The position numbers were made by a program, and so were the translations under genes. This document shows positions 1-64,000 of a stretch of DNA of 64,000 nucleotides, one piece after another. The stretch is taken from NCBI GenBank assembly GCA_019058315.1, contig JAHPZH010000003.1:716451-780450 (forward strand), given 5' to 3'. Source of the stretch: Candidatus Helarchaeota archaeon. Its GTDB lineage: Archaea > Asgardarchaeota > Lokiarchaeia > Helarchaeales > RDOG01. Each line of letters starts with the position of its first letter. Position 1 is the first letter of the stretch. The notes beneath the pieces are model-generated. The model saw only the letters and a program-made list of their open reading frames with translations, was not told the origin of the DNA and made no database searches.

Positions 1-1
1 A

Positions 2-439
2 CTGATTTTAACCCCAGATTGCGAACGAATTGTTGGAATTTTCGAACCAACATTCTTTGGTGACGAGGCAGGTGTAGCTCCACCTGGAAAAACTATGATT
101 GACTTATTCTGTCCAATTAAAACTCAAAATATTAAAAAAGAAGTTGACTTGGCGATCGAAGATATACAAAATTTATATCCAGGAATTTTAGACAAATCAA
201 ACTTAGATTTTCAACAGAATATGATATTTTATAAGAACACTCCTGCGGCGGAATCAGGACAGACCTTCAATCAAACGGGGGATGATCGAATTGATCCAAA
301 GACTCCAGTAAATAATTTATATTTTGTTGGCTTTGACGCGCATGGCTCAGGTGTAGCCGGAGATTTAATCCCAATAGGTGTTAGAAAGGCTTTGGATTAT
401 ATTCTAAAAACAGAAAAATGGTTGAAAGTGGCTATATAG
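2..439 (+). CDS. C-terminal part of an FAD-dependent oxidoreductase (phytoene dehydrogenase-like); runs off the window start
   Basis: Frame open from nt 2. APPGK and 'KTPVNNLYFVG..AHGSGV' are typical of this family's C-terminus. Confidence 0.7.
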   Translation: MILTPDCERIVGIFEPTFFGDEAGVAPPGKTMIDLFCPIKTQNIKKEVDLAIEDIQNLYPGILDKSNLDFQQNMIFYKNTPAAESGQTFNQTGDDRIDPKTPVNNLYFVGFDAHGSGVAGDLIPIGVRKALDYILKTEKWLKVAI

Positions 440-462
440 AAAAAGAAAAATTTATGTAAGTC

Positions 463-1263
463 TCATCTACATCTTGAACTTTGTCCTCCATCAACCGGAA
501 GAATGACTGATGTAATAAATTTTGCTTCGTCAGATGCAAGGAAAAGTGCAGCATATGCTGAGTCCCATGCGTCTCCCATTCCGCCTTTTAATGGGACTAA
601 TTTATTCCTCATTTTGATTATATCTTTTTTAGGTATCTTCGTTTCTCTCACAAATCCTTCGACAGCCATTGGTGTATTCATTAGACCGAGCATAATAGCA
701 TTCACACGTATACCTTGACCAGCATACTCCTGAGCTAATTGATGAGTTAAAGAATTAACTCCAGACTTTGAAATCTTATAAGCCACAAATGGTGCAGCAC
801 AAACAGCCGCAATAGAAGAGGTATTTATAATACATCCACTTTCTTGTTTCGCCATAATTGGTAAAACATATTTACACGAGAGAAACATTCCTTTTAAGTT
901 TACAGTAAAAATTTTATCCCAAGATTCTTCGCTCAAACTGACTAATCTCTTATCTCCTTCTCCTATACCAACATTATTTACGAGAATATCGATCCTTCCA
1001 TAAACCTCAACACATTTCTCAGCCATTCGCTTGCAATCATCTGCTTTCGTAATATCAGCTTTAAAAATAAAAGATTCTCCACCTTCTTTATCGATCATCT
1101 CTTTTGTTTCTTTGGCAAGATCGGGATTAATATCAACCAGCATTACTTTTGCACCCTCACGGGCGAAAAGTATCGATATAGCTCTTCCATTTCCAATAGT
1201 ATCTCCGGGCTGTTGCCCTGCTCCGACAACTATAGCAACTTTATCTTTTAAACGATTTACCAT
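463..1263 (-). CDS. Short-chain dehydrogenase/reductase (SDR)
   Basis: Rossmann N-terminus, NNVG, YxxSK catalytic motif, DGG C-terminus. Confidence 0.95.
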   Translation of the reverse strand: MVNRLKDKVAIVVGAGQQPGDTIGNGRAISILFAREGAKVMLVDINPDLAKETKEMIDKEGGESFIFKADITKADDCKRMAEKCVEVYGRIDILVNNVGIGEGDKRLVSLSEESWDKIFTVNLKGMFLSCKYVLPIMAKQESGCIINTSSIAAVCAAPFVAYKISKSGVNSLTHQLAQEYAGQGIRVNAIMLGLMNTPMAVEGFVRETKIPKKDIIKMRNKLVPLKGGMGDAWDSAYAALFLASDEAKFITSVILPVDGGQSSRCR

Positions 1264-1329
1264 TTTAGTCCTCCTTTATTTTTTTTATAATAATTATTGT
1301 ATATTGTTAAAAAAAAAGATTAATAGATT

Positions 1330-2838
1330 TTACTCGCTTTTTTTGTAGATAATTATAAGAACGATTGCAGCTATTATTGCTATTATTATTATAATAGGGA
1401 TTGCCCAAATCAATGTATCAGGTCCGGAAATCATTAATAACACTAATGGTAATAGATCAGTTGATTTACTAGGTCCTGAAAAAGATGCATACATTATTTC
1501 TTGATCATTTCCCCATTCACCGTCTGTTCCATCTTCCCACACAACATGTATTTTTCCATTAGGTTCAATAGCAATTTTAGAATCATAACTGTCACCGTCA
1601 TTCCAACCATAAAAGTCAGATATACAAGTTACATTAGTCCATTTCGTTCCAGTATATTTTACGTACATTATTTCTTCATCAGAACCCCATTCACCGTCAG
1701 TAGCTTCATTCCACGTTACATGTAAGATTCCTTGGTTATCTATTGCTATATCAGGAAAATCACTACTCATATCATTCCACCCAGTACTATCATCTGAGAT
1801 AACCGTTGCATTGGACCAGCCCGTAGCAGTATAGCTTGCATACATTATTTCTGTATCTGTTCCCCATTCAGTATCAGTATAATCATACCAAACAACATGA
1901 ACATTTCCATTATTATCAGTGGCAACTTTAGGTCTGTAGCTAGAACCATCATTCCATCCGTATAAATCGGAAATACAAGTTGCATTGGACCAACCTGAGG
2001 CGGTTCGATTTGCATACATTATTTCTGCGTCTGATCCCCATTCACCATTTGTAAGATCATGCCAAACTACATGTAAATATTCATTATTATCAATAGCAAT
2101 GATTGGGAAACGACTAGCACCATCATTCCACAAAGTATAATCATCTGAAATACAAGTTGCATTGGACCAACCAGTGGTAGTACAATTTGCATAAAATATT
2201 TCTTCATCTGTTTCCCATTCACCATCTGTATAATCATACCAGACTACATGTATTACACCATTATTATCTATAGCAATGTCGGGATTATAACTATCATCGT
2301 TATTCCATCCAGTATTATCATCTGAAATTACAGTTGCATTGGACCAACCTGTAGCAGTTCGATTTGCATACATAATTTCTTGGTCTGTTCCCCATTCACC
2401 AGGTGTATCATCATTCCAGACTACATGCAGATTTCCATTATTATCTAAATCAATTCTAGGGTTCTCACTAGAACCATTATTCCATCCATAAATATCCGAA
2501 ATACAAGTTGCATTAGACCAACCAGTGTTAGTATAATTTGCATAAAATATTTCTTCATCTGTTCCCCATTCACCAACTGTCCAATCATACCATACTACAT
2601 GTATATATCCATTTTTATCAACGACAATATCTGAATAATAGCTATTATCGTTGTTCCATCCAGTACTATCATCAGAAATCACAGTTGCATTGGACCAATT
2701 AGAAGTATTTAATGGAAAATTTTTATTATCGAGTGGAATAGACATCAAATTATTAAAAGAATTATTTGTTAGTACACTGAATATTGATAAAACTAGTATT
2801 TGAGATGTCAAAATATATATTAATATTTTTTTATTAAT
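1330..2838 (-). CDS. Membrane-anchored surface protein with 7 ~60-aa repeats (probable 7-bladed beta-propeller)
   Basis: Seven WSNATxISD...HVVW...GEWG..EIMY repeats and a C-terminal TM helix. Start extended from TTG 2811 to an in-frame ATT (2838) 9 nt after GGAG. Confidence 0.8.
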   Translation of the reverse strand: MNKKILIYILTSQILVLSIFSVLTNNSFNNLMSIPLDNKNFPLNTSNWSNATVISDDSTGWNNDNSYYSDIVVDKNGYIHVVWYDWTVGEWGTDEEIFYANYTNTGWSNATCISDIYGWNNGSSENPRIDLDNNGNLHVVWNDDTPGEWGTDQEIMYANRTATGWSNATVISDDNTGWNNDDSYNPDIAIDNNGVIHVVWYDYTDGEWETDEEIFYANCTTTGWSNATCISDDYTLWNDGASRFPIIAIDNNEYLHVVWHDLTNGEWGSDAEIMYANRTASGWSNATCISDLYGWNDGSSYRPKVATDNNGNVHVVWYDYTDTEWGTDTEIMYASYTATGWSNATVISDDSTGWNDMSSDFPDIAIDNQGILHVTWNEATDGEWGSDEEIMYVKYTGTKWTNVTCISDFYGWNDGDSYDSKIAIEPNGKIHVVWEDGTDGEWGNDQEIMYASFSGPSKSTDLLPLVLLMISGPDTLIWAIPIIIIIAIIAAIVLIIIYKKSE

Positions 2839-2980
2839 TTTAAAAAACTCCTTTTATTTTAGATTTAAAATTTAAAATATATCATTTTAAATTAATTATG
2901 TTATACCTATTTTTAAAAGAATATTTATATTTCCAATTAAAGTTGTGATTCACCGTCAATAAATTAATGGAAATATAACT

Positions 2981-4210
2981 TTGGATAGAAATATAAAAAC
3001 TTTTTACATTAGGCAATTTTTTCATAACTTATGGTTCATCGTTCCTGTTCTTGTAAGTTTTTACAATGAACTGGGATTAACCTTTGGTCAAGTATTATTA
3101 TTACAATCTGTTTCAGCAATATCAGCCATTGTATTTAGTGTTCCATCTGGTTTATTAGCTGACAGAATCGGTCGCAAAAAAGTTCTTTTATTAGGTATAT
3201 TTTTACTTAACATCTTCATGTTTTTTTATTTATTTGTGGTCAATTTCTTTGAATTTGTAATTCTCGATATTATTTATGGAGCGTCTCTCGCTTTAATCTC
3301 TGCAGAGTTTCCTTTAGTTTCTGATACGTTAGTAGAAATTGACAAAGAAGAAATAACTACAAAAGTTTTTTCAAACGGAAACACAATCTTAATCCTTTCA
3401 TTTATGGCAAGCAATATAGCTCTAATATTTTTAATTGATTATGGATATCGATTTACAATTCTATGTTCCCTCATAGCATTTATCATAAGTTTTTTTATAG
3501 CTTTATTAGGTTTCAGAGAACCTAGAATTAAACATAGAGAAAAGGAACAAACTAAAAATTTCAGATTTCATTTAGGAAAAATGAATGAATACTGTAGGAA
3601 AGATCATTTCTTATTGTATTTAATAATTATTGGTTCAGTGTATCTTTCTATTTCATATTTAGCTTTTTGGGTCGTGCAACCATATTATACAGAATGCAAC
3701 TTGCCAATAGAATCGTTTGGGTTATTATTTGCAATAACTAATATGACTGAATTAATAGCTACTTACTTATCCTATAGAATCGAAAAGAAATTAGGAAAAA
3801 AAGCCACACTTTTAATTATTAATCTATTATTTCTTCTCGCTTTTTTAGGCATGAGCTTCATTTTCAATATTTTTGGATTAATTTTTGTTATTTTAAGACA
3901 AATTGGAAATGCTTTTGCGGTTCCAATATTTAATGCATATATAAGTGAAGAGATTACATATATGGAAAAATTAGAAAATGAAGATATTCCCTCCAGTAAA
4001 GCTACTATATATAGTGTTTATGCAATGTTAAACAATTTGATATTCTCAGTAGTATCTCCAATAACTGGATTTTTAGCAGATACAATATCCTTATCTTTTA
4101 CTCTAGTAATATTATTCCTTACGCTTTTTATATCACTAATTATTAATTTAATTCTATTAAGTAGACTGAGAATTATAAATAATAATGAATTAACCAAAAA
4201 ACTTTCATAA
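2981..4210 (+). CDS. MFS transporter
   Basis: Motif A 'GLLADRIGRKK' and ~12 hydrophobic segments. Confidence 0.9.
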   Translation: MDRNIKTFYIRQFFHNLWFIVPVLVSFYNELGLTFGQVLLLQSVSAISAIVFSVPSGLLADRIGRKKVLLLGIFLLNIFMFFYLFVVNFFEFVILDIIYGASLALISAEFPLVSDTLVEIDKEEITTKVFSNGNTILILSFMASNIALIFLIDYGYRFTILCSLIAFIISFFIALLGFREPRIKHREKEQTKNFRFHLGKMNEYCRKDHFLLYLIIIGSVYLSISYLAFWVVQPYYTECNLPIESFGLLFAITNMTELIATYLSYRIEKKLGKKATLLIINLLFLLAFLGMSFIFNIFGLIFVILRQIGNAFAVPIFNAYISEEITYMEKLENEDIPSSKATIYSVYAMLNNLIFSVVSPITGFLADTISLSFTLVILFLTLFISLIINLILLSRLRIINNNELTKKLS

Positions 4211-4242
4211 AAATATAAAATAGAAAAAATAGAAAATTAATC

Positions 4243-4575
4243 TTATACTGGGGGTTCTTTTCGGAATAATAACTTATACCAGAACCGTCTACCGTCTTTG
4301 GCGGTGACTGCTACAACAGTAGCTACTCCAAAAATTGCTGTAATGATAACTCCAATTAACAGAATTCTAAGGCCGTCAGATGGTAAATTCGTAAAGAATC
4401 CCAGAACACCTCCGGATCCCCAAACTAAATTAATTAGATCATCAAATGGATCGGCTGTAGCTGAATCCACAACAGCCCAAAGGGCACCAATAATTACAAG
4501 AACGATAAGAAATGGAACTAAAAAAACACAAGCTTCTTCAAAAACTCTTTGAATTTTCTCCACAGTATCCGTCAA
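4243..4575 (-). CDS. Small membrane protein of unknown function
   Basis: Two TM segments; GGTGA RBS upstream of TTG. Confidence 0.65.
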   Translation of the reverse strand: MTDTVEKIQRVFEEACVFLVPFLIVLVIIGALWAVVDSATADPFDDLINLVWGSGGVLGFFTNLPSDGLRILLIGVIITAIFGVATVVAVTAKDGRRFWYKLLFRKEPPV

Positions 4576-4716
4576 AGCCTTTCACCAAAAATAAAAATAT
4601 TCGCTATAACAATTATCTATATTTATTATAATATAAAGTTTTATACTTTCCGTATTGATAATTTTTGTCGGAAATCAACGATTAGTAATATAAGAAACGA
4701 TAGGGGTAATAATTCT

Positions 4717-5322
4717 TTATATTTTTATTTCAAATTTATTAAGTTCCGATTTTAAATTTAAGTTCGAATTAAATAAAATCGTATTAATACCTAATTTTTC
4801 AGCTCCTAAGCAAAAACTTTTAACATCATCGATAAATAGACATTCCTCTGGTGTCAGTTTATATCTTTGAATTAAAATTTCATAAATTTCTTTTTCAGGT
4901 TTAATTACATTTTCTTTATATGATATCACCATACCATCAAAGACTTTAAAGAAATCAAATAACGAGTAAACATATTCAAATGCTTCTTTGACAAAATTTG
5001 AGAGTGCATAGGTATTATATCCGTTTAATTTTAATTCTTTTAATATTTCAATAGTATTTTGAATAGGTGCAAATAATTCTTTCCAATTATCGAAAAAATG
5101 ATTCAGTAATTCTTCTTCTTCGGGATGTTCTTTTAAAAAAATTTCTCTAGCTTTTGGAATAGATATCGTTCCTCGATCTAATTTTAACCAAGTTTTGCTA
5201 CTTGTCACCTTTGAAATAAATCCAATAATTCGTTCTTCATCTTGAGTAATTTGTGAGAGGAGCTCTTTCGGTCTAAAAGTCAGTAATACATTTCCTATAT
5301 CAAAAACTATATTTTTAATCAA
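4717..5322 (-). CDS. HAD-family phosphatase
   Basis: FDIGNV, LSN, KP and FIDD motifs. Confidence 0.9.
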   Translation of the reverse strand: MIKNIVFDIGNVLLTFRPKELLSQITQDEERIIGFISKVTSSKTWLKLDRGTISIPKAREIFLKEHPEEEELLNHFFDNWKELFAPIQNTIEILKELKLNGYNTYALSNFVKEAFEYVYSLFDFFKVFDGMVISYKENVIKPEKEIYEILIQRYKLTPEECLFIDDVKSFCLGAEKLGINTILFNSNLNLKSELNKFEIKI

Positions 5323-5435
5323 ATTTCTCTTCCTTTTATTTCGCTAATAAAATTCTTTTTATCAAATTTTAAACAATTATTCTTAAATTAAAGAATTGTT
5401 CCTTAAAAAACAGATTACTTTTCAAGGTTTCAAAT

Positions 5436-5705
5436 ATGTCAGACATCGACCATTTCAAACTCCTTTTTAAACCAAAGAATGTTGCTGTAGTAGGTGCCAC
5501 AGCAAATGAAACAAAAGTTGGGGCAATGGTAGTAAGTAATATCAAAGCATGTGGGTATAAAAATGAAATTTTTTGTGTAAATCCAAGTGAGAAATATAAA
5601 AGTAAAAAAATTTTTGGTTTGAAAGTATATCCGAATTTAAAGAGTATTCCAGAACAGGTTGATCTTGCAACTATTGTTGTTCCTCCAGACCTTGTTGTTC
5701 ATAGT
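5436..5705 (+). pseudogene. 5' fragment of an NDP-forming acyl-CoA synthetase alpha subunit, cut by the element
   Basis: 'PKNVAVVGAT...VNP...YPNLKSIPEQVDLATIVVP' CoA-binding domain; homology ends where the IS605-type end begins (~5706). Confidence 0.9.
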
Positions 5706-5900
5706 ATGAACTACCATTCAGCAAGCTGAATGGTATTCGTCCCGAATTTGTCATCATACTCCTTGCGGAGTCGGAGGGACTGGCTGGTCCACGCAGCCCT
5801 TTGCCGAACATCTCAGAGACCTCTTGATGTAAGGCACTGTGTCAAAGTTCGTGAATTGTCGGGAGACTTTGCCCCGCTTTTATCCGTATTAAAGGCACCA
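5690..5900 (-). ncRNA. Predicted TnpB omega-RNA (reRNA); 5' boundary approximate
   Basis: GC-richer segment overlapping the tnpB 3' end and ending in the right-end hairpin. By the TnpB rule the guide is the flank, ACTATGAACAACAAGG. Confidence 0.6.
5706..5738 (-). repeat. IS200/IS605-type right-end hairpin
   Basis: TACCATTCAGC-AA-GCTGAATGGTA (5712-5735). The minus strand reads GAAT-hairpin-AGTTCAT, matching the guide/cleavage-site layout of IS608/ISDra2 right ends. Confidence 0.85.
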
Positions 5901-7216
5901 TTAAGCATGGCGGAGGCTGATAAATCCACATTATCCGCTGCCAACAATCTCACCTTCCGAACCATCGGAAAGTTCTTAACTGAAGGCACTTTTTTAAACT
6001 TTGACAGCAAATTTATATATCCTATTATTGTTTTTAACCCATTATTTATCTTATAAGCACCACTATACAAATCGATGAGCCCCTTTAGTGCAATGTTCAA
6101 TGAAGCATTTCTATCCCTATGATCGACATGACCACAATTGCTGCATTTAAACAATCTCTTATGTTTATGGGATTCTTTTTTAGTTTGGCAGAGCACACAG
6201 TTCTGGGAAGTATAGTGGGGACTCACGGCATAATTTGGATACCCGCGTATGAATGCTTTATACGTAATAAAATCTTGCAATTTTTTAAAACCCCAATGAT
6301 GGTACTTCAAATTATTCTTTTTACCCCAGTTTATATTATCCATAATATTTGTAAGATCTTCGAAAATAACCACAGGGTTTTGAAACTTCGAAATCCACTT
6401 AACTGCTACTTTGCTTGCGAGATGAAGGACATGATTTGTGATTTTTTGCTGCTTTCGCCCTATTTTTTTTATCATTGATTTATTGTTAACTTTTTGTAAT
6501 CTTTTTCGTATCTTAAAAAATTTATACCGTTGATAGACAAGGGGTGAAAAATCGATTATAAGTGATCCTAACACAACACCTCTGACATTCACGGCACTTA
6601 AAGCTACATTAGTCGTATTATTATCAATACCGATAAAAGTGTGATCCGTAGAACCATCAAATATCGGTTTTTTTCCTAAGTCCATATTAACAATCAAATA
6701 ATATTTTTTACCAATTTTCTTCAAATTTGCAGCCCCAAATTTTAGGGCTTCTGCAAGTCCCAGCTCGACTAATTTCATATGTCGCTCTGAACCTATAAAT
6801 TCCAAGATCAACCTTTCGTCCTTTCTCACACTAATTCTAACGCGATTTTTCGCTAAAATCTTATATCCTTCTTTATAATTGAGACGGGAAGTCATTAACC
6901 CATTCACAAGACTCGGTGGGCTTGCTCGTGGGTCCGTTTTTCGCTTTGCTAAATACGATTTTATCGATTCGCTAGTCACATCCCGGCAACATTGCCTAGT
7001 ATTTGCCAATATATTCGTTTTTACTTGACATTTCTCAAGAAAAGTTTTAGAATATCGACCGAGCTTGTTCCAATGCTCCAGATATTGGTTGTAGACCGCT
7101 CCAAACTCTCTCATAAGATCGTCCAATTGGTTTTTCACCTTTTTCGAGGTAACCAAAAGCTTGAATTTCAGCGCAATTATTAGGTTATCTTTTTTATTTT
7201 TACTATTCCATGGCAT
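5813..7216 (-). CDS. tnpB: TnpB RNA-guided endonuclease
   Basis: RuvC-I FIGID, RuvC-II IFEDL, YTSQxCxxC...CxxC Zn finger, RuvC-III HRDRNASLNI. Confidence 0.92.
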   Translation of the reverse strand: MPWNSKNKKDNLIIALKFKLLVTSKKVKNQLDDLMREFGAVYNQYLEHWNKLGRYSKTFLEKCQVKTNILANTRQCCRDVTSESIKSYLAKRKTDPRASPPSLVNGLMTSRLNYKEGYKILAKNRVRISVRKDERLILEFIGSERHMKLVELGLAEALKFGAANLKKIGKKYYLIVNMDLGKKPIFDGSTDHTFIGIDNNTTNVALSAVNVRGVVLGSLIIDFSPLVYQRYKFFKIRKRLQKVNNKSMIKKIGRKQQKITNHVLHLASKVAVKWISKFQNPVVIFEDLTNIMDNINWGKKNNLKYHHWGFKKLQDFITYKAFIRGYPNYAVSPHYTSQNCVLCQTKKESHKHKRLFKCSNCGHVDHRDRNASLNIALKGLIDLYSGAYKINNGLKTIIGYINLLSKFKKVPSVKNFPMVRKVRLLAADNVDLSASAMLNGAFNTDKSGAKSPDNSRTLTQCLTSRGL

Positions 7217-7497
7217 AACTTATTTATTATTCATTCATATATAAACCCCACTAATAATTTGGTTCAAAACAGACTTTTTCAAAACTTTATGACTATGAAC
7301 TTTAACATTCGCCGCTTTCCCCCGTTTCTCGACCTCATATCTGCTCTTAAATAAGCCTAGAGCCGGATTTGAGTCTAAAATCTTAAATTTATCATAAAGA
7401 AAAATGCATCAATTTTGCACTTTTTCGAAAGTGGTCTAAGAAAAAATTTAAATATTAGTCATCAAGCCCGACTACTACAAAATTTTTTCAAAAATTA

Positions 7498-10400
7498 ATG
7501 AAAATTTTGGAGTTGAAAAAGATGCCCGCAATGTCGTCATACTTTAATAAATTGAAATTACATCTAGAAAGGAATGATATTGAAGAAGATAAATTATATG
7601 AACATCAGAAAAGAGCTCACAAATTACTATTTGAGGGGTTTAATTTCTCAGCATTTGTTCCAACAGGTTTCGGAAAAACGGAAGACGCCCTTGCAGCTAT
7701 TGGACATGCCTTATATTGTAATTTGGTAGCGGTTTATCTTGTTCCCCGGGTGATGCTGCTCCACCAAAAAGCCAGACTATTGAAAACCTTCTTTAAGGGG
7801 GTAGCAAGGGTTATTGTCATCCAGGGGGATTTAAAACCTCATCCCAGGGAGTTGAAGGATCCATGGGGAAAGCTCATAATCGTAGCTACATTTGAAAGCT
7901 TCAGAGCTTTCCTATTTTCAGTCCAGAAAAGGCGATATTTTGATAGAAAAACGAATATCTTCGGTTCGGTAGTTATTGACGAAGTGCACATGCTCGGGGA
8001 TAGGACCCATGGACCTTCTCTTGAGACGATGCTGTATAAGTTGCACAAGGAACATGATTCTCAGTTTTGTTTTTTGAGTGGGAGTTTTGAAAAGAGCTCT
8101 GCTGATTGGTGGTGTAAAAGGTTCAACTGTAAATTAGAATACATGTCTCACGAAAGGGATTTTTATTGCTGGAATATTTACGCCGAGCAGTCTACTTTTA
8201 AATGGAAAGATGACAAGATCAAAGAATTATGCAATGAATTTTTAGAATTTCATATATCCCACGATATTCAGGATTTAGCAGAAATACGCCCCGGAAAGAT
8301 GGTGATTTTTATCAGTACTCGCAAAAGAACGGAAATTTATTGTAATAACGTTAAAAACTCCTTAGAATCGAGCAGACCGAACTATAAGGAACATTTTAAA
8401 TGCAGTTTTATTCATGCGGGCATGACATTGGAAGAAAGAAAACAAATTTTTGATGATTTTAACAGCGATAAAGGTGTTAGATTTCTTTTTTGTACAACAG
8501 TGATTGAAGTAGGTATCGATATAAAAAACATTGAAGTGGTCTTGATCGAAGATGCCCATAAATATTCAGCCATTAAAAGAACTCAAATGATTGGGAGGAT
8601 GAGGTTAAATCATGGAGTTGTCATAAATATGATTCCTCTATTTGCTAAACGCCGTTTTAAAAGATCTATCATATATGAGAAAACATATGCAGCGAAAAAG
8701 ATCTTACCTAGTGTAAATTTTGCACTGTTTAGCTGGTATTATTGGTTTTCTGGGAGAAAAAGAATATTTTGGAGTATAGAGTATCCTTCGGAAGAAAGTG
8801 AGAAAGATAGAACGATATTTCATTATTCTGATACAGAACCCATTAGAGGATATAAATTAGAAAAGATTACTAGCCGAATCGATCTTAGACATCTGCCTGA
8901 CCTAATCCTTGAATCGTTATTTCGAACCCAAAAGAGTTTATCACAAATAGAAGATCATTTAAAGAGCATAATGGGGGAGTATGTATTAGTAGATAGAAAT
9001 AAGAAAACGATCAAAAGGAAAATTCATGAATTCGTAGGTATGAAATATATAAGGTCTACTGGAAGCAAATTTAGTCTTACATATATTGGGGAGGCTATAG
9101 TGGAGGGACACTTACCATATTTTTTTGCTGATAGGATTCTAAGAACATTTGAGGTTTTTCCCGAGCTCCCTACTCGAGAAATAAAACTGTTAATTGGGGA
9201 ACTGGTCGCGATGAAAGAAGCTAGTTCCAAGAAGATGTGGGATGTAGAAATGTTCATTAAAAATTACAGTAAAGATCCGATTATATTTACCGAAAATCTT
9301 GAAAAATATAAAATTTTAAAAGGGGATGCGGAGGTTTATCGCCGTTGTGCTGCTTGGATAGCTAGCGCTATTTACCTACTCTATCGGGGATATCAATTTC
9401 ATAATTTTGTTGAAGAAATTCGAACTAACATCGAATGTATAAATTCTGTGTTGTTTTGGGCTAAATTTCATAGAAGAAACCTGGATTACCACCATGTGGC
9501 ACTAAAAGAGCCAAGGAAATTGTCTAAAAGAATTTGTAATAGAATAAATCGAATTATTAAAACGTTTCAAAAATCTGGGGTGAGGGTGAATCTGCAAAAA
9601 CCACCCATGTGGCCCTATCAGAAATATCATGATTCTAAAGGAGCTGCCGTTTTAAACAACAAGATTATTGAAGTATTAGGAGAATCTGATGATGAGGGAC
9701 TTACTATATTTGAAATGGCTCAAAAAATTAACTCTGACCCCGACTTCAAAAACACCCTTATTACAGAGTCCAGAATTGCAGGACGGTTGAAAAACAGCCT
9801 AGCATCACGGGTTGAGCGCATCAAGGTTTATACCAATACGGGGGCACCCCATTTTAGATATTACTTAAAGGGAAACCTGCCCGAGCAAAGCGAGTTCACA
9901 TGCGCAAATTGTAATAATTTTGAAAAAGACCCGGCTAAGCGAATTTCGACAGCGGGTACAGTTTATACCTGCCAAAAATTAGAGATGGCAGTAAACGCAA
10001 ATAACCCTTCGTGTGCTCATTTTGAGCCCTATGAAAATGAATCTAGGACGTTTGCTACTTTTCCATTCAAATGGAACATTGAAGTATGCCCCAAATGTAA
10101 TGCTAGAAAAACTATTAGAGTGCCTCAACATGGAGAAGCTACCATTTGTAAGCGCTGTAACGTCCTTGTTGAGCGAACGGACAACGGTACTTTTAGAGCG
10201 ACTACAAGGCATAAAGTCTCAGAAAATATTGTCCAAACTGACGATAAGGGGATGAAATATATTGAGACCGACCCGAATAAGAGGGTAGTTTATGTTCCAA
10301 CAGACCATACATTAACAACAGAATACATTCCCGAAGGAAATTATTATATAGTCAAAGTACGCGGACTTGGAATACGTTCTTTTTTAAAACAGGTCGCTGA

Positions 10401-19045: not shown

Positions 19046-19207
19046 ATGACGTATAAAATTGAATATTTTTATTTTGATTACAGTTTGGTATTAACGTGTT
19101 CATGTGGTAGAGTTTCTAAGCAATTCGGTTCGAACCATACCAATACGTTCAAGTGTTCGTGCGGATTAACATTTAAAGTGTTGCCAGAAGTAGTTAAAAT
19201 TAAATAA
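19046..19207 (+). CDS. 53-aa Zn-ribbon microprotein, copy 2
   Basis: Near-identical to 18481-18642 (CSCG...CSCG). Confidence 0.75.
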   Translation: MTYKIEYFYFDYSLVLTCSCGRVSKQFGSNHTNTFKCSCGLTFKVLPEVVKIK

Positions 19208-19319
19208 AAGGTTTATCTCAACAAAAAATTTAATAATTATAAACGACAATTTTTTAATCACAAGCTATTAGAGAGGGCATATTGTAATTGCGCTTTAAGA
19301 GCTTAAATTCTATTATTTC

Positions 19320-19892
19320 ATGAGGGTTAGAATGGATAGATCAAAATTTTTATTCTTAACAACTAAACACGGGAGACTTTCATTCGAAAGACCACCTAAG
19401 GGAATGAAAGATGTTATAATTGCAATTACCAGAAAAAATTTAGAGATAAAATCTAAAAAAACAGGAGAAATAAAGAAAATTCCTCTCAAACAGATAGAAA
19501 TGGCAGAAAAAATAGATAGTTCAAAAACTAGCTATGTAGGAACAGCCTTGTTTGGGACACCTCCGACTCAAGATAGAAAAATATACACAAAAATAATAGC
19601 TAAAAAAAGAAAACCTTTTTATATTACATTTATAAGTGGAATGTCTGGTTGGCAAGTGGATTTACACGATGAGTTCTATTCAATTTTGAAATCTAGAATT
19701 GATAAAATAGAAAAAGAAAGCGAATTACAAAAGTTAAAAGAATTGCAAAAACCCACCAATGTTTTTTATATAAATATTCCACCACAGACAAAATTAGCAG
19801 CTTTAAAATGTCCTTCATGCCAAGCACCATTAGAATATATGCCCCCTTGTAAATGTGAGCATTGTGGAGTCATGATTGAGTTAATGAAATAA
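19320..19892 (+). CDS. PH-like beta domain plus shared C-terminal Zn-ribbon tail
   Basis: Tail IPPQTKLAALKCPSCQAPLEYMPPCKCEHCGVMIELMK. The PH-like fold is an inference. Confidence 0.7.
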   Translation: MRVRMDRSKFLFLTTKHGRLSFERPPKGMKDVIIAITRKNLEIKSKKTGEIKKIPLKQIEMAEKIDSSKTSYVGTALFGTPPTQDRKIYTKIIAKKRKPFYITFISGMSGWQVDLHDEFYSILKSRIDKIEKESELQKLKELQKPTNVFYINIPPQTKLAALKCPSCQAPLEYMPPCKCEHCGVMIELMK

Positions 19893-19895
19893 AAA

Positions 19896-20048
19896 ATGGG
19901 ATCAAAGGGAATGTCTGAAATTACTCTATTTGAAGCAGCTCGACATTGTTATTATTCATTAGAACCTAAGGGAGATAAAATCGATGTCTTTCTCAAAATC
20001 ACTAAAAATGAGTTAAAAATTTGGGTTAAGGTGCTCGATAAAGATTAG
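19896..20048 (+). pseudogene. Truncated PH-like domain gene (50 aa)
   Basis: ITLFEAARHCYYSLEP...FLKITKNELKIW resembles the second domain of 56179-57039. Confidence 0.45.
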
Positions 20049-20104
20049 CCATAAGAGATTAAAGGTTAAATGTGAATGATAAAAATAAATGGGAGTAACA
20101 CACC

Positions 20105-20881
20105 TTGAAAGAATTTCTTGAACGATTGGAATGGATGAAAATAAACAAAATCAAAAATAATTCAGAAAAAAATGCACTAGTTGAGTTAAAAAATAGATAC
20201 GGATTACAAAATGAAGACTTTGAATTGGATAAAAGTGGTCATATAATAAAACTGAAAATAATCGGCAAGAAATTACATTTAATTCCAGAAATTTTAAGTG
20301 TCTTTTCCCAGTTACAAGATTTGAATCTTTCAAATAATGAAATTGTGAAAATAGAAAAGCTTGAAAATTTAACCCAATTAAAAGAATTAGACCTTAGTAA
20401 AAATCAGATAACAAAGATATCGGGTCTAGAAGACTTTACTAAGTTCCGAAAATTAGATCTTATGGGAAATCCTCTAGAGAAAGAAGATCAAGTTGTATAT
20501 AAAAAGGGAATAGCTACAGTAATTAAATATTGCCAAAAAAATAAAAGAATAGAGCTATTTAAAAAAAACTTACTTGATTATATTGCTCCTTATGATGAAA
20601 TGACATTTAAAAAAATAGCAGATCATTTCGAATTGGATGTGCTATTTGTTGAAAATGAGATTAAAAATATGTTAGAAAGTAAAAAAATTATTGGCAGATT
20701 GTTTCCTGATAAAATTATCTTAAGAGAATTAAGTCCGAAAATCGATCAGACTGTATATATAACAATTCCACCTAAAACAAAATTGACTGCCTTAAAATGT
20801 CCTTCTTGTCAAGCACCCCTAGAATACATACCTCCCTGTAAATGTGAGCATTGTGGGGTTATGATTGAATTAATGAAATAA
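20105..20881 (+). CDS. LRR plus PCI-like winged helix plus shared Zn-ribbon tail
   Basis: LxxLxLSxNxI repeats; 'YDEMTFKKIADHF..VENEIKNML..IIGRL'; same tail as 19320. Confidence 0.75.
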   Translation: MKEFLERLEWMKINKIKNNSEKNALVELKNRYGLQNEDFELDKSGHIIKLKIIGKKLHLIPEILSVFSQLQDLNLSNNEIVKIEKLENLTQLKELDLSKNQITKISGLEDFTKFRKLDLMGNPLEKEDQVVYKKGIATVIKYCQKNKRIELFKKNLLDYIAPYDEMTFKKIADHFELDVLFVENEIKNMLESKKIIGRLFPDKIILRELSPKIDQTVYITIPPKTKLTALKCPSCQAPLEYIPPCKCEHCGVMIELMK

Positions 20882-20978
20882 GAGAAGAAATTTTATGTTT
20901 AATACGGTTGGTACATAAATGATCCCCGTTGGCATCCTGAACAATGTTTAGATGATGAAAATATAGTAACTACATATA

Positions 20979-21092
20979 TTAACTTGTGCATGTGGTAGAG
21001 TATCCAAGCAATTAGGTTTGAACCATACAAATACATTCAAGTGTCCGTACGGGTTAACATATAAAGTGTTGCCGGAAGTAGTTAAAATTTAA
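20979..21092 (+). pseudogene. 5'-truncated third copy of the Zn-ribbon microgene
   Basis: LTCACGRVSKQLGLNHTNTFKCPYGLTYKVLPEVVKI*; in-frame stop upstream and a Cys->Tyr change. Confidence 0.75.
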
Positions 21093-21185
21093 TAATTATA
21101 CATATTAATAATAATTGATATATTAATTCAAAGATTATTTGAGGATCTTTTTTGAGGAGAAAATTATGAAATGGAGGTTTAAACC

Positions 21186-22172
21186 ATTACCGTAAGATCC
21201 GAAGATGTATTATTTCATTGTGAGAAACATGGCAGATTTACAAAGGAAATGACCTATTTTTATAGGATGATAGATTCAAGAATCTCAATAATTAATAAAA
21301 TTATTATAATTAGCCCGAAGAAGAGAAACCTTGGTGAAGTACGGATAGATATTGATAAAATCAAAACGATTAAGATGCATAAAGATAGCTTGAAAGGACC
21401 GGAACCATATTATGAAATTATTCTTGATAATAAAGAAAAATTTTTCATTACTTTTGCCTCTACATGGGGTTCTTCTACAAAAAATCTTCATAAACAATTT
21501 AAAGAAGTATTAAACCAGAAGTTAGGTATTTCTATAAAGCAAGGAATAGATAGAACTGGACCACCTGCATTTTCTTTTAAAATGGCTCCCAGAACGAGTT
21601 TAAAAGAAGAAAAACCATCATTATTTTTTGCTGAAAAACACGGTAGATATTCCGTGCAAAGACCACCAAAAGGATTAAAGGATTCATTTATAAAAATCAG
21701 CAAAGAGAATTTAACAATAGCAATAAAGATTTCTGGAGAGAGAATTAGAGTTCCACTTATAAATATAGATGTTGCTGAAAGAATCGATAGCTCTAAAACA
21801 AGTTATGTTGGCACAGCATTATTCGGAACTCCTCCTGTTCAACAAAGGAAAATTTATACTAAGATTATAACCAAAACGGGACAATCTTTCTATGTAACAT
21901 TTATAAGCGGAATGTCGGGTTGGCAAGTAGAACTACACGATGAATTTTATGCAATTTTAAGGTCACAGCTTGATAGAATTCAAAAGGAAAAAGAATTAGA
22001 AGAACTTAAGAAGATGCAGAAACCAACCAACGTATTTTACATAAATATCCCACCACAAACAAAATTATCTGCTCTAACAGCTTTAAAATGTCCTTCATGT
22101 CAAGCACCTTTGGAATATATGCCACCCTGTAAATGTGAGCATTGCGGGGTTATGATTGAATTAATGAAATAA
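21186..22172 (+). CDS. Tandem PH-like domains plus shared Zn-ribbon tail
   Basis: Second domain is very similar to 19320. Start extended from ATG 21249 to ATT 21186, which follows GGAGG and restores the 'FHCEKHGRFTK' motif. Confidence 0.7.
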   Translation: MTVRSEDVLFHCEKHGRFTKEMTYFYRMIDSRISIINKIIIISPKKRNLGEVRIDIDKIKTIKMHKDSLKGPEPYYEIILDNKEKFFITFASTWGSSTKNLHKQFKEVLNQKLGISIKQGIDRTGPPAFSFKMAPRTSLKEEKPSLFFAEKHGRYSVQRPPKGLKDSFIKISKENLTIAIKISGERIRVPLINIDVAERIDSSKTSYVGTALFGTPPVQQRKIYTKIITKTGQSFYVTFISGMSGWQVELHDEFYAILRSQLDRIQKEKELEELKKMQKPTNVFYINIPPQTKLSALTALKCPSCQAPLEYMPPCKCEHCGVMIELMK

Positions 22173-22196
22173 ATAGAAGTAGAATGAGGAAAAGAT

Positions 22197-23156
22197 ATGA
22201 CAGACATAAATGATCTTTCTATTTTCGGGGATTATTCTAATCTGGAGAATAGGGTGACTGTTGCTCTATTACATATTTTTAATGCTGGTAAAGAAGAACT
22301 CATTAGGTTTATTGCCAACAAAATCAAGATAACTCTGCCTTCTAGTGAGATTGATATAATATCCCAAGAAAAGCAACAAGAATCTATTCCAGATGGCACA
22401 TTAAAATGTGGTTTTATGTTTAATCTCTTTATTGAGAGTAAAATAAAACAAAATAGTATAAATACAACTCAGTTAATGAACCATAAAAAAGCTGTAGAAA
22501 AAGTAACCCTAACGAATCCTAACTCATTTTTGTTATATCTCACACCAGACACCAATAAACCAACAGAGCTTGATGAGGAGGTTTACTGGACTAATTGGGA
22601 TTCAATAATTTCTTGGCTAAAAGAATACATTGAGTCCCATGAAGAAGAAGAACTGAAATCCAATTCACTTCTGATCTACTTGGTGGAACAACTTGAAGTC
22701 CTACTTATTAACAAGTCTATAATTTCAGGTGAATGGAATTTTAGTCAGAACGATAAAGTACTGATAGTCGGTGGTAAGGACTTTGGAGAAAAAACTGCAA
22801 TTGAATGTGGTAAATATTTCAGTCAGGGTAATAGGACTTTCCGACCTTCTGGATATATAGCGTTTTATTACAACCATCGAATAGAATATTGTTTTGAGAT
22901 TATTGAACCACCCAAAGAGAACCAAAAATTAATGGACTATCAAGATCTATTTAATATCATCAAAGAAAAGGGTGCTGAAAATGCAGATTGGGTTAAAGAA
23001 CCAAAGAGAATTTTTATTTTAGGAAAACGAGTCCCCATTCAAATAATCCATAATGATAAAAAGAATAGACATGGCGATCCTACTGCTTTCACTTACAATC
23101 AGACTTATACAACTATTGACAAATTAAAAAAAGCAAAATTAACTTCAGAATTATGA
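22197..23156 (+). CDS. PD-(D/E)XK-type nuclease-domain protein (putative defence)
   Basis: EN..T...IPDG...FIESK...QL motif. Confidence 0.65.
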   Translation: MTDINDLSIFGDYSNLENRVTVALLHIFNAGKEELIRFIANKIKITLPSSEIDIISQEKQQESIPDGTLKCGFMFNLFIESKIKQNSINTTQLMNHKKAVEKVTLTNPNSFLLYLTPDTNKPTELDEEVYWTNWDSIISWLKEYIESHEEEELKSNSLLIYLVEQLEVLLINKSIISGEWNFSQNDKVLIVGGKDFGEKTAIECGKYFSQGNRTFRPSGYIAFYYNHRIEYCFEIIEPPKENQKLMDYQDLFNIIKEKGAENADWVKEPKRIFILGKRVPIQIIHNDKKNRHGDPTAFTYNQTYTTIDKLKKAKLTSEL

Positions 23157-23184
23157 TTAAATTGAAATGCAGTGAATGGTTAGC

Positions 23185-23651
23185 ATGATTTTTCATGTAA
23201 TAGGTCTCCATTGTGCTGGAAAATCCACATTCATCAAAAAAAATTTCCAAGTGCAGTAGTCCTGGACATGAAAAAATTCTATAAAACCCATGATTTCCTA
23301 CCCGCAACCTCCTATCATGACAGGACCGCACATACTTTGGAACATGAATTTCAAGATTGCCTGAAGGAGGCAAAAAAGAACAATAAAATCTTGGTCGTGG
23401 AGAGTTCGGGGACAAATCAGAGGGTGAATCAGTTGGTTGCGGAACATGACCATATCACCATTTTAGTCGTGACTCCCTTGGAGATTGTAAGGGAACGGAT
23501 TGAGAAGGAGAAAGATCCGGAGTTTGATGCGGAAACGCTGAATAATGCGGTATTGGAGGGGCTGGCAGCGGGGAGGGTGCAATTTGATACGAAATATTTT
23601 ACTCAGTTAGATAGATTTTATCCTGATTTGAAAATTAAAGAATTTGGATAA
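23185..23651 (+). CDS. P-loop (NMP-kinase-like) protein split by a -1 frame break in an A8 run
   Basis: ATG 23185 gives IFHVIGLHCAGKSTF (Walker A). It continues in the -1 frame (23211-23651 ORF) at the A8 run 23236-23243. Confidence 0.7.
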
Positions 23652-24303
23652 TGGTGAAATATTTTGTCGATTATTGATTTAATTACGGTTTTAAATATTA
23701 AAATGCTCATCTAATTTATGAAGGGGAGTTTTAAAAAAAATAATAAAAAGAAAAAATTTAGATAATATAACAGAAAATTATCCTAAATAAAAAAAAGGAT
23801 AATTTAGACAAATTTTAAAAAATATACTTTATTATGAAATAGATTTTTGATTAATTAGCGAATTCCTAATAAAAAATATTAATTAAATCATAAATATAAA
23901 GAAAATAAAGAAAATTAAAAAAAATGGACATTTGAAAATGAAATAAAAATTTTAAAAAAATTAAATTACAAATTGGAGATGTTAAAAAGAGAAGGTATTG
24001 TCAAAAAGAGAAAATAATAAGAAGTTAAGTAAAAGGAACTTTGGTTATCCCATTTTTAAGCTTAAACTTAAAAAAGACAAAATCAGGTCGACATCCATTA
24101 TTCTGTCATATTAGGACAACCTGGTTCCGAAATAACTTACTCTTTCTTCTTTAAAAAAGTTTGGATTTCTAAAGACATGTCAATAACTATCTAAAGATTT
24201 ATCTAAAAGAACATGACGATTTCTAAAAAGTATAATCATTTATCTAATTAAAATTTCATTTCTCAAAATCCTCCAAAACATTATATCTGAAAAGAAAAAA
24301 GGA

Positions 24304-24915
24304 TTGTTATTAAATCTGACTGAACTAAAAAAACCAATTGATAAAAATCAATATAAAAAAAGCGAAATTGATTTTATAAAATATTTTAAAGTGAATAGAA
24401 TTGAATCAATAATAAATCAATTTACTATACTTTTAGAAAAATCAAGTAAAGAAGAAGAGATTCAAAAATTTTTAGAAAAATATCCTATTCTAATCAATCA
24501 ATATTCCAAAGTCTATCCAAAATTTAAATTAGGTGAAAATTACATAACGGATTTTGTTATTAAAAATATACTTGACCAAGGGATTCATTATACTTTAGTT
24601 GAAATAGAAAAATCAAATATGCGAGTGTTAAATAAGGATCGGACTTTCACCTCAGATTTTAACAAGGCATATAAGCAAGTTTTGGATTGGAAAGTGTGGC
24701 TCCAAAAAAATCAAGTTTATATCCAAGGGAAATTGGAAGGTTTTGAAAGCCCATCATTCATAATTATTGGTGGGCGTTCAGAAGGTATTTCAGAAAAGGG
24801 AAAAGAAAATATTCGAGCATGGAATAGGAGCCAAAATAATATCAAATTTTATACTTATGATGATATTTTAAAAAGAGTAGAAGAATATTTAAATAACATA
24901 AAGCAATATTCGTAA
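24304..24915 (+). CDS. DUF4263 / Shedu (SduA)-like nuclease domain
   Basis: EEEIQKFLE, DF, VEIEK, QVLDW, IIIGGR, TYDD. Confidence 0.8.
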   Translation: MLLNLTELKKPIDKNQYKKSEIDFIKYFKVNRIESIINQFTILLEKSSKEEEIQKFLEKYPILINQYSKVYPKFKLGENYITDFVIKNILDQGIHYTLVEIEKSNMRVLNKDRTFTSDFNKAYKQVLDWKVWLQKNQVYIQGKLEGFESPSFIIIGGRSEGISEKGKENIRAWNRSQNNIKFYTYDDILKRVEEYLNNIKQYS

Positions 24916-24923
24916 GGGATAAA

Positions 24924-25274
24924 TTGTCAAAAGAAAGGGAACTCATTGTAGAGTTCGAGAAATACAAGAGGAACAAAATTGAAAATTTCAAATATGAACA
25001 TAGATCACGTCTTAAAGACCAGTTCCGTTTTTTAGTAGATTTGATAGTGAATAAGATTCCCTTGGACTCGGAAGTGGATTTTGGGGGGTTAAGTGGGATG
25101 TGTAAGTGTGGGAAGAAAATAAGTAGGGGGTCTTTATACAAGGATGGTACGGTCGTAGGTTCTACCTGTGCAAGAACCTTGAGTAATATTGCCACCGAAT
25201 TTTCCATGATCGAGCAATTTATTTTATTGAAAGAAGAGGAATTAAATAGGAAATTAAAAGAATTAAGAGGTTAA
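24924..25274 (+). CDS. Hypothetical protein with Cys cluster
   Basis: CKCGKKI...VGSTCA. Confidence 0.55.
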   Translation: MSKERELIVEFEKYKRNKIENFKYEHRSRLKDQFRFLVDLIVNKIPLDSEVDFGGLSGMCKCGKKISRGSLYKDGTVVGSTCARTLSNIATEFSMIEQFILLKEEELNRKLKELRG

Positions 25275-25705
25275 GCGTGATAATCCCTAATTAATTCTTC
25301 CCTCAATTCTGCCTTTAAACTCTTTTTAATGTTTAATATTAAATCTTTTCTAATTTGGTATTGTTTTTGACTTCCTTTTATCTGTTCAATCTGTTCATTA
25401 AAAAATTTTGATATTTTATCTATGGGATCTCTATCAAATCCTAATTCTGTTTGTATATCATCAAAACATTCCTTACAGAAGTCATCAATAGACTGACAAA
25501 TTTCATAATCTGAACTATATGATAGATTTTTTCCACAAATTAGGCATTTATTATACGTTTCTTCTTCTTTCTTCTTATCAATTTTATAAAAAACCCAATA
25601 AATAAAATATTGAATGTCATCTGGTTTGAAAAATGTGTGGTTATAGACTTCTTTAACACTTTTTACCAAATTTTTTATTAACTTGAATTTTTCATTTCTG
25701 TTCAT
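25271..25705 (-). CDS. Hypothetical Zn-finger protein
   Basis: CLICG...CKEC. Confidence 0.55.
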   Translation of the reverse strand: MNRNEKFKLIKNLVKSVKEVYNHTFFKPDDIQYFIYWVFYKIDKKKEEETYNKCLICGKNLSYSSDYEICQSIDDFCKECFDDIQTELGFDRDPIDKISKFFNEQIEQIKGSQKQYQIRKDLILNIKKSLKAELREELIRDYHA

Positions 25706-25758
25706 TTTTTGCCACCATTTTATATCATTTTATATATATCCATTTCATTCTCTAAAGT

Positions 25759-26805
25759 CTATGGTAGAATCCCACCCCATTTTTGAAAAATTATTTTTTC
25801 TTTTTTTAATCGAGGTAAGTCAAATTCATTTACAGGAATATTCGATTCTCCATGTCTTTGATAATATGTTAATTTATCTGTTTTAACTGCGTATAATTGA
25901 GGCATTCTTGGAATAAAAAAGACCAATACTATTTTGCCATTTTTAAGTTTGATTTCGTTGTAAATAACACCTTTTGTAGGTTCTAGAAATGGTGAAAGGT
26001 GGTTAAAAGAATTAAGAACATGTTGAACTTCACTTGGTGAAATTCCTTTTATTTCTTTAATTTGACTATTTTCTTCAAAAATCCCAATAATTATATGCCC
26101 TCCTTTGGTATTGGCAAATGCAGATATGGTTTTTGCTAACTTTTCTCCCTTTGAAATTGATTTAAATTCAATGAAGACACGTTTATTATGGTCAAGAAAA
26201 GAACCTTCCCGAATTAACTTATTTTTTAATTTAATTATAGTATCCATAGTAACATTTTCAATAGAATCAGGTATTAAATAATTAATTTCATGGAGAGAAT
26301 ATCTACCCAATTCTGTAATTTCCCAGTAAGAATTTCTAATAATTTTTGCTAAATCTTCGAGATAAATTCCTATATCATCATAGAGAAAATCTTTAATTTT
26401 TTCATAATCTTCTTTTTTTGAATTTATTTCCTCAAAAATATCTTTATAATAAACAAAACAATGTGTTGGATTTCTTTCCCAAGCTTTATTTAATATCCTT
26501 AAGACATCATCCCCTACTTTTTTAAAGAATTGAGTTTCTAAGAATTCTTCATGGACTAATATTCCATAAGAACCGATTTGTAATTCGAAAAATTCCTCAT
26601 CAACATCTCCCTGAGCTGCTATCCAAACATAAAATCCTTTAGATTTGCCATCATATAATGCTCTTTTTAATTGAACTATTTCAATATGTTTATAATTTTT
26701 TTGAAGATAATCTAATACCTCAGTAAATTTAGATGGTTTTCCTTCTAATTTCTTATCATATAAAAACTTAATAGTTACTTTTTGTATTGCAGTAATTTCA
26801 AACAA
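25759..26805 (-). CDS. Protein with C-terminal AlbA_2 (Schlafen-like) domain
   Basis: IEFK...KTISAFANTKGGHIIIGI...YYQRHG. Confidence 0.85.
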   Translation of the reverse strand: MFEITAIQKVTIKFLYDKKLEGKPSKFTEVLDYLQKNYKHIEIVQLKRALYDGKSKGFYVWIAAQGDVDEEFFELQIGSYGILVHEEFLETQFFKKVGDDVLRILNKAWERNPTHCFVYYKDIFEEINSKKEDYEKIKDFLYDDIGIYLEDLAKIIRNSYWEITELGRYSLHEINYLIPDSIENVTMDTIIKLKNKLIREGSFLDHNKRVFIEFKSISKGEKLAKTISAFANTKGGHIIIGIFEENSQIKEIKGISPSEVQHVLNSFNHLSPFLEPTKGVIYNEIKLKNGKIVLVFFIPRMPQLYAVKTDKLTYYQRHGESNIPVNEFDLPRLKKEKIIFQKWGGILP

Positions 26806-27123
26806 TCATGATACCTCCAATCCAACGCTTATTAACTCAGAACGGACAATCCGATAAAATAAATTAGATAATAATTTTTTAGCTAGATAATAAATTGAAT
26901 TAGTGGGTACTTTATCAAATGAGATATGAATACTTTTTTTAGTCACTTTAACTTTAAAATCTAATAATTTGAACTTGGAAAGGGTAGGATAAGAATATTT
27001 CATAATTAGTTCAAATTTCTTTTTCGAATTTTCAACACCTTCTTGAAGTACTCTTGAAATATTGTCAAAACCTTCAATGCTACCTGACCTAACTTTAATC
27101 TTATTCCATCTTAAATTATACAA
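26806..27123 (-). CDS. Hypothetical protein
   Basis: Abuts the AlbA_2 gene; no recognised motif. Confidence 0.45.
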   Translation of the reverse strand: MYNLRWNKIKVRSGSIEGFDNISRVLQEGVENSKKKFELIMKYSYPTLSKFKLLDFKVKVTKKSIHISFDKVPTNSIYYLAKKLLSNLFYRIVRSELISVGLEVS

Positions 27124-27377
27124 TTTATATTTCTTCCAAGATCCTTATTAAAATTTACTCCATAAGTAAAATTTTCCCGTTATCTGTTATTTTTTAACAG
27201 TTTCTTACTTATTAATTTTAAGTCATCTCTCTCCCCTCTTAAGAACCTAAGATTAAGTGACATATTTTGACTTTGAACCCCGACTCACATAGTCGTTTCG
27301 ACATAATTTTCGGTAAAAAGGGAAAGAGTTATACAAAAACCAAAAGAATTAATAACCGATCTTCGGGGTATTAAACA

Positions 27378-27824
27378 ATGAGTGATGACAACACATTGCC
27401 GACCTCAAGAATCCCACCTCTTGATAAAATTTTTTCTTCTAAGGGTAGGATAAGTATATTATTCACCCTCTTAGAAGCGTTAGAACTCAATATAACCGAA
27501 ATAGTAAGGAGAACCCGCTTAAACCATGCAACTGCGGTAAAACATTTGGAGAAATTAGCTGCTTATAAGGTGGTTATAGAAAAGGTATACGGAGTGGGTG
27601 GGAGTATTCGAATTTTTCGGTTAAATGTGGAAAATTCCTTTATAAAATTATTGCGATTTGTGTATCAAATCTTCAAAAAAAAGGGACTTCTGAGTGAAGA
27701 TGACATGGATAGAGTAATGCAGTTTAATATTTTCACGGAGAACCTCGGAAAAGGGGCTAATACTGATAAAGACCTGAGACATTTGATTGATCATTGGAAA
27801 GTGACGTATGGGAATTCTTCATAA
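27378..27824 (+). CDS. ArsR-like winged-HTH protein
   Basis: FSSKGRISIL..ELNITEIVRRTRLNH...HLEKL. Confidence 0.8.
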   Translation: MSDDNTLPTSRIPPLDKIFSSKGRISILFTLLEALELNITEIVRRTRLNHATAVKHLEKLAAYKVVIEKVYGVGGSIRIFRLNVENSFIKLLRFVYQIFKKKGLLSEDDMDRVMQFNIFTENLGKGANTDKDLRHLIDHWKVTYGNSS

Positions 27825-27869
27825 TCAATTACTTTATCCTCTCTTTTTTTCCTAAAAAATTCTCTTCAT

Positions 27870-28523
27870 TTATTCTTTATCGACTTTTTCTACTCTACTT
27901 TCTAAAAAAAATAATATTCCAGTTTTCATCATGGCAGCTGTTAAAGGTAATGCTGCAAGGATCCACCATAGGGAATCGATCATTGAAGGTATTTTCAAAT
28001 AATCGATAATTTTAACAATAAGGAAACTCGGCACACAAAGAACAGACCAAAAATAATAATTCATATAAGCTTTTAAAAAAAAGGGAGCAAATACCAGATT
28101 AATACAGCTAAAAGAGTAAATTAAAAAACCAGAAATTAGACCCAACTTTTGATAGTGTAAGATATTATTTTGTTTAATAAAATTAATTCCAAATAATAAA
28201 AAAAAGAAAGCTAATGAGATATATTCAAAATATTGCAGTCTTAATTGCTCAAATAATTCTGTTGGAACAGAAATAACACGTGGTCTTATAAAATTATAAA
28301 AGAGAGTATAAAAACCTAGATATAATGAAAAGAAAAAAATAAACAGAGAAAATTTTGTTTTATCTGATTTATATGATTCAATGCATGTAAATCCCACTAA
28401 AATATAGCTTCCACAAAATAAATAAGGTAAGATTACATGATCGAGACTAAAAAAGAGCCTTAAAATTTGAAGAACAGAATACATAAGTGCACCTATTCCT
28501 CCTAATATGTATAATTGTTTCAA
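27870..28523 (-). CDS. Multi-pass membrane protein
   Basis: ~6-7 hydrophobic segments. Confidence 0.6.
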   Translation of the reverse strand: MKQLYILGGIGALMYSVLQILRLFFSLDHVILPYLFCGSYILVGFTCIESYKSDKTKFSLFIFFFSLYLGFYTLFYNFIRPRVISVPTELFEQLRLQYFEYISLAFFFLLFGINFIKQNNILHYQKLGLISGFLIYSFSCINLVFAPFFLKAYMNYYFWSVLCVPSFLIVKIIDYLKIPSMIDSLWWILAALPLTAAMMKTGILFFLESRVEKVDKE

Positions 28524-28695
28524 AAGAATCCCTTTTAATCTTATAATAAAAGAACTTGATTAGTTTCTAATATTTAAGAATTCCTACTTTTTGGTAGAAA
28601 TTTCCTTAAAGATAGTTGCTTGAAATTAATTACGATTTTGTAAGTTCCATAGAAATAAATTGCCTTCATTCAGTAATATTAATAGCTAAGAACAT

Positions 28696-29205
28696 CTATA
28701 TTTTATTTCCACATTTCATACAAAATTTTGAATTAGAAGGGATTTTTTCCCCACATTGAGGGCAGAAAATACCGTCTATGGAAGTTGCCGAAATTTTTGA
28801 ATTTAAGAAATCATAGATATCTTCTAATAAATTTATGTCAAAATTAGTCCACTTACTAAATACCGTTATAAAATGTTCAGTATCGTCTGTTTCTATAATT
28901 TTAATCCAAAATGCTCCATCCCACCAAGCTTTAGTTCCCCTAGCAAGACTTTTTGCTATTTTGGAACCAGTTCCTTCTCTCCATCTTATCTTTTTTAACT
29001 CTTTAATTTGTTTAATCGGTATTATTATATCATCATATTTTTTTTTCTTCGGTAAAATTGAAAGAAGATCATCTGTAATAGTTATTACTGAATCGAGTGC
29101 TCCTGATCCACAAAAAGTAAATGAACTTTTCCTTATTTTGCCTTCTTCATTTCTATACTTTCCATGTTTTTTTATATTAAATTCTTCCGTTTTTATCCAC
29201 CTCAT
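28696..29205 (-). CDS. PH-like domain plus C-terminal zinc ribbon
   Basis: KHG..R motif shared with 19320/21186; FCPQCG...FCMKCG. Confidence 0.7.
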   Translation of the reverse strand: MRWIKTEEFNIKKHGKYRNEEGKIRKSSFTFCGSGALDSVITITDDLLSILPKKKKYDDIIIPIKQIKELKKIRWREGTGSKIAKSLARGTKAWWDGAFWIKIIETDDTEHFITVFSKWTNFDINLLEDIYDFLNSKISATSIDGIFCPQCGEKIPSNSKFCMKCGNKI

Positions 29206-29337
29206 TTAAAAGTTGAAAAAAAATAGTGATTAATTATTTACTCCTCTTACTCACCATTCTTTTTGATAATATATTTTTTATTATGTTTTAAGTGATATTA
29301 ATAAATTTACTTTTTTCCATAGGAGAGTCGTCTATAT

Positions 29338-38800: not shown

Positions 38801-41800
38801 TTAAATTGCAAACGGCAAATTTAAAAGATCCCAAATAATCGTTTTATCTTCCCTATCATATATTATTGTATCTAATTTAGTGAAAACAGTGTGGCGGATC
38901 TTGTCCGTAATGGTCTCGTCCTCCACTATTTTCACTAAGAGGTCGAAAAGCACTTCCTTATCCACATCATCACAACATAGTGTGGATTTTATAAATTCAC
39001 ATATGTATTCTATAGTATCTTCTGATTTAACTGTTTTAACAAGGTTAAAGAATTTGTCATTTATTTCCTCCCATTTCAATTGTATATTGCTTAAAGTTCT
39101 ATAATATTCTTTTTGAAAAATATCATCAGTATCTTGAGCAAAATTCCAGATTATATGTCCTATCTTAATTTTTCTACTTAATTTAAGCAATGGAAAATAA
39201 ATTAGTGGATTTAGATCTTGTAATAAAATTGATACTAATTTGGAAGATTCTAGATTATCACCTTCTAAGAAATTTAACATAATCTCAAAAAATATATTTG
39301 AAACAATTTTGTTTAAAGGGTGGGTTAAATAAAATACAGATTTATTTTTTTTGTACTCAGTAATCAACCCATTATAAATCTGAGATAAATGGGTTTGTTC
39401 AATGACTCCAAGTGATAAAGCAATAAATAAAAATCTACCCATGTGAAATATATTAACCCTTTCTGGAAAAATATCCAATATTTTTTCAAATAAATTTTTA
39501 AATCTAGTTTTTAATTTAGCAGAATCATCTGAAAGTCTCTCAAAATAAAAAATAACATTCTCAGATAGTATGATTTGACTTTTAGAATGTTTAATCTCAT
39601 TCTCAATAATATCAAAAATTAGATTTGTTGTTTCCAAATTACTCTTAAATGTAATATTTGGGGATAAGTAATAATGAACAGCTGAAAAATTATGTTCTTC
39701 AAACCATTTATTTATCTTTAAAATAGAATTTAGATTAGAAAAATCTTTCATTAAAGGTGTGCAATCATATGTTAACCAAATTTTAAATTTCAATGGGTCT
39801 ATTTCTTTATTGATAATCCCTGACTCGATTAAATTATTTAATTCTTGAATATCCTCTTGAAATTTCCCAACATCCCTATATTTTTCAATTAAATTTTTTA
39901 AATCTTTATGTAAATTTTTTACATCCTCAACATTTACAAAAAATCCAAAAAGATATCTTATTTCTTCATTAAAAAATGAAAATTCCAGTGTTTCATAAAA
40001 TTTCGATAATTTTTGAAAAAGTTCTTCGTCGGTTGGATTGATCATCAATTCAAAGATGTTAACTAGATACTTTATTACGCTATTAGAATCGTTTGAATAA
40101 AAATCAATAAATTTTTCAATAAGATTTTGTTCTTGGTCAATTAATTTTTTAATTTCTGGATAAATTATATATGGTATTAATATTCTATAATGTTTAAAAT
40201 TTCTAAATCCACGAAATATAATTACTGCCTTATTAAGTAAATAAATAAGGTGTACAACACTCCAAAGCAAGAGATTTTTTTTCAAGTTTTGATTATTCTT
40301 TACTTTTTCTTTTAAATATCTCCTTAAATCGTCATATTCTTCAATCGACCATCTTTTAGTTAGGTAAGACCCCTTAATTAAATTCAAAACTATTAATAAA
40401 TATCCGTTAATAGAAATACCAGTGTCAATATAATACTTGACATTGAGAATTGAAAGATTTATTTGCGATGCAACTTTTTCTAATCCAATATTTATGATTG
40501 AATTTTCTAAAAATTCTATTACCCACTTTTCATTTATATTATTTAAAATACCATTTTTAAGTGTTATAAACATTAAGTTCTTTAATTCTGAGTTCTGCCT
40601 TATTACTTCTAATATTTTTTCATCGAATCCAAACATATGAATATAAAATTCAATTAATCTAGATAATATAATCCCTTTATTTGATTCTATTTGTCTGTCT
40701 AACCAATCCTTAATAATTTGCCTATTTTCAAAATTTTTAAATGCTTCAGAAACCCACTTTATATCCCAATAAGGTATTTTCATATGGAGTAAAGATAATC
40801 CATATTCAATTACCTCTTTTTCAATAATAGAATTTTCAAATATTTTATCTCCTATCATACTAATGATTATTATTGTTCCCCTTCTTAATATATAATCAAA
40901 GTCTGTATCATCAATTTTCTTACAAATTTCAAATATTTTACCAATTTTATCAGGAAATTTTCTATTAATCCTCCCTGCTAGAAAAAAGGCAACGTTCATC
41001 CAATGTCTTTTTAACACAATTCCTTCAAATCTGTTGAAAATTTCATTTTCATTTCTTTTTATATCGCATAAATAAGCTGCTGCCAAAAATTCTCTAATTA
41101 CTGATATTGTAAAACCAAACTTTTCTGCTTTTGGACTCTCAATTAAGACTAATCGCTCACATGATTCTATAAATATCCGTTCCACTAATTCTTGCAAATC
41201 CTCTTCTCTTATTTTGTCTTCTTTTAAAACAAGATAGTAGTAACGGCAATATTTTTTAATTTGCTCTTTAAATTCTTCACTTCCCATAAGAGCAGACGAG
41301 CTTTGTTCTTCCATTCTTTTATGTAAAATAAATCCAAGGTATTTATGAAAACCTAAAATCAGTTCTTTATCTGTTGTTAATAAGAAAGACCGCAACTCTT
41401 TTTCGCGATCATAGACAGCATCAAGATAACGTTGATATAATTCTTCACGACGGGCTGGTGGCGAACCTTCTTTCAAGATAATAATTAATAAAATTGAAGT
41501 TTGATAAGGATTTTTAATAAGTAGATTTACGTTCTTATTTTTTAGACACTCTTCAAATTTTTCTTGTATTCTACTAATTTCCTCTGAATTTAATTTTAAT
41601 GCTCTAATCCATCTTCCTAAAAATTTTCTGGCTTTTTTTTCATCAAAAGGTTTTATTTCTAATTGAACTAAATTTAAAAAATTTAATTCTTCTGAGTAAC
41701 TATGAGGTCTAGAACTAAAAATAATTCTTAGATCACCATTTAATTGATTCCTTATAATATCAATAAAATTTCTGATATTTTCAAAAGTTTTCTCTCTTAA

Positions 41801-43234
41801 ATTGGAGTCAGGAATTTCATCTAACCCGTCCAATAATATTAAAACCTTATTTTTCTTAATAAATTCATGAATATCGTCATATGTCCTCGTAGTTACATTA
41901 TAAATAAAATCTCTCAGATAATGAAATAAATTATAATTAAATTTTCTATTTGACAACTCTTCTGCATAATCTTTAAGAAATATTAAAAAGGGAATTCGAT
42001 AAGGCAATTGACTATTTATTTGGACTTCATCTATATCTTCTAGTAGCTCAGACAATTTTCCAATAATATTAGCACAATATAATTGATTAGTGAATTGAAG
42101 TAATGTAGATTTTCCTGATGCAGGACCTCCCAGAACTAATATATCGGGATATTCTTCATTTAATAAAAATTTATGGGCTAATTTTTCTGGAATTCTCGGA
42201 AATTTTTCTGGAAATTTACCTTTTACATCCAAATCGATAAAAATCTTTTCTATTCTTATATTAGTATTTACTTTTCCACTTAAATAATATAATTTCGTAT
42301 TTTGGTTTGTATTATAACACTCTCGACAAAATATCTTAGTTGTGTCATCTATTTCTATATCATAAATTTGTTCTTCTGAGTCTTGATTTTTTATCAACCA
42401 TTCTATAAATTCAAAACAGAATTTTCCGACTGCCCTCGATGCTTCAATTTTATTTTCATCTTTATAGGGCGTTCCTCTTGAATCCGGATCGGCATTATCC
42501 ATTACGATACGGATATCTACCCATTCTATATTTCGGTAATTTTCTAAAACTTGAGCTGCACCAGCTACTTCCATTTCTATTCCATATAACTTCCATTCTA
42601 TATGTTTTAACGCATCTATTGGATCTTTTAATATATCTTCCCCTTTTTTGGGAGTATCTGCATCTAGTATGTTACCAGAAATTATTTTGCCATTATTCAG
42701 ACATTTAAATTTATTTTGAGGTCTTTCCTTAAGATGAGAAAAAAAATCTCCAGAGAGTTTTTCTCCCCAATTTTTAGATTCAAAAAATCTTTCTACTAAA
42801 TCTACTAACATTTTAGTGGGTCTATAAGGTTCACTATCCATTTTTTCTCCATTATCTGTCTTCTTAACCAAATCATAAGTAATTATTTGTTCAGGTACTA
42901 TCATATCTCCGATAAATACCTTCTTTGAATAAAAACCACCACAAACACCTATAATAAATACAAATCTTGGTTGCCATATTTTTAAGGCTTCTGTTAACAG
43001 ATTTTGTGTTTTTCTAAGTCCTGATTTGATTGGACATATCAGAACAATTGTAAATTCTTTATTTTCTAATTTGATTTTTCCAATATCATAAGGATGAATA
43101 AAATCGGTAAATTTTGGAATCACATTCGTAATTTTATTTGGTAAAAATTCTAGGATTGCATTACGTTCCTCTGTTGTTGGTGCAATAATAATTGCTTCTA
43201 CTTTTATTGGCAAATTTTTCTTTTTATCATCCAT
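38801..43234 (-). CDS. Nucleoside phosphorylase (PNP/MTAN-like)-NACHT STAND NTPase with helical sensor region
   Basis: PNP: GVCGG, GD, EME, IR..D.AD. NACHT: GGPASGKST, LLDGLDE, SSRP. Confidence 0.88.
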   Translation of the reverse strand: MDDKKKNLPIKVEAIIIAPTTEERNAILEFLPNKITNVIPKFTDFIHPYDIGKIKLENKEFTIVLICPIKSGLRKTQNLLTEALKIWQPRFVFIIGVCGGFYSKKVFIGDMIVPEQIITYDLVKKTDNGEKMDSEPYRPTKMLVDLVERFFESKNWGEKLSGDFFSHLKERPQNKFKCLNNGKIISGNILDADTPKKGEDILKDPIDALKHIEWKLYGIEMEVAGAAQVLENYRNIEWVDIRIVMDNADPDSRGTPYKDENKIEASRAVGKFCFEFIEWLIKNQDSEEQIYDIEIDDTTKIFCRECYNTNQNTKLYYLSGKVNTNIRIEKIFIDLDVKGKFPEKFPRIPEKLAHKFLLNEEYPDILVLGGPASGKSTLLQFTNQLYCANIIGKLSELLEDIDEVQINSQLPYRIPFLIFLKDYAEELSNRKFNYNLFHYLRDFIYNVTTRTYDDIHEFIKKNKVLILLDGLDEIPDSNLREKTFENIRNFIDIIRNQLNGDLRIIFSSRPHSYSEELNFLNLVQLEIKPFDEKKARKFLGRWIRALKLNSEEISRIQEKFEECLKNKNVNLLIKNPYQTSILLIIILKEGSPPARREELYQRYLDAVYDREKELRSFLLTTDKELILGFHKYLGFILHKRMEEQSSSALMGSEEFKEQIKKYCRYYYLVLKEDKIREEDLQELVERIFIESCERLVLIESPKAEKFGFTISVIREFLAAAYLCDIKRNENEIFNRFEGIVLKRHWMNVAFFLAGRINRKFPDKIGKIFEICKKIDDTDFDYILRRGTIIIISMIGDKIFENSIIEKEVIEYGLSLLHMKIPYWDIKWVSEAFKNFENRQIIKDWLDRQIESNKGIILSRLIEFYIHMFGFDEKILEVIRQNSELKNLMFITLKNGILNNINEKWVIEFLENSIINIGLEKVASQINLSILNVKYYIDTGISINGYLLIVLNLIKGSYLTKRWSIEEYDDLRRYLKEKVKNNQNLKKNLLLWSVVHLIYLLNKAVIIFRGFRNFKHYRILIPYIIYPEIKKLIDQEQNLIEKFIDFYSNDSNSVIKYLVNIFELMINPTDEELFQKLSKFYETLEFSFFNEEIRYLFGFFVNVEDVKNLHKDLKNLIEKYRDVGKFQEDIQELNNLIESGIINKEIDPLKFKIWLTYDCTPLMKDFSNLNSILKINKWFEEHNFSAVHYYLSPNITFKSNLETTNLIFDIIENEIKHSKSQIILSENVIFYFERLSDDSAKLKTRFKNLFEKILDIFPERVNIFHMGRFLFIALSLGVIEQTHLSQIYNGLITEYKKNKSVFYLTHPLNKIVSNIFFEIMLNFLEGDNLESSKLVSILLQDLNPLIYFPLLKLSRKIKIGHIIWNFAQDTDDIFQKEYYRTLSNIQLKWEEINDKFFNLVKTVKSEDTIEYICEFIKSTLCCDDVDKEVLFDLLVKIVEDETITDKIRHTVFTKLDTIIYDREDKTIIWDLLNLPFAI

Positions 43235-43509
43235 TTTAGCATTCTCCTATCCCTAATAAGAAATATCGAATGTATTAAATTTAATCTTACATTCTAAAAT
43301 ACTAATTAATGTCAACACATATTATTCCAATCTCTCCATAAATATATCTCCTTTTAAGATCGTTTTAAAATCCTCCACATGTAAATTTAAATTATTATTA
43401 TTTGATTCGAGATATGTTATCTTTAATGTAATATTCTTTTTTCTAATGATTCAGTGATACAAAAGAAACGCGCTTAGTTTATTTATTACTTATATCCTTT
43501 TTTTGAGAA

Positions 43510-43689
43510 TTATGATAATATTTCTTTAAAATCTGTTTTATGATTTGCTAAATATTCAATTATTGCATGTCTCATAATATCTGATTTTGAGGGAAATTTC
43601 TTACTCTCAACTAATCTCTCCAATTGTTCGTTAATATGTCTCACTACATGAACAGTGACTATTATCGTTTCTTCTGAAATATCAGGTAT
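43510..43689 (-). CDS. CopG/RHH transcriptional regulator (absent from ORF track; no upstream ATG/GTG/TTG start)
   Basis: IVTVHVVRHINEQLERLVESKKFPSKSDIMRHAIIEYL; frame open 43698-43510. Confidence 0.7.
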   Translation of the reverse strand: MPDISEETIIVTVHVVRHINEQLERLVESKKFPSKSDIMRHAIIEYLANHKTDFKEILS

Positions 43690-43740
43690 ATGACCACGTT
43701 AATAAATCGGGCTCAAAAAATGGAGAAACATCATTCAATT

Positions 43741-44442
43741 TTAAATTGAAAGATTATTTTCAATATTTACTTCTAAATATTTCAAAGGTAAGATTTCATA
43801 CCTGCCATTTTTACTAAAATTTAATTGGCTCATTCCCCTAAATTTCGTGATATAAGCACCAAAGATACGAAGAATCATATTTGGTTTAATATTCTGAATT
43901 TTCTCATCCCAAAGAGCACATTTAATACACCCAGTCTCATCTCCCAACACTGCGTTAGCAACCTTGTGCATTTTTCCGTCCTTTTCTAATCTTACATGCT
44001 TGAGATTATTGACATCCAATACTTTAACTTTTTCTAAATTAATGTTAGTGGTCTTGTGTTTTAGACGGGATATTTTTACGAATTTAAATCCCGGATAATC
44101 GTCTCTTTTCACAAGATTTTCATCTTCTCCATCATCTAATATTGACCATTTACCGTATTTTCCGATATTCAAAAATAATGTTCCATTAAACTCACTGACA
44201 TACCCATTTTCTATAAGAAGGCTATTGCCAAGAGCGATTTTATCTATTACAAACCCCCATACCGTTAAAATCATTGTTCCGGTCTCATCTCTAACCTTAT
44301 ATTCTGCAACTCGTTGTTTCTTATTATTCTTTTTGATTCGAACCATTCGTTCTGATACAAGTTCTAAGATTTTTACTTTAATATTAACACCCCTAGATTC
44401 AGAATTTAAATCTTGAATTTTAATCAGGTCCAAGATACTCAA
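43741..44442 (-). CDS. RPA/SSB-like protein with two OB folds
   Basis: Two copies of 'DETG...WxxxI...I.G.Y...F.G...L..KxG'. Confidence 0.88.
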   Translation of the reverse strand: MSILDLIKIQDLNSESRGVNIKVKILELVSERMVRIKKNNKKQRVAEYKVRDETGTMILTVWGFVIDKIALGNSLLIENGYVSEFNGTLFLNIGKYGKWSILDDGEDENLVKRDDYPGFKFVKISRLKHKTTNINLEKVKVLDVNNLKHVRLEKDGKMHKVANAVLGDETGCIKCALWDEKIQNIKPNMILRIFGAYITKFRGMSQLNFSKNGRYEILPLKYLEVNIENNLSI

Positions 44443-45479
44443 CCCCTTATTTCATCCTGTATAAACCCAGCACCCAATAAATAGACGGAGCAAGATTTTC
44501 GAATGATATCATTACGTTCACCAACAATAAATAATCGTTTATTTGAATCGAATTCATCAAACCTCATCTCAATGCGGGTGACTTCAGCAATCAATTTATA
44601 AAGTGTTGGTACTGTAATGAAATGGTCAGTTTCATTACATAAAAAGACCGTAGCGTTATGTTCCCTTGCAACTTCAACCAAGCGGTCGATTATTTTATTA
44701 TAAATGTCTTTTTCAATAAATAAGTGAATATTTTTCAGATTGAACGTAGTCGTTATGCTGTCGATAAAGATGAGGTTTGCATCAGTGTCACTAATAGTAG
44801 AACTTAAATCATATTTAACAAATGAGTATAGTTCTTCAATTGAGGATATTGAAATCAAAATAACATTGTTTATAATTTCAGTATGGTCAATTCCAAATCT
44901 TTTCGACATTTCAATAATGTGGTCTTCGCTGAAATTTCTTCCGGTGTCCATATAGATTACTGAACTTTTGGGTACCTCATCTTTATGTGAAATAAATGTG
45001 TTACAAATTAGTTGATGAAATAGGCTTGTCTTCCCAACTTTTCTTAGCCCATAAATTTCATAAAGCATCTGTGTAGAAAAGCCATTCTCAAGAACCGCAT
45101 CGAGTTTTTTACTTCCGCTTGAGAAGAAATGGGGTTTTTTTAAAGTCTGTACCTTTTCTTTGTATTCACCAAAGGGCTTTTCATTAATTACAGAATTTGA
45201 ATTTGAGTCTATAAATTTTTGAGTTTGCTTATTGAGCTTATTTTGGGCTTTTTCGTGAATTTCCCAAGCTTTGGCACCTGAAAGTCTGTATTTACGGAAT
45301 ATTGCAACTATCTCAGCACCTAAACGATTTGCTAAATCCATTACTGTAAAAATTTTTTCTCTTGTCAATATGTCTTTAATTGTCACAATTCCATCAGCGG
45401 CTAAGGCATCGATTAACTCCTCGTTAGTTGAGATATCTTCAATTTTATCATTAACACCAGCTATTTTATCTAAACTCAT
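44439..45479 (-). CDS. RadA paralogue (start probably ATG 45479)
   Basis: SGSKKLDAVL.NG, EIYGLRKVGKT, YMDTG, IFIDSI. Confidence 0.85.
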   Translation of the reverse strand: MSLDKIAGVNDKIEDISTNEELIDALAADGIVTIKDILTREKIFTVMDLANRLGAEIVAIFRKYRLSGAKAWEIHEKAQNKLNKQTQKFIDSNSNSVINEKPFGEYKEKVQTLKKPHFFSSGSKKLDAVLENGFSTQMLYEIYGLRKVGKTSLFHQLICNTFISHKDEVPKSSVIYMDTGRNFSEDHIIEMSKRFGIDHTEIINNVILISISSIEELYSFVKYDLSSTISDTDANLIFIDSITTTFNLKNIHLFIEKDIYNKIIDRLVEVAREHNATVFLCNETDHFITVPTLYKLIAEVTRIEMRFDEFDSNKRLFIVGERNDIIRKSCSVYLLGAGFIQDEIRG

Positions 45480-45530
45480 AATCAATAGTTTCACCTTTTA
45501 ATAACAGAATTTTATCAAGCTAGAGAATCT

Positions 45531-45550
45531 CTTTATAAATCTTTTTGTCG
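45531..45550 (-). promoter_or_regulatory. BRE/TATA promoter of the radA-like operon
   Basis: Minus strand CGACAAAAAGA-TTTATAAA about 55 nt upstream of the start. Confidence 0.5.
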
Positions 45551-45561
45551 TGCCAAGGTTA

Positions 45562-45642
45562 TCCGAAGACAAGATTACAGTAGATATTTTAAAGAAATTA
45601 ATTGAATATCGAAAATTTTTAGAGGCAAATAATGCACTTTAA
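45562..45642 (+). pseudogene. Possible orphan 3' tail of the interrupted acyl-CoA synthetase
   Basis: SEDKITVDILKKLIEYRKFLEANNAL* resembles the terminal helix of ACD alpha subunits; same strand as the 5' fragment. Confidence 0.35.
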
Positions 45643-45666
45643 AGAAAAAATTGAAAATTATATTAA

Positions 45667-45891
45667 TTAAATAATTCCATAAAACCAGGGAATCACACCA
45701 GCAAACATTAGAGCGTTGATTACTACACCTAATGCACCGAGAATAAGTCCAATTAATCCTAAATTTTCATTGTTTGCATACGCATAAAAACCCAAGATTA
45801 ATGCTATAAAACAGGGAATGAAGATTGGAAAAATTAGTCCTATCGCTCCCAATATAATGGCAATAATTGAAATTGTTGTTTCTTTCTCCAT
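45667..45891 (-). CDS. Small membrane protein
   Basis: Hydrophobic; GGAG RBS. Confidence 0.65.
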   Translation of the reverse strand: MEKETTISIIAIILGAIGLIFPIFIPCFIALILGFYAYANNENLGLIGLILGALGVVINALMFAGVIPWFYGII

Positions 45892-46037
45892 ATATTTAAC
45901 TCCTAAATTATTTTAATAAAAGAAATATATATTAATGATAATAATTTTAAAAACTATTTTAAATAATTTATGAATTTACCAAAAAAATAGATTAATAAAA
46001 AGAATTTTTTTCTATCAATAACTGAAATAATATTGAA

Positions 46038-46967
46038 TTACATATTATTTTTTATCACTAGTTTATCTTGGCTTTTTATTATTTTTCCTTCATGTTCTAA
46101 TTTATCTAAATGTTGTGAAATTTGATTTTTTTCACCATAATCCTGCCATAATCTATCTGCAAGGTTAGTTGATCGATTTTTAACTGTAATATGAAGTTTC
46201 ACTAATTTTTCAAGTGTATTGTGTCCATTTTCAATTAGATTAAGTATTTTATTATCCCTATCTAAAAGTTGAGAAAGTCTACTTTTGTATTTTTCTTTAA
46301 TTCCTTCTTCTACAGGATCAAGGTGTCCAGATAAGACCATTTTTAGGTTTAGAGAGATCAATCTTTGATATGTATTAATATAATCCAATAAACTCGCTCT
46401 AGCATTACCATACCAAAGACTTTCAAAACCCATATCACCTGCAAATAAAATTTTTTCATCTAATAAAAAACAGCAATGACCAAGAGTATGACCAGGTGAA
46501 AAAATTACTTTTAATATATGATTCCCCAAATCAAATATTTCATTATCAATTATGGTCTTATCTACTTTACAACCCCCTTCAAAATTCCACCATTTCAGAC
46601 GTTGCTTCCAATATTCCTCAAACTCGTCCGCGAAACTCCCTGCTTGTTTTTTTAAACCATCAATTGATTCGACTGCGGCTCTATCTTTTTCATGGATCAT
46701 TAATTTTGCTTTTGTAAGAGATTTCATGAATTTATTCTTTCCACTATGGTCTAGATGGCAATGCGTATTTAAAATTATATCTATTTTACTAATATCTATT
46801 TTATTTTTCTCGAAAAATCGTAAAATTTCTTTTTTTGAAGAGACAAAACCAGTATCAATTAAAATTGTATGATTACTTCCAAAAATTAGATAATTATTCA
46901 TTGAAATGAATCTGAGTTTAGTTTCAATCTTATAAATGGAGTCATTAATTTTTATTAATTCAAGCAT
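46038..46967 (-). CDS. Metallo-beta-lactamase-fold hydrolase
   Basis: THCHLDH, PGHT, GD, GH motifs. Confidence 0.92.
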   Translation of the reverse strand: MLELIKINDSIYKIETKLRFISMNNYLIFGSNHTILIDTGFVSSKKEILRFFEKNKIDISKIDIILNTHCHLDHSGKNKFMKSLTKAKLMIHEKDRAAVESIDGLKKQAGSFADEFEEYWKQRLKWWNFEGGCKVDKTIIDNEIFDLGNHILKVIFSPGHTLGHCCFLLDEKILFAGDMGFESLWYGNARASLLDYINTYQRLISLNLKMVLSGHLDPVEEGIKEKYKSRLSQLLDRDNKILNLIENGHNTLEKLVKLHITVKNRSTNLADRLWQDYGEKNQISQHLDKLEHEGKIIKSQDKLVIKNNM

Positions 46968-47420
46968 TTATTTACCTCTTTGAGCAAGACTAATAGCTTT
47001 CTTTTTGAATGCTTCGCTTCTCTCCTTTTCATCCATTTCTAGAGCATATCTTGCAGCGAAATTGTAGTATTTACTCGCATCATCCCATCGACCTTCAGTT
47101 ATAGCTACTTCAGCTATCTCCAAAGCCTCATTTATTTGTCCTTCTAATTTTTCAATATTTTTCGCGGCTTTAAGACGTTGTTTTTCTATTTTTGCTTTAT
47201 TTCTTATTCTTAATTCTCGATTTTTTAATTCATTTGATCGATCAATTAATTCCCTAGCAAATTCTAAGTCTCCAATATCTTTTGATAGATTACTCGCTAA
47301 TTTATAAAGTCTAGCTGCATCTAGAATTCTAAATTCATCCTCTGCTAATTTAGCCTCGTCCAGAACCTTTTTTCTTTCAGCTTCTAATGCATTTTTCTGG
47401 TTTTTCTTTTGTTTACCCAT
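46968..47420 (-). CDS. Helical (TPR/MIT-like) hypothetical protein
   Basis: Two 'A..A...DAA..Y..A' helical hairpins. Confidence 0.6.
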   Translation of the reverse strand: MGKQKKNQKNALEAERKKVLDEAKLAEDEFRILDAARLYKLASNLSKDIGDLEFARELIDRSNELKNRELRIRNKAKIEKQRLKAAKNIEKLEGQINEALEIAEVAITEGRWDDASKYYNFAARYALEMDEKERSEAFKKKAISLAQRGK

Positions 47421-47427
47421 TCTATTT

Positions 47428-47868
47428 TCAAGTTTTTTTTACTTTTACTTGCATTACTTCCAAAACATAACCTAAAGTATCGACAGTATCAAAATATGCT
47501 ATCTTAAGTCCTGCTACAATCCCATTAAATAATTGTTTTATACCCTTTGATTCTAATTCTTTTATTGCTTCTTCAATATCCTCTACGTATAATCCTAGGT
47601 GATGAATTCCACCATTAGGATTTTTTTCTAAAAAATCGTCATAAACAGCTTTACCTTCAAGTTTTTGCATAATTTCTATCTGCATTTCACCAATAGTGGC
47701 AAAAGCTAATCTTTCTTTAATTGGATCTATTTTTTCTTTATAAATATTCTTTCTAGTTTTTACATCTAGCGTATTCATTTCAGATAATCCAAAAATATCT
47801 TTAAAATGTTCAACTTTTTCGGAAATATCTTTAAATACTAATCCAATATGCCTAATTTCACCTTTCAT
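47428..47868 (-). CDS. VOC/glyoxalase family (methylmalonyl-CoA epimerase-like)
   Basis: HIG, QIEIMQ, GIHHLG, LEV. Confidence 0.9.
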   Translation of the reverse strand: MKGEIRHIGLVFKDISEKVEHFKDIFGLSEMNTLDVKTRKNIYKEKIDPIKERLAFATIGEMQIEIMQKLEGKAVYDDFLEKNPNGGIHHLGLYVEDIEEAIKELESKGIKQLFNGIVAGLKIAYFDTVDTLGYVLEVMQVKVKKT

Positions 47869-47882
47869 TTAATTCACTCCTC

Positions 47883-48323
47883 TTAAGTTTTTTTACTTTT
47901 CACCTCAATTAATTCCAATATATAACCAAGTAAGTCGGTTGTATCAAAATACGCAAATCTTAGCCCAACGACGATACCATTCCAAATTTGTTTTATACCC
48001 TTTGATTCCCATTCCTTAATAGCTTCTTCAAATTTATCAGTATAGACGCCCAAATGGTGAATTCCTCTTCCACCTTTTTCCAAGAATGAATCATAAACTG
48101 TTTTACCTTCAAGGGGTTGAATAAATTCGACTTGTGTATTACCAATCATCGCTAAGGCAAAACGTAATTTGATAGGGTTTTCTAATTTTTCTTTAAACAT
48201 ATTTTTTTTAATTTTAGCATCAAGAATATCGACTTTTTCTAATCCAAACACCTTTTTAAAATTTTCAACAGGTTCAGAAATGTCTTTATATACCAATCCA
48301 ATTTGTCTTATTTCACCAATCAT
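47883..48323 (-). CDS. VOC/glyoxalase family, tandem paralogue
   Basis: QIG, QVEFIQP, GIHHLG, LELIE. Confidence 0.9.
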   Translation of the reverse strand: MIGEIRQIGLVYKDISEPVENFKKVFGLEKVDILDAKIKKNMFKEKLENPIKLRFALAMIGNTQVEFIQPLEGKTVYDSFLEKGGRGIHHLGVYTDKFEEAIKEWESKGIKQIWNGIVVGLRFAYFDTTDLLGYILELIEVKSKKT

Positions 48324-49118
48324 TTAAACAGATACTCCTTTTCTTATTTTTATTCTATATATGACAAATATTATGCTAATTATAATAGAATAAAATACAA
48401 ATATTAATTGAGCTAATCTACTTCCAAATAATACAGATCCTAAAATTAAACTTATTATTAAGCTACCAAATGTTAAAAAATCTAAGAATTTGGATTGTTC
48501 AAAAAGAGGGGGATCTTCAGAAGTTTGTGAACCTCTATATTTTTGGATTATGAAATAAAGAGTAAGAACTATCATTAATATTATAGCGCTTGTAATATAC
48601 CCCATTAGTGTTCTTTTAGGTAAATTTTGTCCAATTAAGTTAATTAGAGGAGGTATCTTTAATTCCAGTTGGTCAGAAAGAAAACCTAAAAACATAAAAA
48701 CATGCCAACCGATAGCTAAAATCCATAAAATTTTTCCAGATGGTTCTTCAGTCCAATCCCTAATTGCTATAAAACGATTAGCAAAATACATGGTTAAAAC
48801 GCTTTGGATTATGCCCCACCATCCAAAAGTGGAAAGAATAAAATAAAACGGGTCAATTCCAAAGAAATACCCTGATCCAAAGATACTTCCAGTTGAGAAA
48901 ATTTCAGTATATACACCAAATATAAATCCAATTAATAAAACTTGATAATCTCTCAAATGATATCTAAGAATTAGATCTTCTAACATGAAGAAATATGTAA
49001 TATAGAGTAGGACTAAGGAGATAGATATAATAAAGAAATTAGGAATTCCGTGAACCCAATATTCTAAAGCTAAATTAAATAATACACATCCAAGTATAAT
49101 TTTGTATTTTACTCGCAT
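48324..49118 (-). CDS. Multi-pass membrane protein
   Basis: ~8 hydrophobic segments. Confidence 0.65.
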   Translation of the reverse strand: MRVKYKIILGCVLFNLALEYWVHGIPNFFIISISLVLLYITYFFMLEDLILRYHLRDYQVLLIGFIFGVYTEIFSTGSIFGSGYFFGIDPFYFILSTFGWWGIIQSVLTMYFANRFIAIRDWTEEPSGKILWILAIGWHVFMFLGFLSDQLELKIPPLINLIGQNLPKRTLMGYITSAIILMIVLTLYFIIQKYRGSQTSEDPPLFEQSKFLDFLTFGSLIISLILGSVLFGSRLAQLIFVFYSIIISIIFVIYRIKIRKGVSV

Positions 49119-49216
49119 AATTAAACCTCTCTTTACTTGAGTTAAAAAACTTAATATAATTAACTATCAAAACTATAGTCATTATTATATTTTATGACTT
49201 ATCGGAGAAAACCGAT

Positions 49217-49861
49217 ATGAGTTCTGAAAAATTGAATAAATTGAGAGAATCTGTAATTAATTTCGAAGATGAAGCCGTAGATTTAACTGAAAAATTACTT
49301 AATGAGGGTGAGTCGGCTAAGGATGTATTATATGTTGTTTCCGATGCGCTCCAAATAGTGGGTGAGAAATATGAAGCACATGAATACTTCTTATCTGAAC
49401 TTATGCTTTGTGGTGATGTTGCAAAACGATGTATTGAAAAAGCTCTCCCTAAAATACAAAAAGAAAAAATTGAAATGGCAGGGACTATTGTATTTGGGAC
49501 AGTTAAAGGTGATATTCATGATATTGGAAAAACAATTGTATCTTCATTTTTAATTGGTGCTGGATTTTTGGTTCATGATATTGGAGTAGAGGTCGATGAT
49601 AAAACATTTGTTAAAGAAGCTAAAGAAAAAAATGCAAATATTGTAGCTATGTCGTCTTTATTGAGCACAACCATGTTATATATGCCTGAAGTTATTAAGG
49701 CATTGAAAAAAGCAGGAATAAAAGCTAAAACAATAGTGGGGGGTCGACCAGTTTCAGAAAAGTTTGCAAAAGAAATTGGTGCTGACGGCTATGCAAAAAA
49801 TCCAACGGGTGCAATCGAGGTTTGTAGAAGGTTTATGGAAGAAATTCAAGAAAATAAATAA
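49217..49861 (+). CDS. Methyltransferase corrinoid (B12-binding) protein
   Basis: GDIHDIG, SSLL, IVGG, IGADGY. Confidence 0.93.
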   Translation: MSSEKLNKLRESVINFEDEAVDLTEKLLNEGESAKDVLYVVSDALQIVGEKYEAHEYFLSELMLCGDVAKRCIEKALPKIQKEKIEMAGTIVFGTVKGDIHDIGKTIVSSFLIGAGFLVHDIGVEVDDKTFVKEAKEKNANIVAMSSLLSTTMLYMPEVIKALKKAGIKAKTIVGGRPVSEKFAKEIGADGYAKNPTGAIEVCRRFMEEIQENK

Positions 49862-49877
49862 TTTTGTTTCAGATCAT

Positions 49878-52127
49878 TTAATCTTTTTTAATAGCTTCAC
49901 CAATTAGATCTCCCCCACAATCCTTACAAGGAATTATGAAGCCCATATTAATTTTTTGTAAATCTTTTTTGGAAATTCTTGCACCACAAATAGAGCAACG
50001 TAGCTCACTTAATTCACCGATATCTTCTTCTCCTTGAATTTTAGGAGTAAAAAAAAGTGGTTTGGGAGTAATTACCTGAATTTTCTTAGGTTTTATTGTT
50101 GTTTCAGTTTTAGATGGAAAAGAAACAACTTTTAAAGTCCCTGTAGTACCTTCAGCAAATTTTTCCTCTAGTTTTGGTTCTTCCATTTCTGTTTTAGGTG
50201 TTTGTGTTGAACTTTTAAGTTCTTTTTCTATAGAGGGATAAATTTTAATGCTAGGCAAGACATTTAATAGAATTTCAGAAGCTTGATTGAACACAGAAAT
50301 ATTTCCATTCCAATTCACAATTTCTGTTAAAAATTTTTGCTCAAATTGAAATACAAACTCCTTAAGCTTATCGGTTAAAAATTCAGTACCTTTTCCATGC
50401 GATAATAAAGCAGCCCTTATATATTCTCCGTCCTCAAAGTTAATTTCGAAATCTTCATATGTTAATTTTTTCATCATGGTTTCTTTTTTATCTAGTGATA
50501 ATTCAGTTCCAAAGCTAGATATGGCACTTAAAAACCCACTGACAAGAAATGGATCAAGTTCTTCATCAGAACCTAATTTTCCCCTATAAAACGTAAGCCC
50601 AGTCTGTTTTTGAATGACAAGTAGATATCTAAGTATTTTCATTGAATATTTTTGTTCAATTTCATCAATATCTTTATAGAGTGCATTTAATCCTTCCTGT
50701 ATCGACCCCAATTTGGCATATTCGGAAAAGGAATCTTGATAAATTTTTGCATTTGTCTGAATGATAGATTTACTTTCTTTAAGCCATTGAATAATTTCAT
50801 ATTCTAAAGCTGTAGCAAGCCTTTTATCGATTATTTGTTCTATATCAAATTTTTTAGATAAGGTATTAATCCATAACTCAATTCTTTGAGACATATTTGA
50901 ATCAGGAACACTTCTTTGCATTTTTGATTGAATGTCTTTTAGAAATGCAATTATATCACTGATTAATGGTTTGATTTCACAAAGAGTAGCTAATTGTATT
51001 GATTTCTTACAAAGATCAAATGAATCTAAAATTTTAAAACCAATTTGTTCTACAGTACCCCCAATTTTTTGAGCATTTTCAATAGCTAACTTTATATTAT
51101 TCTTAATATAAGCTAATAATCCTGTACTTTGTTTGATATCCTCAGAATATACCTCAATATTTATTTTATTTTCTTGAATAAAAGCTGAAATAATCAATTC
51201 TTGTTCCGTTACTTTAGCCAAACCTGACCATTCGGATAAAAATTTTTCAGGATCATTAAAAATTTCAGTAACATCAAGAGTTGAAATTTGTTCTCTTATT
51301 ATTTTATATGCTTGTTTAGCCGAAAGTAAAAATTCTATTTCCCAAGAACTTTTTTGTAATATCTTTTTAAGATTTTCAATCTTTTCTCTAGCAATTTTTT
51401 CAGGTTGAACTAATGGACATTTGATCTGTATTTCCTTTGGTTCTATTGCAGCTGAACAAGGTTCTCCTTGAAAATCTATGTATGATACAGTTCCATAAAG
51501 GTTTGATTTTCCACAATCCAAGGGAGTTAAGATAAAATCAAGACCTCGTGATTCACCAGGTTTTAAAAAATTTAAAGATTTTACTCTTTCTTCTGTTGAA
51601 AATTGTGTTGTTGGGTTAATAACAACATTAATATCCGAAATTAATTTATCTGATGTATTATCTACAACAACTTTGAAGCGAACATTGCCTCCAACATAAT
51701 CAAATTCTCTTTTTACTAAGACCCTAGCTTGTCTCATTATTGATGGTTTTGGAGGAGGAGTTATATGAGCTATATCTGGCAGTGGGGCTATACTACTTGG
51801 TTTTGGAATAGGGCTGATTTCATCAGAAATGACTTTTTTGGTTTCTAACTGTATTGATTTAACTGGGGTTTCTATTTTAGGTTTTGCTTTTAACTTTTCA
51901 ATTTTTTGAGGAGTGGGTATTGGGGATTCTTCTTTTTTAGTAATTCCCATATCGTCCTCGATTTTTTCTAAGGAATCTAAAGTATCTTCGATATCTTTTT
52001 CAGAAGCTTCTTCAATTGATACTCCAAATAGATCTTCAAATAGTTCTTCTTCTTTTTTCAGTCTCTTTTGGAGTTCTTCTTCTCCTTCTTCTTCTTCCAA
52101 CTCTTGTTTCTTTTTTTTCTTTGACAT
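49878..52127 (-). CDS. Asgard-type multidomain protein: adaptin-appendage-like Ig/platform, longin domain, Zn ribbon
   Basis: 'REFDYVGGNVRFKVVVDN' Ig strand pattern; longin 'LLVIQK.TGL...LVSGFLSAISSFG'; CSIC...CKDC. Confidence 0.65.
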   Translation of the reverse strand: MSKKKKKQELEEEEGEEELQKRLKKEEELFEDLFGVSIEEASEKDIEDTLDSLEKIEDDMGITKKEESPIPTPQKIEKLKAKPKIETPVKSIQLETKKVISDEISPIPKPSSIAPLPDIAHITPPPKPSIMRQARVLVKREFDYVGGNVRFKVVVDNTSDKLISDINVVINPTTQFSTEERVKSLNFLKPGESRGLDFILTPLDCGKSNLYGTVSYIDFQGEPCSAAIEPKEIQIKCPLVQPEKIAREKIENLKKILQKSSWEIEFLLSAKQAYKIIREQISTLDVTEIFNDPEKFLSEWSGLAKVTEQELIISAFIQENKINIEVYSEDIKQSTGLLAYIKNNIKLAIENAQKIGGTVEQIGFKILDSFDLCKKSIQLATLCEIKPLISDIIAFLKDIQSKMQRSVPDSNMSQRIELWINTLSKKFDIEQIIDKRLATALEYEIIQWLKESKSIIQTNAKIYQDSFSEYAKLGSIQEGLNALYKDIDEIEQKYSMKILRYLLVIQKQTGLTFYRGKLGSDEELDPFLVSGFLSAISSFGTELSLDKKETMMKKLTYEDFEINFEDGEYIRAALLSHGKGTEFLTDKLKEFVFQFEQKFLTEIVNWNGNISVFNQASEILLNVLPSIKIYPSIEKELKSSTQTPKTEMEEPKLEEKFAEGTTGTLKVVSFPSKTETTIKPKKIQVITPKPLFFTPKIQGEEDIGELSELRCSICGARISKKDLQKINMGFIIPCKDCGGDLIGEAIKKD

Positions 52128-52389
52128 TTCTCTCGTTAAAGATTTTATTGCTTATAAAATACAATATATCCTTCTTTTAATAATGATAAAATACTATATT
52201 TATCTTAAATAGATTTGTCAATTTACTAAAAAATTAAATAAACAAATTACCAATATTTCTCTCAGAACCGACTTAAGTCCCCTATTTCTATTGAGCAATA
52301 TTTCTTTCTTAATTAGACTTTTTTATTTAATCAATTTAAATATAAAAAAATATAAAAAAAAAGAGTTTAAGTAGGAGATAATTAGTGGA

Positions 52390-52935
52390 TCAAGGGACGT
52401 AAGTTTGGACTAATAAACTAAATTCGTCAATATAATTATTTACTCTATCTGAACGCATTGCTATTGTAATACTATGTTTTCCTGAAGAAATTGATCTCGC
52501 AGTTTGCAATGAAACTGAAAATGATATATCTTGCCCGTTTTCTGACCAACCTCGAATTTCTGTAGTAGGATGATCAAGCCGTTGTCCGTCTAAAACAAAC
52601 TGAAACCTCATATATGTTAGCACTGTCATAGATGGATCGAGAACGCATCTACCAGTAAAAGTAAAAATTACAGATTCTCCTGGATTGACATTGAAATCAA
52701 TTGTTAAATAATTAATTGTGAGCCAAGTTTCAGTAACACCTATAGCATGATCAATTTCAACAAAATTATACCAGGTGTTTATTATCCCTTTTTTGAGAAT
52801 AGTTTGGTCCAATAAATACATCGTTAGTATCGGATCGGTTGAGTTTACTTTATTCAAAGTATAATATCCAAAACCGAGTCCTGCAGCTCCTACTAGAAGA
52901 GCTAGTACAGCTACTACTCCTATTGCTTTTCCCAT
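52390..52935 (-). CDS. N-terminally anchored beta-rich surface protein
   Basis: N-terminal TM; similar to the C-terminal domain of 29508-30335. Confidence 0.65.
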   Translation of the reverse strand: MGKAIGVVAVLALLVGAAGLGFGYYTLNKVNSTDPILTMYLLDQTILKKGIINTWYNFVEIDHAIGVTETWLTINYLTIDFNVNPGESVIFTFTGRCVLDPSMTVLTYMRFQFVLDGQRLDHPTTEIRGWSENGQDISFSVSLQTARSISSGKHSITIAMRSDRVNNYIDEFSLLVQTYVP

Positions 52936-53047
52936 GTTAAAACCTCAACTTTTTATATTATTTTTTTTACATGTTTATATAAAAAAATTAATCACAAATT
53001 TAAATTAAAAATTTTTTTGTTGAGGCAATATTGACCTAACAGATAAT

Positions 53048-53491
53048 TCATTCTTTTATTAATTTTGGACTGTTTAATAGAAGATAAAATAAAATAGGTA
53101 TTAATAATTTAATCAATCCTTGACCAAACTTCGTTAATTCATATGATACTCGCACAGGTCGCTCCGAATGGACTATTCGATTAATTATTTTTTTTTCTTC
53201 TAGAAGTCGTAAGCGATCTGTCAAGGTTCTTGAATTTATATTCTTTAATGCTTTTTTAATATCATTAAAATAAGCCTTTTCTAAAAAAAATAAAACGTAA
53301 AGTATATCAGCAGTCCATTTTCCCCGAAAAATAGGTGAACTTTCACTTAAAAAAGGTTTATAATATTTAATTTTTTTAACTAAATCTTTTTGTTCCTTTA
53401 TTTCTCTCTCCATTCCAATTGTAACCGAATTTTGAATATTAGGAATAAGATCAATGAGTTCCTTAAAGTTACTTAATTTAAATCCTGACAT
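53048..53491 (-). CDS. HxlR-family transcriptional regulator
   Basis: GKWT..IL...F..I...L..I..RTLTDRLR.LE...P.RV.Y.LT..G. Confidence 0.92.
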   Translation of the reverse strand: MSGFKLSNFKELIDLIPNIQNSVTIGMEREIKEQKDLVKKIKYYKPFLSESSPIFRGKWTADILYVLFFLEKAYFNDIKKALKNINSRTLTDRLRLLEEKKIINRIVHSERPVRVSYELTKFGQGLIKLLIPILFYLLLNSPKLIKE

Positions 53492-53701
53492 TTTCTCTCA
53501 CTAATCTTCTTGATATTTGGTAGTTTGAACTATATTAAGTGAAAAAAAAGATACTTTGTCAATTTTTTCTCTCTTTTTTATTTATATTTATTAAAGTTAG
53601 TTTACTATTTAAAGCTGGTGTAACTATTAAATTGATAAAATATACAGTAAAAAAATTTCAACATTAAAAAAATAAGAAATTACACAATATGGAGGTCTGA
53701 A

Positions 53702-54508
53702 ATGAAAGTAAATATCGATGGAGTTAATATCAATTATGTTTTTAAAGGAAAAGGAAAGCCAATTATACTAATTCATGGACATGGAGAAAATATTTACACG
53801 TGGAGACATAACATAGATAAATTAGCAGAAAATTTTAAAGTTTATGCTCTTGATTTGAAAGGTTTTGGAGAGTCGGATAAACCAATAGACAGTGATTATT
53901 CTATTTCCAGTATGTCGGAGTTAGTCATTAATTTCATGGATAGATTAGATATTGATCAAGCTGTCATTGTATGTCATTCGTTTGGAGGAAAAATTGGCAT
54001 TCAATCAATAGTTGATCATCCAAATAGATTCGTTGGATTAGGATTATTGGGAAGTGCTGTTACAAAATTTAAGATGGATCCTAACTATCGCTTAATTAGT
54101 GATGAAAAAAAAGGAAGATTTTTGCTTAATTTATTTAATAGGGATGTAATAAAGCAAACAATCAAAAGCATACACGATAAAAGTTATAAAATCACTGATG
54201 AAGACATTGATAATGAAATTAAAATAGGGGATAGTGAAGGTGCAAAACACGCATTTCAACAATATTTAATTGAATTTCTTAAAAATGAAGAAGCATTTAT
54301 AGAAAAATTAGATAAAATATCAGTTCCAACACTCATAATCTGGGGAAAGAATGATAAATTCATATCATCAGAGCATGGAAAACTTATCGAAGAGAGAATT
54401 AAAGATTCAAAGTTGGTAATTTTGGAAAATTGCGGGCATAATTCTCATGAAGATCAAGATGAGATTGTCAATCAATTGATTATCGAAAATTTTGGCAATT
54501 TTAGTTAA
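53702..54508 (+). CDS. Alpha/beta hydrolase
   Basis: HG, DLKGFG, HSFGG, WG..D, CGH. Confidence 0.92.
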   Translation: MKVNIDGVNINYVFKGKGKPIILIHGHGENIYTWRHNIDKLAENFKVYALDLKGFGESDKPIDSDYSISSMSELVINFMDRLDIDQAVIVCHSFGGKIGIQSIVDHPNRFVGLGLLGSAVTKFKMDPNYRLISDEKKGRFLLNLFNRDVIKQTIKSIHDKSYKITDEDIDNEIKIGDSEGAKHAFQQYLIEFLKNEEAFIEKLDKISVPTLIIWGKNDKFISSEHGKLIEERIKDSKLVILENCGHNSHEDQDEIVNQLIIENFGNFS

Positions 54509-54551
54509 TTTTTACATTTTTTTTTTATTAATAATTAGAAATACAATAAAG

Positions 54552-56066
54552 TTAATCTAATTTTGTCTTTTTTGAATATGCACCCCATTTAGCTAATGAT
54601 GCAAATGTTCGGGCGATTCTATCGAATTCGGGAAGACATACGACTTTGTGAGAGCGGAGCATGCCAGGTATTCCGGTATTTGAATTAACTGGACCCAGCA
54701 AAAATACCGGTTTCTCATGAATTTCTACATATTTTCGTAACTTCTTGATAGGACCGGCCATTGTTTCTTCAAGCAGCTTGTTTATTGCTCCTTTTCTCTC
54801 TTTCTTTGGATCGCTCCCAAAATCAATGCCAAAATCAACAAATTTTGCATGTTTATCATCAAAATTTCCCATAAGGAAGACTACTCCATCAAAATTTTTT
54901 TCCTCTAATAGAGATTTGATAATGGTAGTAATTGACCTGAAATTCATAGCATCCGTAAGATCTATTGGATTAGAGTGTGACCAATATTCGGGAAGCATTT
55001 TTTTACTATCAATTTTTTCAATTAACTCGGGACTTAATGGAGGAAGATTCAGACCGGCCTTACTGCAAGCATCAGAAATCATTACCCCAAGACTCCCAGC
55101 AAACGTAACAATGCCAATTTTGTTACCTTTAGGAATATGTGAAATCATAAAGGCACAACAAACATCTGCAAGTTCGGTTATACTTTCTACAGCAATTATT
55201 CCAGTTTGTTTTAAAACACCATCAAAAATTTTATTACCATATTCTCCCGCAATAGCGCCGACATGACTTAAAGCAGCTCGTTTTCCTGCATCCGTAACAC
55301 CAGACTTATAAAATACAACTGGTTTTTTGGGTGTCACTTTTTTGGTGATTTTTATAAATTCTGGTCCATTTGAAATTCCCTCAGAATAAGCTCCAATCAC
55401 TTTAGTTTCGGGATCTTGGCCGTAATATTCTATAAAATCATGTGTATCTAGATATGCAGCGTCTCCTACATTAATAAATTTTGAAACACCCATTTCTCTC
55501 ATGCGGGTTTCTATCATTGAATACACACCAGCAGTTCCTCCCCGAGAAACATACGAAATATTGCCTGGTATATTACGAACTCGTGGACCAAAAATGGCAT
55601 TAAGTGAAACTGCGCTGCTATAAATTCCATTACAGTTTGGACCTGTAAAGACAAAACCATTTTTTTTGGCAATTTTTACAAGTTCTTTTTGTAATTTAAC
55701 TTTCTCACGGTCATATAAGATGGATTCAGCAAATCCAGAGGATATGATTACAACAGCATTTATATTATATTCACCGCATTCCTCCAAAACTTCTGGTACA
55801 ACTCTTGAAGGAACAATTACAAATGCTAAATCTAAATCATCTTTAATTTTATCCAAACTAGTTTCTACGGACCTTCCCAAAATTTTTTTCCCGGGTTCAA
55901 TATATTTATTAACCAAATATAATGGACCTGTATATCCTCCCTTTATTGTATTTGTGAGTATCATTCCACTTGGACCAATTAAATTCCTACTAACGCCGAT
56001 TAATGTGACATTTTTTGGATGAAAAAAAGAATCCATCAATTTTAATTTTTGTTTGTCCATATTCAA
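54552..56066 (-). CDS. NDP-forming acyl-CoA synthetase, alpha-type subunit (intact)
   Basis: CoA-binding domain, SSGFAE, GPNC, AALSHVG phospho-His, NPIDL. Confidence 0.92.
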   Translation of the reverse strand: MNMDKQKLKLMDSFFHPKNVTLIGVSRNLIGPSGMILTNTIKGGYTGPLYLVNKYIEPGKKILGRSVETSLDKIKDDLDLAFVIVPSRVVPEVLEECGEYNINAVVIISSGFAESILYDREKVKLQKELVKIAKKNGFVFTGPNCNGIYSSAVSLNAIFGPRVRNIPGNISYVSRGGTAGVYSMIETRMREMGVSKFINVGDAAYLDTHDFIEYYGQDPETKVIGAYSEGISNGPEFIKITKKVTPKKPVVFYKSGVTDAGKRAALSHVGAIAGEYGNKIFDGVLKQTGIIAVESITELADVCCAFMISHIPKGNKIGIVTFAGSLGVMISDACSKAGLNLPPLSPELIEKIDSKKMLPEYWSHSNPIDLTDAMNFRSITTIIKSLLEEKNFDGVVFLMGNFDDKHAKFVDFGIDFGSDPKKERKGAINKLLEETMAGPIKKLRKYVEIHEKPVFLLGPVNSNTGIPGMLRSHKVVCLPEFDRIARTFASLAKWGAYSKKTKLD

Positions 56067-56178
56067 ACAAATGAGAGTGATAATTAAAATTTTTTCTTTT
56101 AAAATTGACTAATTTCAGTCATATAATAAAATTTTTAATATTATAGAATATAATGATACGATTTCGTAGTAAAATGTT

Positions 56179-57039
56179 TTAGTCAAAATTAGTACCGCAT
56201 TTATCACAAAAATTTGCTACTTTACGAATTTTTGCTCCGCAATTAGGACAGAATTTATAATTTTCATCTTCCGAAACTATATTTGATTTTTTAAATTTTG
56301 TTAATACTGTATTCATTGCAATAGCAAAATTCTCTTGTAATTCTGGTCTCAATTGTGAATTATTTTTAAAAGTTATGTAGCAGATTTGACCATTATTTAA
56401 TACTATCTTGTGATTAATTTTATTTGCCTGACCCATTTCACCTTTGATTAAGATATTTTCAAGAAATAACTCAATATCACTTATAGGTACAGAAACAATA
56501 ATTTCTTCAGATTTTTTATCCCAAATTTTAAGAGATTGCTCTGTTAATCTTACCGTGGCTTCTTTCTCTTCATTATGATTTGGTACATTTTCTAATTTAA
56601 AATAACAATATTCACTATTTTGAAAAACCAATTTCTCCTTTTTAACTATTATATTTCTGCTCGGATCTAGAGAAAAGCCAAATTCTCTATCTAGAGCATT
56701 AAGAAATTTTTTATGGTGTTTTTTACTCATTGATCCTGTCCAGGAATAAAAGGAAATGTAATATTTTTCCCCATTTAAAAGAATTATTTCATAATATGGA
56801 ATATATTTTGGTATATGTCTTATAATCTTTGAAATTTCGCTGATTTCTATAATTACTTCCTTATTTTTTCTACCTTTGGGAAAAATTTCTAAAAAACGAC
56901 CTCTAATTATTATTACAGCAGATTTCATATCAAAAATTTTTGTAAATCTTTTCGTAAAATGCCCATCTCGTTTTGCAACAAAAAATATTTCTTGTTCCTT
57001 TTGTTCGTTGGACACATAAACCACATTTAATGAAGACAC
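56179..57039 (-). CDS. Tandem PH-like domains plus zinc ribbon
   Basis: DGHFTK/PYYEIIL shared with 21186; FCPNCG...FCDKCG. Confidence 0.7.
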   Translation of the reverse strand: MSSLNVVYVSNEQKEQEIFFVAKRDGHFTKRFTKIFDMKSAVIIIRGRFLEIFPKGRKNKEVIIEISEISKIIRHIPKYIPYYEIILLNGEKYYISFYSWTGSMSKKHHKKFLNALDREFGFSLDPSRNIIVKKEKLVFQNSEYCYFKLENVPNHNEEKEATVRLTEQSLKIWDKKSEEIIVSVPISDIELFLENILIKGEMGQANKINHKIVLNNGQICYITFKNNSQLRPELQENFAIAMNTVLTKFKKSNIVSEDENYKFCPNCGAKIRKVANFCDKCGTNFD

Positions 57040-57380
57040 TTTATTACTAATATTTCTTTGTAATATGGTATATATTAAAAAAAATAAAGTTAAAAAAAGA
57101 ATTTAGAAGAACACCTAAATTGAAATGTTTTTTGAGGGTATTTTTCAACATCTAGACTGGCTGGACCCTTTTTTCAGAATTCTACTCCTAAGATTATATT
57201 ATTTCACAACAATTTATTAGGAAATATTCAATTCTGTAAATGAATAACTCAATAACTAAAAAAATAGTAATCTATGCATTTATCATAATGTTTAAAACTA
57301 CCTCGTAAAATGTATATGAAGGTAAAAATCTCAATAAAAAACTAAATTAATTTAAATAAAAACAAAGGGAGATTTTTAAA

Positions 57381-59843
57381 ATTAAGAAGGAATCGATGAT
57401 TATTATATTGATATCTCAAATGATACTTTTTTCGGTTTTTGTTGCGCTATATAACAATAATTCCTTTGAAATACCAATTTTGGCAGATAAGCAAGGCCAG
57501 TTTAATTTATCTAGTTCAGATTGGGCTAATGCAACAGTAATTTCAGATGATTCAACAGGTTGGAATAATGGTGCAAGTCTAGATCCTGCTATCGCAATTG
57601 ATAATAATGGAGTGATACATATCGTATGGACTGATACTACCATGGCTGAATGGAGCGCTGGTGGAACAGATTGGGAGATATTGTATGCAAATTATACAGC
57701 CGCAGGATGGTCCAATGCAACATGTATTTCAGATGATTATACTGGATGGAATAATGATTATAGTCAAGATCCGGATATTGCTATCGACCAAGATGGAAAT
57801 ATTCATGTGGTCTGGAGAGAAGATACGGACGGAACATGGGGAACAGACCAAGAAATTATGTATGTAAATTATACTGCAGCAGGCTGGTCTAATGCTACTT
57901 GTATTTCAGAATATTATGAATCGAAGCTCAATATAGGAGATAGTGCTAACCCTAGTATTGCAATAGATAATATTGGAAATTTACATGTAGTTTGGAATGA
58001 TGATACTGATGGACAATGGGGAACTGATATAGATATAATGTATACAAATTATACTGCAACAGGCTGGTCCAATGCCACAGTGATTTCAGATGATTTTACA
58101 GATTGGAACACGGGTCTTAGCGCATCACCTGATATTGCTATTGATAATAATGGAGTGATACACGTGGGGTGGACAGATGTTACACCCGGTCCATGGGGAT
58201 CAGATTATGAAATCATGTATACAAATTATACTGCAACAGGCTGGTCTAATGCAACTGTAATTTCGGATCTTTATGGGTGGAATGATGGTCAAAGTGAAGG
58301 TTGTCAAATCGCTATAGATAATAATAATTATTTACATGTAGTTTGGAATGATGAAACTGATGGTGAATGGGGAACAGATCAAGAAATAATGTATGTAAAT
58401 TATACTGCAGCCGGTTGGTCTAATGCCACTTGTATTTCAGAATATTATGATTCGAATCTCAATACAGGAGATAGTAATAATCCGAAATTGACTATAGATA
58501 ATAATGAAAATTTACATGTAGTCTGGAGTGATGATACTGTTGGAGAATGGGGAGCGGATCGGGAGATAATGTATGTAAATTATACTGCAACGGGTTGGTC
58601 TAATATGTCCGTAATTTCAGATGATAACACTTTATGGAATGATGGTTCTAGTTTAGTTCCTAATATTGCAATGGAAAATACTGGGAATATTCATGTAGTC
58701 TGGAGTGATACTACGAATGGGGAATGGGGAACAGATCAGGAGATAATGTATTCTTTTATAGGAGATATAGAATATCCAAATATAGCTTCAGTTTCAAGAT
58801 ACCCCTCTGCCCCAGGTAATCTGGATACAGTAAATATTACTGTTCATATTACCGATAATGTCGGTGTAGATACAGTGTTAATCAATTCGAATCATACTGG
58901 AACTCCATTATATTATACGATGGATTACCTTTCAGGGACTATTCAAGATGGTTATTGGAACTATACAATTCCAACAACATCTGCAGGAACAAAAGTAGAA
59001 TACTCATTTATGGCGAATGATACTAATAAACACACAGTCACAGATGGACCGTACCAATATATAGTCCTGGATAACGAAGTTCCGAATATATATATAGTCA
59101 ATTGGGTTCCAAGTAACCCTAGTAATTATAACACCGTAAATGTTACTGCAAATGTTGGTGACAATATCGGAGTAGATACAGTTATAATAAATTCAAATCA
59201 CACAGGAACTCCTACTAATTATACAATGGATTTTCTTTCTGGATCTGCCCAGCTTGGATGGTGGAATTATACAATTCCAGCTTATCCTCCAATGACAACT
59301 ATTACTTTTACTGTATATGCAAATGATTCCGAAAACAACCCCAACACATATGGTCCCAACCAATACACGATTCAAGATGTCGATAGCCCAAGTATAATTT
59401 CAGTTTCTCAGAATCCAAATCAACCTAGTAGTCAGGAAACAGTCAATATTACTGTACAAGTTACTGATAATGTTGGAGTACATAAAGTATTACTATTAAT
59501 ATTTAATAGCACAGGTGGCTTTGATATTTATCCAATGGATTTTCTTTCAGGAACTATTCAAAATGGCTATTGGAACTACACAATTCCCGCATATCCAGCA
59601 GGAACTTTTGTTAACTATACGATTTATGTAAATGATACGAGTAATAATCCTAGTGTTTGGATATTCGAAAACTACACAGTTCGTGGTGAAGGAGAAGAAC
59701 CAACTTTATGGCCATTATTATTAATGGGAGGCGAAGAGAGTAATATAATTGTAATTACATTAGTAATTGTAGTTATAGGACTGATTGTCGCCATTGGAAT
59801 ATACGGATACCGTAAATCCCCTGAAAAATCACCAAAACCATAG
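57381..59843 (+). CDS. Surface protein: 7-repeat beta-propeller, 3 Ig-like repeats, TM anchor
   Basis: Same repeat as 1330-2838; three 'TVNIT...DNVGV...GYWNYTIP' units. ATT 57381 lies in frame upstream of ATG 57396. Confidence 0.8.
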   Translation: MKKESMIIILISQMILFSVFVALYNNNSFEIPILADKQGQFNLSSSDWANATVISDDSTGWNNGASLDPAIAIDNNGVIHIVWTDTTMAEWSAGGTDWEILYANYTAAGWSNATCISDDYTGWNNDYSQDPDIAIDQDGNIHVVWREDTDGTWGTDQEIMYVNYTAAGWSNATCISEYYESKLNIGDSANPSIAIDNIGNLHVVWNDDTDGQWGTDIDIMYTNYTATGWSNATVISDDFTDWNTGLSASPDIAIDNNGVIHVGWTDVTPGPWGSDYEIMYTNYTATGWSNATVISDLYGWNDGQSEGCQIAIDNNNYLHVVWNDETDGEWGTDQEIMYVNYTAAGWSNATCISEYYDSNLNTGDSNNPKLTIDNNENLHVVWSDDTVGEWGADREIMYVNYTATGWSNMSVISDDNTLWNDGSSLVPNIAMENTGNIHVVWSDTTNGEWGTDQEIMYSFIGDIEYPNIASVSRYPSAPGNLDTVNITVHITDNVGVDTVLINSNHTGTPLYYTMDYLSGTIQDGYWNYTIPTTSAGTKVEYSFMANDTNKHTVTDGPYQYIVLDNEVPNIYIVNWVPSNPSNYNTVNVTANVGDNIGVDTVIINSNHTGTPTNYTMDFLSGSAQLGWWNYTIPAYPPMTTITFTVYANDSENNPNTYGPNQYTIQDVDSPSIISVSQNPNQPSSQETVNITVQVTDNVGVHKVLLLIFNSTGGFDIYPMDFLSGTIQNGYWNYTIPAYPAGTFVNYTIYVNDTSNNPSVWIFENYTVRGEGEEPTLWPLLLMGGEESNIIVITLVIVVIGLIVAIGIYGYRKSPEKSPKP

Positions 59844-59969
59844 TTACAATAAATTTAATTTTTTTTTATTTTTTTAAATTCGAAAATGTAATACTTTAAT
59901 CTATATTTTTAATTAAAATTATATTATTCTTTCATTTTTTTTTATCTAAAAAAACCCGAGTTTATTGAA

Positions 59970-61790
59970 ATGACTTTAAAATTTAATGTATTGCGTATAA
60001 ATTTGGATTCATATCATTTAATGTCAGGACTTCCTTATGCAGAAGAAGAGATTTCAAATGATATATTAAGATTATATATTGGGGGAAAAGGGATAGGAAC
60101 AAAGATTATTTGGGAAGAAGTAAAGGAGGATGTTGATCCTCTTGGTCCTAAAAACAAATTAATTTTCGTTACTGGTCCAGTTACAGGAACTCGATTGGCA
60201 ACTGCTAATAGATATGGTGTTCTATTTAAAAGTCCTTTAACTGGAATTTATGCAGAAAGTTATTCAGGTGGTTTTCTTGCACCTAAGATACGAGCTTCCG
60301 GATTTGATGTAATAATTATTGAAGGTAAAGCTGAAAAACCGATTTATTTAGTAATTGATGATGGAAAAGTAGAATTTAAAAATGCTGAAAGTCTTTGGGG
60401 TCTTAATTCTTATGAAACTGAAGATAATATTAAAAACACAGAAGGAAAAGATTTTCGAGTATTATGTATCGGACCTGCTGGTGAAAATCTTGTAAAAATT
60501 GCATGTATTCAAAATGATAAATGGCATTCTGCAGGTCGCTGTGGGGCAGGTGCTGTTATGGGTAGTAAGAATCTAAAGGCTATTGTATTTCGTGGAACTA
60601 AGAAACCTCAAGTTGATAACCCTAAATATTTTGATGAAGTTGTTAAAGAGACTTTGGCAAACATCCGAGAAAGAGATGCTGCGTATGGAAAGGAAGGAGC
60701 ATTTCCTTATTATGGCACACCCGGGATGGTTAACACTTCTAATTCGGTAGGTTTTTTCCCTACAAGGTATTGGTCTCAAGGAAGATCCGAATTTAAAGAT
60801 GAAATAGGTCCTGAAAAGATGATTGAAACCATTTTGATTAAACGGACAGCTTGTTGGAACTGTCCCTTTGGATGTTCCAAACTATGCGAAGTCAAGGACG
60901 GTCCTTATCAATGTAAAGTTGAAGGTCCAGAATATGAGACAATTTATGCATTTGGAGGATTATGTGATATAAGAGACTTAAATGCTATTGCAAAAATAAA
61001 TGATTATTGTGACAAAATGGGTTTAGATACAATCAGTGCAGGAAATATAGCCGCCTTTGCAATAGAAGCAAAACGAGCTGGTAAAATTAATGTTGATTTT
61101 AATCTTGATTATAATAATCCTGATTCTGTATTAAAAATCCTTGAATTAATTACTTTTAGAAAGGGAGTTGGAGACATTTTTGCAGATGGAACCCGTGAAG
61201 CTGCAAAAAAACTTGGATTAGAAAAAATAGCAGTTCATAGCAAAGGTCTAGAATTTGGTGGATATGAACCACGTGCATTTCGAGGTATGGCACTGAGTTT
61301 TGCGGTTTCACCTATTGGACCAACCCATTTAAGAAGTACGGTCTTTGCAGCTGAAGGAACTATGCCGAAAGAGTTACGCTTATCTTATGAGAATAAGGCG
61401 GAATTAGTCAAAGATTGGGAGGATAGAATGACAATTATTGATGCATTAATTATATGCAAATTCACTCGTGGAGTTATGAATTGGGAATTGTTATCTAAAA
61501 TATATTCTGCAATTTTTGGAGTTGATACAACGGTGGAAGAATTAAAAGAAATTGGTTCTAGGATTAATACTTTAAGTCGTATGTATAATATTAGAGAAGG
61601 ATTATCGCGTAAAGATGATAAACTACCAGACCGTTTTTTTGAAGAACCTTTACCAGAAGACCCAGATCATATTCTCGATAGAACCAAATTTAATGCGATG
61701 CTTGATGAATATTACAAACTGCGTGGCTGGGATGCCGATGGAAAGCCAACCAAAGAGACTTTAAAAAATTTGAAATTAATTTCAAATTGA
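59970..61790 (+). CDS. aor: Aldehyde:ferredoxin oxidoreductase family
   Basis: KSPLTG, GPAGE, GAVMGSKNLKA, CxxCxxxC, EYET, GLDTIS. Confidence 0.93.
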   Translation: MTLKFNVLRINLDSYHLMSGLPYAEEEISNDILRLYIGGKGIGTKIIWEEVKEDVDPLGPKNKLIFVTGPVTGTRLATANRYGVLFKSPLTGIYAESYSGGFLAPKIRASGFDVIIIEGKAEKPIYLVIDDGKVEFKNAESLWGLNSYETEDNIKNTEGKDFRVLCIGPAGENLVKIACIQNDKWHSAGRCGAGAVMGSKNLKAIVFRGTKKPQVDNPKYFDEVVKETLANIRERDAAYGKEGAFPYYGTPGMVNTSNSVGFFPTRYWSQGRSEFKDEIGPEKMIETILIKRTACWNCPFGCSKLCEVKDGPYQCKVEGPEYETIYAFGGLCDIRDLNAIAKINDYCDKMGLDTISAGNIAAFAIEAKRAGKINVDFNLDYNNPDSVLKILELITFRKGVGDIFADGTREAAKKLGLEKIAVHSKGLEFGGYEPRAFRGMALSFAVSPIGPTHLRSTVFAAEGTMPKELRLSYENKAELVKDWEDRMTIIDALIICKFTRGVMNWELLSKIYSAIFGVDTTVEELKEIGSRINTLSRMYNIREGLSRKDDKLPDRFFEEPLPEDPDHILDRTKFNAMLDEYYKLRGWDADGKPTKETLKNLKLISN

Positions 61791-63454
61791 AATACAGGAA
61801 ATTAAATAAAATGGATATATTAATAAAAAATGGGACAATTATTGATGGAACTGGCTCTCCTAGCTATGAATCAGATATTTTAATAAAAGATGACAAAATT
61901 CTTAAAATTGCTTCCAATATAAACGTAGATACTAGCGTTAAGGTCATTGATGCATCAAATAAAATAGTAACACCAGGTTTTATTGATATTCACAATCATG
62001 CTGACTTTAACATACTTGATGCTACTAAAGCCGAGTCTTTTGTAATGCAAGGAATGACCACCTTACTTGTGGGTCTATGTGGAACTGGCGTGACTCCCAC
62101 CTCTGAGGTCGTGGAAAAATATTATTCTGATTTTATGAGTAAAGCACTTAGCATTGAACCTAAATTATTTGAAAATTTACAGCAATTTCAGGAAGTTCTT
62201 GAACGAGAGGGTATTTCTATTAATTTAGCCTTATTAATACCCCATGGAAATGTAAGAGCTTGTGTATTAGGATTAGATATGCGTCCAGCAACGGAAGAAG
62301 AACTTGAAAAGATGAAAAAGATTGTTGAACAGAATATGGAATTTGGTGCATTCGGATTATCTACAGGATTAGTTTATCCCCCGGGATCCGCGACACCAAC
62401 AGAGGAATTGATTGAACTTTCAAAAATAGTGAGTAAATATGATGGCATTTATGATTCGCATATGAGAAATGAAGGTGATGGAGTTATTGATATTGGAATG
62501 AGTGAATTAATTCGTATAGCGAGAGAAGCGAACATAAGGGCACATATCTCCCATTGGCAAGTTATAAGCAGATATAAATATAAGAAATTAACTCCAGAGG
62601 CCATAAATCTTGTAGAAAAAGCACACAATGAAGGACTTCGAATTACTGCAGATGTTGTCCCATATGATGATGGTGTTACGAATCTGGCTTATATTTTATT
62701 AGAAACATGGGTATTTGATAATCTTAAAGAGAATTTAAGCAATTTAGAAACGAGAGAACGGATAAAAAAGGAAATTTTCGAAAGAATATACTCAATGTTT
62801 GTAGCAAATGCACCATTTTACCTACATTTAATTCCAAAATTTTTAATAAAAAGAATAATTTACAAAGCATTAAGTAAACGTGTTCATATACTCTTTACTG
62901 TTAAGAGTCATCAATTTGAGGGAAAATCACTTTATGAGGTTTTAACAACCCTTTATCCTAATAAAAAAATAGAGGATGCATTGTTGGATTTTATAAGAGA
63001 TGAAGATGGAGGAGTTGTAATCAGACACCAGTTGAAAAATGAAGAAAAAAGTGTAATTCCTCTTTATAAACAACCTTATGTATGCCCCTCTTCTGATGCT
63101 TCTTTAGTAATAAGAGGAAACAGCCATCCACGTGCATTTGGGGCGTTTCCACGAGTGATACAAAGATGGGTTAGGGAAAAGAACATTACTAATTTGGAAG
63201 AGGCAATTAGAAAGATGACCTCATTACCAGCTTCAATTCTTGGGATAACAGATCGTGGAGTATTAAAAGATGGAAATAAAGCCGACTTAGTCATTTTCGA
63301 CTTTAACAAAATCGAAGAAAAAGGTACAATAGCAAATGGTTGTCAACATCCTGAAGGAATTGAGTATGTTATCATCAATGGTGAAATTACGGTCTCTGAG
63401 GGGAAGCACTTAGGAGTTTTAAAAGGTAGGGTTTTAAAACATCCTAAAAAATGA
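61787..63454 (+). CDS. N-acyl-D-amino-acid deacylase-like amidohydrolase
   Basis: PGFIDIHNH, STGLVYPP, SHMR, HISH, HPR.FG.FPR. Confidence 0.9.
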   Translation: MKYRKLNKMDILIKNGTIIDGTGSPSYESDILIKDDKILKIASNINVDTSVKVIDASNKIVTPGFIDIHNHADFNILDATKAESFVMQGMTTLLVGLCGTGVTPTSEVVEKYYSDFMSKALSIEPKLFENLQQFQEVLEREGISINLALLIPHGNVRACVLGLDMRPATEEELEKMKKIVEQNMEFGAFGLSTGLVYPPGSATPTEELIELSKIVSKYDGIYDSHMRNEGDGVIDIGMSELIRIAREANIRAHISHWQVISRYKYKKLTPEAINLVEKAHNEGLRITADVVPYDDGVTNLAYILLETWVFDNLKENLSNLETRERIKKEIFERIYSMFVANAPFYLHLIPKFLIKRIIYKALSKRVHILFTVKSHQFEGKSLYEVLTTLYPNKKIEDALLDFIRDEDGGVVIRHQLKNEEKSVIPLYKQPYVCPSSDASLVIRGNSHPRAFGAFPRVIQRWVREKNITNLEEAIRKMTSLPASILGITDRGVLKDGNKADLVIFDFNKIEEKGTIANGCQHPEGIEYVIINGEITVSEGKHLGVLKGRVLKHPKK

Positions 63455-63585
63455 GTTTTTAGATAGTTCGAAAAATAAAAATTTTAATAATTAAATATTA
63501 TTAAAATAAATATTTATAAAAAAAAATATTTCATAAACGAAATATTTTTATAACCGAAGTAATTATACATATATCTGTGAAAAAT

Positions 63586-64000
63586 ATGGTTTCTCAAGAA
63601 AAAATTGAACGATTTATAAATGCATTTACTGGGCTTTCCAAAGTAATTACAAACATGGAGTCGTATAGTAAATATGAAGACTTATCAAAACTTGAATTAT
63701 TTTGCCTAGAAGGTTGTTATGGAGAAAATGGTCTTAAAATGAGTCAAATTGCAAGAAAGCTTGGAGTTTGTATGAGTACAACAACAGGACTTATTGATAG
63801 AATGGTTGAAAAAGATTTAGCTAATCGAGAAAGAAATCCTGGTGACCGACGTGTTGTGAAAGTTAAATTAACTGAAAAAGGCAACAAAATAGCAGGAGAA
63901 TTAAAAAAACAAAGTGAAAAGTGGGTTGAAATGCTATTAAGTTTACTTACTCTTGAAGAACAAGATAATTTTATTTTAATTCTAGAAAAATTATCTAAAA
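63586..64000 (+). CDS. MarR-family regulator (runs off the window end)
   Basis: MSQIARKLG..STTTGLIDRMVEK...DRRVVKVKLTEKG. Confidence 0.88.
   Translation, partial: MVSQEKIERFINAFTGLSKVITNMESYSKYEDLSKLELFCLEGCYGENGLKMSQIARKLGVCMSTTTGLIDRMVEKDLANRERNPGDRRVVKVKLTEKGNKIAGELKKQSEKWVEMLLSLLTLEEQDNFILILEKLSK

Follow-up and report, generated by a model that had tools for sequence, protein, structure and literature searches.

The window, a 64,000-nt stretch of DNA, lies on contig C11 of an archaeal genome of 5.79 Mb and 30% GC, and an ADP-forming acetyl-CoA synthetase-like gene within it is interrupted by a block of 39,865 bp (5706–45570). The 5′ fragment of this gene (5436–5705, plus strand) comprises codons 1–90 and carries a Pfam CoA_binding_2 domain (4.9e-13). 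It shares 35% identity with a paralogue at 54552–56066, with homology up to 5696, and is 74% identical to a 492-aa orthologue (P0032, in locus L022), with homology up to the junction. The 3′ remnant (45571–45642, plus strand) consists of the last 23 codons and the stop and is 81% identical at the nucleotide level to the 3′ end of the L022 orthologue; these 72 nt are detectable only against that orthologue, and tblastn with the paralogue found no synthetase 3′ fragment in the window or the genome. In L022 the orthologue is followed by a 79-aa ORF, a metallo-beta-lactamase gene and a 151-aa ORF, and a syntenic trio (a small ORF, a metallo-beta-lactamase gene and a 150-aa ORF) begins at 45650 in the window. 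Because the 3′ remnant and these syntenic genes follow position 45570, the whole block lies inside one gene. A preliminary description of this DNA had taken the flank to be a host synthetase gene and the element to be about 40 kb long; both statements agree with codons 1–90 at one junction and with the position of both junctions in the same gene.

The interrupted gene is not complete. At the far end of the block it lacks codons about 91–468 (377 codons, about 1.13 kb), the TAM side of the insertion included; this gap could reflect either a later adjacent deletion or a by-product of an integration that was not of the IS605 type. A match on contig C9 that was considered as the missing synthetase part was rejected, as it is a succinyl-CoA synthetase. 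The window contains no tRNA genes, so the block is not a tRNA-targeting integrative element; aloposons (PMC8813620), whose giant genes differ and whose insertions are at tRNA sites, were rejected as well. Elsewhere in the window, the stretches 1330–2811 and 57396–59843 contain highly repetitive protein genes with Big_7/DUF7743-type repeats, which have dozens of paralogous stretches throughout the genome at 65–75% identity.

The first gene of the block, tnpB (5813–7216, minus strand), encodes a protein of 467 aa with a Cas12f1-like_TNB domain (PF07282, 3.5e-18), and its homologues in Helarchaeota are annotated as TnpB. Its RuvC-like triad (D198/E286/D368) and its CxxC...CxxC zinc finger (C340/C343/C358/C361) are present, D198 and D368 are invariant across the TnpB alignment, and the protein is apparently catalytically intact. 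A divergent intergenic region (7217–7497) separates tnpB from a giant gene (7498–13941, plus strand) for a 2147-aa helicase–Cas1 fusion (aCas1), in which DEAD (1.2e-17), Helicase_C (9.4e-18) and Cas_Cas1 (2.9e-6) domains all exceed the Pfam cut-off; a PDB sequence search with the Cas1 region returned no Cas1 match. Cas1 homologues in Asgard archaea have reportedly been described before. A motif of the form GCGCAAA...CTTTATATA...GCGCATT is kept upstream of tnpB in three divergent aCas1-linked copies (L011, 2100–2250; L012, on C6, 4348–4450; L017, 880–960); these copies probably share it as a promoter, with GCGC boxes in inverted orientation on either side.

The head-to-head arrangement of tnpB and a giant helicase–Cas1 gene was found in six loci (the window, C11b, C6, L010, L011 and L017), over which TnpB identity spans 22–87%; the giant genes outside the window are homologous to the N-terminal part of the 2147-aa protein. 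C11b is a second copy on the same contig (C11:835914–843982), which in blastn matches window 5701–13804 at 81% and reaches the contig end. At the other extreme, the C6 locus pairs a 2600-aa giant gene with a TnpB that is only 22% identical. The genome encodes five giant Cas1-containing ORFs of 1474–2772 aa (C6:304697–312499, C7 at about 35.4 kb, C1 at about 396 kb, C11:840577 and the window), and TnpB adjoins only three of them, those in the window, C11b and C6. The Y1 transposase TnpA (PF01797) had no match in the 94%-complete genome, with positive controls, and none in the element. The helicase–Cas1 protein is a candidate transposase and presumably serves for moves to new sites.

Beyond the giant gene, a variable cargo (13942–43740) is rich in defence-type genes by Pfam: a HEPN/HepT-like gene (17393–17905), genes for a Shedu SduA_C protein (24304–24915) and a Schlafen AlbA_2 protein (25759–26805), and genes for a 1203-aa PRTase-CE protein (34592–38203) and a 1477-aa PNP-NACHT protein (38801–43234). 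A gene for an LRR+PCI protein (20105–20881) is present as well. Segments of this cargo recur syntenically on C2, C1, C10, C7 and the start of C11 with 83–97% identity. A non-coding unit of 120–240 bp is repeated three times in the element (18423–18663, 19033–19234 and 20977–21100) and occurs on C1, C2 and C11 at 86–95% identity; it stands upstream of paralogous ORFs (19320–19892 and 21249–22172).

The far end of the block is formed by a module of two genes (43741–45494, minus strand) for an SSB-like OB-fold protein and a Rad51/KaiC-like ATPase (Pfam), which is 87% identical to C2:13144–14647, and by a terminal segment (45495–45570), whose end is uncertain by about 15 nt. The terminal segment is common to C2:377252–377312; homology with that copy runs to 45570 and the flanks then differ. 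The C2 copy (C2:377252–384600) is internally deleted; pieces of tnpB and of the giant gene remain at one of its ends, and the far-end module and terminus at the other. Its cargo differs from that of the window, and it runs off the contig end within tnpB. Conserved ends around other cargo favour one composite element over an 8.2-kb unit.

The end next to tnpB could be placed to the base. Right ends in the source genome at C11:835920, C8:87 (the end occupying C8:1–87) and C6:302860 were compared with that of the window, together with loci L009, L010 and L011 from a Helarchaeota MAG (GCA_013375355.1). These seven copies, four from the source genome and three from the MAG, share an end reading ...GGTAGTTCAT (with the variant GGTAGTCCAT in L009), followed by unrelated flanks. 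Homology among them starts exactly at window 5706, and since the aligned copies all end there and give way to unrelated DNA, the element starts at 5706. The terminus itself (5706–5735, minus strand), kept in the seven aCas1-linked copies, consists of a subterminal hairpin and a terminal AGTTCAT. Read along the minus strand, the order is GAAT, the hairpin, AGTTCAT and then the host flank ACTATGAACAACAAGG (5705 down to 5690).

The preliminary description had also reported a perfect 11-bp inverted repeat at the junction, and the repeat is present: arm 1, TACCATTCAGC, occupies 5712–5722, arm 2, GCTGAATGGTA, occupies 5725–5735, and the loop between them is AA. It sits 6 nt inside the sharp boundary 5705|5706. 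Perfect inverted repeats of at least 11 bp with loops of at most 6 nt number four in the window vs 0.8 expected from Markov shuffles, and this one is the sole member of the four that is not almost pure A/T. Taken alone, without its position and conservation, the repeat is only mildly unusual. The hairpin is judged real because of its position and conservation, as the chance expectation alone does not exclude a fortuitous repeat. It is perfect in the window and L010 and has one or two mismatches in L009, L011 and C6, one of the changes in C6 being compensatory (G–C to A–T); in C11b and C8 it is degraded without compensation. Three TnpA-linked relatives (L018, L019/L020 and L045) also end in a hairpin and GGTAGTTCAC, followed by unrelated flank. 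A hairpin–GGTAGTTCA(T/C) end is common to TnpA-linked relatives at a TnpB identity of 38–39%, and the scaffold end GGTAGTTCA(T/C) was found in the seven aCas1-linked and three TnpA-linked copies, with unrelated flanks after it in each. The 11-bp inverted repeat is an IS200/IS605-type subterminal right-end hairpin, followed by the conserved terminal AGTTCAT.

Upstream of this terminus lies a structured region (5706–5997, minus strand; about 290 nt) that overlaps the 3′ end of tnpB and is delimited as an omega-RNA scaffold by GC content, folding and covariation, its 5′ limit being approximate. Its GC content is 47.6% vs 30.4% for the window, and its fold has a z-score of –2.9 against shuffles. 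In an alignment of eight sequences, which takes in two regions from classic tnpA–tnpB elements, RNAalifold gave 50 consensus pairs, 16 of them with compensatory double changes. Paired cells made up 92.5% of this alignment vs 85.4 ± 0.9% after column shuffling (0 of 500 shuffles reached the observed value), and a control with slid partners gave 26–44%. The TnpA-linked relatives L018, L019/L020 and L045 carry a 151-nt version of the same RNA. By this shared RNA and hairpin, the right end in the window is homologous to the right end and omega-RNA of canonical IS605 elements. Rfam gave no relevant match in a gathering-threshold scan of the whole window or a permissive scan of 5500–7600. When GTDB contigs were scanned for an exact pattern from the omega-RNA core, 45 matches were obtained, nearly all of them bacterial chance matches, and L045, from a Thermococci MAG, was the only true family member among them. 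With an intact TnpB, a covarying omega-RNA region and a boundary that is sharp in seven copies, the earlier identification of the junction as a TnpB right end is borne out.

Immediately 3′ of the conserved end GGTAGTTCAT, the first 16 nt of the host flank (5690–5705, minus strand), ACTATGAACAACAAGG, form the predicted guide segment. The only exact match of this 16-mer in the genome is itself, and no other site matches with one mismatch or fewer. Contigs from four sediment metagenomes were compared with the window over 3000–9000, and two of them run on past the junction. One (X2), a contig of 1280 nt from another study that is about 96.6% identical, covers 4447–5707 and then continues with AGAAGATTGTGTTGATGT instead of the element; its continuation is in frame (...LVVHSIEDCVDV; ...HSIEDCVDV) and matches the orthologue, which reads SLEDCV. 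The other (X4) is identical over 5548–5707 and likewise continues. Judged by sequence comparison, these contigs carry the uninterrupted synthetase allele, which thus exists in related strains from other sediment samples. In the sense of tnpB, the sequence of the empty allele is ...CAATCTTCTAT and then ACTATGAACAACAAGG, with TCTAT immediately 5′ of the 16-mer; the AT at the junction could be assigned to either side. A check proposed earlier, for a TAM beside the protospacer in the empty allele, thus yielded TCTAT directly 5′ of ACTATGAACAACAAGG and favours the earlier reading, all of whose computationally testable parts agreed with the data. The occupied site presents TTCAT before the same 16-mer and should, by prediction, be spared. 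The position of both junctions in one gene, the uninterrupted allele and TCTAT 5′ of the 16-nt flank are new in this analysis. A search for an empty site in 40 related GTDB genomes found no close relative among them.

The left ends of the TnpA-linked elements L018 and L019/L020 bear on the meaning of this pentamer. Both read TCTAT|AGT, about 20 nt before a left-end hairpin and with unrelated DNA upstream, and the L020 contig starts exactly at the pentamer. Because these left ends adjoin it, TCTAT is the likely target and TAM of this TnpB lineage; as a functional TAM it is a candidate based on two related TnpA-linked elements and one junction. Collectively, the boundary, the structured RNA and the empty allele with TCTAT make the reading of the flank as a guide well supported in silico.

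A 17-of-18 match to the right flank of the empty site (the 18 nt after the insertion point) lies at C3:577805–577822 (minus strand). It falls at the beginning of an ORF for an unrelated membrane protein and was set aside as a probable chance match; the number expected by chance is about 0.01. In the window copy, a predicted RNA fold indicates that the first guide bases can pair with the terminal GUUCAU. The junction contains a palindrome, GTTCAT-AGT-ATGAAC (5694–5711), in which the flank holds the inverted terminal hexamer 3 nt off; the hexamers pair in the predicted read-through RNA, and the palindrome is absent from the other copies. It is probably due to chance, and it could mask the start of the guide.

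On balance, it is reasonably probable that 5706–5997 (minus strand) is the omega-RNA and right-end module of TnpB, that it forms the terminus of a 39,865-bp aCas1–TnpB element and that the flank serves as a guide for cutting of empty alleles and for homing. Read-through of tnpB would produce an omega-RNA that finishes with about 16 nt of host sequence, ACTATGAACAACAAGG, transcribed from the flank, if the RNA is expressed and ends at that distance. With TCTAT as the putative TAM, the TnpB–omega-RNA complex should cut empty alleles (TCTAT and the 16-mer) and spare the occupied site (TTCAT and the 16-mer). A cut allele might then be repaired from an occupied copy, by which the whole element would be copied in. 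Such a retention or homing role would replace the role that TnpB has for TnpA elements, and transposition to new sites would fall to the helicase–Cas1 protein. In this scheme TnpB may, as suggested earlier, protect or drive the entire 40-kb element. A more specific evolutionary proposal appears doubtful to us at present: the helicase–Cas1 protein would have replaced TnpA in an IS605-derived element, which kept its right end and its choice of TAM-adjacent sites, and a flank-programmed TnpB would home the 40-kb defence cargo. In a bolder version, TnpB–omega-RNA and Cas1 would cooperate in site choice.

The size of the guided unit is the point on which the first alternative turns. It is conceivable, and in our estimate unlikely, that only a 1.75-kb unit (TnpB, omega-RNA and right end) or an 8.2-kb unit (TnpB and helicase–Cas1) is mobile and guided, that the other 31 kb or so are an unrelated island and that the guide drives no 40 kb. 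Locus L009 speaks for this possibility: this copy of 1.75 kb contains TnpB alone, has the right end seen in the window and is flanked by unrelated host genes. Its homology is lost at about window 7452–7455, in the divergent intergenic region, next to TCGAT, which resembles a TAM; at the corresponding position C11b has TCTAT and the window has TTGAT. The TnpB unit may therefore once have been, or may still be, separately mobile. The variation of the cargo between copies points the same way. On the other side, both junctions of the 39.9-kb block fall in one gene, and no sequence resembling the synthetase comes after 7455 or 13941. Furthermore, the copy at 377–384 kb of C2 retains both termini around other cargo, the 8.2-kb limit of the C11 copy is the contig end, and the pairing of tnpB with the giant gene is kept over 22–87% TnpB identity. 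In the C11b/C2 copy, a TCTAT|AGT marks a putative left end, with a non-coding flank.

A second alternative concerns the function of the terminus rather than its extent. The hairpin and GTTCAT might be only an end for recognition and cleavage by a transposase (aCas1, or TnpA acting in trans), with a TnpB that is not programmed by the flank and has an internal guide or a regulatory role; such roles are left open by PMC10691335. The end motif is indeed common to very different TnpBs, such as that of C6 at 22% identity, as expected for a transposase site, and PMC10691335 locates a hypervariable stretch ahead of a GTTCAC-like motif. However, every copy is homologous upstream of GTTCAY and non-homologous downstream, the RuvC triad is intact, a TAM-like TCTAT stands exactly at the empty-site junction, and the TnpA-linked relatives have the same layout, which is the canonical arrangement of omega-RNA and guide. 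These points make the second alternative quite improbable. A third alternative, that the 1.13-kb deletion beside the element fixed it as an immobile relic whose right end and guide have no present function, is very improbable. In its favour, the TAM-side flank and 377 codons are gone, a left-end structure was not found and several copies in the genome are fragmentary. Against it, the window copy has an intact tnpB, an intact giant gene and a perfect hairpin, copies at 80–97% identity in one genome indicate fairly recent activity, and a cut intact allele could still be repaired from the window locus.

Compared to IS200/IS605 elements, the block with its flank-derived guide shows both close likenesses and clear differences. 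In elements of the ISDra2 type, the guide is reportedly taken from the right-end flank, and the TAM is said to equal the target motif of TnpA. First, the block shares with IS200/IS605 elements a subterminal right-end hairpin followed by a short conserved cleavage motif, an omega-RNA that overlaps the 3′ end of tnpB, and a junction directly 3′ of the empty-site pentamer without target duplication on that side; its nearest non-Cas1 relatives, L018 and L019, are classic tnpA–tnpB elements with the same right end. Second, unlike IS200/IS605 elements, the block and its genome are without TnpA, the block is about 20 times larger and has no matching left-end hairpin, and its left side is a 1.13-kb host deletion rather than a clean TAM|LE junction. 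The far end adjoins synthetase codon ~469, not TCTAT, and the two known far-end flanks have no pentamer in common. No hairpin similar to that of the right end occurs elsewhere, including at the far end, and as far as sequence can tell an IS605 insertion does not account for the left-end side.

Casposons are transposons that use a Cas1 "casposase" and have terminal inverted repeats and a 14–15 bp target-site duplication. Like casposons, the element is a large self-mobile unit in archaea that presumably relies on a Cas1-family protein as its integrase. It differs from them in that its Cas1 is fused to a helicase (2147 aa) and is accompanied by TnpB. Furthermore, no terminal inverted repeat or direct repeat was found between the element ends, where local alignment remained at the shuffle level, and no target-site duplication was found at the element junctions. 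In Tn7-like CAST systems, the guided protein is nuclease-dead and selects new insertion sites. These systems are likewise large, carry cargo and join transposition functions to an RNA-guided protein from the TnpB/Cas12 lineage. The present TnpB, by contrast, has an intact nuclease triad, and its predicted guide matches the old site of the element itself, which points to homing or retention and not to targeting.

By its gene content, the element is a member of a published but untested type of Asgard aCas1–TnpB transposon. Altae-Tran et al. (2023; PMC10691335) associated aCas1 with TnpB in Asgard archaea (TnpB groups "Cas1H-Asgard-1/-2"), proposed aCas1 as the transposase, suggested that a variable stretch downstream of tnpB might be the guide and described flanking repeats. 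As in that account, tnpB here is paired with a giant helicase–Cas1 gene in the place of TnpA in an Asgard (Helarchaeota-like) genome, several copies occur per genome, and a variable stretch lies downstream of tnpB. Unlike the loci described in PMC10691335, the present element has its ends mapped to the base, measures 39.9 kb, carries defence-type cargo and comes with a natural empty allele and a candidate TAM, TCTAT. The flanking repeats reported there were not found here, where the two ends align at the shuffle level. The variable DNA at this locus follows GTTCAY, and PMC10691335 puts the variable region before a GTTCAC-like motif, so the two placements may differ.

At this locus the copy is intact, its right end is mapped to the base, and both a natural empty allele and a candidate TAM are available; the hypothesis on guide and TAM is therefore directly testable in a plasmid cleavage assay. 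To our knowledge, aCas1–TnpB elements had been predicted from gene neighbourhoods only, and their ends, target and guide had been defined by nobody. These elements can evidently carry about 30 kb of defence-type cargo. An element without TnpA that sits precisely 3′ of an IS605-type pentamer raises the question of what selected the site. If the doubtful proposal of a helicase–Cas1 protein in the place of TnpA and a homing TnpB is correct, a large island in the archaea most closely related to eukaryotes would have its own natural, RNA-guided gene drive.

A sequence related to the right-end hairpin was noted within the cargo as well. The 12-mer CTGAATGGTATT, which is identical to one hairpin arm and 3 nt, marks the exact start of the homology between window 30374–30933 and C7:628–1186, which match at 89%; it may be left over from another end or mark a site of recombination.

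What the first reader, a model, noticed from the sequence alone, without database searches (positions are those of the whole stretch)
5706..45560. Candidate new mobile system: TnpB-capped, Cas1-based element with its own recombination-repair kit
Seen: one end carries TnpB with omega-RNA and a divergent helicase-Cas1-DHH fusion; the other end carries RadA and RPA; a LigD-type AEP lies inside. No PolB, TnpA, tyrosine/serine recombinase, CRISPR array or capsid was recognised. Established: casposons pair Cas1 with PolB and TIRs, and divergent Cas1 proteins on putative mobile elements have been reported in Asgard archaea (I cannot check whether this architecture is among them). Inference: a self-contained cut (TnpB), resect/unwind (DHH, helicase), invade (RadA/RPA), fill (AEP) and integrate (Cas1) homing element carrying defence cargo.
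Basis: partly seen in the sequence, partly recalled or inferred. Interest (0 to 1): 0.93.

Follow-up and report, generated by a model that had tools for sequence, protein, structure and literature searches.

The report
40-kb Cas1–TnpB element with recombination genes
A 39.9-kb block of foreign DNA sits inside a broken metabolic gene of a probable Asgard archaeon; it starts with an RNA-guided nuclease gene (TnpB) and a giant helicase–Cas1 fusion gene and ends with a RadA-like/SSB pair, so it is a large, cargo-carrying form of a barely studied Cas1-based transposon class.

Summary
Window 5706-45570 (39,865 bp) is one insertion block inside an ADP-forming acyl-CoA synthetase (ACS) gene. ACS codons 1-91 end at 5705 and the last 23 codons resume at 45571. 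A related organism has the intact gene followed by the same right-flank genes.

- **Left end:** tnpB with its omega-RNA region, head-to-head with a 2147-aa protein. This protein is an SF2 helicase–wHTH/Zn–Cas1 (catalytic E/H/D..D kept)–DHH/DHHA1–Rad51-like fusion.
- **Right end:** a two-OB SSB and a very divergent RadA paralogue.
- **Both ends recur at other sites in this genome.** The right-end homology with a decayed copy stops at exactly 45570.
- **Interior:** variable cargo, including Shedu, HEPN, Schlafen/AlbA_2, PNP-NACHT, PRTase-CE and a weak AEP.

The Cas1–TnpB pairing itself is published (Makarova 2020; Altae-Tran 2023, 'Cas1H-Asgard'). I did not find these points described:
- the 40-kb cargo-bearing form with mapped ends;
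- the recurrent RadA-like partner, seen in 4 own loci, in one other genome 12.6 kb away, and directly adjacent on one independent metagenome contig;
- the Rad51-like domain inside the Cas1 protein;
- a Hop2/Mnd1-like neighbour.

RadA/SSB and TnpB are not universal in the family, and AEP is not a core gene. The mechanism is inference only. Other first-reader notes of this scan flag paralogous copies elsewhere in this genome.

The parts
5433..5705 (+). Left flank: N-terminal 91 codons of an ADP-forming acyl-CoA synthetase (the target gene), cut off exactly at 5705
   Evidence: tblastn with paralogues and with the full-length relative P0054 (aa 1-91, 74% identity) stops at 5705-5708. An independent Logan contig, L044, crosses the junction (2660-5768, 100% identity).
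5706..5740 (-). Left terminus. On the tnpB strand it reads as a hairpin, CCATTCA..TGAATGG, followed by GTAGTTCAT at the very end. It is more variable than the adjacent scaffold.
   Evidence: Three copies begin their shared sequence here: the window, C11:835920 and C8:87. The same motif lies at the tnpB 3' end of the divergent C6 element. Identity between copies is 86% here against 90% next door.
5741..5960 (-). Predicted omega-RNA scaffold, overlapping the 3' end of tnpB
   Evidence: 91% identity between copies against 80% for the rest of tnpB. Fold z-score -2.1. No Rfam family matched.
5813..7216 (-). tnpB (467 aa), with RuvC and Zn-finger residues kept
   Evidence: dN/dS 0.15 against copy 2.
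7217..7497 (.). Divergent intergenic region between tnpB and the giant gene
   Evidence: The head-to-head arrangement is conserved in 7 loci. This region is 71% identical between copies.
7498..13941 (+). Giant fusion protein of 2147 aa. Domain order: SF2 helicase (aa 35-368), wHTH plus Cys clusters, Cas1 (aa ~940-1330, nt ~10315-11488), DHH/DHHA1 (aa 1370-1737), Rad51-like domain with a degenerate P-loop (aa 1760-1997), and a C-terminal beta domain.
   Evidence: dN/dS 0.19 against copy 2.
13967..14503 (-). Winged-helix plus coiled-coil protein (178 aa), possibly Hop2/Mnd1-like. It is also found next to the C7 giant paralogue (55% identity).
   Evidence: Pfam TBPIP/Hop2 WH is a best or near-best weak hit in both paralogues. 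The Foldseek top hit is Giardia Hop2-Mnd1 (E 1.6e-4), and the Hop2 WH domain matches with TM 0.83 and 28% identity. The model pLDDT is only 71.
14504..43740 (.). Variable cargo: HEPN (17393-17905, minus), LRR-PCI (20105-20881), Shedu SduA (24304-24915), Schlafen/AlbA_2 (25759-26805, minus), AEP-like (30764-31681), a 1203-aa PRTase-CE protein (34592-38203), a 1477-aa PNP-NACHT protein (38801-43234, minus), and many unknown ORFs
   Evidence: Only patches are shared with other copies: C2:1-14647, C11:1-10592 and C1:20.5-25.2k.
43741..44442 (-). SSB-like protein with two OB folds (233 aa)
   Evidence: It is 96% identical to the copy at C2:13145-13843, with dS 0.05.
44439..45494 (-). RadA-like paralogue (351 aa). 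It keeps the HhH-type N-terminus and Walker A/B motifs, but the L2 loop region is shortened.
   Evidence: Relatives lie downstream of Cas1 giants in C7, C1, C2b and G307:C5, and directly adjacent in L072.
45495..45570 (.). Right terminal segment, ending ..CAAGGTTATCCGAAGAC
   Evidence: Homology with the decayed copy at C2:377252 stops at 45570. ACS homology resumes at 45571.
45571..45642 (+). Right flank: the last 23 codons plus stop of the same ACS gene
   Evidence: blastn to L067:3425-3486 gives 80.6% identity. tblastn with P0054 aa 470-490 gives 76% identity, E 3.5e-5.

Best explanation
Window 5706-45570 is an integrated, cargo-carrying member of the Asgard 'aCas1-TnpB' transposon class.

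**Structure.** It has two conserved arms around replaceable cargo that consists mostly of defence genes.
- Left arm: tnpB with its omega-RNA, the giant helicase-Cas1-DHH-Rad51-like protein, and a Hop2-like winged-helix protein.
- Right arm: an SSB and a RadA-like recombinase.

**Proposed working (inferred, not shown).**
1. The Cas1 domain, whose active site is intact, joins the element's ends to target DNA.
2. The fused helicase and the RecJ-like DHH nuclease unwind and resect DNA.
3. TnpB, guided by an RNA that ends at the element's left terminus, cuts element-free alleles.
4. The break is repaired from an element-bearing chromosome copy. This step is helped by the element's own RadA-like protein, its SSB, the Hop2-like factor and the Rad51-like docking domain of the giant protein.

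**What is shown.** The boundaries, the multi-copy state, the conserved gene pairing, intact catalytic motifs and purifying selection.

**What is inferred.** Every enzymatic step.
For: **Empty-site synteny**
- A related contig, L067, carries the full-length ACS followed by a 79-aa gene, an MBL gene and a 151-aa gene. That order equals the window's right flank.
- In the window, ACS aa 1-91 end at 5705 and aa 470-492 resume at 45571. No ACS pieces lie in between.

**Ends recur elsewhere**
- The left end is shared with C11:835920 and C8:87, and its motif also occurs in the divergent C6 element.
- The right end is shared with the decayed copy C2b, and that homology stops at exactly 45570.
- C2b keeps tnpB, giant and RadA-like fragments in the same order and orientation.

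**Gene pairing**
- All 5 Cas1 genes of this genome are giant fusions. Three of them lie head-to-head with 3 of the 6 tnpB genes.
- The same pairing occurs in G003:C38, G006:C87, G006:C14 and L071.

**RadA-like partner**
- A RadA-like gene lies 11-31 kb downstream of, and convergent to, the giant gene in 4 of the 4 assessable own loci.
- In G307:C5 it lies 12.6 kb away (there on the same strand as the giant gene), and in L072 it is immediately adjacent.

**Function retained**
- dN/dS is 0.19 for the giant gene and 0.15 for tnpB at dS ~0.7-0.8.
- The Cas1 E/H/D..D residues are invariant.
- The DHH and Rad51 folds are confirmed.

**Literature**
- aCas1 has been proposed as the transposase of TnpB-bearing Asgard transposons (PMC10691335).
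Against: - No terminal inverted or direct repeats and no target-site duplication were found.
- 1.13 kb of the target gene is missing, which is not expected of simple Cas1 integration or of homing. More than one event is therefore possible.
- The empty-site relative is distant (74% aa identity in ACS), so the block could have built up stepwise.
- Homologue L069 is followed directly by shikimate-pathway genes. C7, C1 and L072 show no tnpB. The long form is therefore not obligatory.
- The arms have different histories. SSB dS is 0.05 against C2a, while giant dS is 0.70 against copy 2. The link between the C11 end and C2a is unproven, and mosaic recombination is implied.
- The assembly is a 12-contig MAG with 6.6% contamination, and several contigs break inside these elements.
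Confidence: 0.68

Rival explanations
1. Composite locus. An 8.2-kb aCas1-TnpB transposon (5706 to ~13950) landed at the edge of a pre-existing defence/repair island. That island had itself grown inside the ACS gene. RadA-like/SSB and the cargo are not part of the transposon.
For: - In the decayed copy C2b, homology to the window stops at the giant gene's stop codon (13934), and the interior is unrelated.
- L069 has housekeeping genes right after the giant gene.
- Cargo differs between copies.
- The published description concerns the aCas1-TnpB locus only.
- The 1.13-kb target deletion suggests more than one event.
Against: - Both block boundaries fall in the same gene, with no ACS fragment between them.
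- The RadA-like end is a shared breakpoint with another copy that also carries tnpB and giant remnants in the same order.
- RadA-like genes accompany Cas1 giants in 4 own loci, in G307:C5, and adjacently in L072.
- The giant protein itself carries a Rad51-like domain that matches the RadA-like profile.
Confidence: 0.2
2. An integrated plasmid or provirus of an unknown type. It would replicate episomally using the AEP-like primase and helicase, and would use the Cas1 fusion only as its integrase. TnpB would be a passenger or a retention module.
For: - The size is ~40 kb.
- It carries an AEP-like gene.
- Many ORFs have no family, including 15681-16652, 22197-23156, 27870-28523, 31651-32826 and 32935-34203.
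- G+C content is uneven, from 0.24 to 0.38.
Against: - No capsid, terminase, portal or PHROG family was found among ten unannotated ORFs.
- AEP is missing from the colinear copy C2a.
- No circular junction could be examined.
- Multiple diverged intragenomic copies fit a transposon better.
Confidence: 0.09
3. Not mobile. The region would be a chromosomal recombination/defence island copied by segmental duplication, or an assembly artefact of a mixed-strain MAG.
For: - MAG contamination is 6.6%.
- Many contig ends fall within related sequence.
- Related strains in other runs cover the flank but barely cover tnpB.
Against: - The left junction is reproduced by an independent Logan contig.
- Copies have different flanks and sharp common end points.
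- The copies differ by dS ~0.7, so they are not strain variants.
- A target gene is disrupted.
Confidence: 0.03

Closest known systems
Asgard aCas1-TnpB transposons ('Cas1H-Asgard-1/-2', Altae-Tran et al. 2023 PNAS, PMC10691335; Cas1 homologues of Makarova et al. 2020 CRISPR J)
   Same: - A highly diverged Cas1, fused to a helicase, is paired with TnpB.
- There is no CRISPR array and no cas2.
- A variable segment lies next to a conserved GTTCA-type motif downstream of tnpB.
- The TnpBs fall into two deep groups, as published.
   Different: - The unit mapped here is 39.9 kb.
- It carries ~29 kb of cargo.
- It has a distal RadA-like/SSB arm.
- It has asymmetric ends without detectable repeats.
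- 1.13 kb of the target gene was replaced.
- None of these points appears in the text I could read. Makarova 2020 and the PNAS supplements were not available.
Casposons
   Same: A Cas1 homologue serves as the presumed integrase of a self-contained mobile element that carries other DNA-metabolism genes.
   Different: - There is no PolB inside the element. The PolB at the C6 locus lies outside the terminus.
- No TIRs and no TSD were found.
- Cas1 is one domain of a 2147-aa fusion.
- An RNA-guided nuclease is present.
IS200/IS605-IS1341 TnpB elements
   Same: tnpB lies at one end with the omega-RNA running to the terminus, the ends are asymmetric, and a subterminal hairpin is present.
   Different: There is no Y1 or serine TnpA, and the element is 20-30 times larger and carries cargo.
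CRISPR-associated transposons (Tn7-like CAST) and other guided transposons
   Same: In concept, a transposase or integrase is coupled to an RNA-guided protein.
   Different: The proteins are unrelated. TnpB here appears nuclease-active, and no TnsABC/TniQ genes are present.
Eukaryotic RAD51 paralogue and Hop2-Mnd1 accessory systems
   Same: The giant's domain superposes best on RAD51 paralogues (BCDX2, XRCC3). The neighbouring wHTH coiled-coil protein resembles Hop2/Mnd1.
   Different: The resemblance is at fold level only, with low sequence identity (14-21% for the Rad51-like domain; 16% overall and 28% in the 65-residue WH domain for the Hop2-like protein). The P-loop is degenerate, and no interaction has been shown.

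Membership tests
Asgard aCas1-TnpB transposon (Cas1H-Asgard) | Diverged Cas1 fused to a helicase | tested here: met
   Pfam DEAD/Helicase_C plus Cas1, above cut-off in the window protein and the three more distant paralogues scanned (copy 2 by six-frame search). A profile search recovers canonical Cas1 at E 1e-4 to 1e-6.
Asgard aCas1-TnpB transposon (Cas1H-Asgard) | tnpB adjacent to the Cas1 gene | tested here: met
   The two genes lie head-to-head with a 281-bp spacer. The arrangement is repeated in copy 2, C6, G003, G006 (twice) and L071.
Asgard aCas1-TnpB transposon (Cas1H-Asgard) | Locus flanked by repeats | tested here: not met
   No TIR or direct repeat was found at 5706/13950 or at 5706/45570. 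The paper says 'often', so this feature is not strictly defining.
Asgard aCas1-TnpB transposon (Cas1H-Asgard) | Variable segment downstream of tnpB bounded by a conserved GTTCACTCA-like motif | tested here: inconclusive
   A ~20-nt variable hairpin is followed by a conserved GTAGTTCAT at the terminus. Only 4 copies were available, and the motif is similar to the published one but not identical.
Asgard aCas1-TnpB transposon (Cas1H-Asgard) | Asgard archaeal host | not testable with these tools
The host is inferred from eukaryote-like domains (LRR, PCI, small GTPases, UQ_con in relatives) and from the published range of this family.
Casposon | Family B DNA polymerase inside the element | tested here: not met
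   No PolB was found among the ORFs of 100 aa or more that were scanned between 5706 and 45570. The PolB at the C6 locus lies beyond the terminal motif.
Casposon | Terminal inverted repeats and a target-site duplication | tested here: not met
   Target DNA is deleted rather than duplicated.
IS200/IS605 | Y1 (TnpA) or serine transposase | tested here: not met
   Neither was found in the Pfam scans of the element's ORFs of 100 aa or more (three overlapping ORFs were not scanned).
CRISPR adaptation module | cas2 and a CRISPR array next to cas1 | tested here: not met
   No array was found, no Cas2 family was hit, and the genome has no other Cas1.
RadA recombinase (equivalog) | Score above the NCBIfam RadA cut-off | tested here: not met
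   76 bits against a cut-off of 259. Three genes elsewhere in the genome score 270-333 bits on Pfam Rad51. The protein is a Rad51-superfamily paralogue only.
DHH/DHHA1 phosphoesterase (RecJ-like) | DHH motifs I-III, the DHHA1 GH..A.G motif, and the fold | tested here: met
   Motifs DFDG, ADFP, DHH and GHKKATG are present. The fold scores Z 18.2, 15.3, 13.8 and 12.5 to DHH, RecJ2, RecJ-Cdc45 and RecJ.
Hop2/Mnd1 | N-terminal winged helix plus long coiled coils, with family-level sequence similarity | tested here: inconclusive
   Pfam TBPIP scores 22.0 bits against a cut-off of 22.8. The Foldseek top hit is 4y66 at E 1.6e-4, and 2mh2 matches with TM 0.83. MarR-type wHTH proteins score almost as well, and the model was built from only 2 sequences.

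The most novel reading that the evidence does not exclude
A Cas1-integrase transposon that carries tens of kilobases of cargo and brings its own homologous-recombination machinery. That machinery would comprise a RadA-like recombinase, an SSB, a Hop2/Mnd1-like factor and a Rad51-paralogue-like domain built into the transposase. Together with an RNA-guided nuclease, the element would spread or persist by RNA-guided cutting followed by self-supplied strand invasion. This would be a homing mechanism distinct from casposons, IS605 elements and CASTs.
Probability: 0.3. Interest if true: 0.9.

Novelty: new variant of a known kind. Interest (0 to 1): 0.72.

Why it matters
Cas1 outside CRISPR is known to act as a transposase only in casposons. 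The Asgard helicase-Cas1/TnpB elements have been noted in two surveys but have never been delimited or dissected. This report gives three things.

1. **A concrete element to work with.** Both ends are mapped to the nucleotide, the target gene is identified, and an empty-site comparator is available. Integration and TnpB-guided cleavage can therefore be tested directly.
2. **A repeated link to recombination proteins.** The Cas1 fusion is associated again and again with a private RadA-like recombinase, and it contains a Rad51-paralogue-like domain itself. This points to a coupling of integrase chemistry with strand exchange that has not been described.
3. **A vehicle for defence genes.** In the lineage closest to eukaryotes, the element moves Shedu, NACHT, Schlafen, HEPN and PRTase genes. 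It also carries a possible archaeal Hop2/Mnd1-like protein.

Tried and rejected
- **Word-based homologue search** with the Cas1-DHH region found nothing. Pattern-based search for related loci in genome contigs also found nothing. The family was reached only by full HMM searches.
- **phmmer of giant segments against PDB sequences** gave nothing useful.
- **Empty site by DNA in 30 relatives:** they are too distant, and only single-gene matches appeared.
- **Exact-protein look-ups** of MBL, RadA-like and TnpB were not on record.
- **TIR, TSD and right-end motif searches** found nothing beyond the C2b copy.
- **Guide test:** the ~20-nt variable terminal segments were searched against the genome and the empty-site contig. 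They matched only themselves and the related terminal copies.
- **GTAGTTCAT motif** is not conserved in the tnpB 3' regions of G003 and G006.
- **Complex prediction** of the giant's Rad51-like domain with the RadA-like protein gave no verdict, score 0.00.
- **Sequencing runs:** no RNA holder was listed.
- **Read laying:**
  - Only Logan contigs were available. Contigs of a ~97%-identical strain from another study (runs X2, X4) cover the left flank and stop or diverge at 5707, with 16-18 unaligned letters.
  - Those letters were not shown, so it is undecided whether the site is empty or holds a variant end.
  - Zero depth over 5769-6702 in those low-coverage runs is not evidence of absence.
- **Joining C2:377251 to C8:88** to rebuild a second empty site: the junction is intergenic, so this was uninformative.
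- **Aloposons** (Wu 2022) were considered and rejected. They have tandem 3,000-6,000-aa genes, integrate at tRNA sites, and the paper does not mention Cas1 or TnpB.
- **Literature access:** Makarova 2020 and the PNAS supplements could not be read.

Full report
**What is in the window.** The DNA is about 30% G+C with no tRNA genes. It lies at C11:716451-780450 of a 5.8-Mb, 12-contig MAG. Outside roughly 5.7-45.6 kb the genes are ordinary metabolism: SDR, MFS and HAD on the left, and MBL, glyoxalases and a B12-binding protein on the right. Inside that span, the ORFs of 100 aa or more were scanned (three overlapping ORFs were not).

- **tnpB (5813-7216, minus strand):** TNB domain E 3.5e-18. NCBIfam guided_TnpB scores 113.8 bits against a cut-off of 100. 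RuvC-II E, the Zn finger and RuvC-III D align to solved TnpB/Cas12f.
- **Giant gene (7498-13941, plus strand):** a 2147-aa protein, head-to-head with tnpB, carrying DEAD/Helicase_C and a Cas1 match above the Pfam cut-off.
- **A wHTH coiled-coil gene (13967-14503, minus strand).**
- **About 29 kb of mixed genes:** HEPN, LRR-PCI, Shedu, Schlafen/AlbA_2, a weak AEP, a 1203-aa PRTase-CE protein and a 1477-aa PNP-NACHT protein.
- **Right end:** a two-OB SSB (43741-44442, minus) and a Rad51-family gene (44439-45494, minus).
- **Not found:** PolB, TnpA or a tyrosine/serine recombinase; a repeat array; PHROG families among ten unannotated ORFs; any Rfam family.

**The giant protein.**
- The genome has five Cas1 homologues and all are giant fusions. 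No CRISPR-type cas1 is present.
- In an alignment of the five, Cas1 residues E1101, H1183, D1213 and D1216 are invariant, within the motifs LRxxEG, NYLY, GxLHYR and FDFxDxY.
- A profile of the Zn-Cas1-DHH region found only 51 clusters among 1.8 billion representatives. Canonical ~330-aa Cas1 proteins appear at E 1e-4 to 1e-6. Only 6 of 400 sampled genomes of the phylum have a match. The family is real, is Cas1-related, and is rare.
- An AlphaFold model of aa 1340-2147 (pLDDT 72.6) shows two folds. Residues 1370-1737 form a DHH/DHHA1 fold, with Z 18.2 to a DHH domain, 15.3 to RecJ2, 13.8 to RecJ-Cdc45 and 12.5 to RecJ. Residues 1760-1997 form a Rad51 fold, with Z ~22 to BCDX2, Rad51, DMC1 and XRCC3 and Foldseek E 5e-13.
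- The P-loop of the Rad51-like domain is degenerate in sequence.

**Is tnpB an unrelated IS?** No.
- The genome has six tnpB genes. Three of them sit head-to-head with Cas1 giants: the window, a second copy at C11:836030 (80% aa identity), and a divergent pair on C6 (27% and 34% aa identity).
- The same arrangement occurs in G003:C38, G006:C87, G006:C14 and the ENA contig L071.
- The associated TnpBs fall into two deep groups. This matches the published 'Cas1H-Asgard-1/-2'.
- Altae-Tran et al. 2023 already propose this Asgard Cas1 as the transposase of such elements. They also note a variable segment next to a GTTCACTCA motif downstream of tnpB (PMC10691335).
- The pairing is therefore known. 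I could not read Makarova 2020 or the supplements.

**Boundaries.**
- *Left.* Window 5701-13804 aligns at 81% to C11:835914-843982, which is a contig end. C8:1-87 matches 5706-5793. The three copies become alike exactly at 5706 and have unrelated flanks.
- On the tnpB strand the terminus reads as a hairpin, CCATTCA..TGAATGG, followed by GTAGTTCAT. The same motif ends the divergent C6 element, which places the PolB gene at that locus outside the element.
- The 220 nt inside the terminus are 91% conserved between copies, against 80% for the rest of tnpB. This fits an omega-RNA.
- The left flank is the first 91 codons of an acyl-CoA synthetase (ACS) gene, cut at 5705. An independent Logan contig crosses this junction.
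- *Right.* A decayed copy near the end of contig C2 holds tnpB, giant and RadA-like fragments in the same order and orientation. It shares the RadA-like 5' region and 75 bp upstream with the window, and that homology stops at 45570.
- *Empty site.* The closest full-length ACS in the protein collection is P0054, at 74% identity. It lies on contig L067 in the order ACS, 79-aa gene, MBL, 151-aa gene. That is the window's right flank: a 74-aa gene, MBL and a 150-aa gene, at 65%, 62% and ~50% aa identity.
- The last 62 nt of that ACS gene match window 45571-45632 at 80.6% identity. P0054 aa 470-490 align there, aa 1-91 align at 5436-5708, and nothing of ACS lies in between.
- Window 5706-45570 (39,865 bp) is therefore one block inserted in ACS, and it replaces codons ~92-469. 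Two independent lines of evidence give the same right end.

**Is the RadA-like arm part of the system?**
- The gene is not the cell's RadA. It scores 75 bits on Pfam Rad51, while three other genes score 270-333 bits. It scores 76 bits against the RadA equivalog cut-off of 259. It keeps Walker A and B motifs but has a shortened L2 region.
- Divergent RadA-like paralogues lie downstream of, and convergent to, the Cas1 giant in the window (31 kb), C7 (11 kb), C1 (13 kb) and the decayed C2 copy.
- With 12 Rad51-family genes in 5.8 Mb, one falls in a given 35-kb stretch about 7% of the time by my rough estimate. The loci are related by descent, so this is not a formal test.
- Outside this genome, G307:C5 has a RadA-like gene 12.6 kb from its shorter helicase-Cas1 gene, there on the same strand.
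- On JGI contig L072 a 330-aa HHH_5/Rad51 gene sits immediately after, and convergent to, a 2040-aa homologue. It scores 188 bits to my RadA-like profile.
- That profile also detects the giants' own Rad51-like domains.
- The wHTH coiled-coil gene accompanies the C7 giant as well, at 55% identity. Its best structural match is Hop2-Mnd1, but this evidence is weak.

**Limits.**
- Homologue L069 is followed at once by shikimate-pathway genes. C7, C1 and L072 show no tnpB. C11:631-641k has RadA-like and SSB genes without a Cas1 giant. Short forms and partial forms of the element therefore exist.
- The AEP-like gene is missing from the colinear copy at C2:1-14.7k, so it is cargo.
- That copy's SSB differs from the window's by dS 0.05, while the giants of the window and copy 2 differ by dS 0.70. 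The arms are therefore mosaic, and the join between the C11 end and the C2 start is unproven.
- No TIR or TSD was found, and 1.13 kb of target DNA is missing.

**Selection.** dN/dS is 0.19 for the giant gene and 0.15 for tnpB at dS 0.7-0.8. Both ORFs are intact, so both genes have been kept functional since the copies diverged.

**Reading.**
- The best-supported view, at about 0.68, is a long, cargo-bearing member of the aCas1-TnpB transposon class. It has a conserved left arm (tnpB, giant gene, wHTH gene), a conserved right arm (SSB, RadA-like gene), and exchangeable defence cargo.
- The mechanism, in which Cas1 joins ends, the helicase and DHH process DNA, TnpB cuts empty alleles and the element's own recombinase set repairs the break from a filled copy, is inference from domain content and from known TnpB biology in IS605-type elements.
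- The main rival, at about 0.2, is an 8-kb transposon abutting an independently grown island.
- I class the finding as a new variant of a known kind.

Noticed in passing
window 13967-14503 (-); paralogue at G000:C7:30373-30894: A 178-aa protein with a winged helix and long coiled coils. Its best Pfam (TBPIP/Hop2) and Foldseek (Giardia Hop2-Mnd1; Hop2 WH domain, TM 0.83, 28% identity) matches are to a eukaryotic meiotic recombinase cofactor. It may be an archaeal Hop2/Mnd1-like protein, but the evidence is weak.
   Followed up: partly
window 18472-18642, 19037-19207, 20977-21100; also C1:20559-20728, C2:3029-3191, C11:983-1157, C11:586148-586345: A ~120-230-nt sequence, 86-95% identical between copies. 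In the window it lies upstream of paralogous genes that share a C-terminal domain (19320-19892, 21249-22172). It could be a conserved 5' region, a small RNA or a miniature repeat.
   Followed up: no
window 1330-2811 (-), 57396-59843 (+): Members of a very large family of BNR/Ig-like repeat proteins. Dozens of copies across the genome are 65-75% identical at the nucleotide level. Some lie beside Cas1-giant loci (C1:400200, C2:379118, C11:635497).
   Followed up: no
G000:C6:300168-302759: A family B DNA polymerase gene starts ~100 bp beyond the terminal motif of the C6 tnpB/Cas1 element. It lies just outside the element, so it does not make that element casposon-like.
   Followed up: partly
G000:C1:395417-399736: A 1439-aa helicase-Cas1-LRR fusion without DHH or Rad51 domains and without tnpB. 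A RadA-like fusion gene (651 aa) lies 13 kb downstream. Shorter 1323-1363-aa relatives with LRR neighbours occur in genomes G307 and G308.
   Followed up: partly
window 34592-38203 (+) and 38801-43234 (-): Two very large candidate defence proteins. One is 1203 aa with a C-terminal PRTase-CE / PRTase_III-A-like domain. The other is a 1477-aa PNP_UDP phosphorylase-NACHT fusion. They lie in the lowest-G+C part of the element (0.24-0.26).
   Followed up: no
window 43741-44442 vs C2:13145-13843; window 7498-13938 vs C11:837712-843981: The element's arms have very different divergence between copies: SSB dS 0.05 against giant dS 0.70. In addition, the RadA-like N-terminus (aa 1-76) is replaced in the C2 copy. 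This implies recent recombination between elements.
   Followed up: partly
window 16850-16960: A 9-nt tandem repeat, AAAAATTTA, present in about 12 copies in an intergenic region of the cargo.
   Followed up: no
contig ends C11:843982, C11:1, C2:1, C2:384600, C8:1, C7:1, C10:200306: Many contig ends of this MAG fall inside sequence related to this element. The true copy number is therefore probably higher than what was assembled.
   Followed up: no

What the first reader, a model, noticed from the sequence alone, without database searches (positions are those of the whole stretch)
5813..7497. Catalytically complete TnpB with no TnpA and no visible left end
Seen: all three RuvC acidic residues are present. 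After tnpB the host gene does not resume; a 281-bp spacer leads head-to-head into the Cas1 fusion. Inference: TnpB has been adopted by the Cas1 element. A TnpB-Cas1 pairing without an array is relevant to how type V CRISPR systems arose.
Basis: partly seen in the sequence, partly recalled or inferred. Interest (0 to 1): 0.7.

Follow-up and report, generated by a model that had tools for sequence, protein, structure and literature searches.

The report
Asgard Cas1-helicase/TnpB transposon copy
An intact RNA-guided nuclease gene (TnpB) sits head-to-head with a giant helicase-Cas1 fusion gene in a Helarchaeota (Asgard archaeon) genome; the pairing is real and conserved, but it is a new copy of an Asgard 'aCas1-TnpB' element that has already been published.

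Summary
The ORF at 5813-7216 (-) is a 467-aa TnpB with the RuvC residues D198, E286 and D368 and a CxxC..CxxC zinc finger. A 281-bp spacer leads head-to-head into a 2147-aa helicase-Cas1 fusion (aCas1H, 7498-13941). No Y1 or serine TnpA and no CRISPR array were found in the 5.8-Mb genome.

The pairing is not chance:
- The two genes recur as one unit elsewhere in the genome (81% nt identity).
- A deleted third copy exists.
- A distant TnpB/aCas1H pair lies on contig C6.
- Three metagenomic relatives with 22-44% identical proteins keep the same arrangement.
- The nearest TnpBs outside the group have a Y1 TnpA in the slot that aCas1H fills here.

The right end is exact (…GGTAGTTCAT at 5706). A 98.7%-identical strain carries the uninterrupted acyl-CoA synthetase gene at that point.

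A 164-nt candidate left end lies beyond aCas1H in two other copies but is missing here. This copy is fused at 13935 to a 31.6-kb cargo region, and 1.1 kb of the target gene is lost.

The kind is published (Altae-Tran 2023, citing Makarova 2020). Earlier notes of this scan report it on other Asgard DNA. I file it as a new member of a known kind.

The parts
5436..5708 (+). 5' remnant (codons 1-~91) of the host ADP-forming acyl-CoA synthetase-like gene, the target of the insertion
   Evidence: CoA_binding_2 hit truncated at profile position 69 of 116. tblastn with paralogues and orthologues ends at 5705-5708. A 98.7%-identical contig of run X3 runs through 5707 into intact gene sequence.
5686..5705 (-). 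Predicted guide segment of the omega-RNA: the host flank read in tnpB sense, starting ACTATGAAC
   Evidence: Six right-end junctions diverge immediately after GTTCAT. The guide role is inferred from the established TnpB mechanism.
5706..5995 (-). Right end and omega-RNA-like scaffold. It carries a subterminal hairpin (5714-5733) and the terminal motif GGTAGTTCAT.
   Evidence: Conserved at the nucleotide level even where the TnpB is 41% identical. RNAalifold predicts 63 pairs, 10 with compensatory changes. The hairpin has z = -3.7. The same end motif closes the distant C6 TnpB-like gene.
5813..7216 (-). tnpB, 467 aa, with the RuvC triad D198/E286/D368 and a CxxC..CxxC zinc finger
7217..7497 (.). 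281-bp divergent intergenic spacer, with TATA-like boxes at 7238-7245 (for tnpB) and 7447-7454 (for aCas1H)
   Evidence: About 80% conserved between copies. The boxes were read from the sequence. The solo copy L031 keeps the spacer only up to 7455.
7498..13941 (+). aCas1H: SF2 helicase (residues ~30-370), Cas1 domain (~960-1330, with E1101/H1183/D1213/D1216), DHH-like motifs and a weak Rad51-like C-terminus
   Evidence: Pfam and NCBIfam hits. E1101, H1183 and D1213 are invariant, and position 1216 is D or E, in 13 family members. The best, but weak, PDB hit is the casposase 6OPM.
13935..13936 (.). Point where homology to the deleted C2 copy ends, 2 codons before the aCas1H stop. In C2 and C6 a shared 164-nt candidate left end follows; in this window it is absent.
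13936..45556 (.). 31.6-kb cargo or island region joined to the unit. It carries HEPN, Shedu SduA, Schlafen/AlbA_2, NACHT-PNP and LRR genes and ends with SSB-like and RadA-like genes.
   Evidence: Pfam scans. It is a collinear mosaic of C2:1-14647. It lies between the two remnants of the host gene.
45557..45642 (+). 3' remnant (last ~24 codons and the stop) of the same acyl-CoA synthetase gene, followed by syntenic host genes at 45667-47420
   Evidence: tblastx and alignment with the intact orthologue locus L056.

Best explanation
This is one copy of the Asgard 'aCas1-TnpB' transposon-like unit, in a Candidatus Helarchaeota genome.

Shown:
- The unit is an intact TnpB gene plus a structured omega-RNA-like 3' region. 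It ends precisely at GGTAGTTCAT (window 5706).
- It is paired head-to-head with a catalytically complete helicase-Cas1 fusion (aCas1H).
- The two genes are inherited and copied together.
- aCas1H occupies the slot that a Y1 TnpA holds in the nearest outside relatives.
- The genome has no Y1 or serine TnpA.
- The insertion into an acyl-CoA synthetase gene is absent from a 98.7%-identical strain.

Inferred:
- aCas1H, and not a TnpA, moves the unit.
- TnpB with its omega-RNA uses the flank just past the right end as a guide. It cuts element-free copies of the target, so that repair copies the element back. This is the established role of TnpB in IS200/IS605 elements.
- The TAM is probably an A/T-rich motif ending in TAT.
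- The intact unit is about 8-10 kb with asymmetric ends and no target-site duplication. Its candidate left end is a 164-nt segment beyond aCas1H, seen in the C2 and C6 copies.
- The window copy has lost that left end. It is fused at 13935 to a 31.6-kb cargo region, and 1.1 kb of the target gene was lost. It therefore now acts, if at all, as the right-hand terminus of a 39.85-kb block.
For: Gene identity and active sites.

The pair is copied as a unit:
- Window 5701-13804 matches C11:835914-843982 at 81% identity, running to the contig end.
- A deleted derivative lies at C2:383459-384600 and probably continues at C8:1-87.

The pair is conserved in divergent lineages:
- C6: a 502-aa TnpB-like gene facing a 2601-aa aCas1H.
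- L032 and L033 in GCA_013375355.1.
- L040: TnpB 41-44% identical, helicase 40% identical.
- L045: a 573-aa TnpB facing a 2361-aa aCas1H.

Other evidence:
- The sister TnpBs P0007 and P0009 are paired with Y1_Tnp.
- No PF01797 or PF00239 hit in the genome.
- Six junctions share the exact right end and have unrelated flanks. Only 3 window-type right ends and 1 C6-type right end exist in the genome, and there are no solo ends.
- The omega-RNA-like scaffold shows covariation.
- The empty site is seen in run X3. Its contig has 9 differences over 708 nt and continues past 5707 into intact gene sequence matching orthologue L056.
- The candidate left end is shared only by the C2 and C6 copies (86.6% over 164 nt) and is absent from the window.
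- Flanks 5' of the proposed left boundaries or at the empty site read TCTAT (window empty site), TATAT (C2) and GATAT (L031).
- Literature: aCas1-associated TnpBs form two Asgard groups, with aCas1 proposed as the transposase (PMC10691335).
Against: - No transposition activity of any aCas1 has been shown.
- Neither the C2/C8 pair of flanks nor the C6 flanks show a target-site duplication or terminal inverted repeats. Known Cas1 and casposase integration produces these.
- In relative L044 a MerR-resolvase (IS607-type TnpA-like) gene lies 1.3 kb from an aCas1H. Earlier scan notes report IS607 chassis in other Asgard lineages. aCas1H could therefore be cargo and not the transposase.
- The 164-nt 'left end' rests on two loci only. 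It could be a conserved upstream region of a host gene.
- The C2-end/C8-start join and the C11-end/C2-start join are inferred across contig breaks.
- The window copy is not a clean insertion: 1.1 kb of target is missing and the left junction is absent.
- The TAM rests on three sites with 1-3 nt of boundary ambiguity.
- The published 'hypervariable region followed by GTTCACTCA' was not reproduced as described. Here GTAGTTCAY precedes the variable flank.
Confidence: 0.8

Rival explanations
1. The unit that entered the synthetase gene was the whole 39.85-kb block (5706-45556). On this reading it is a large integrative element, with TnpB-aCas1H at one terminus and SSB/RadA at the other, and the 8.2-kb pair is only its end module.
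For: Foreign DNA fills the whole interval between the two remnants of the host gene, and host synteny resumes at 45667. C2:1-14647 is a collinear mosaic of window 14419-45240, including the SSB/RadA module at 87% identity. It probably continues copy B. Read depth beyond 13941 in the source sample suggests a second copy (table 2). The earlier scan note e1-5470926 reads it this way.
Against: The window and C2 share no terminal sequence beyond 45265. 1.1 kb of the target is deleted, so this was not a simple insertion. The third copy (C2 end/C8 start) and the C6 element are bounded just past aCas1H by a shared 164-nt segment, which argues that the small unit is the basic element. Parts of the cargo also occur without aCas1H, at C1:20559-25203.
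Confidence: 0.35
2. The TnpB region (5706-7455) is an independent TnpB-only insertion sequence that merely tends to land next to aCas1H genes. On this reading aCas1H is a host or defence gene unrelated to TnpB mobility.
For: One solo copy (L031, 86% nt identity) carries exactly window 7455-5702 without aCas1H. aCas1H paralogues on C7 and C1, and relative L044, have no TnpB neighbour.
Against: The head-to-head pairing persists across TnpBs as low as 22-27% identical and aCas1H as low as 30-36% identical, with co-divergence of both genes. Homology between copies runs unbroken through the spacer. There are no TnpB-only copies or solo right ends in this genome. There is no TnpA to move such an IS. 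The L031 boundary coincides with the aCas1H TATA-like box, as expected for a deletion.
Confidence: 0.07
3. The pair is a domesticated, non-mobile RNA-guided system, either a defence system or a proto-type-V adaptation-effector module, kept within a defence island.
For: It borders a region rich in defence-type genes: HEPN, Shedu, Schlafen/AlbA_2 and NACHT. Both enzymes are catalytically intact. No TnpA is present.
Against: There is no array and no Cas2 domain among the neighbours scanned. The only 'spacer' is the insertion flank, which differs at every copy as expected for a transposon end. There are multiple copies with different flanks, and the insertion is polymorphic between near-identical strains.
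Confidence: 0.08

Closest known systems
aCas1-associated TnpB loci of Asgard archaea (groups Cas1H-Asgard-1/-2; Altae-Tran et al. 2023 PNAS, PMC10691335; Cas1 variants from Makarova et al. 2020 CRISPR J, which I could not read here)
   Same: Asgard host; TnpB next to a Cas1 homologue fused to a helicase; no classical TnpA; a variable guide-like region next to a conserved GTTCA-type motif downstream of tnpB; several copies per genome.
   Different: Here the conserved motif (GGTAGTTCAT) precedes the variable flank, whereas the paper describes GTTCACTCA following it. I found no flanking repeats. This copy lacks the candidate left end and is fused to a 31.6-kb cargo region.
IS200/IS605 elements with divergent tnpA-tnpB (for example ISDra2 and IS608) and their omega-RNA-guided TnpB
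   Same: TnpB fold with an intact RuvC triad; an omega-RNA-like scaffold overlapping the 3' end of tnpB and ending at the right end; a subterminal right-end hairpin; asymmetric ends; no target duplication; the partner gene is head-to-head where tnpA sits. The nearest outside TnpBs (38-40% identity) are true Y1 TnpA partners.
   Different: There is no Y1 TnpA in the unit or in the genome. A 2147-aa helicase-Cas1-DHH fusion replaces it, and the unit is 8-10 kb compared with about 2 kb.
Casposons (Cas1 casposase with PolB, TIRs and a 14-15-bp TSD)
   Same: A Cas1-family integrase outside CRISPR, presumed to act as a transposase. The best, but weak, solved-structure match of the Cas1 part is the casposase 6OPM.
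   Different: There is no PolB inside the unit; on C6 a PolB gene lies just outside the right end. There are no TIRs and no TSD. The Cas1 is fused to a helicase and a DHH nuclease, and the element carries TnpB.
Type V CRISPR-Cas (Cas12, with or without Cas1/Cas2/Cas4, plus an array)
   Same: A TnpB/Cas12-family RuvC nuclease encoded beside a Cas1-family integrase.
   Different: There is no CRISPR array and no Cas2. The nuclease scores as TnpB, not Cas12f. The Cas1 belongs to a rare Asgard-specific branch (28 clusters among 1.84 billion representatives).

Membership tests
TnpB (RNA-guided nuclease of IS200/IS605/IS607 elements) | Family HMM above the curated cut-off | tested here: met
   NCBIfam guided_TnpB scores 113.8 bits against a cut-off of 100; Pfam PF07282 scores 66 bits against 26.3.
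TnpB (RNA-guided nuclease of IS200/IS605/IS607 elements) | RuvC D-E-D triad and zinc finger | tested here: met
   D198, E286, D368 and C340/C343/C358/C361.
TnpB (RNA-guided nuclease of IS200/IS605/IS607 elements) | Structured omega-RNA overlapping the 3' end of the gene and ending at the transposon right end, followed by a variable guide | tested here: inconclusive
   A conserved 290-nt region has 63 predicted pairs, 10 of them compensatory, in only 6 sequences. The end is exact with unrelated flanks. No RNA data were available and there is no Rfam family.
TnpB (RNA-guided nuclease of IS200/IS605/IS607 elements) | Association with a Y1 or serine TnpA | tested here: not met
   None in the unit and none in the genome. 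The sister lineage does have a Y1 TnpA.
Asgard aCas1-TnpB loci (Cas1H-Asgard-1/-2) | Asgard archaeal host | tested here: met
   The closest proteins are named Candidatus Helarchaeota by NCBI.
Asgard aCas1-TnpB loci (Cas1H-Asgard-1/-2) | TnpB adjacent to a Cas1 homologue fused to a helicase, conserved across relatives | tested here: met
Asgard aCas1-TnpB loci (Cas1H-Asgard-1/-2) | Locus flanked by repeats | tested here: not met
   No TIR or TSD lies between 5706 and 13935 or 45556. The C2/C8 and C6 flanks also show none.
Asgard aCas1-TnpB loci (Cas1H-Asgard-1/-2) | Hypervariable region downstream of tnpB beside a conserved T and a GTTCACTCA-like motif | tested here: inconclusive
   GTAGTTCA(T/C) is conserved at the right end in all lineages, including the Y1-linked ones, and the variable flank follows it. 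The exact published motif and order were not found.
Asgard aCas1-TnpB loci (Cas1H-Asgard-1/-2) | Placement inside the published TnpB clades | not testable with these tools
   The reference sequences and the supplement are not held.
Type V CRISPR-Cas | CRISPR array next to the effector | tested here: not met
   No array-like repeats in the window or near copy B.
Type V CRISPR-Cas | Effector matches a Cas12 model above its cut-off | tested here: not met
   Cas12f2 scores 87.7 bits against a cut-off of 450.
Casposon | Cas1 together with a family B polymerase inside TIRs, with a TSD | tested here: not met
   No PolB between 5706 and 13941. The C6 PolB lies outside the right end. There are no TIRs or TSD.

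The most novel reading that the evidence does not exclude
aCas1H elements may transpose by a right-end-anchored, duplication-free route, possibly through single-stranded DNA using the fused helicase and RecJ-like DHH nuclease. Loss or read-through of the left end would then let the element capture and co-mobilise tens of kilobases of neighbouring DNA. This would resemble one-ended transposition of IS91/ISCR elements. On this reading the window and copy B are such expanded derivatives, which carry a defence island behind a TnpB-guarded terminus.
Probability: 0.12. Interest if true: 0.75.

Novelty: new member of a known kind. Interest (0 to 1): 0.4.

Why it matters
The aCas1-TnpB elements are predicted from sequence but have never been tested. 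They are a natural case in which a Cas1-family integrase and a TnpB-family RNA-guided nuclease work in one mobile unit without an array. That bears on how adaptation and effector modules can come together.

This locus offers unusually concrete material for experiments:
- an exact right end;
- a predicted 20-nt guide;
- a verified empty target site in a near-identical strain;
- a candidate TAM;
- a candidate left end from sister copies;
- a genome with no competing TnpA.

It does not reveal a new kind of system.

Tried and rejected
- Aloposons (PMC8813620) were considered as the giant-protein element and rejected. They have tandem 3000-6000-aa genes and tRNA integration, and no Cas1 or TnpB.
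- The search for related loci with TnpB in genome contigs gave only an unrelated Bacilli hit. The same tool with the synthetase fragment in metagenome contigs gave a 37% paralogue.
- The search for homologous proteins on the Cas1 region (residues 900-1400) returned nothing, not even the query's own protein. The exhaustive representative search was used instead.
- The window-type TnpB was not found in 80 related genomes, apart from weak matches in 2.
- The missing half of the target site was sought in the genome and not found.
- The empty site of the solo copy L031 could not be reconstructed from this genome, because homology starts about 35 nt past the right end.
- No RNA holder was listed for the stretch, so expression could not be examined.
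- Joints in the read-laying output with 21-24-nt sides were treated as spurious.
- The GTAGTTCAT hit at C2:382819 lies in a BNR-like coding repeat and is chance.
- Pfam gave nothing reliable for aCas1H residues 380-960 and 1290-2147, and PDB sequence search gave nothing for residues 1300-2147.
- No complex prediction or structure prediction was run, because neither would change the verdict.
Full report
**Observation**

The minus-strand ORF at 5813-7216 encodes a 467-aa protein. It passes the curated NCBIfam threshold for RNA-guided TnpB (113.8 vs 100 bits). It matches the Pfam Cas12f1-like TNB domain at 3.5e-18. It stays far below the Cas12f2 cut-off, at 87.7 vs 450 bits.

Alignment to solved TnpB/Cas12f chains places E286 (VIFEDL) and D368 (HRDRNAS) at RuvC-II and RuvC-III. 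In a nine-member alignment D198 (GIDNN) and D368 are invariant, and the zinc finger C340/C343/C358/C361 is present.

The gene starts 281 bp from, and head-to-head with, a 2147-aa ORF at 7498-13941. That ORF carries DEAD and Helicase_C domains at the N-terminus and a Cas1 domain near residues 960-1330. In 13 family members E1101, H1183 and D1213 are invariant and position 1216 is D or E, which is the Cas1 metal-site pattern. I call this protein aCas1H.

**Host gene**

The plus-strand ORF at 5436-5729 is the first ~91 codons of an ADP-forming acyl-CoA synthetase-like gene. Its homology ends at 5705-5708.

A metagenomic contig (L056) carries an intact 492-aa orthologue. It is followed by a small ORF, a metallo-beta-lactamase gene and a 151-aa ORF. 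These are the same genes that lie at 45667-47420 in the window.

The window keeps only the last ~24 codons of the synthetase, at 45557-45642. Codons ~92-465 are nowhere in the assembly. So 39.85 kb of other DNA (5706-45556) replaces 1.1 kb of the gene.

Contigs of a different sediment sample (run X3) cover 5000-5707 with 9 differences. They then continue into sequence that matches the intact orthologue. A near-identical strain therefore has the uninterrupted site, and the insertion is comparatively recent.

**The pair is one unit**

- Window 5701-13804 recurs at C11:835914-843982 at 81% identity. TnpB is 80% and aCas1H 77% identical at the protein level, and the match runs to the contig end.
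- A third, internally deleted copy joins aCas1H residues 1924-2146 to TnpB residues 27-186 at C2:383459-384600. It probably continues at C8:1-87. That join crosses a contig break and is an inference.
- On C6 a distant TnpB-like gene (502 aa, 22-27% identical) is again head-to-head with a 2601-aa aCas1H that is 36% identical.
- In another Helarchaeota MAG, TnpBs of 86% and 41% identity face a DEAD helicase at contig ends.
- In L040 a 41-44% identical TnpB faces a helicase that is 40% identical to aCas1H.
- In L045 a 573-aa TnpB faces a 2361-aa aCas1H.
- The aCas1 domain family is rare: 28 representative clusters at E <= 1e-3 among 1.84 billion.
- aCas1H paralogues on C7 and C1 and the relative L044 lack a TnpB neighbour. 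The association is frequent but not obligatory.

**What aCas1H replaces**

The next-closest TnpBs (P0007 and P0009, 38-40% identical) are canonical IS200/IS605 partners, head-to-head with a Y1 TnpA. aCas1H sits in exactly that slot.

The own genome (94% complete) has no PF01797 and no PF00239 hit, while the controls ring. It has six TnpB-family hits.

**Ends**

Six independent junctions end in …ACCATTCAGCTTGCTGAATGGTAGTTCAT and diverge immediately afterwards. They are the window, copy B, C8, L031, L032 and L033.

- The distant C6 element ends in …CGGTAGTTCAT.
- L040 ends in GGCAGTTCAC, and the Y1-linked relatives end in GGGTAGTTCACAG.
- Genome-wide there are only three window-type right ends and one C6-type right end, and no solo ends.
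- The last 290 nt (5995-5706) are conserved at the nucleotide level far beyond the coding sequence. They fold into a consensus structure with 10 compensatory pairs. One long-range helix involves the terminal GTTCAT.
- The subterminal DNA hairpin has z = -3.7.

I read this region as the omega-RNA scaffold and right end, with the guide being the flank (window 5705 downwards).

On the other side, homology to the C2 copy stops at 13935, two codons before the aCas1H stop. In C2, after a 13-nt gap, a 164-nt segment follows. The only other place it occurs in the genome is 46 nt past the stop of the C6 aCas1H, at 86.6% identity. Beyond this segment the two loci differ. The window has no copy of it.

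This segment is my candidate left end. It would make the basic element 8-10 kb with asymmetric ends and no target duplication. The window copy (and probably copy B) has lost it. Copy B probably continues in C2:1-14647, a collinear mosaic of window 14419-45240.

The flanks 5' of the proposed left boundaries read TATAT (C2) and GATAT (L031). The empty site reads TCTAT directly 5' of the predicted target. That suggests a TAM ending in TAT. It rests on three sites with some boundary ambiguity.

**The solo copy**

L031, from another MAG, carries window 7455-5702 without aCas1H. Its boundary falls at the TATA-like box (7447-7454) that presumably drives aCas1H. It is closest to the paired copy L032 of the same MAG. 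I read it as a deletion derivative, not as proof of an IS605 left end in the spacer.

**Mechanism**

Shown:
- both enzymes are intact;
- the two genes are co-inherited;
- the right end is exact;
- the empty site exists in a close strain;
- no TnpA is present.

Inferred from established TnpB biology: the omega-RNA guide targets the element-free allele, so that repair restores the element.

Inferred from position and from the lack of alternatives: aCas1H is the transposase. This is also the proposal in PMC10691335.

Against that inference:
- There are no TIRs or TSDs, which Cas1 and casposase chemistry would predict.
- A resolvase gene lies near an aCas1H in L044.
- Earlier scan notes report IS607 chassis in other Asgard lineages.

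The missing 1.1 kb of target and the absent left junction show that this copy did not arrive by a clean cut-and-paste. I could not decide whether the 39.85-kb block moved as a whole or whether the 8.2-kb unit was joined to an island by later rearrangement. I give the block model 0.35.

**Comparison and novelty**

The kind is published. Altae-Tran et al. 2023 describe aCas1-associated TnpBs in two Asgard groups and propose aCas1 as the transposase. Makarova et al. 2020, which I could not read here, describe the Cas1 variants.

Earlier notes of this scan report the same kind on other Asgard DNA and on this genome's second copy.

What this locus adds:
- the Y1-TnpA sister relationship;
- the exact right end and its conservation across TnpB clades;
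- a candidate left end;
- an empty site with a candidate TAM;
- a left-end-less copy fused to a defence-rich cargo region.

It is not a type V system, because it has no array, no Cas2 domain among the neighbours scanned and a sub-threshold Cas12f score. It is not a casposon, because it has no internal PolB, no TIRs and no TSD.

Verdict: a new member of a known kind, of moderate interest.

Noticed in passing
G000:C6:300168-312708 (L034): A family B DNA polymerase gene (882 aa) lies 55 bp downstream of the C6 TnpB-like gene. This looks casposon-like at first sight, but the GGTAGTTCAT right end lies between them, so PolB is outside the element. The C6 element (about 9.85 kb) appears complete, with both the right end and the 164-nt candidate left end.
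   Followed up: partly
window 1330-2811 (-) and dozens of loci on C1, C2, C3, C5, C9 and C11: A very large paralogous family of BNR-like repeat proteins with internal ~177-bp periodicity. More than 100 BLAST segments at 65-75% identity are spread across the genome.
   Followed up: no
window 13936-45556: A cargo region rich in defence-type genes: HepT-like HEPN (17393-17905), LRR-PCI (20105-20881), Shedu SduA_C (24304-24915), Schlafen/AlbA_2 (25759-26805) and a 1477-aa PNP_UDP-NACHT protein (38801-43234). It ends with SSB-like OB (43741-44442) and RadA/Rad51-like (44439-45494) genes. Parts recur at C2:1-14647, C1:20559-25203 and C11:940-6944.
   Followed up: partly
G000:C7:30992-42035 (L035) and G000:C1:395417-402590 (L036): Two further aCas1H paralogues have no TnpB neighbour. 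The C7 copy (2772 aa) sits beside a LAGLIDADG-domain protein and a CapR/zinc-ribbon protein. The C1 copy (1474 aa) has a C-terminal leucine-rich-repeat region in place of the DHH/Rad51-like part.
   Followed up: no
L031:14346-21302 (GCA_013375355.1): A type III CRISPR-Cas effector cluster (Cas10 with HD, several RAMP genes) lies about 3 kb downstream of the solo TnpB copy in the other Helarchaeota MAG.
   Followed up: no
G000:C10:1-237: Four evenly spaced copies of a 20-mer at a contig start. This is the only CRISPR-like signal found by a simple scan of the genome.
   Followed up: no
G000:C8:80-230: Immediately after the right end on C8, the flank holds two similar 18-nt stretches (ATGAGTTCTTTAGAATCA and ATGAGTTTTTCAGAATCA) 48 nt apart, at the start of a membrane-protein ORF. 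The first ATG is formed partly by the last two bases of the right end.
   Followed up: no
L044:8363-8959: A MerR-HTH/resolvase (IS607-type TnpA-like) gene lies 1.3 kb downstream of a 2051-aa aCas1H that has no adjacent TnpB. This hints that some family members ride on serine-recombinase chassis.
   Followed up: partly
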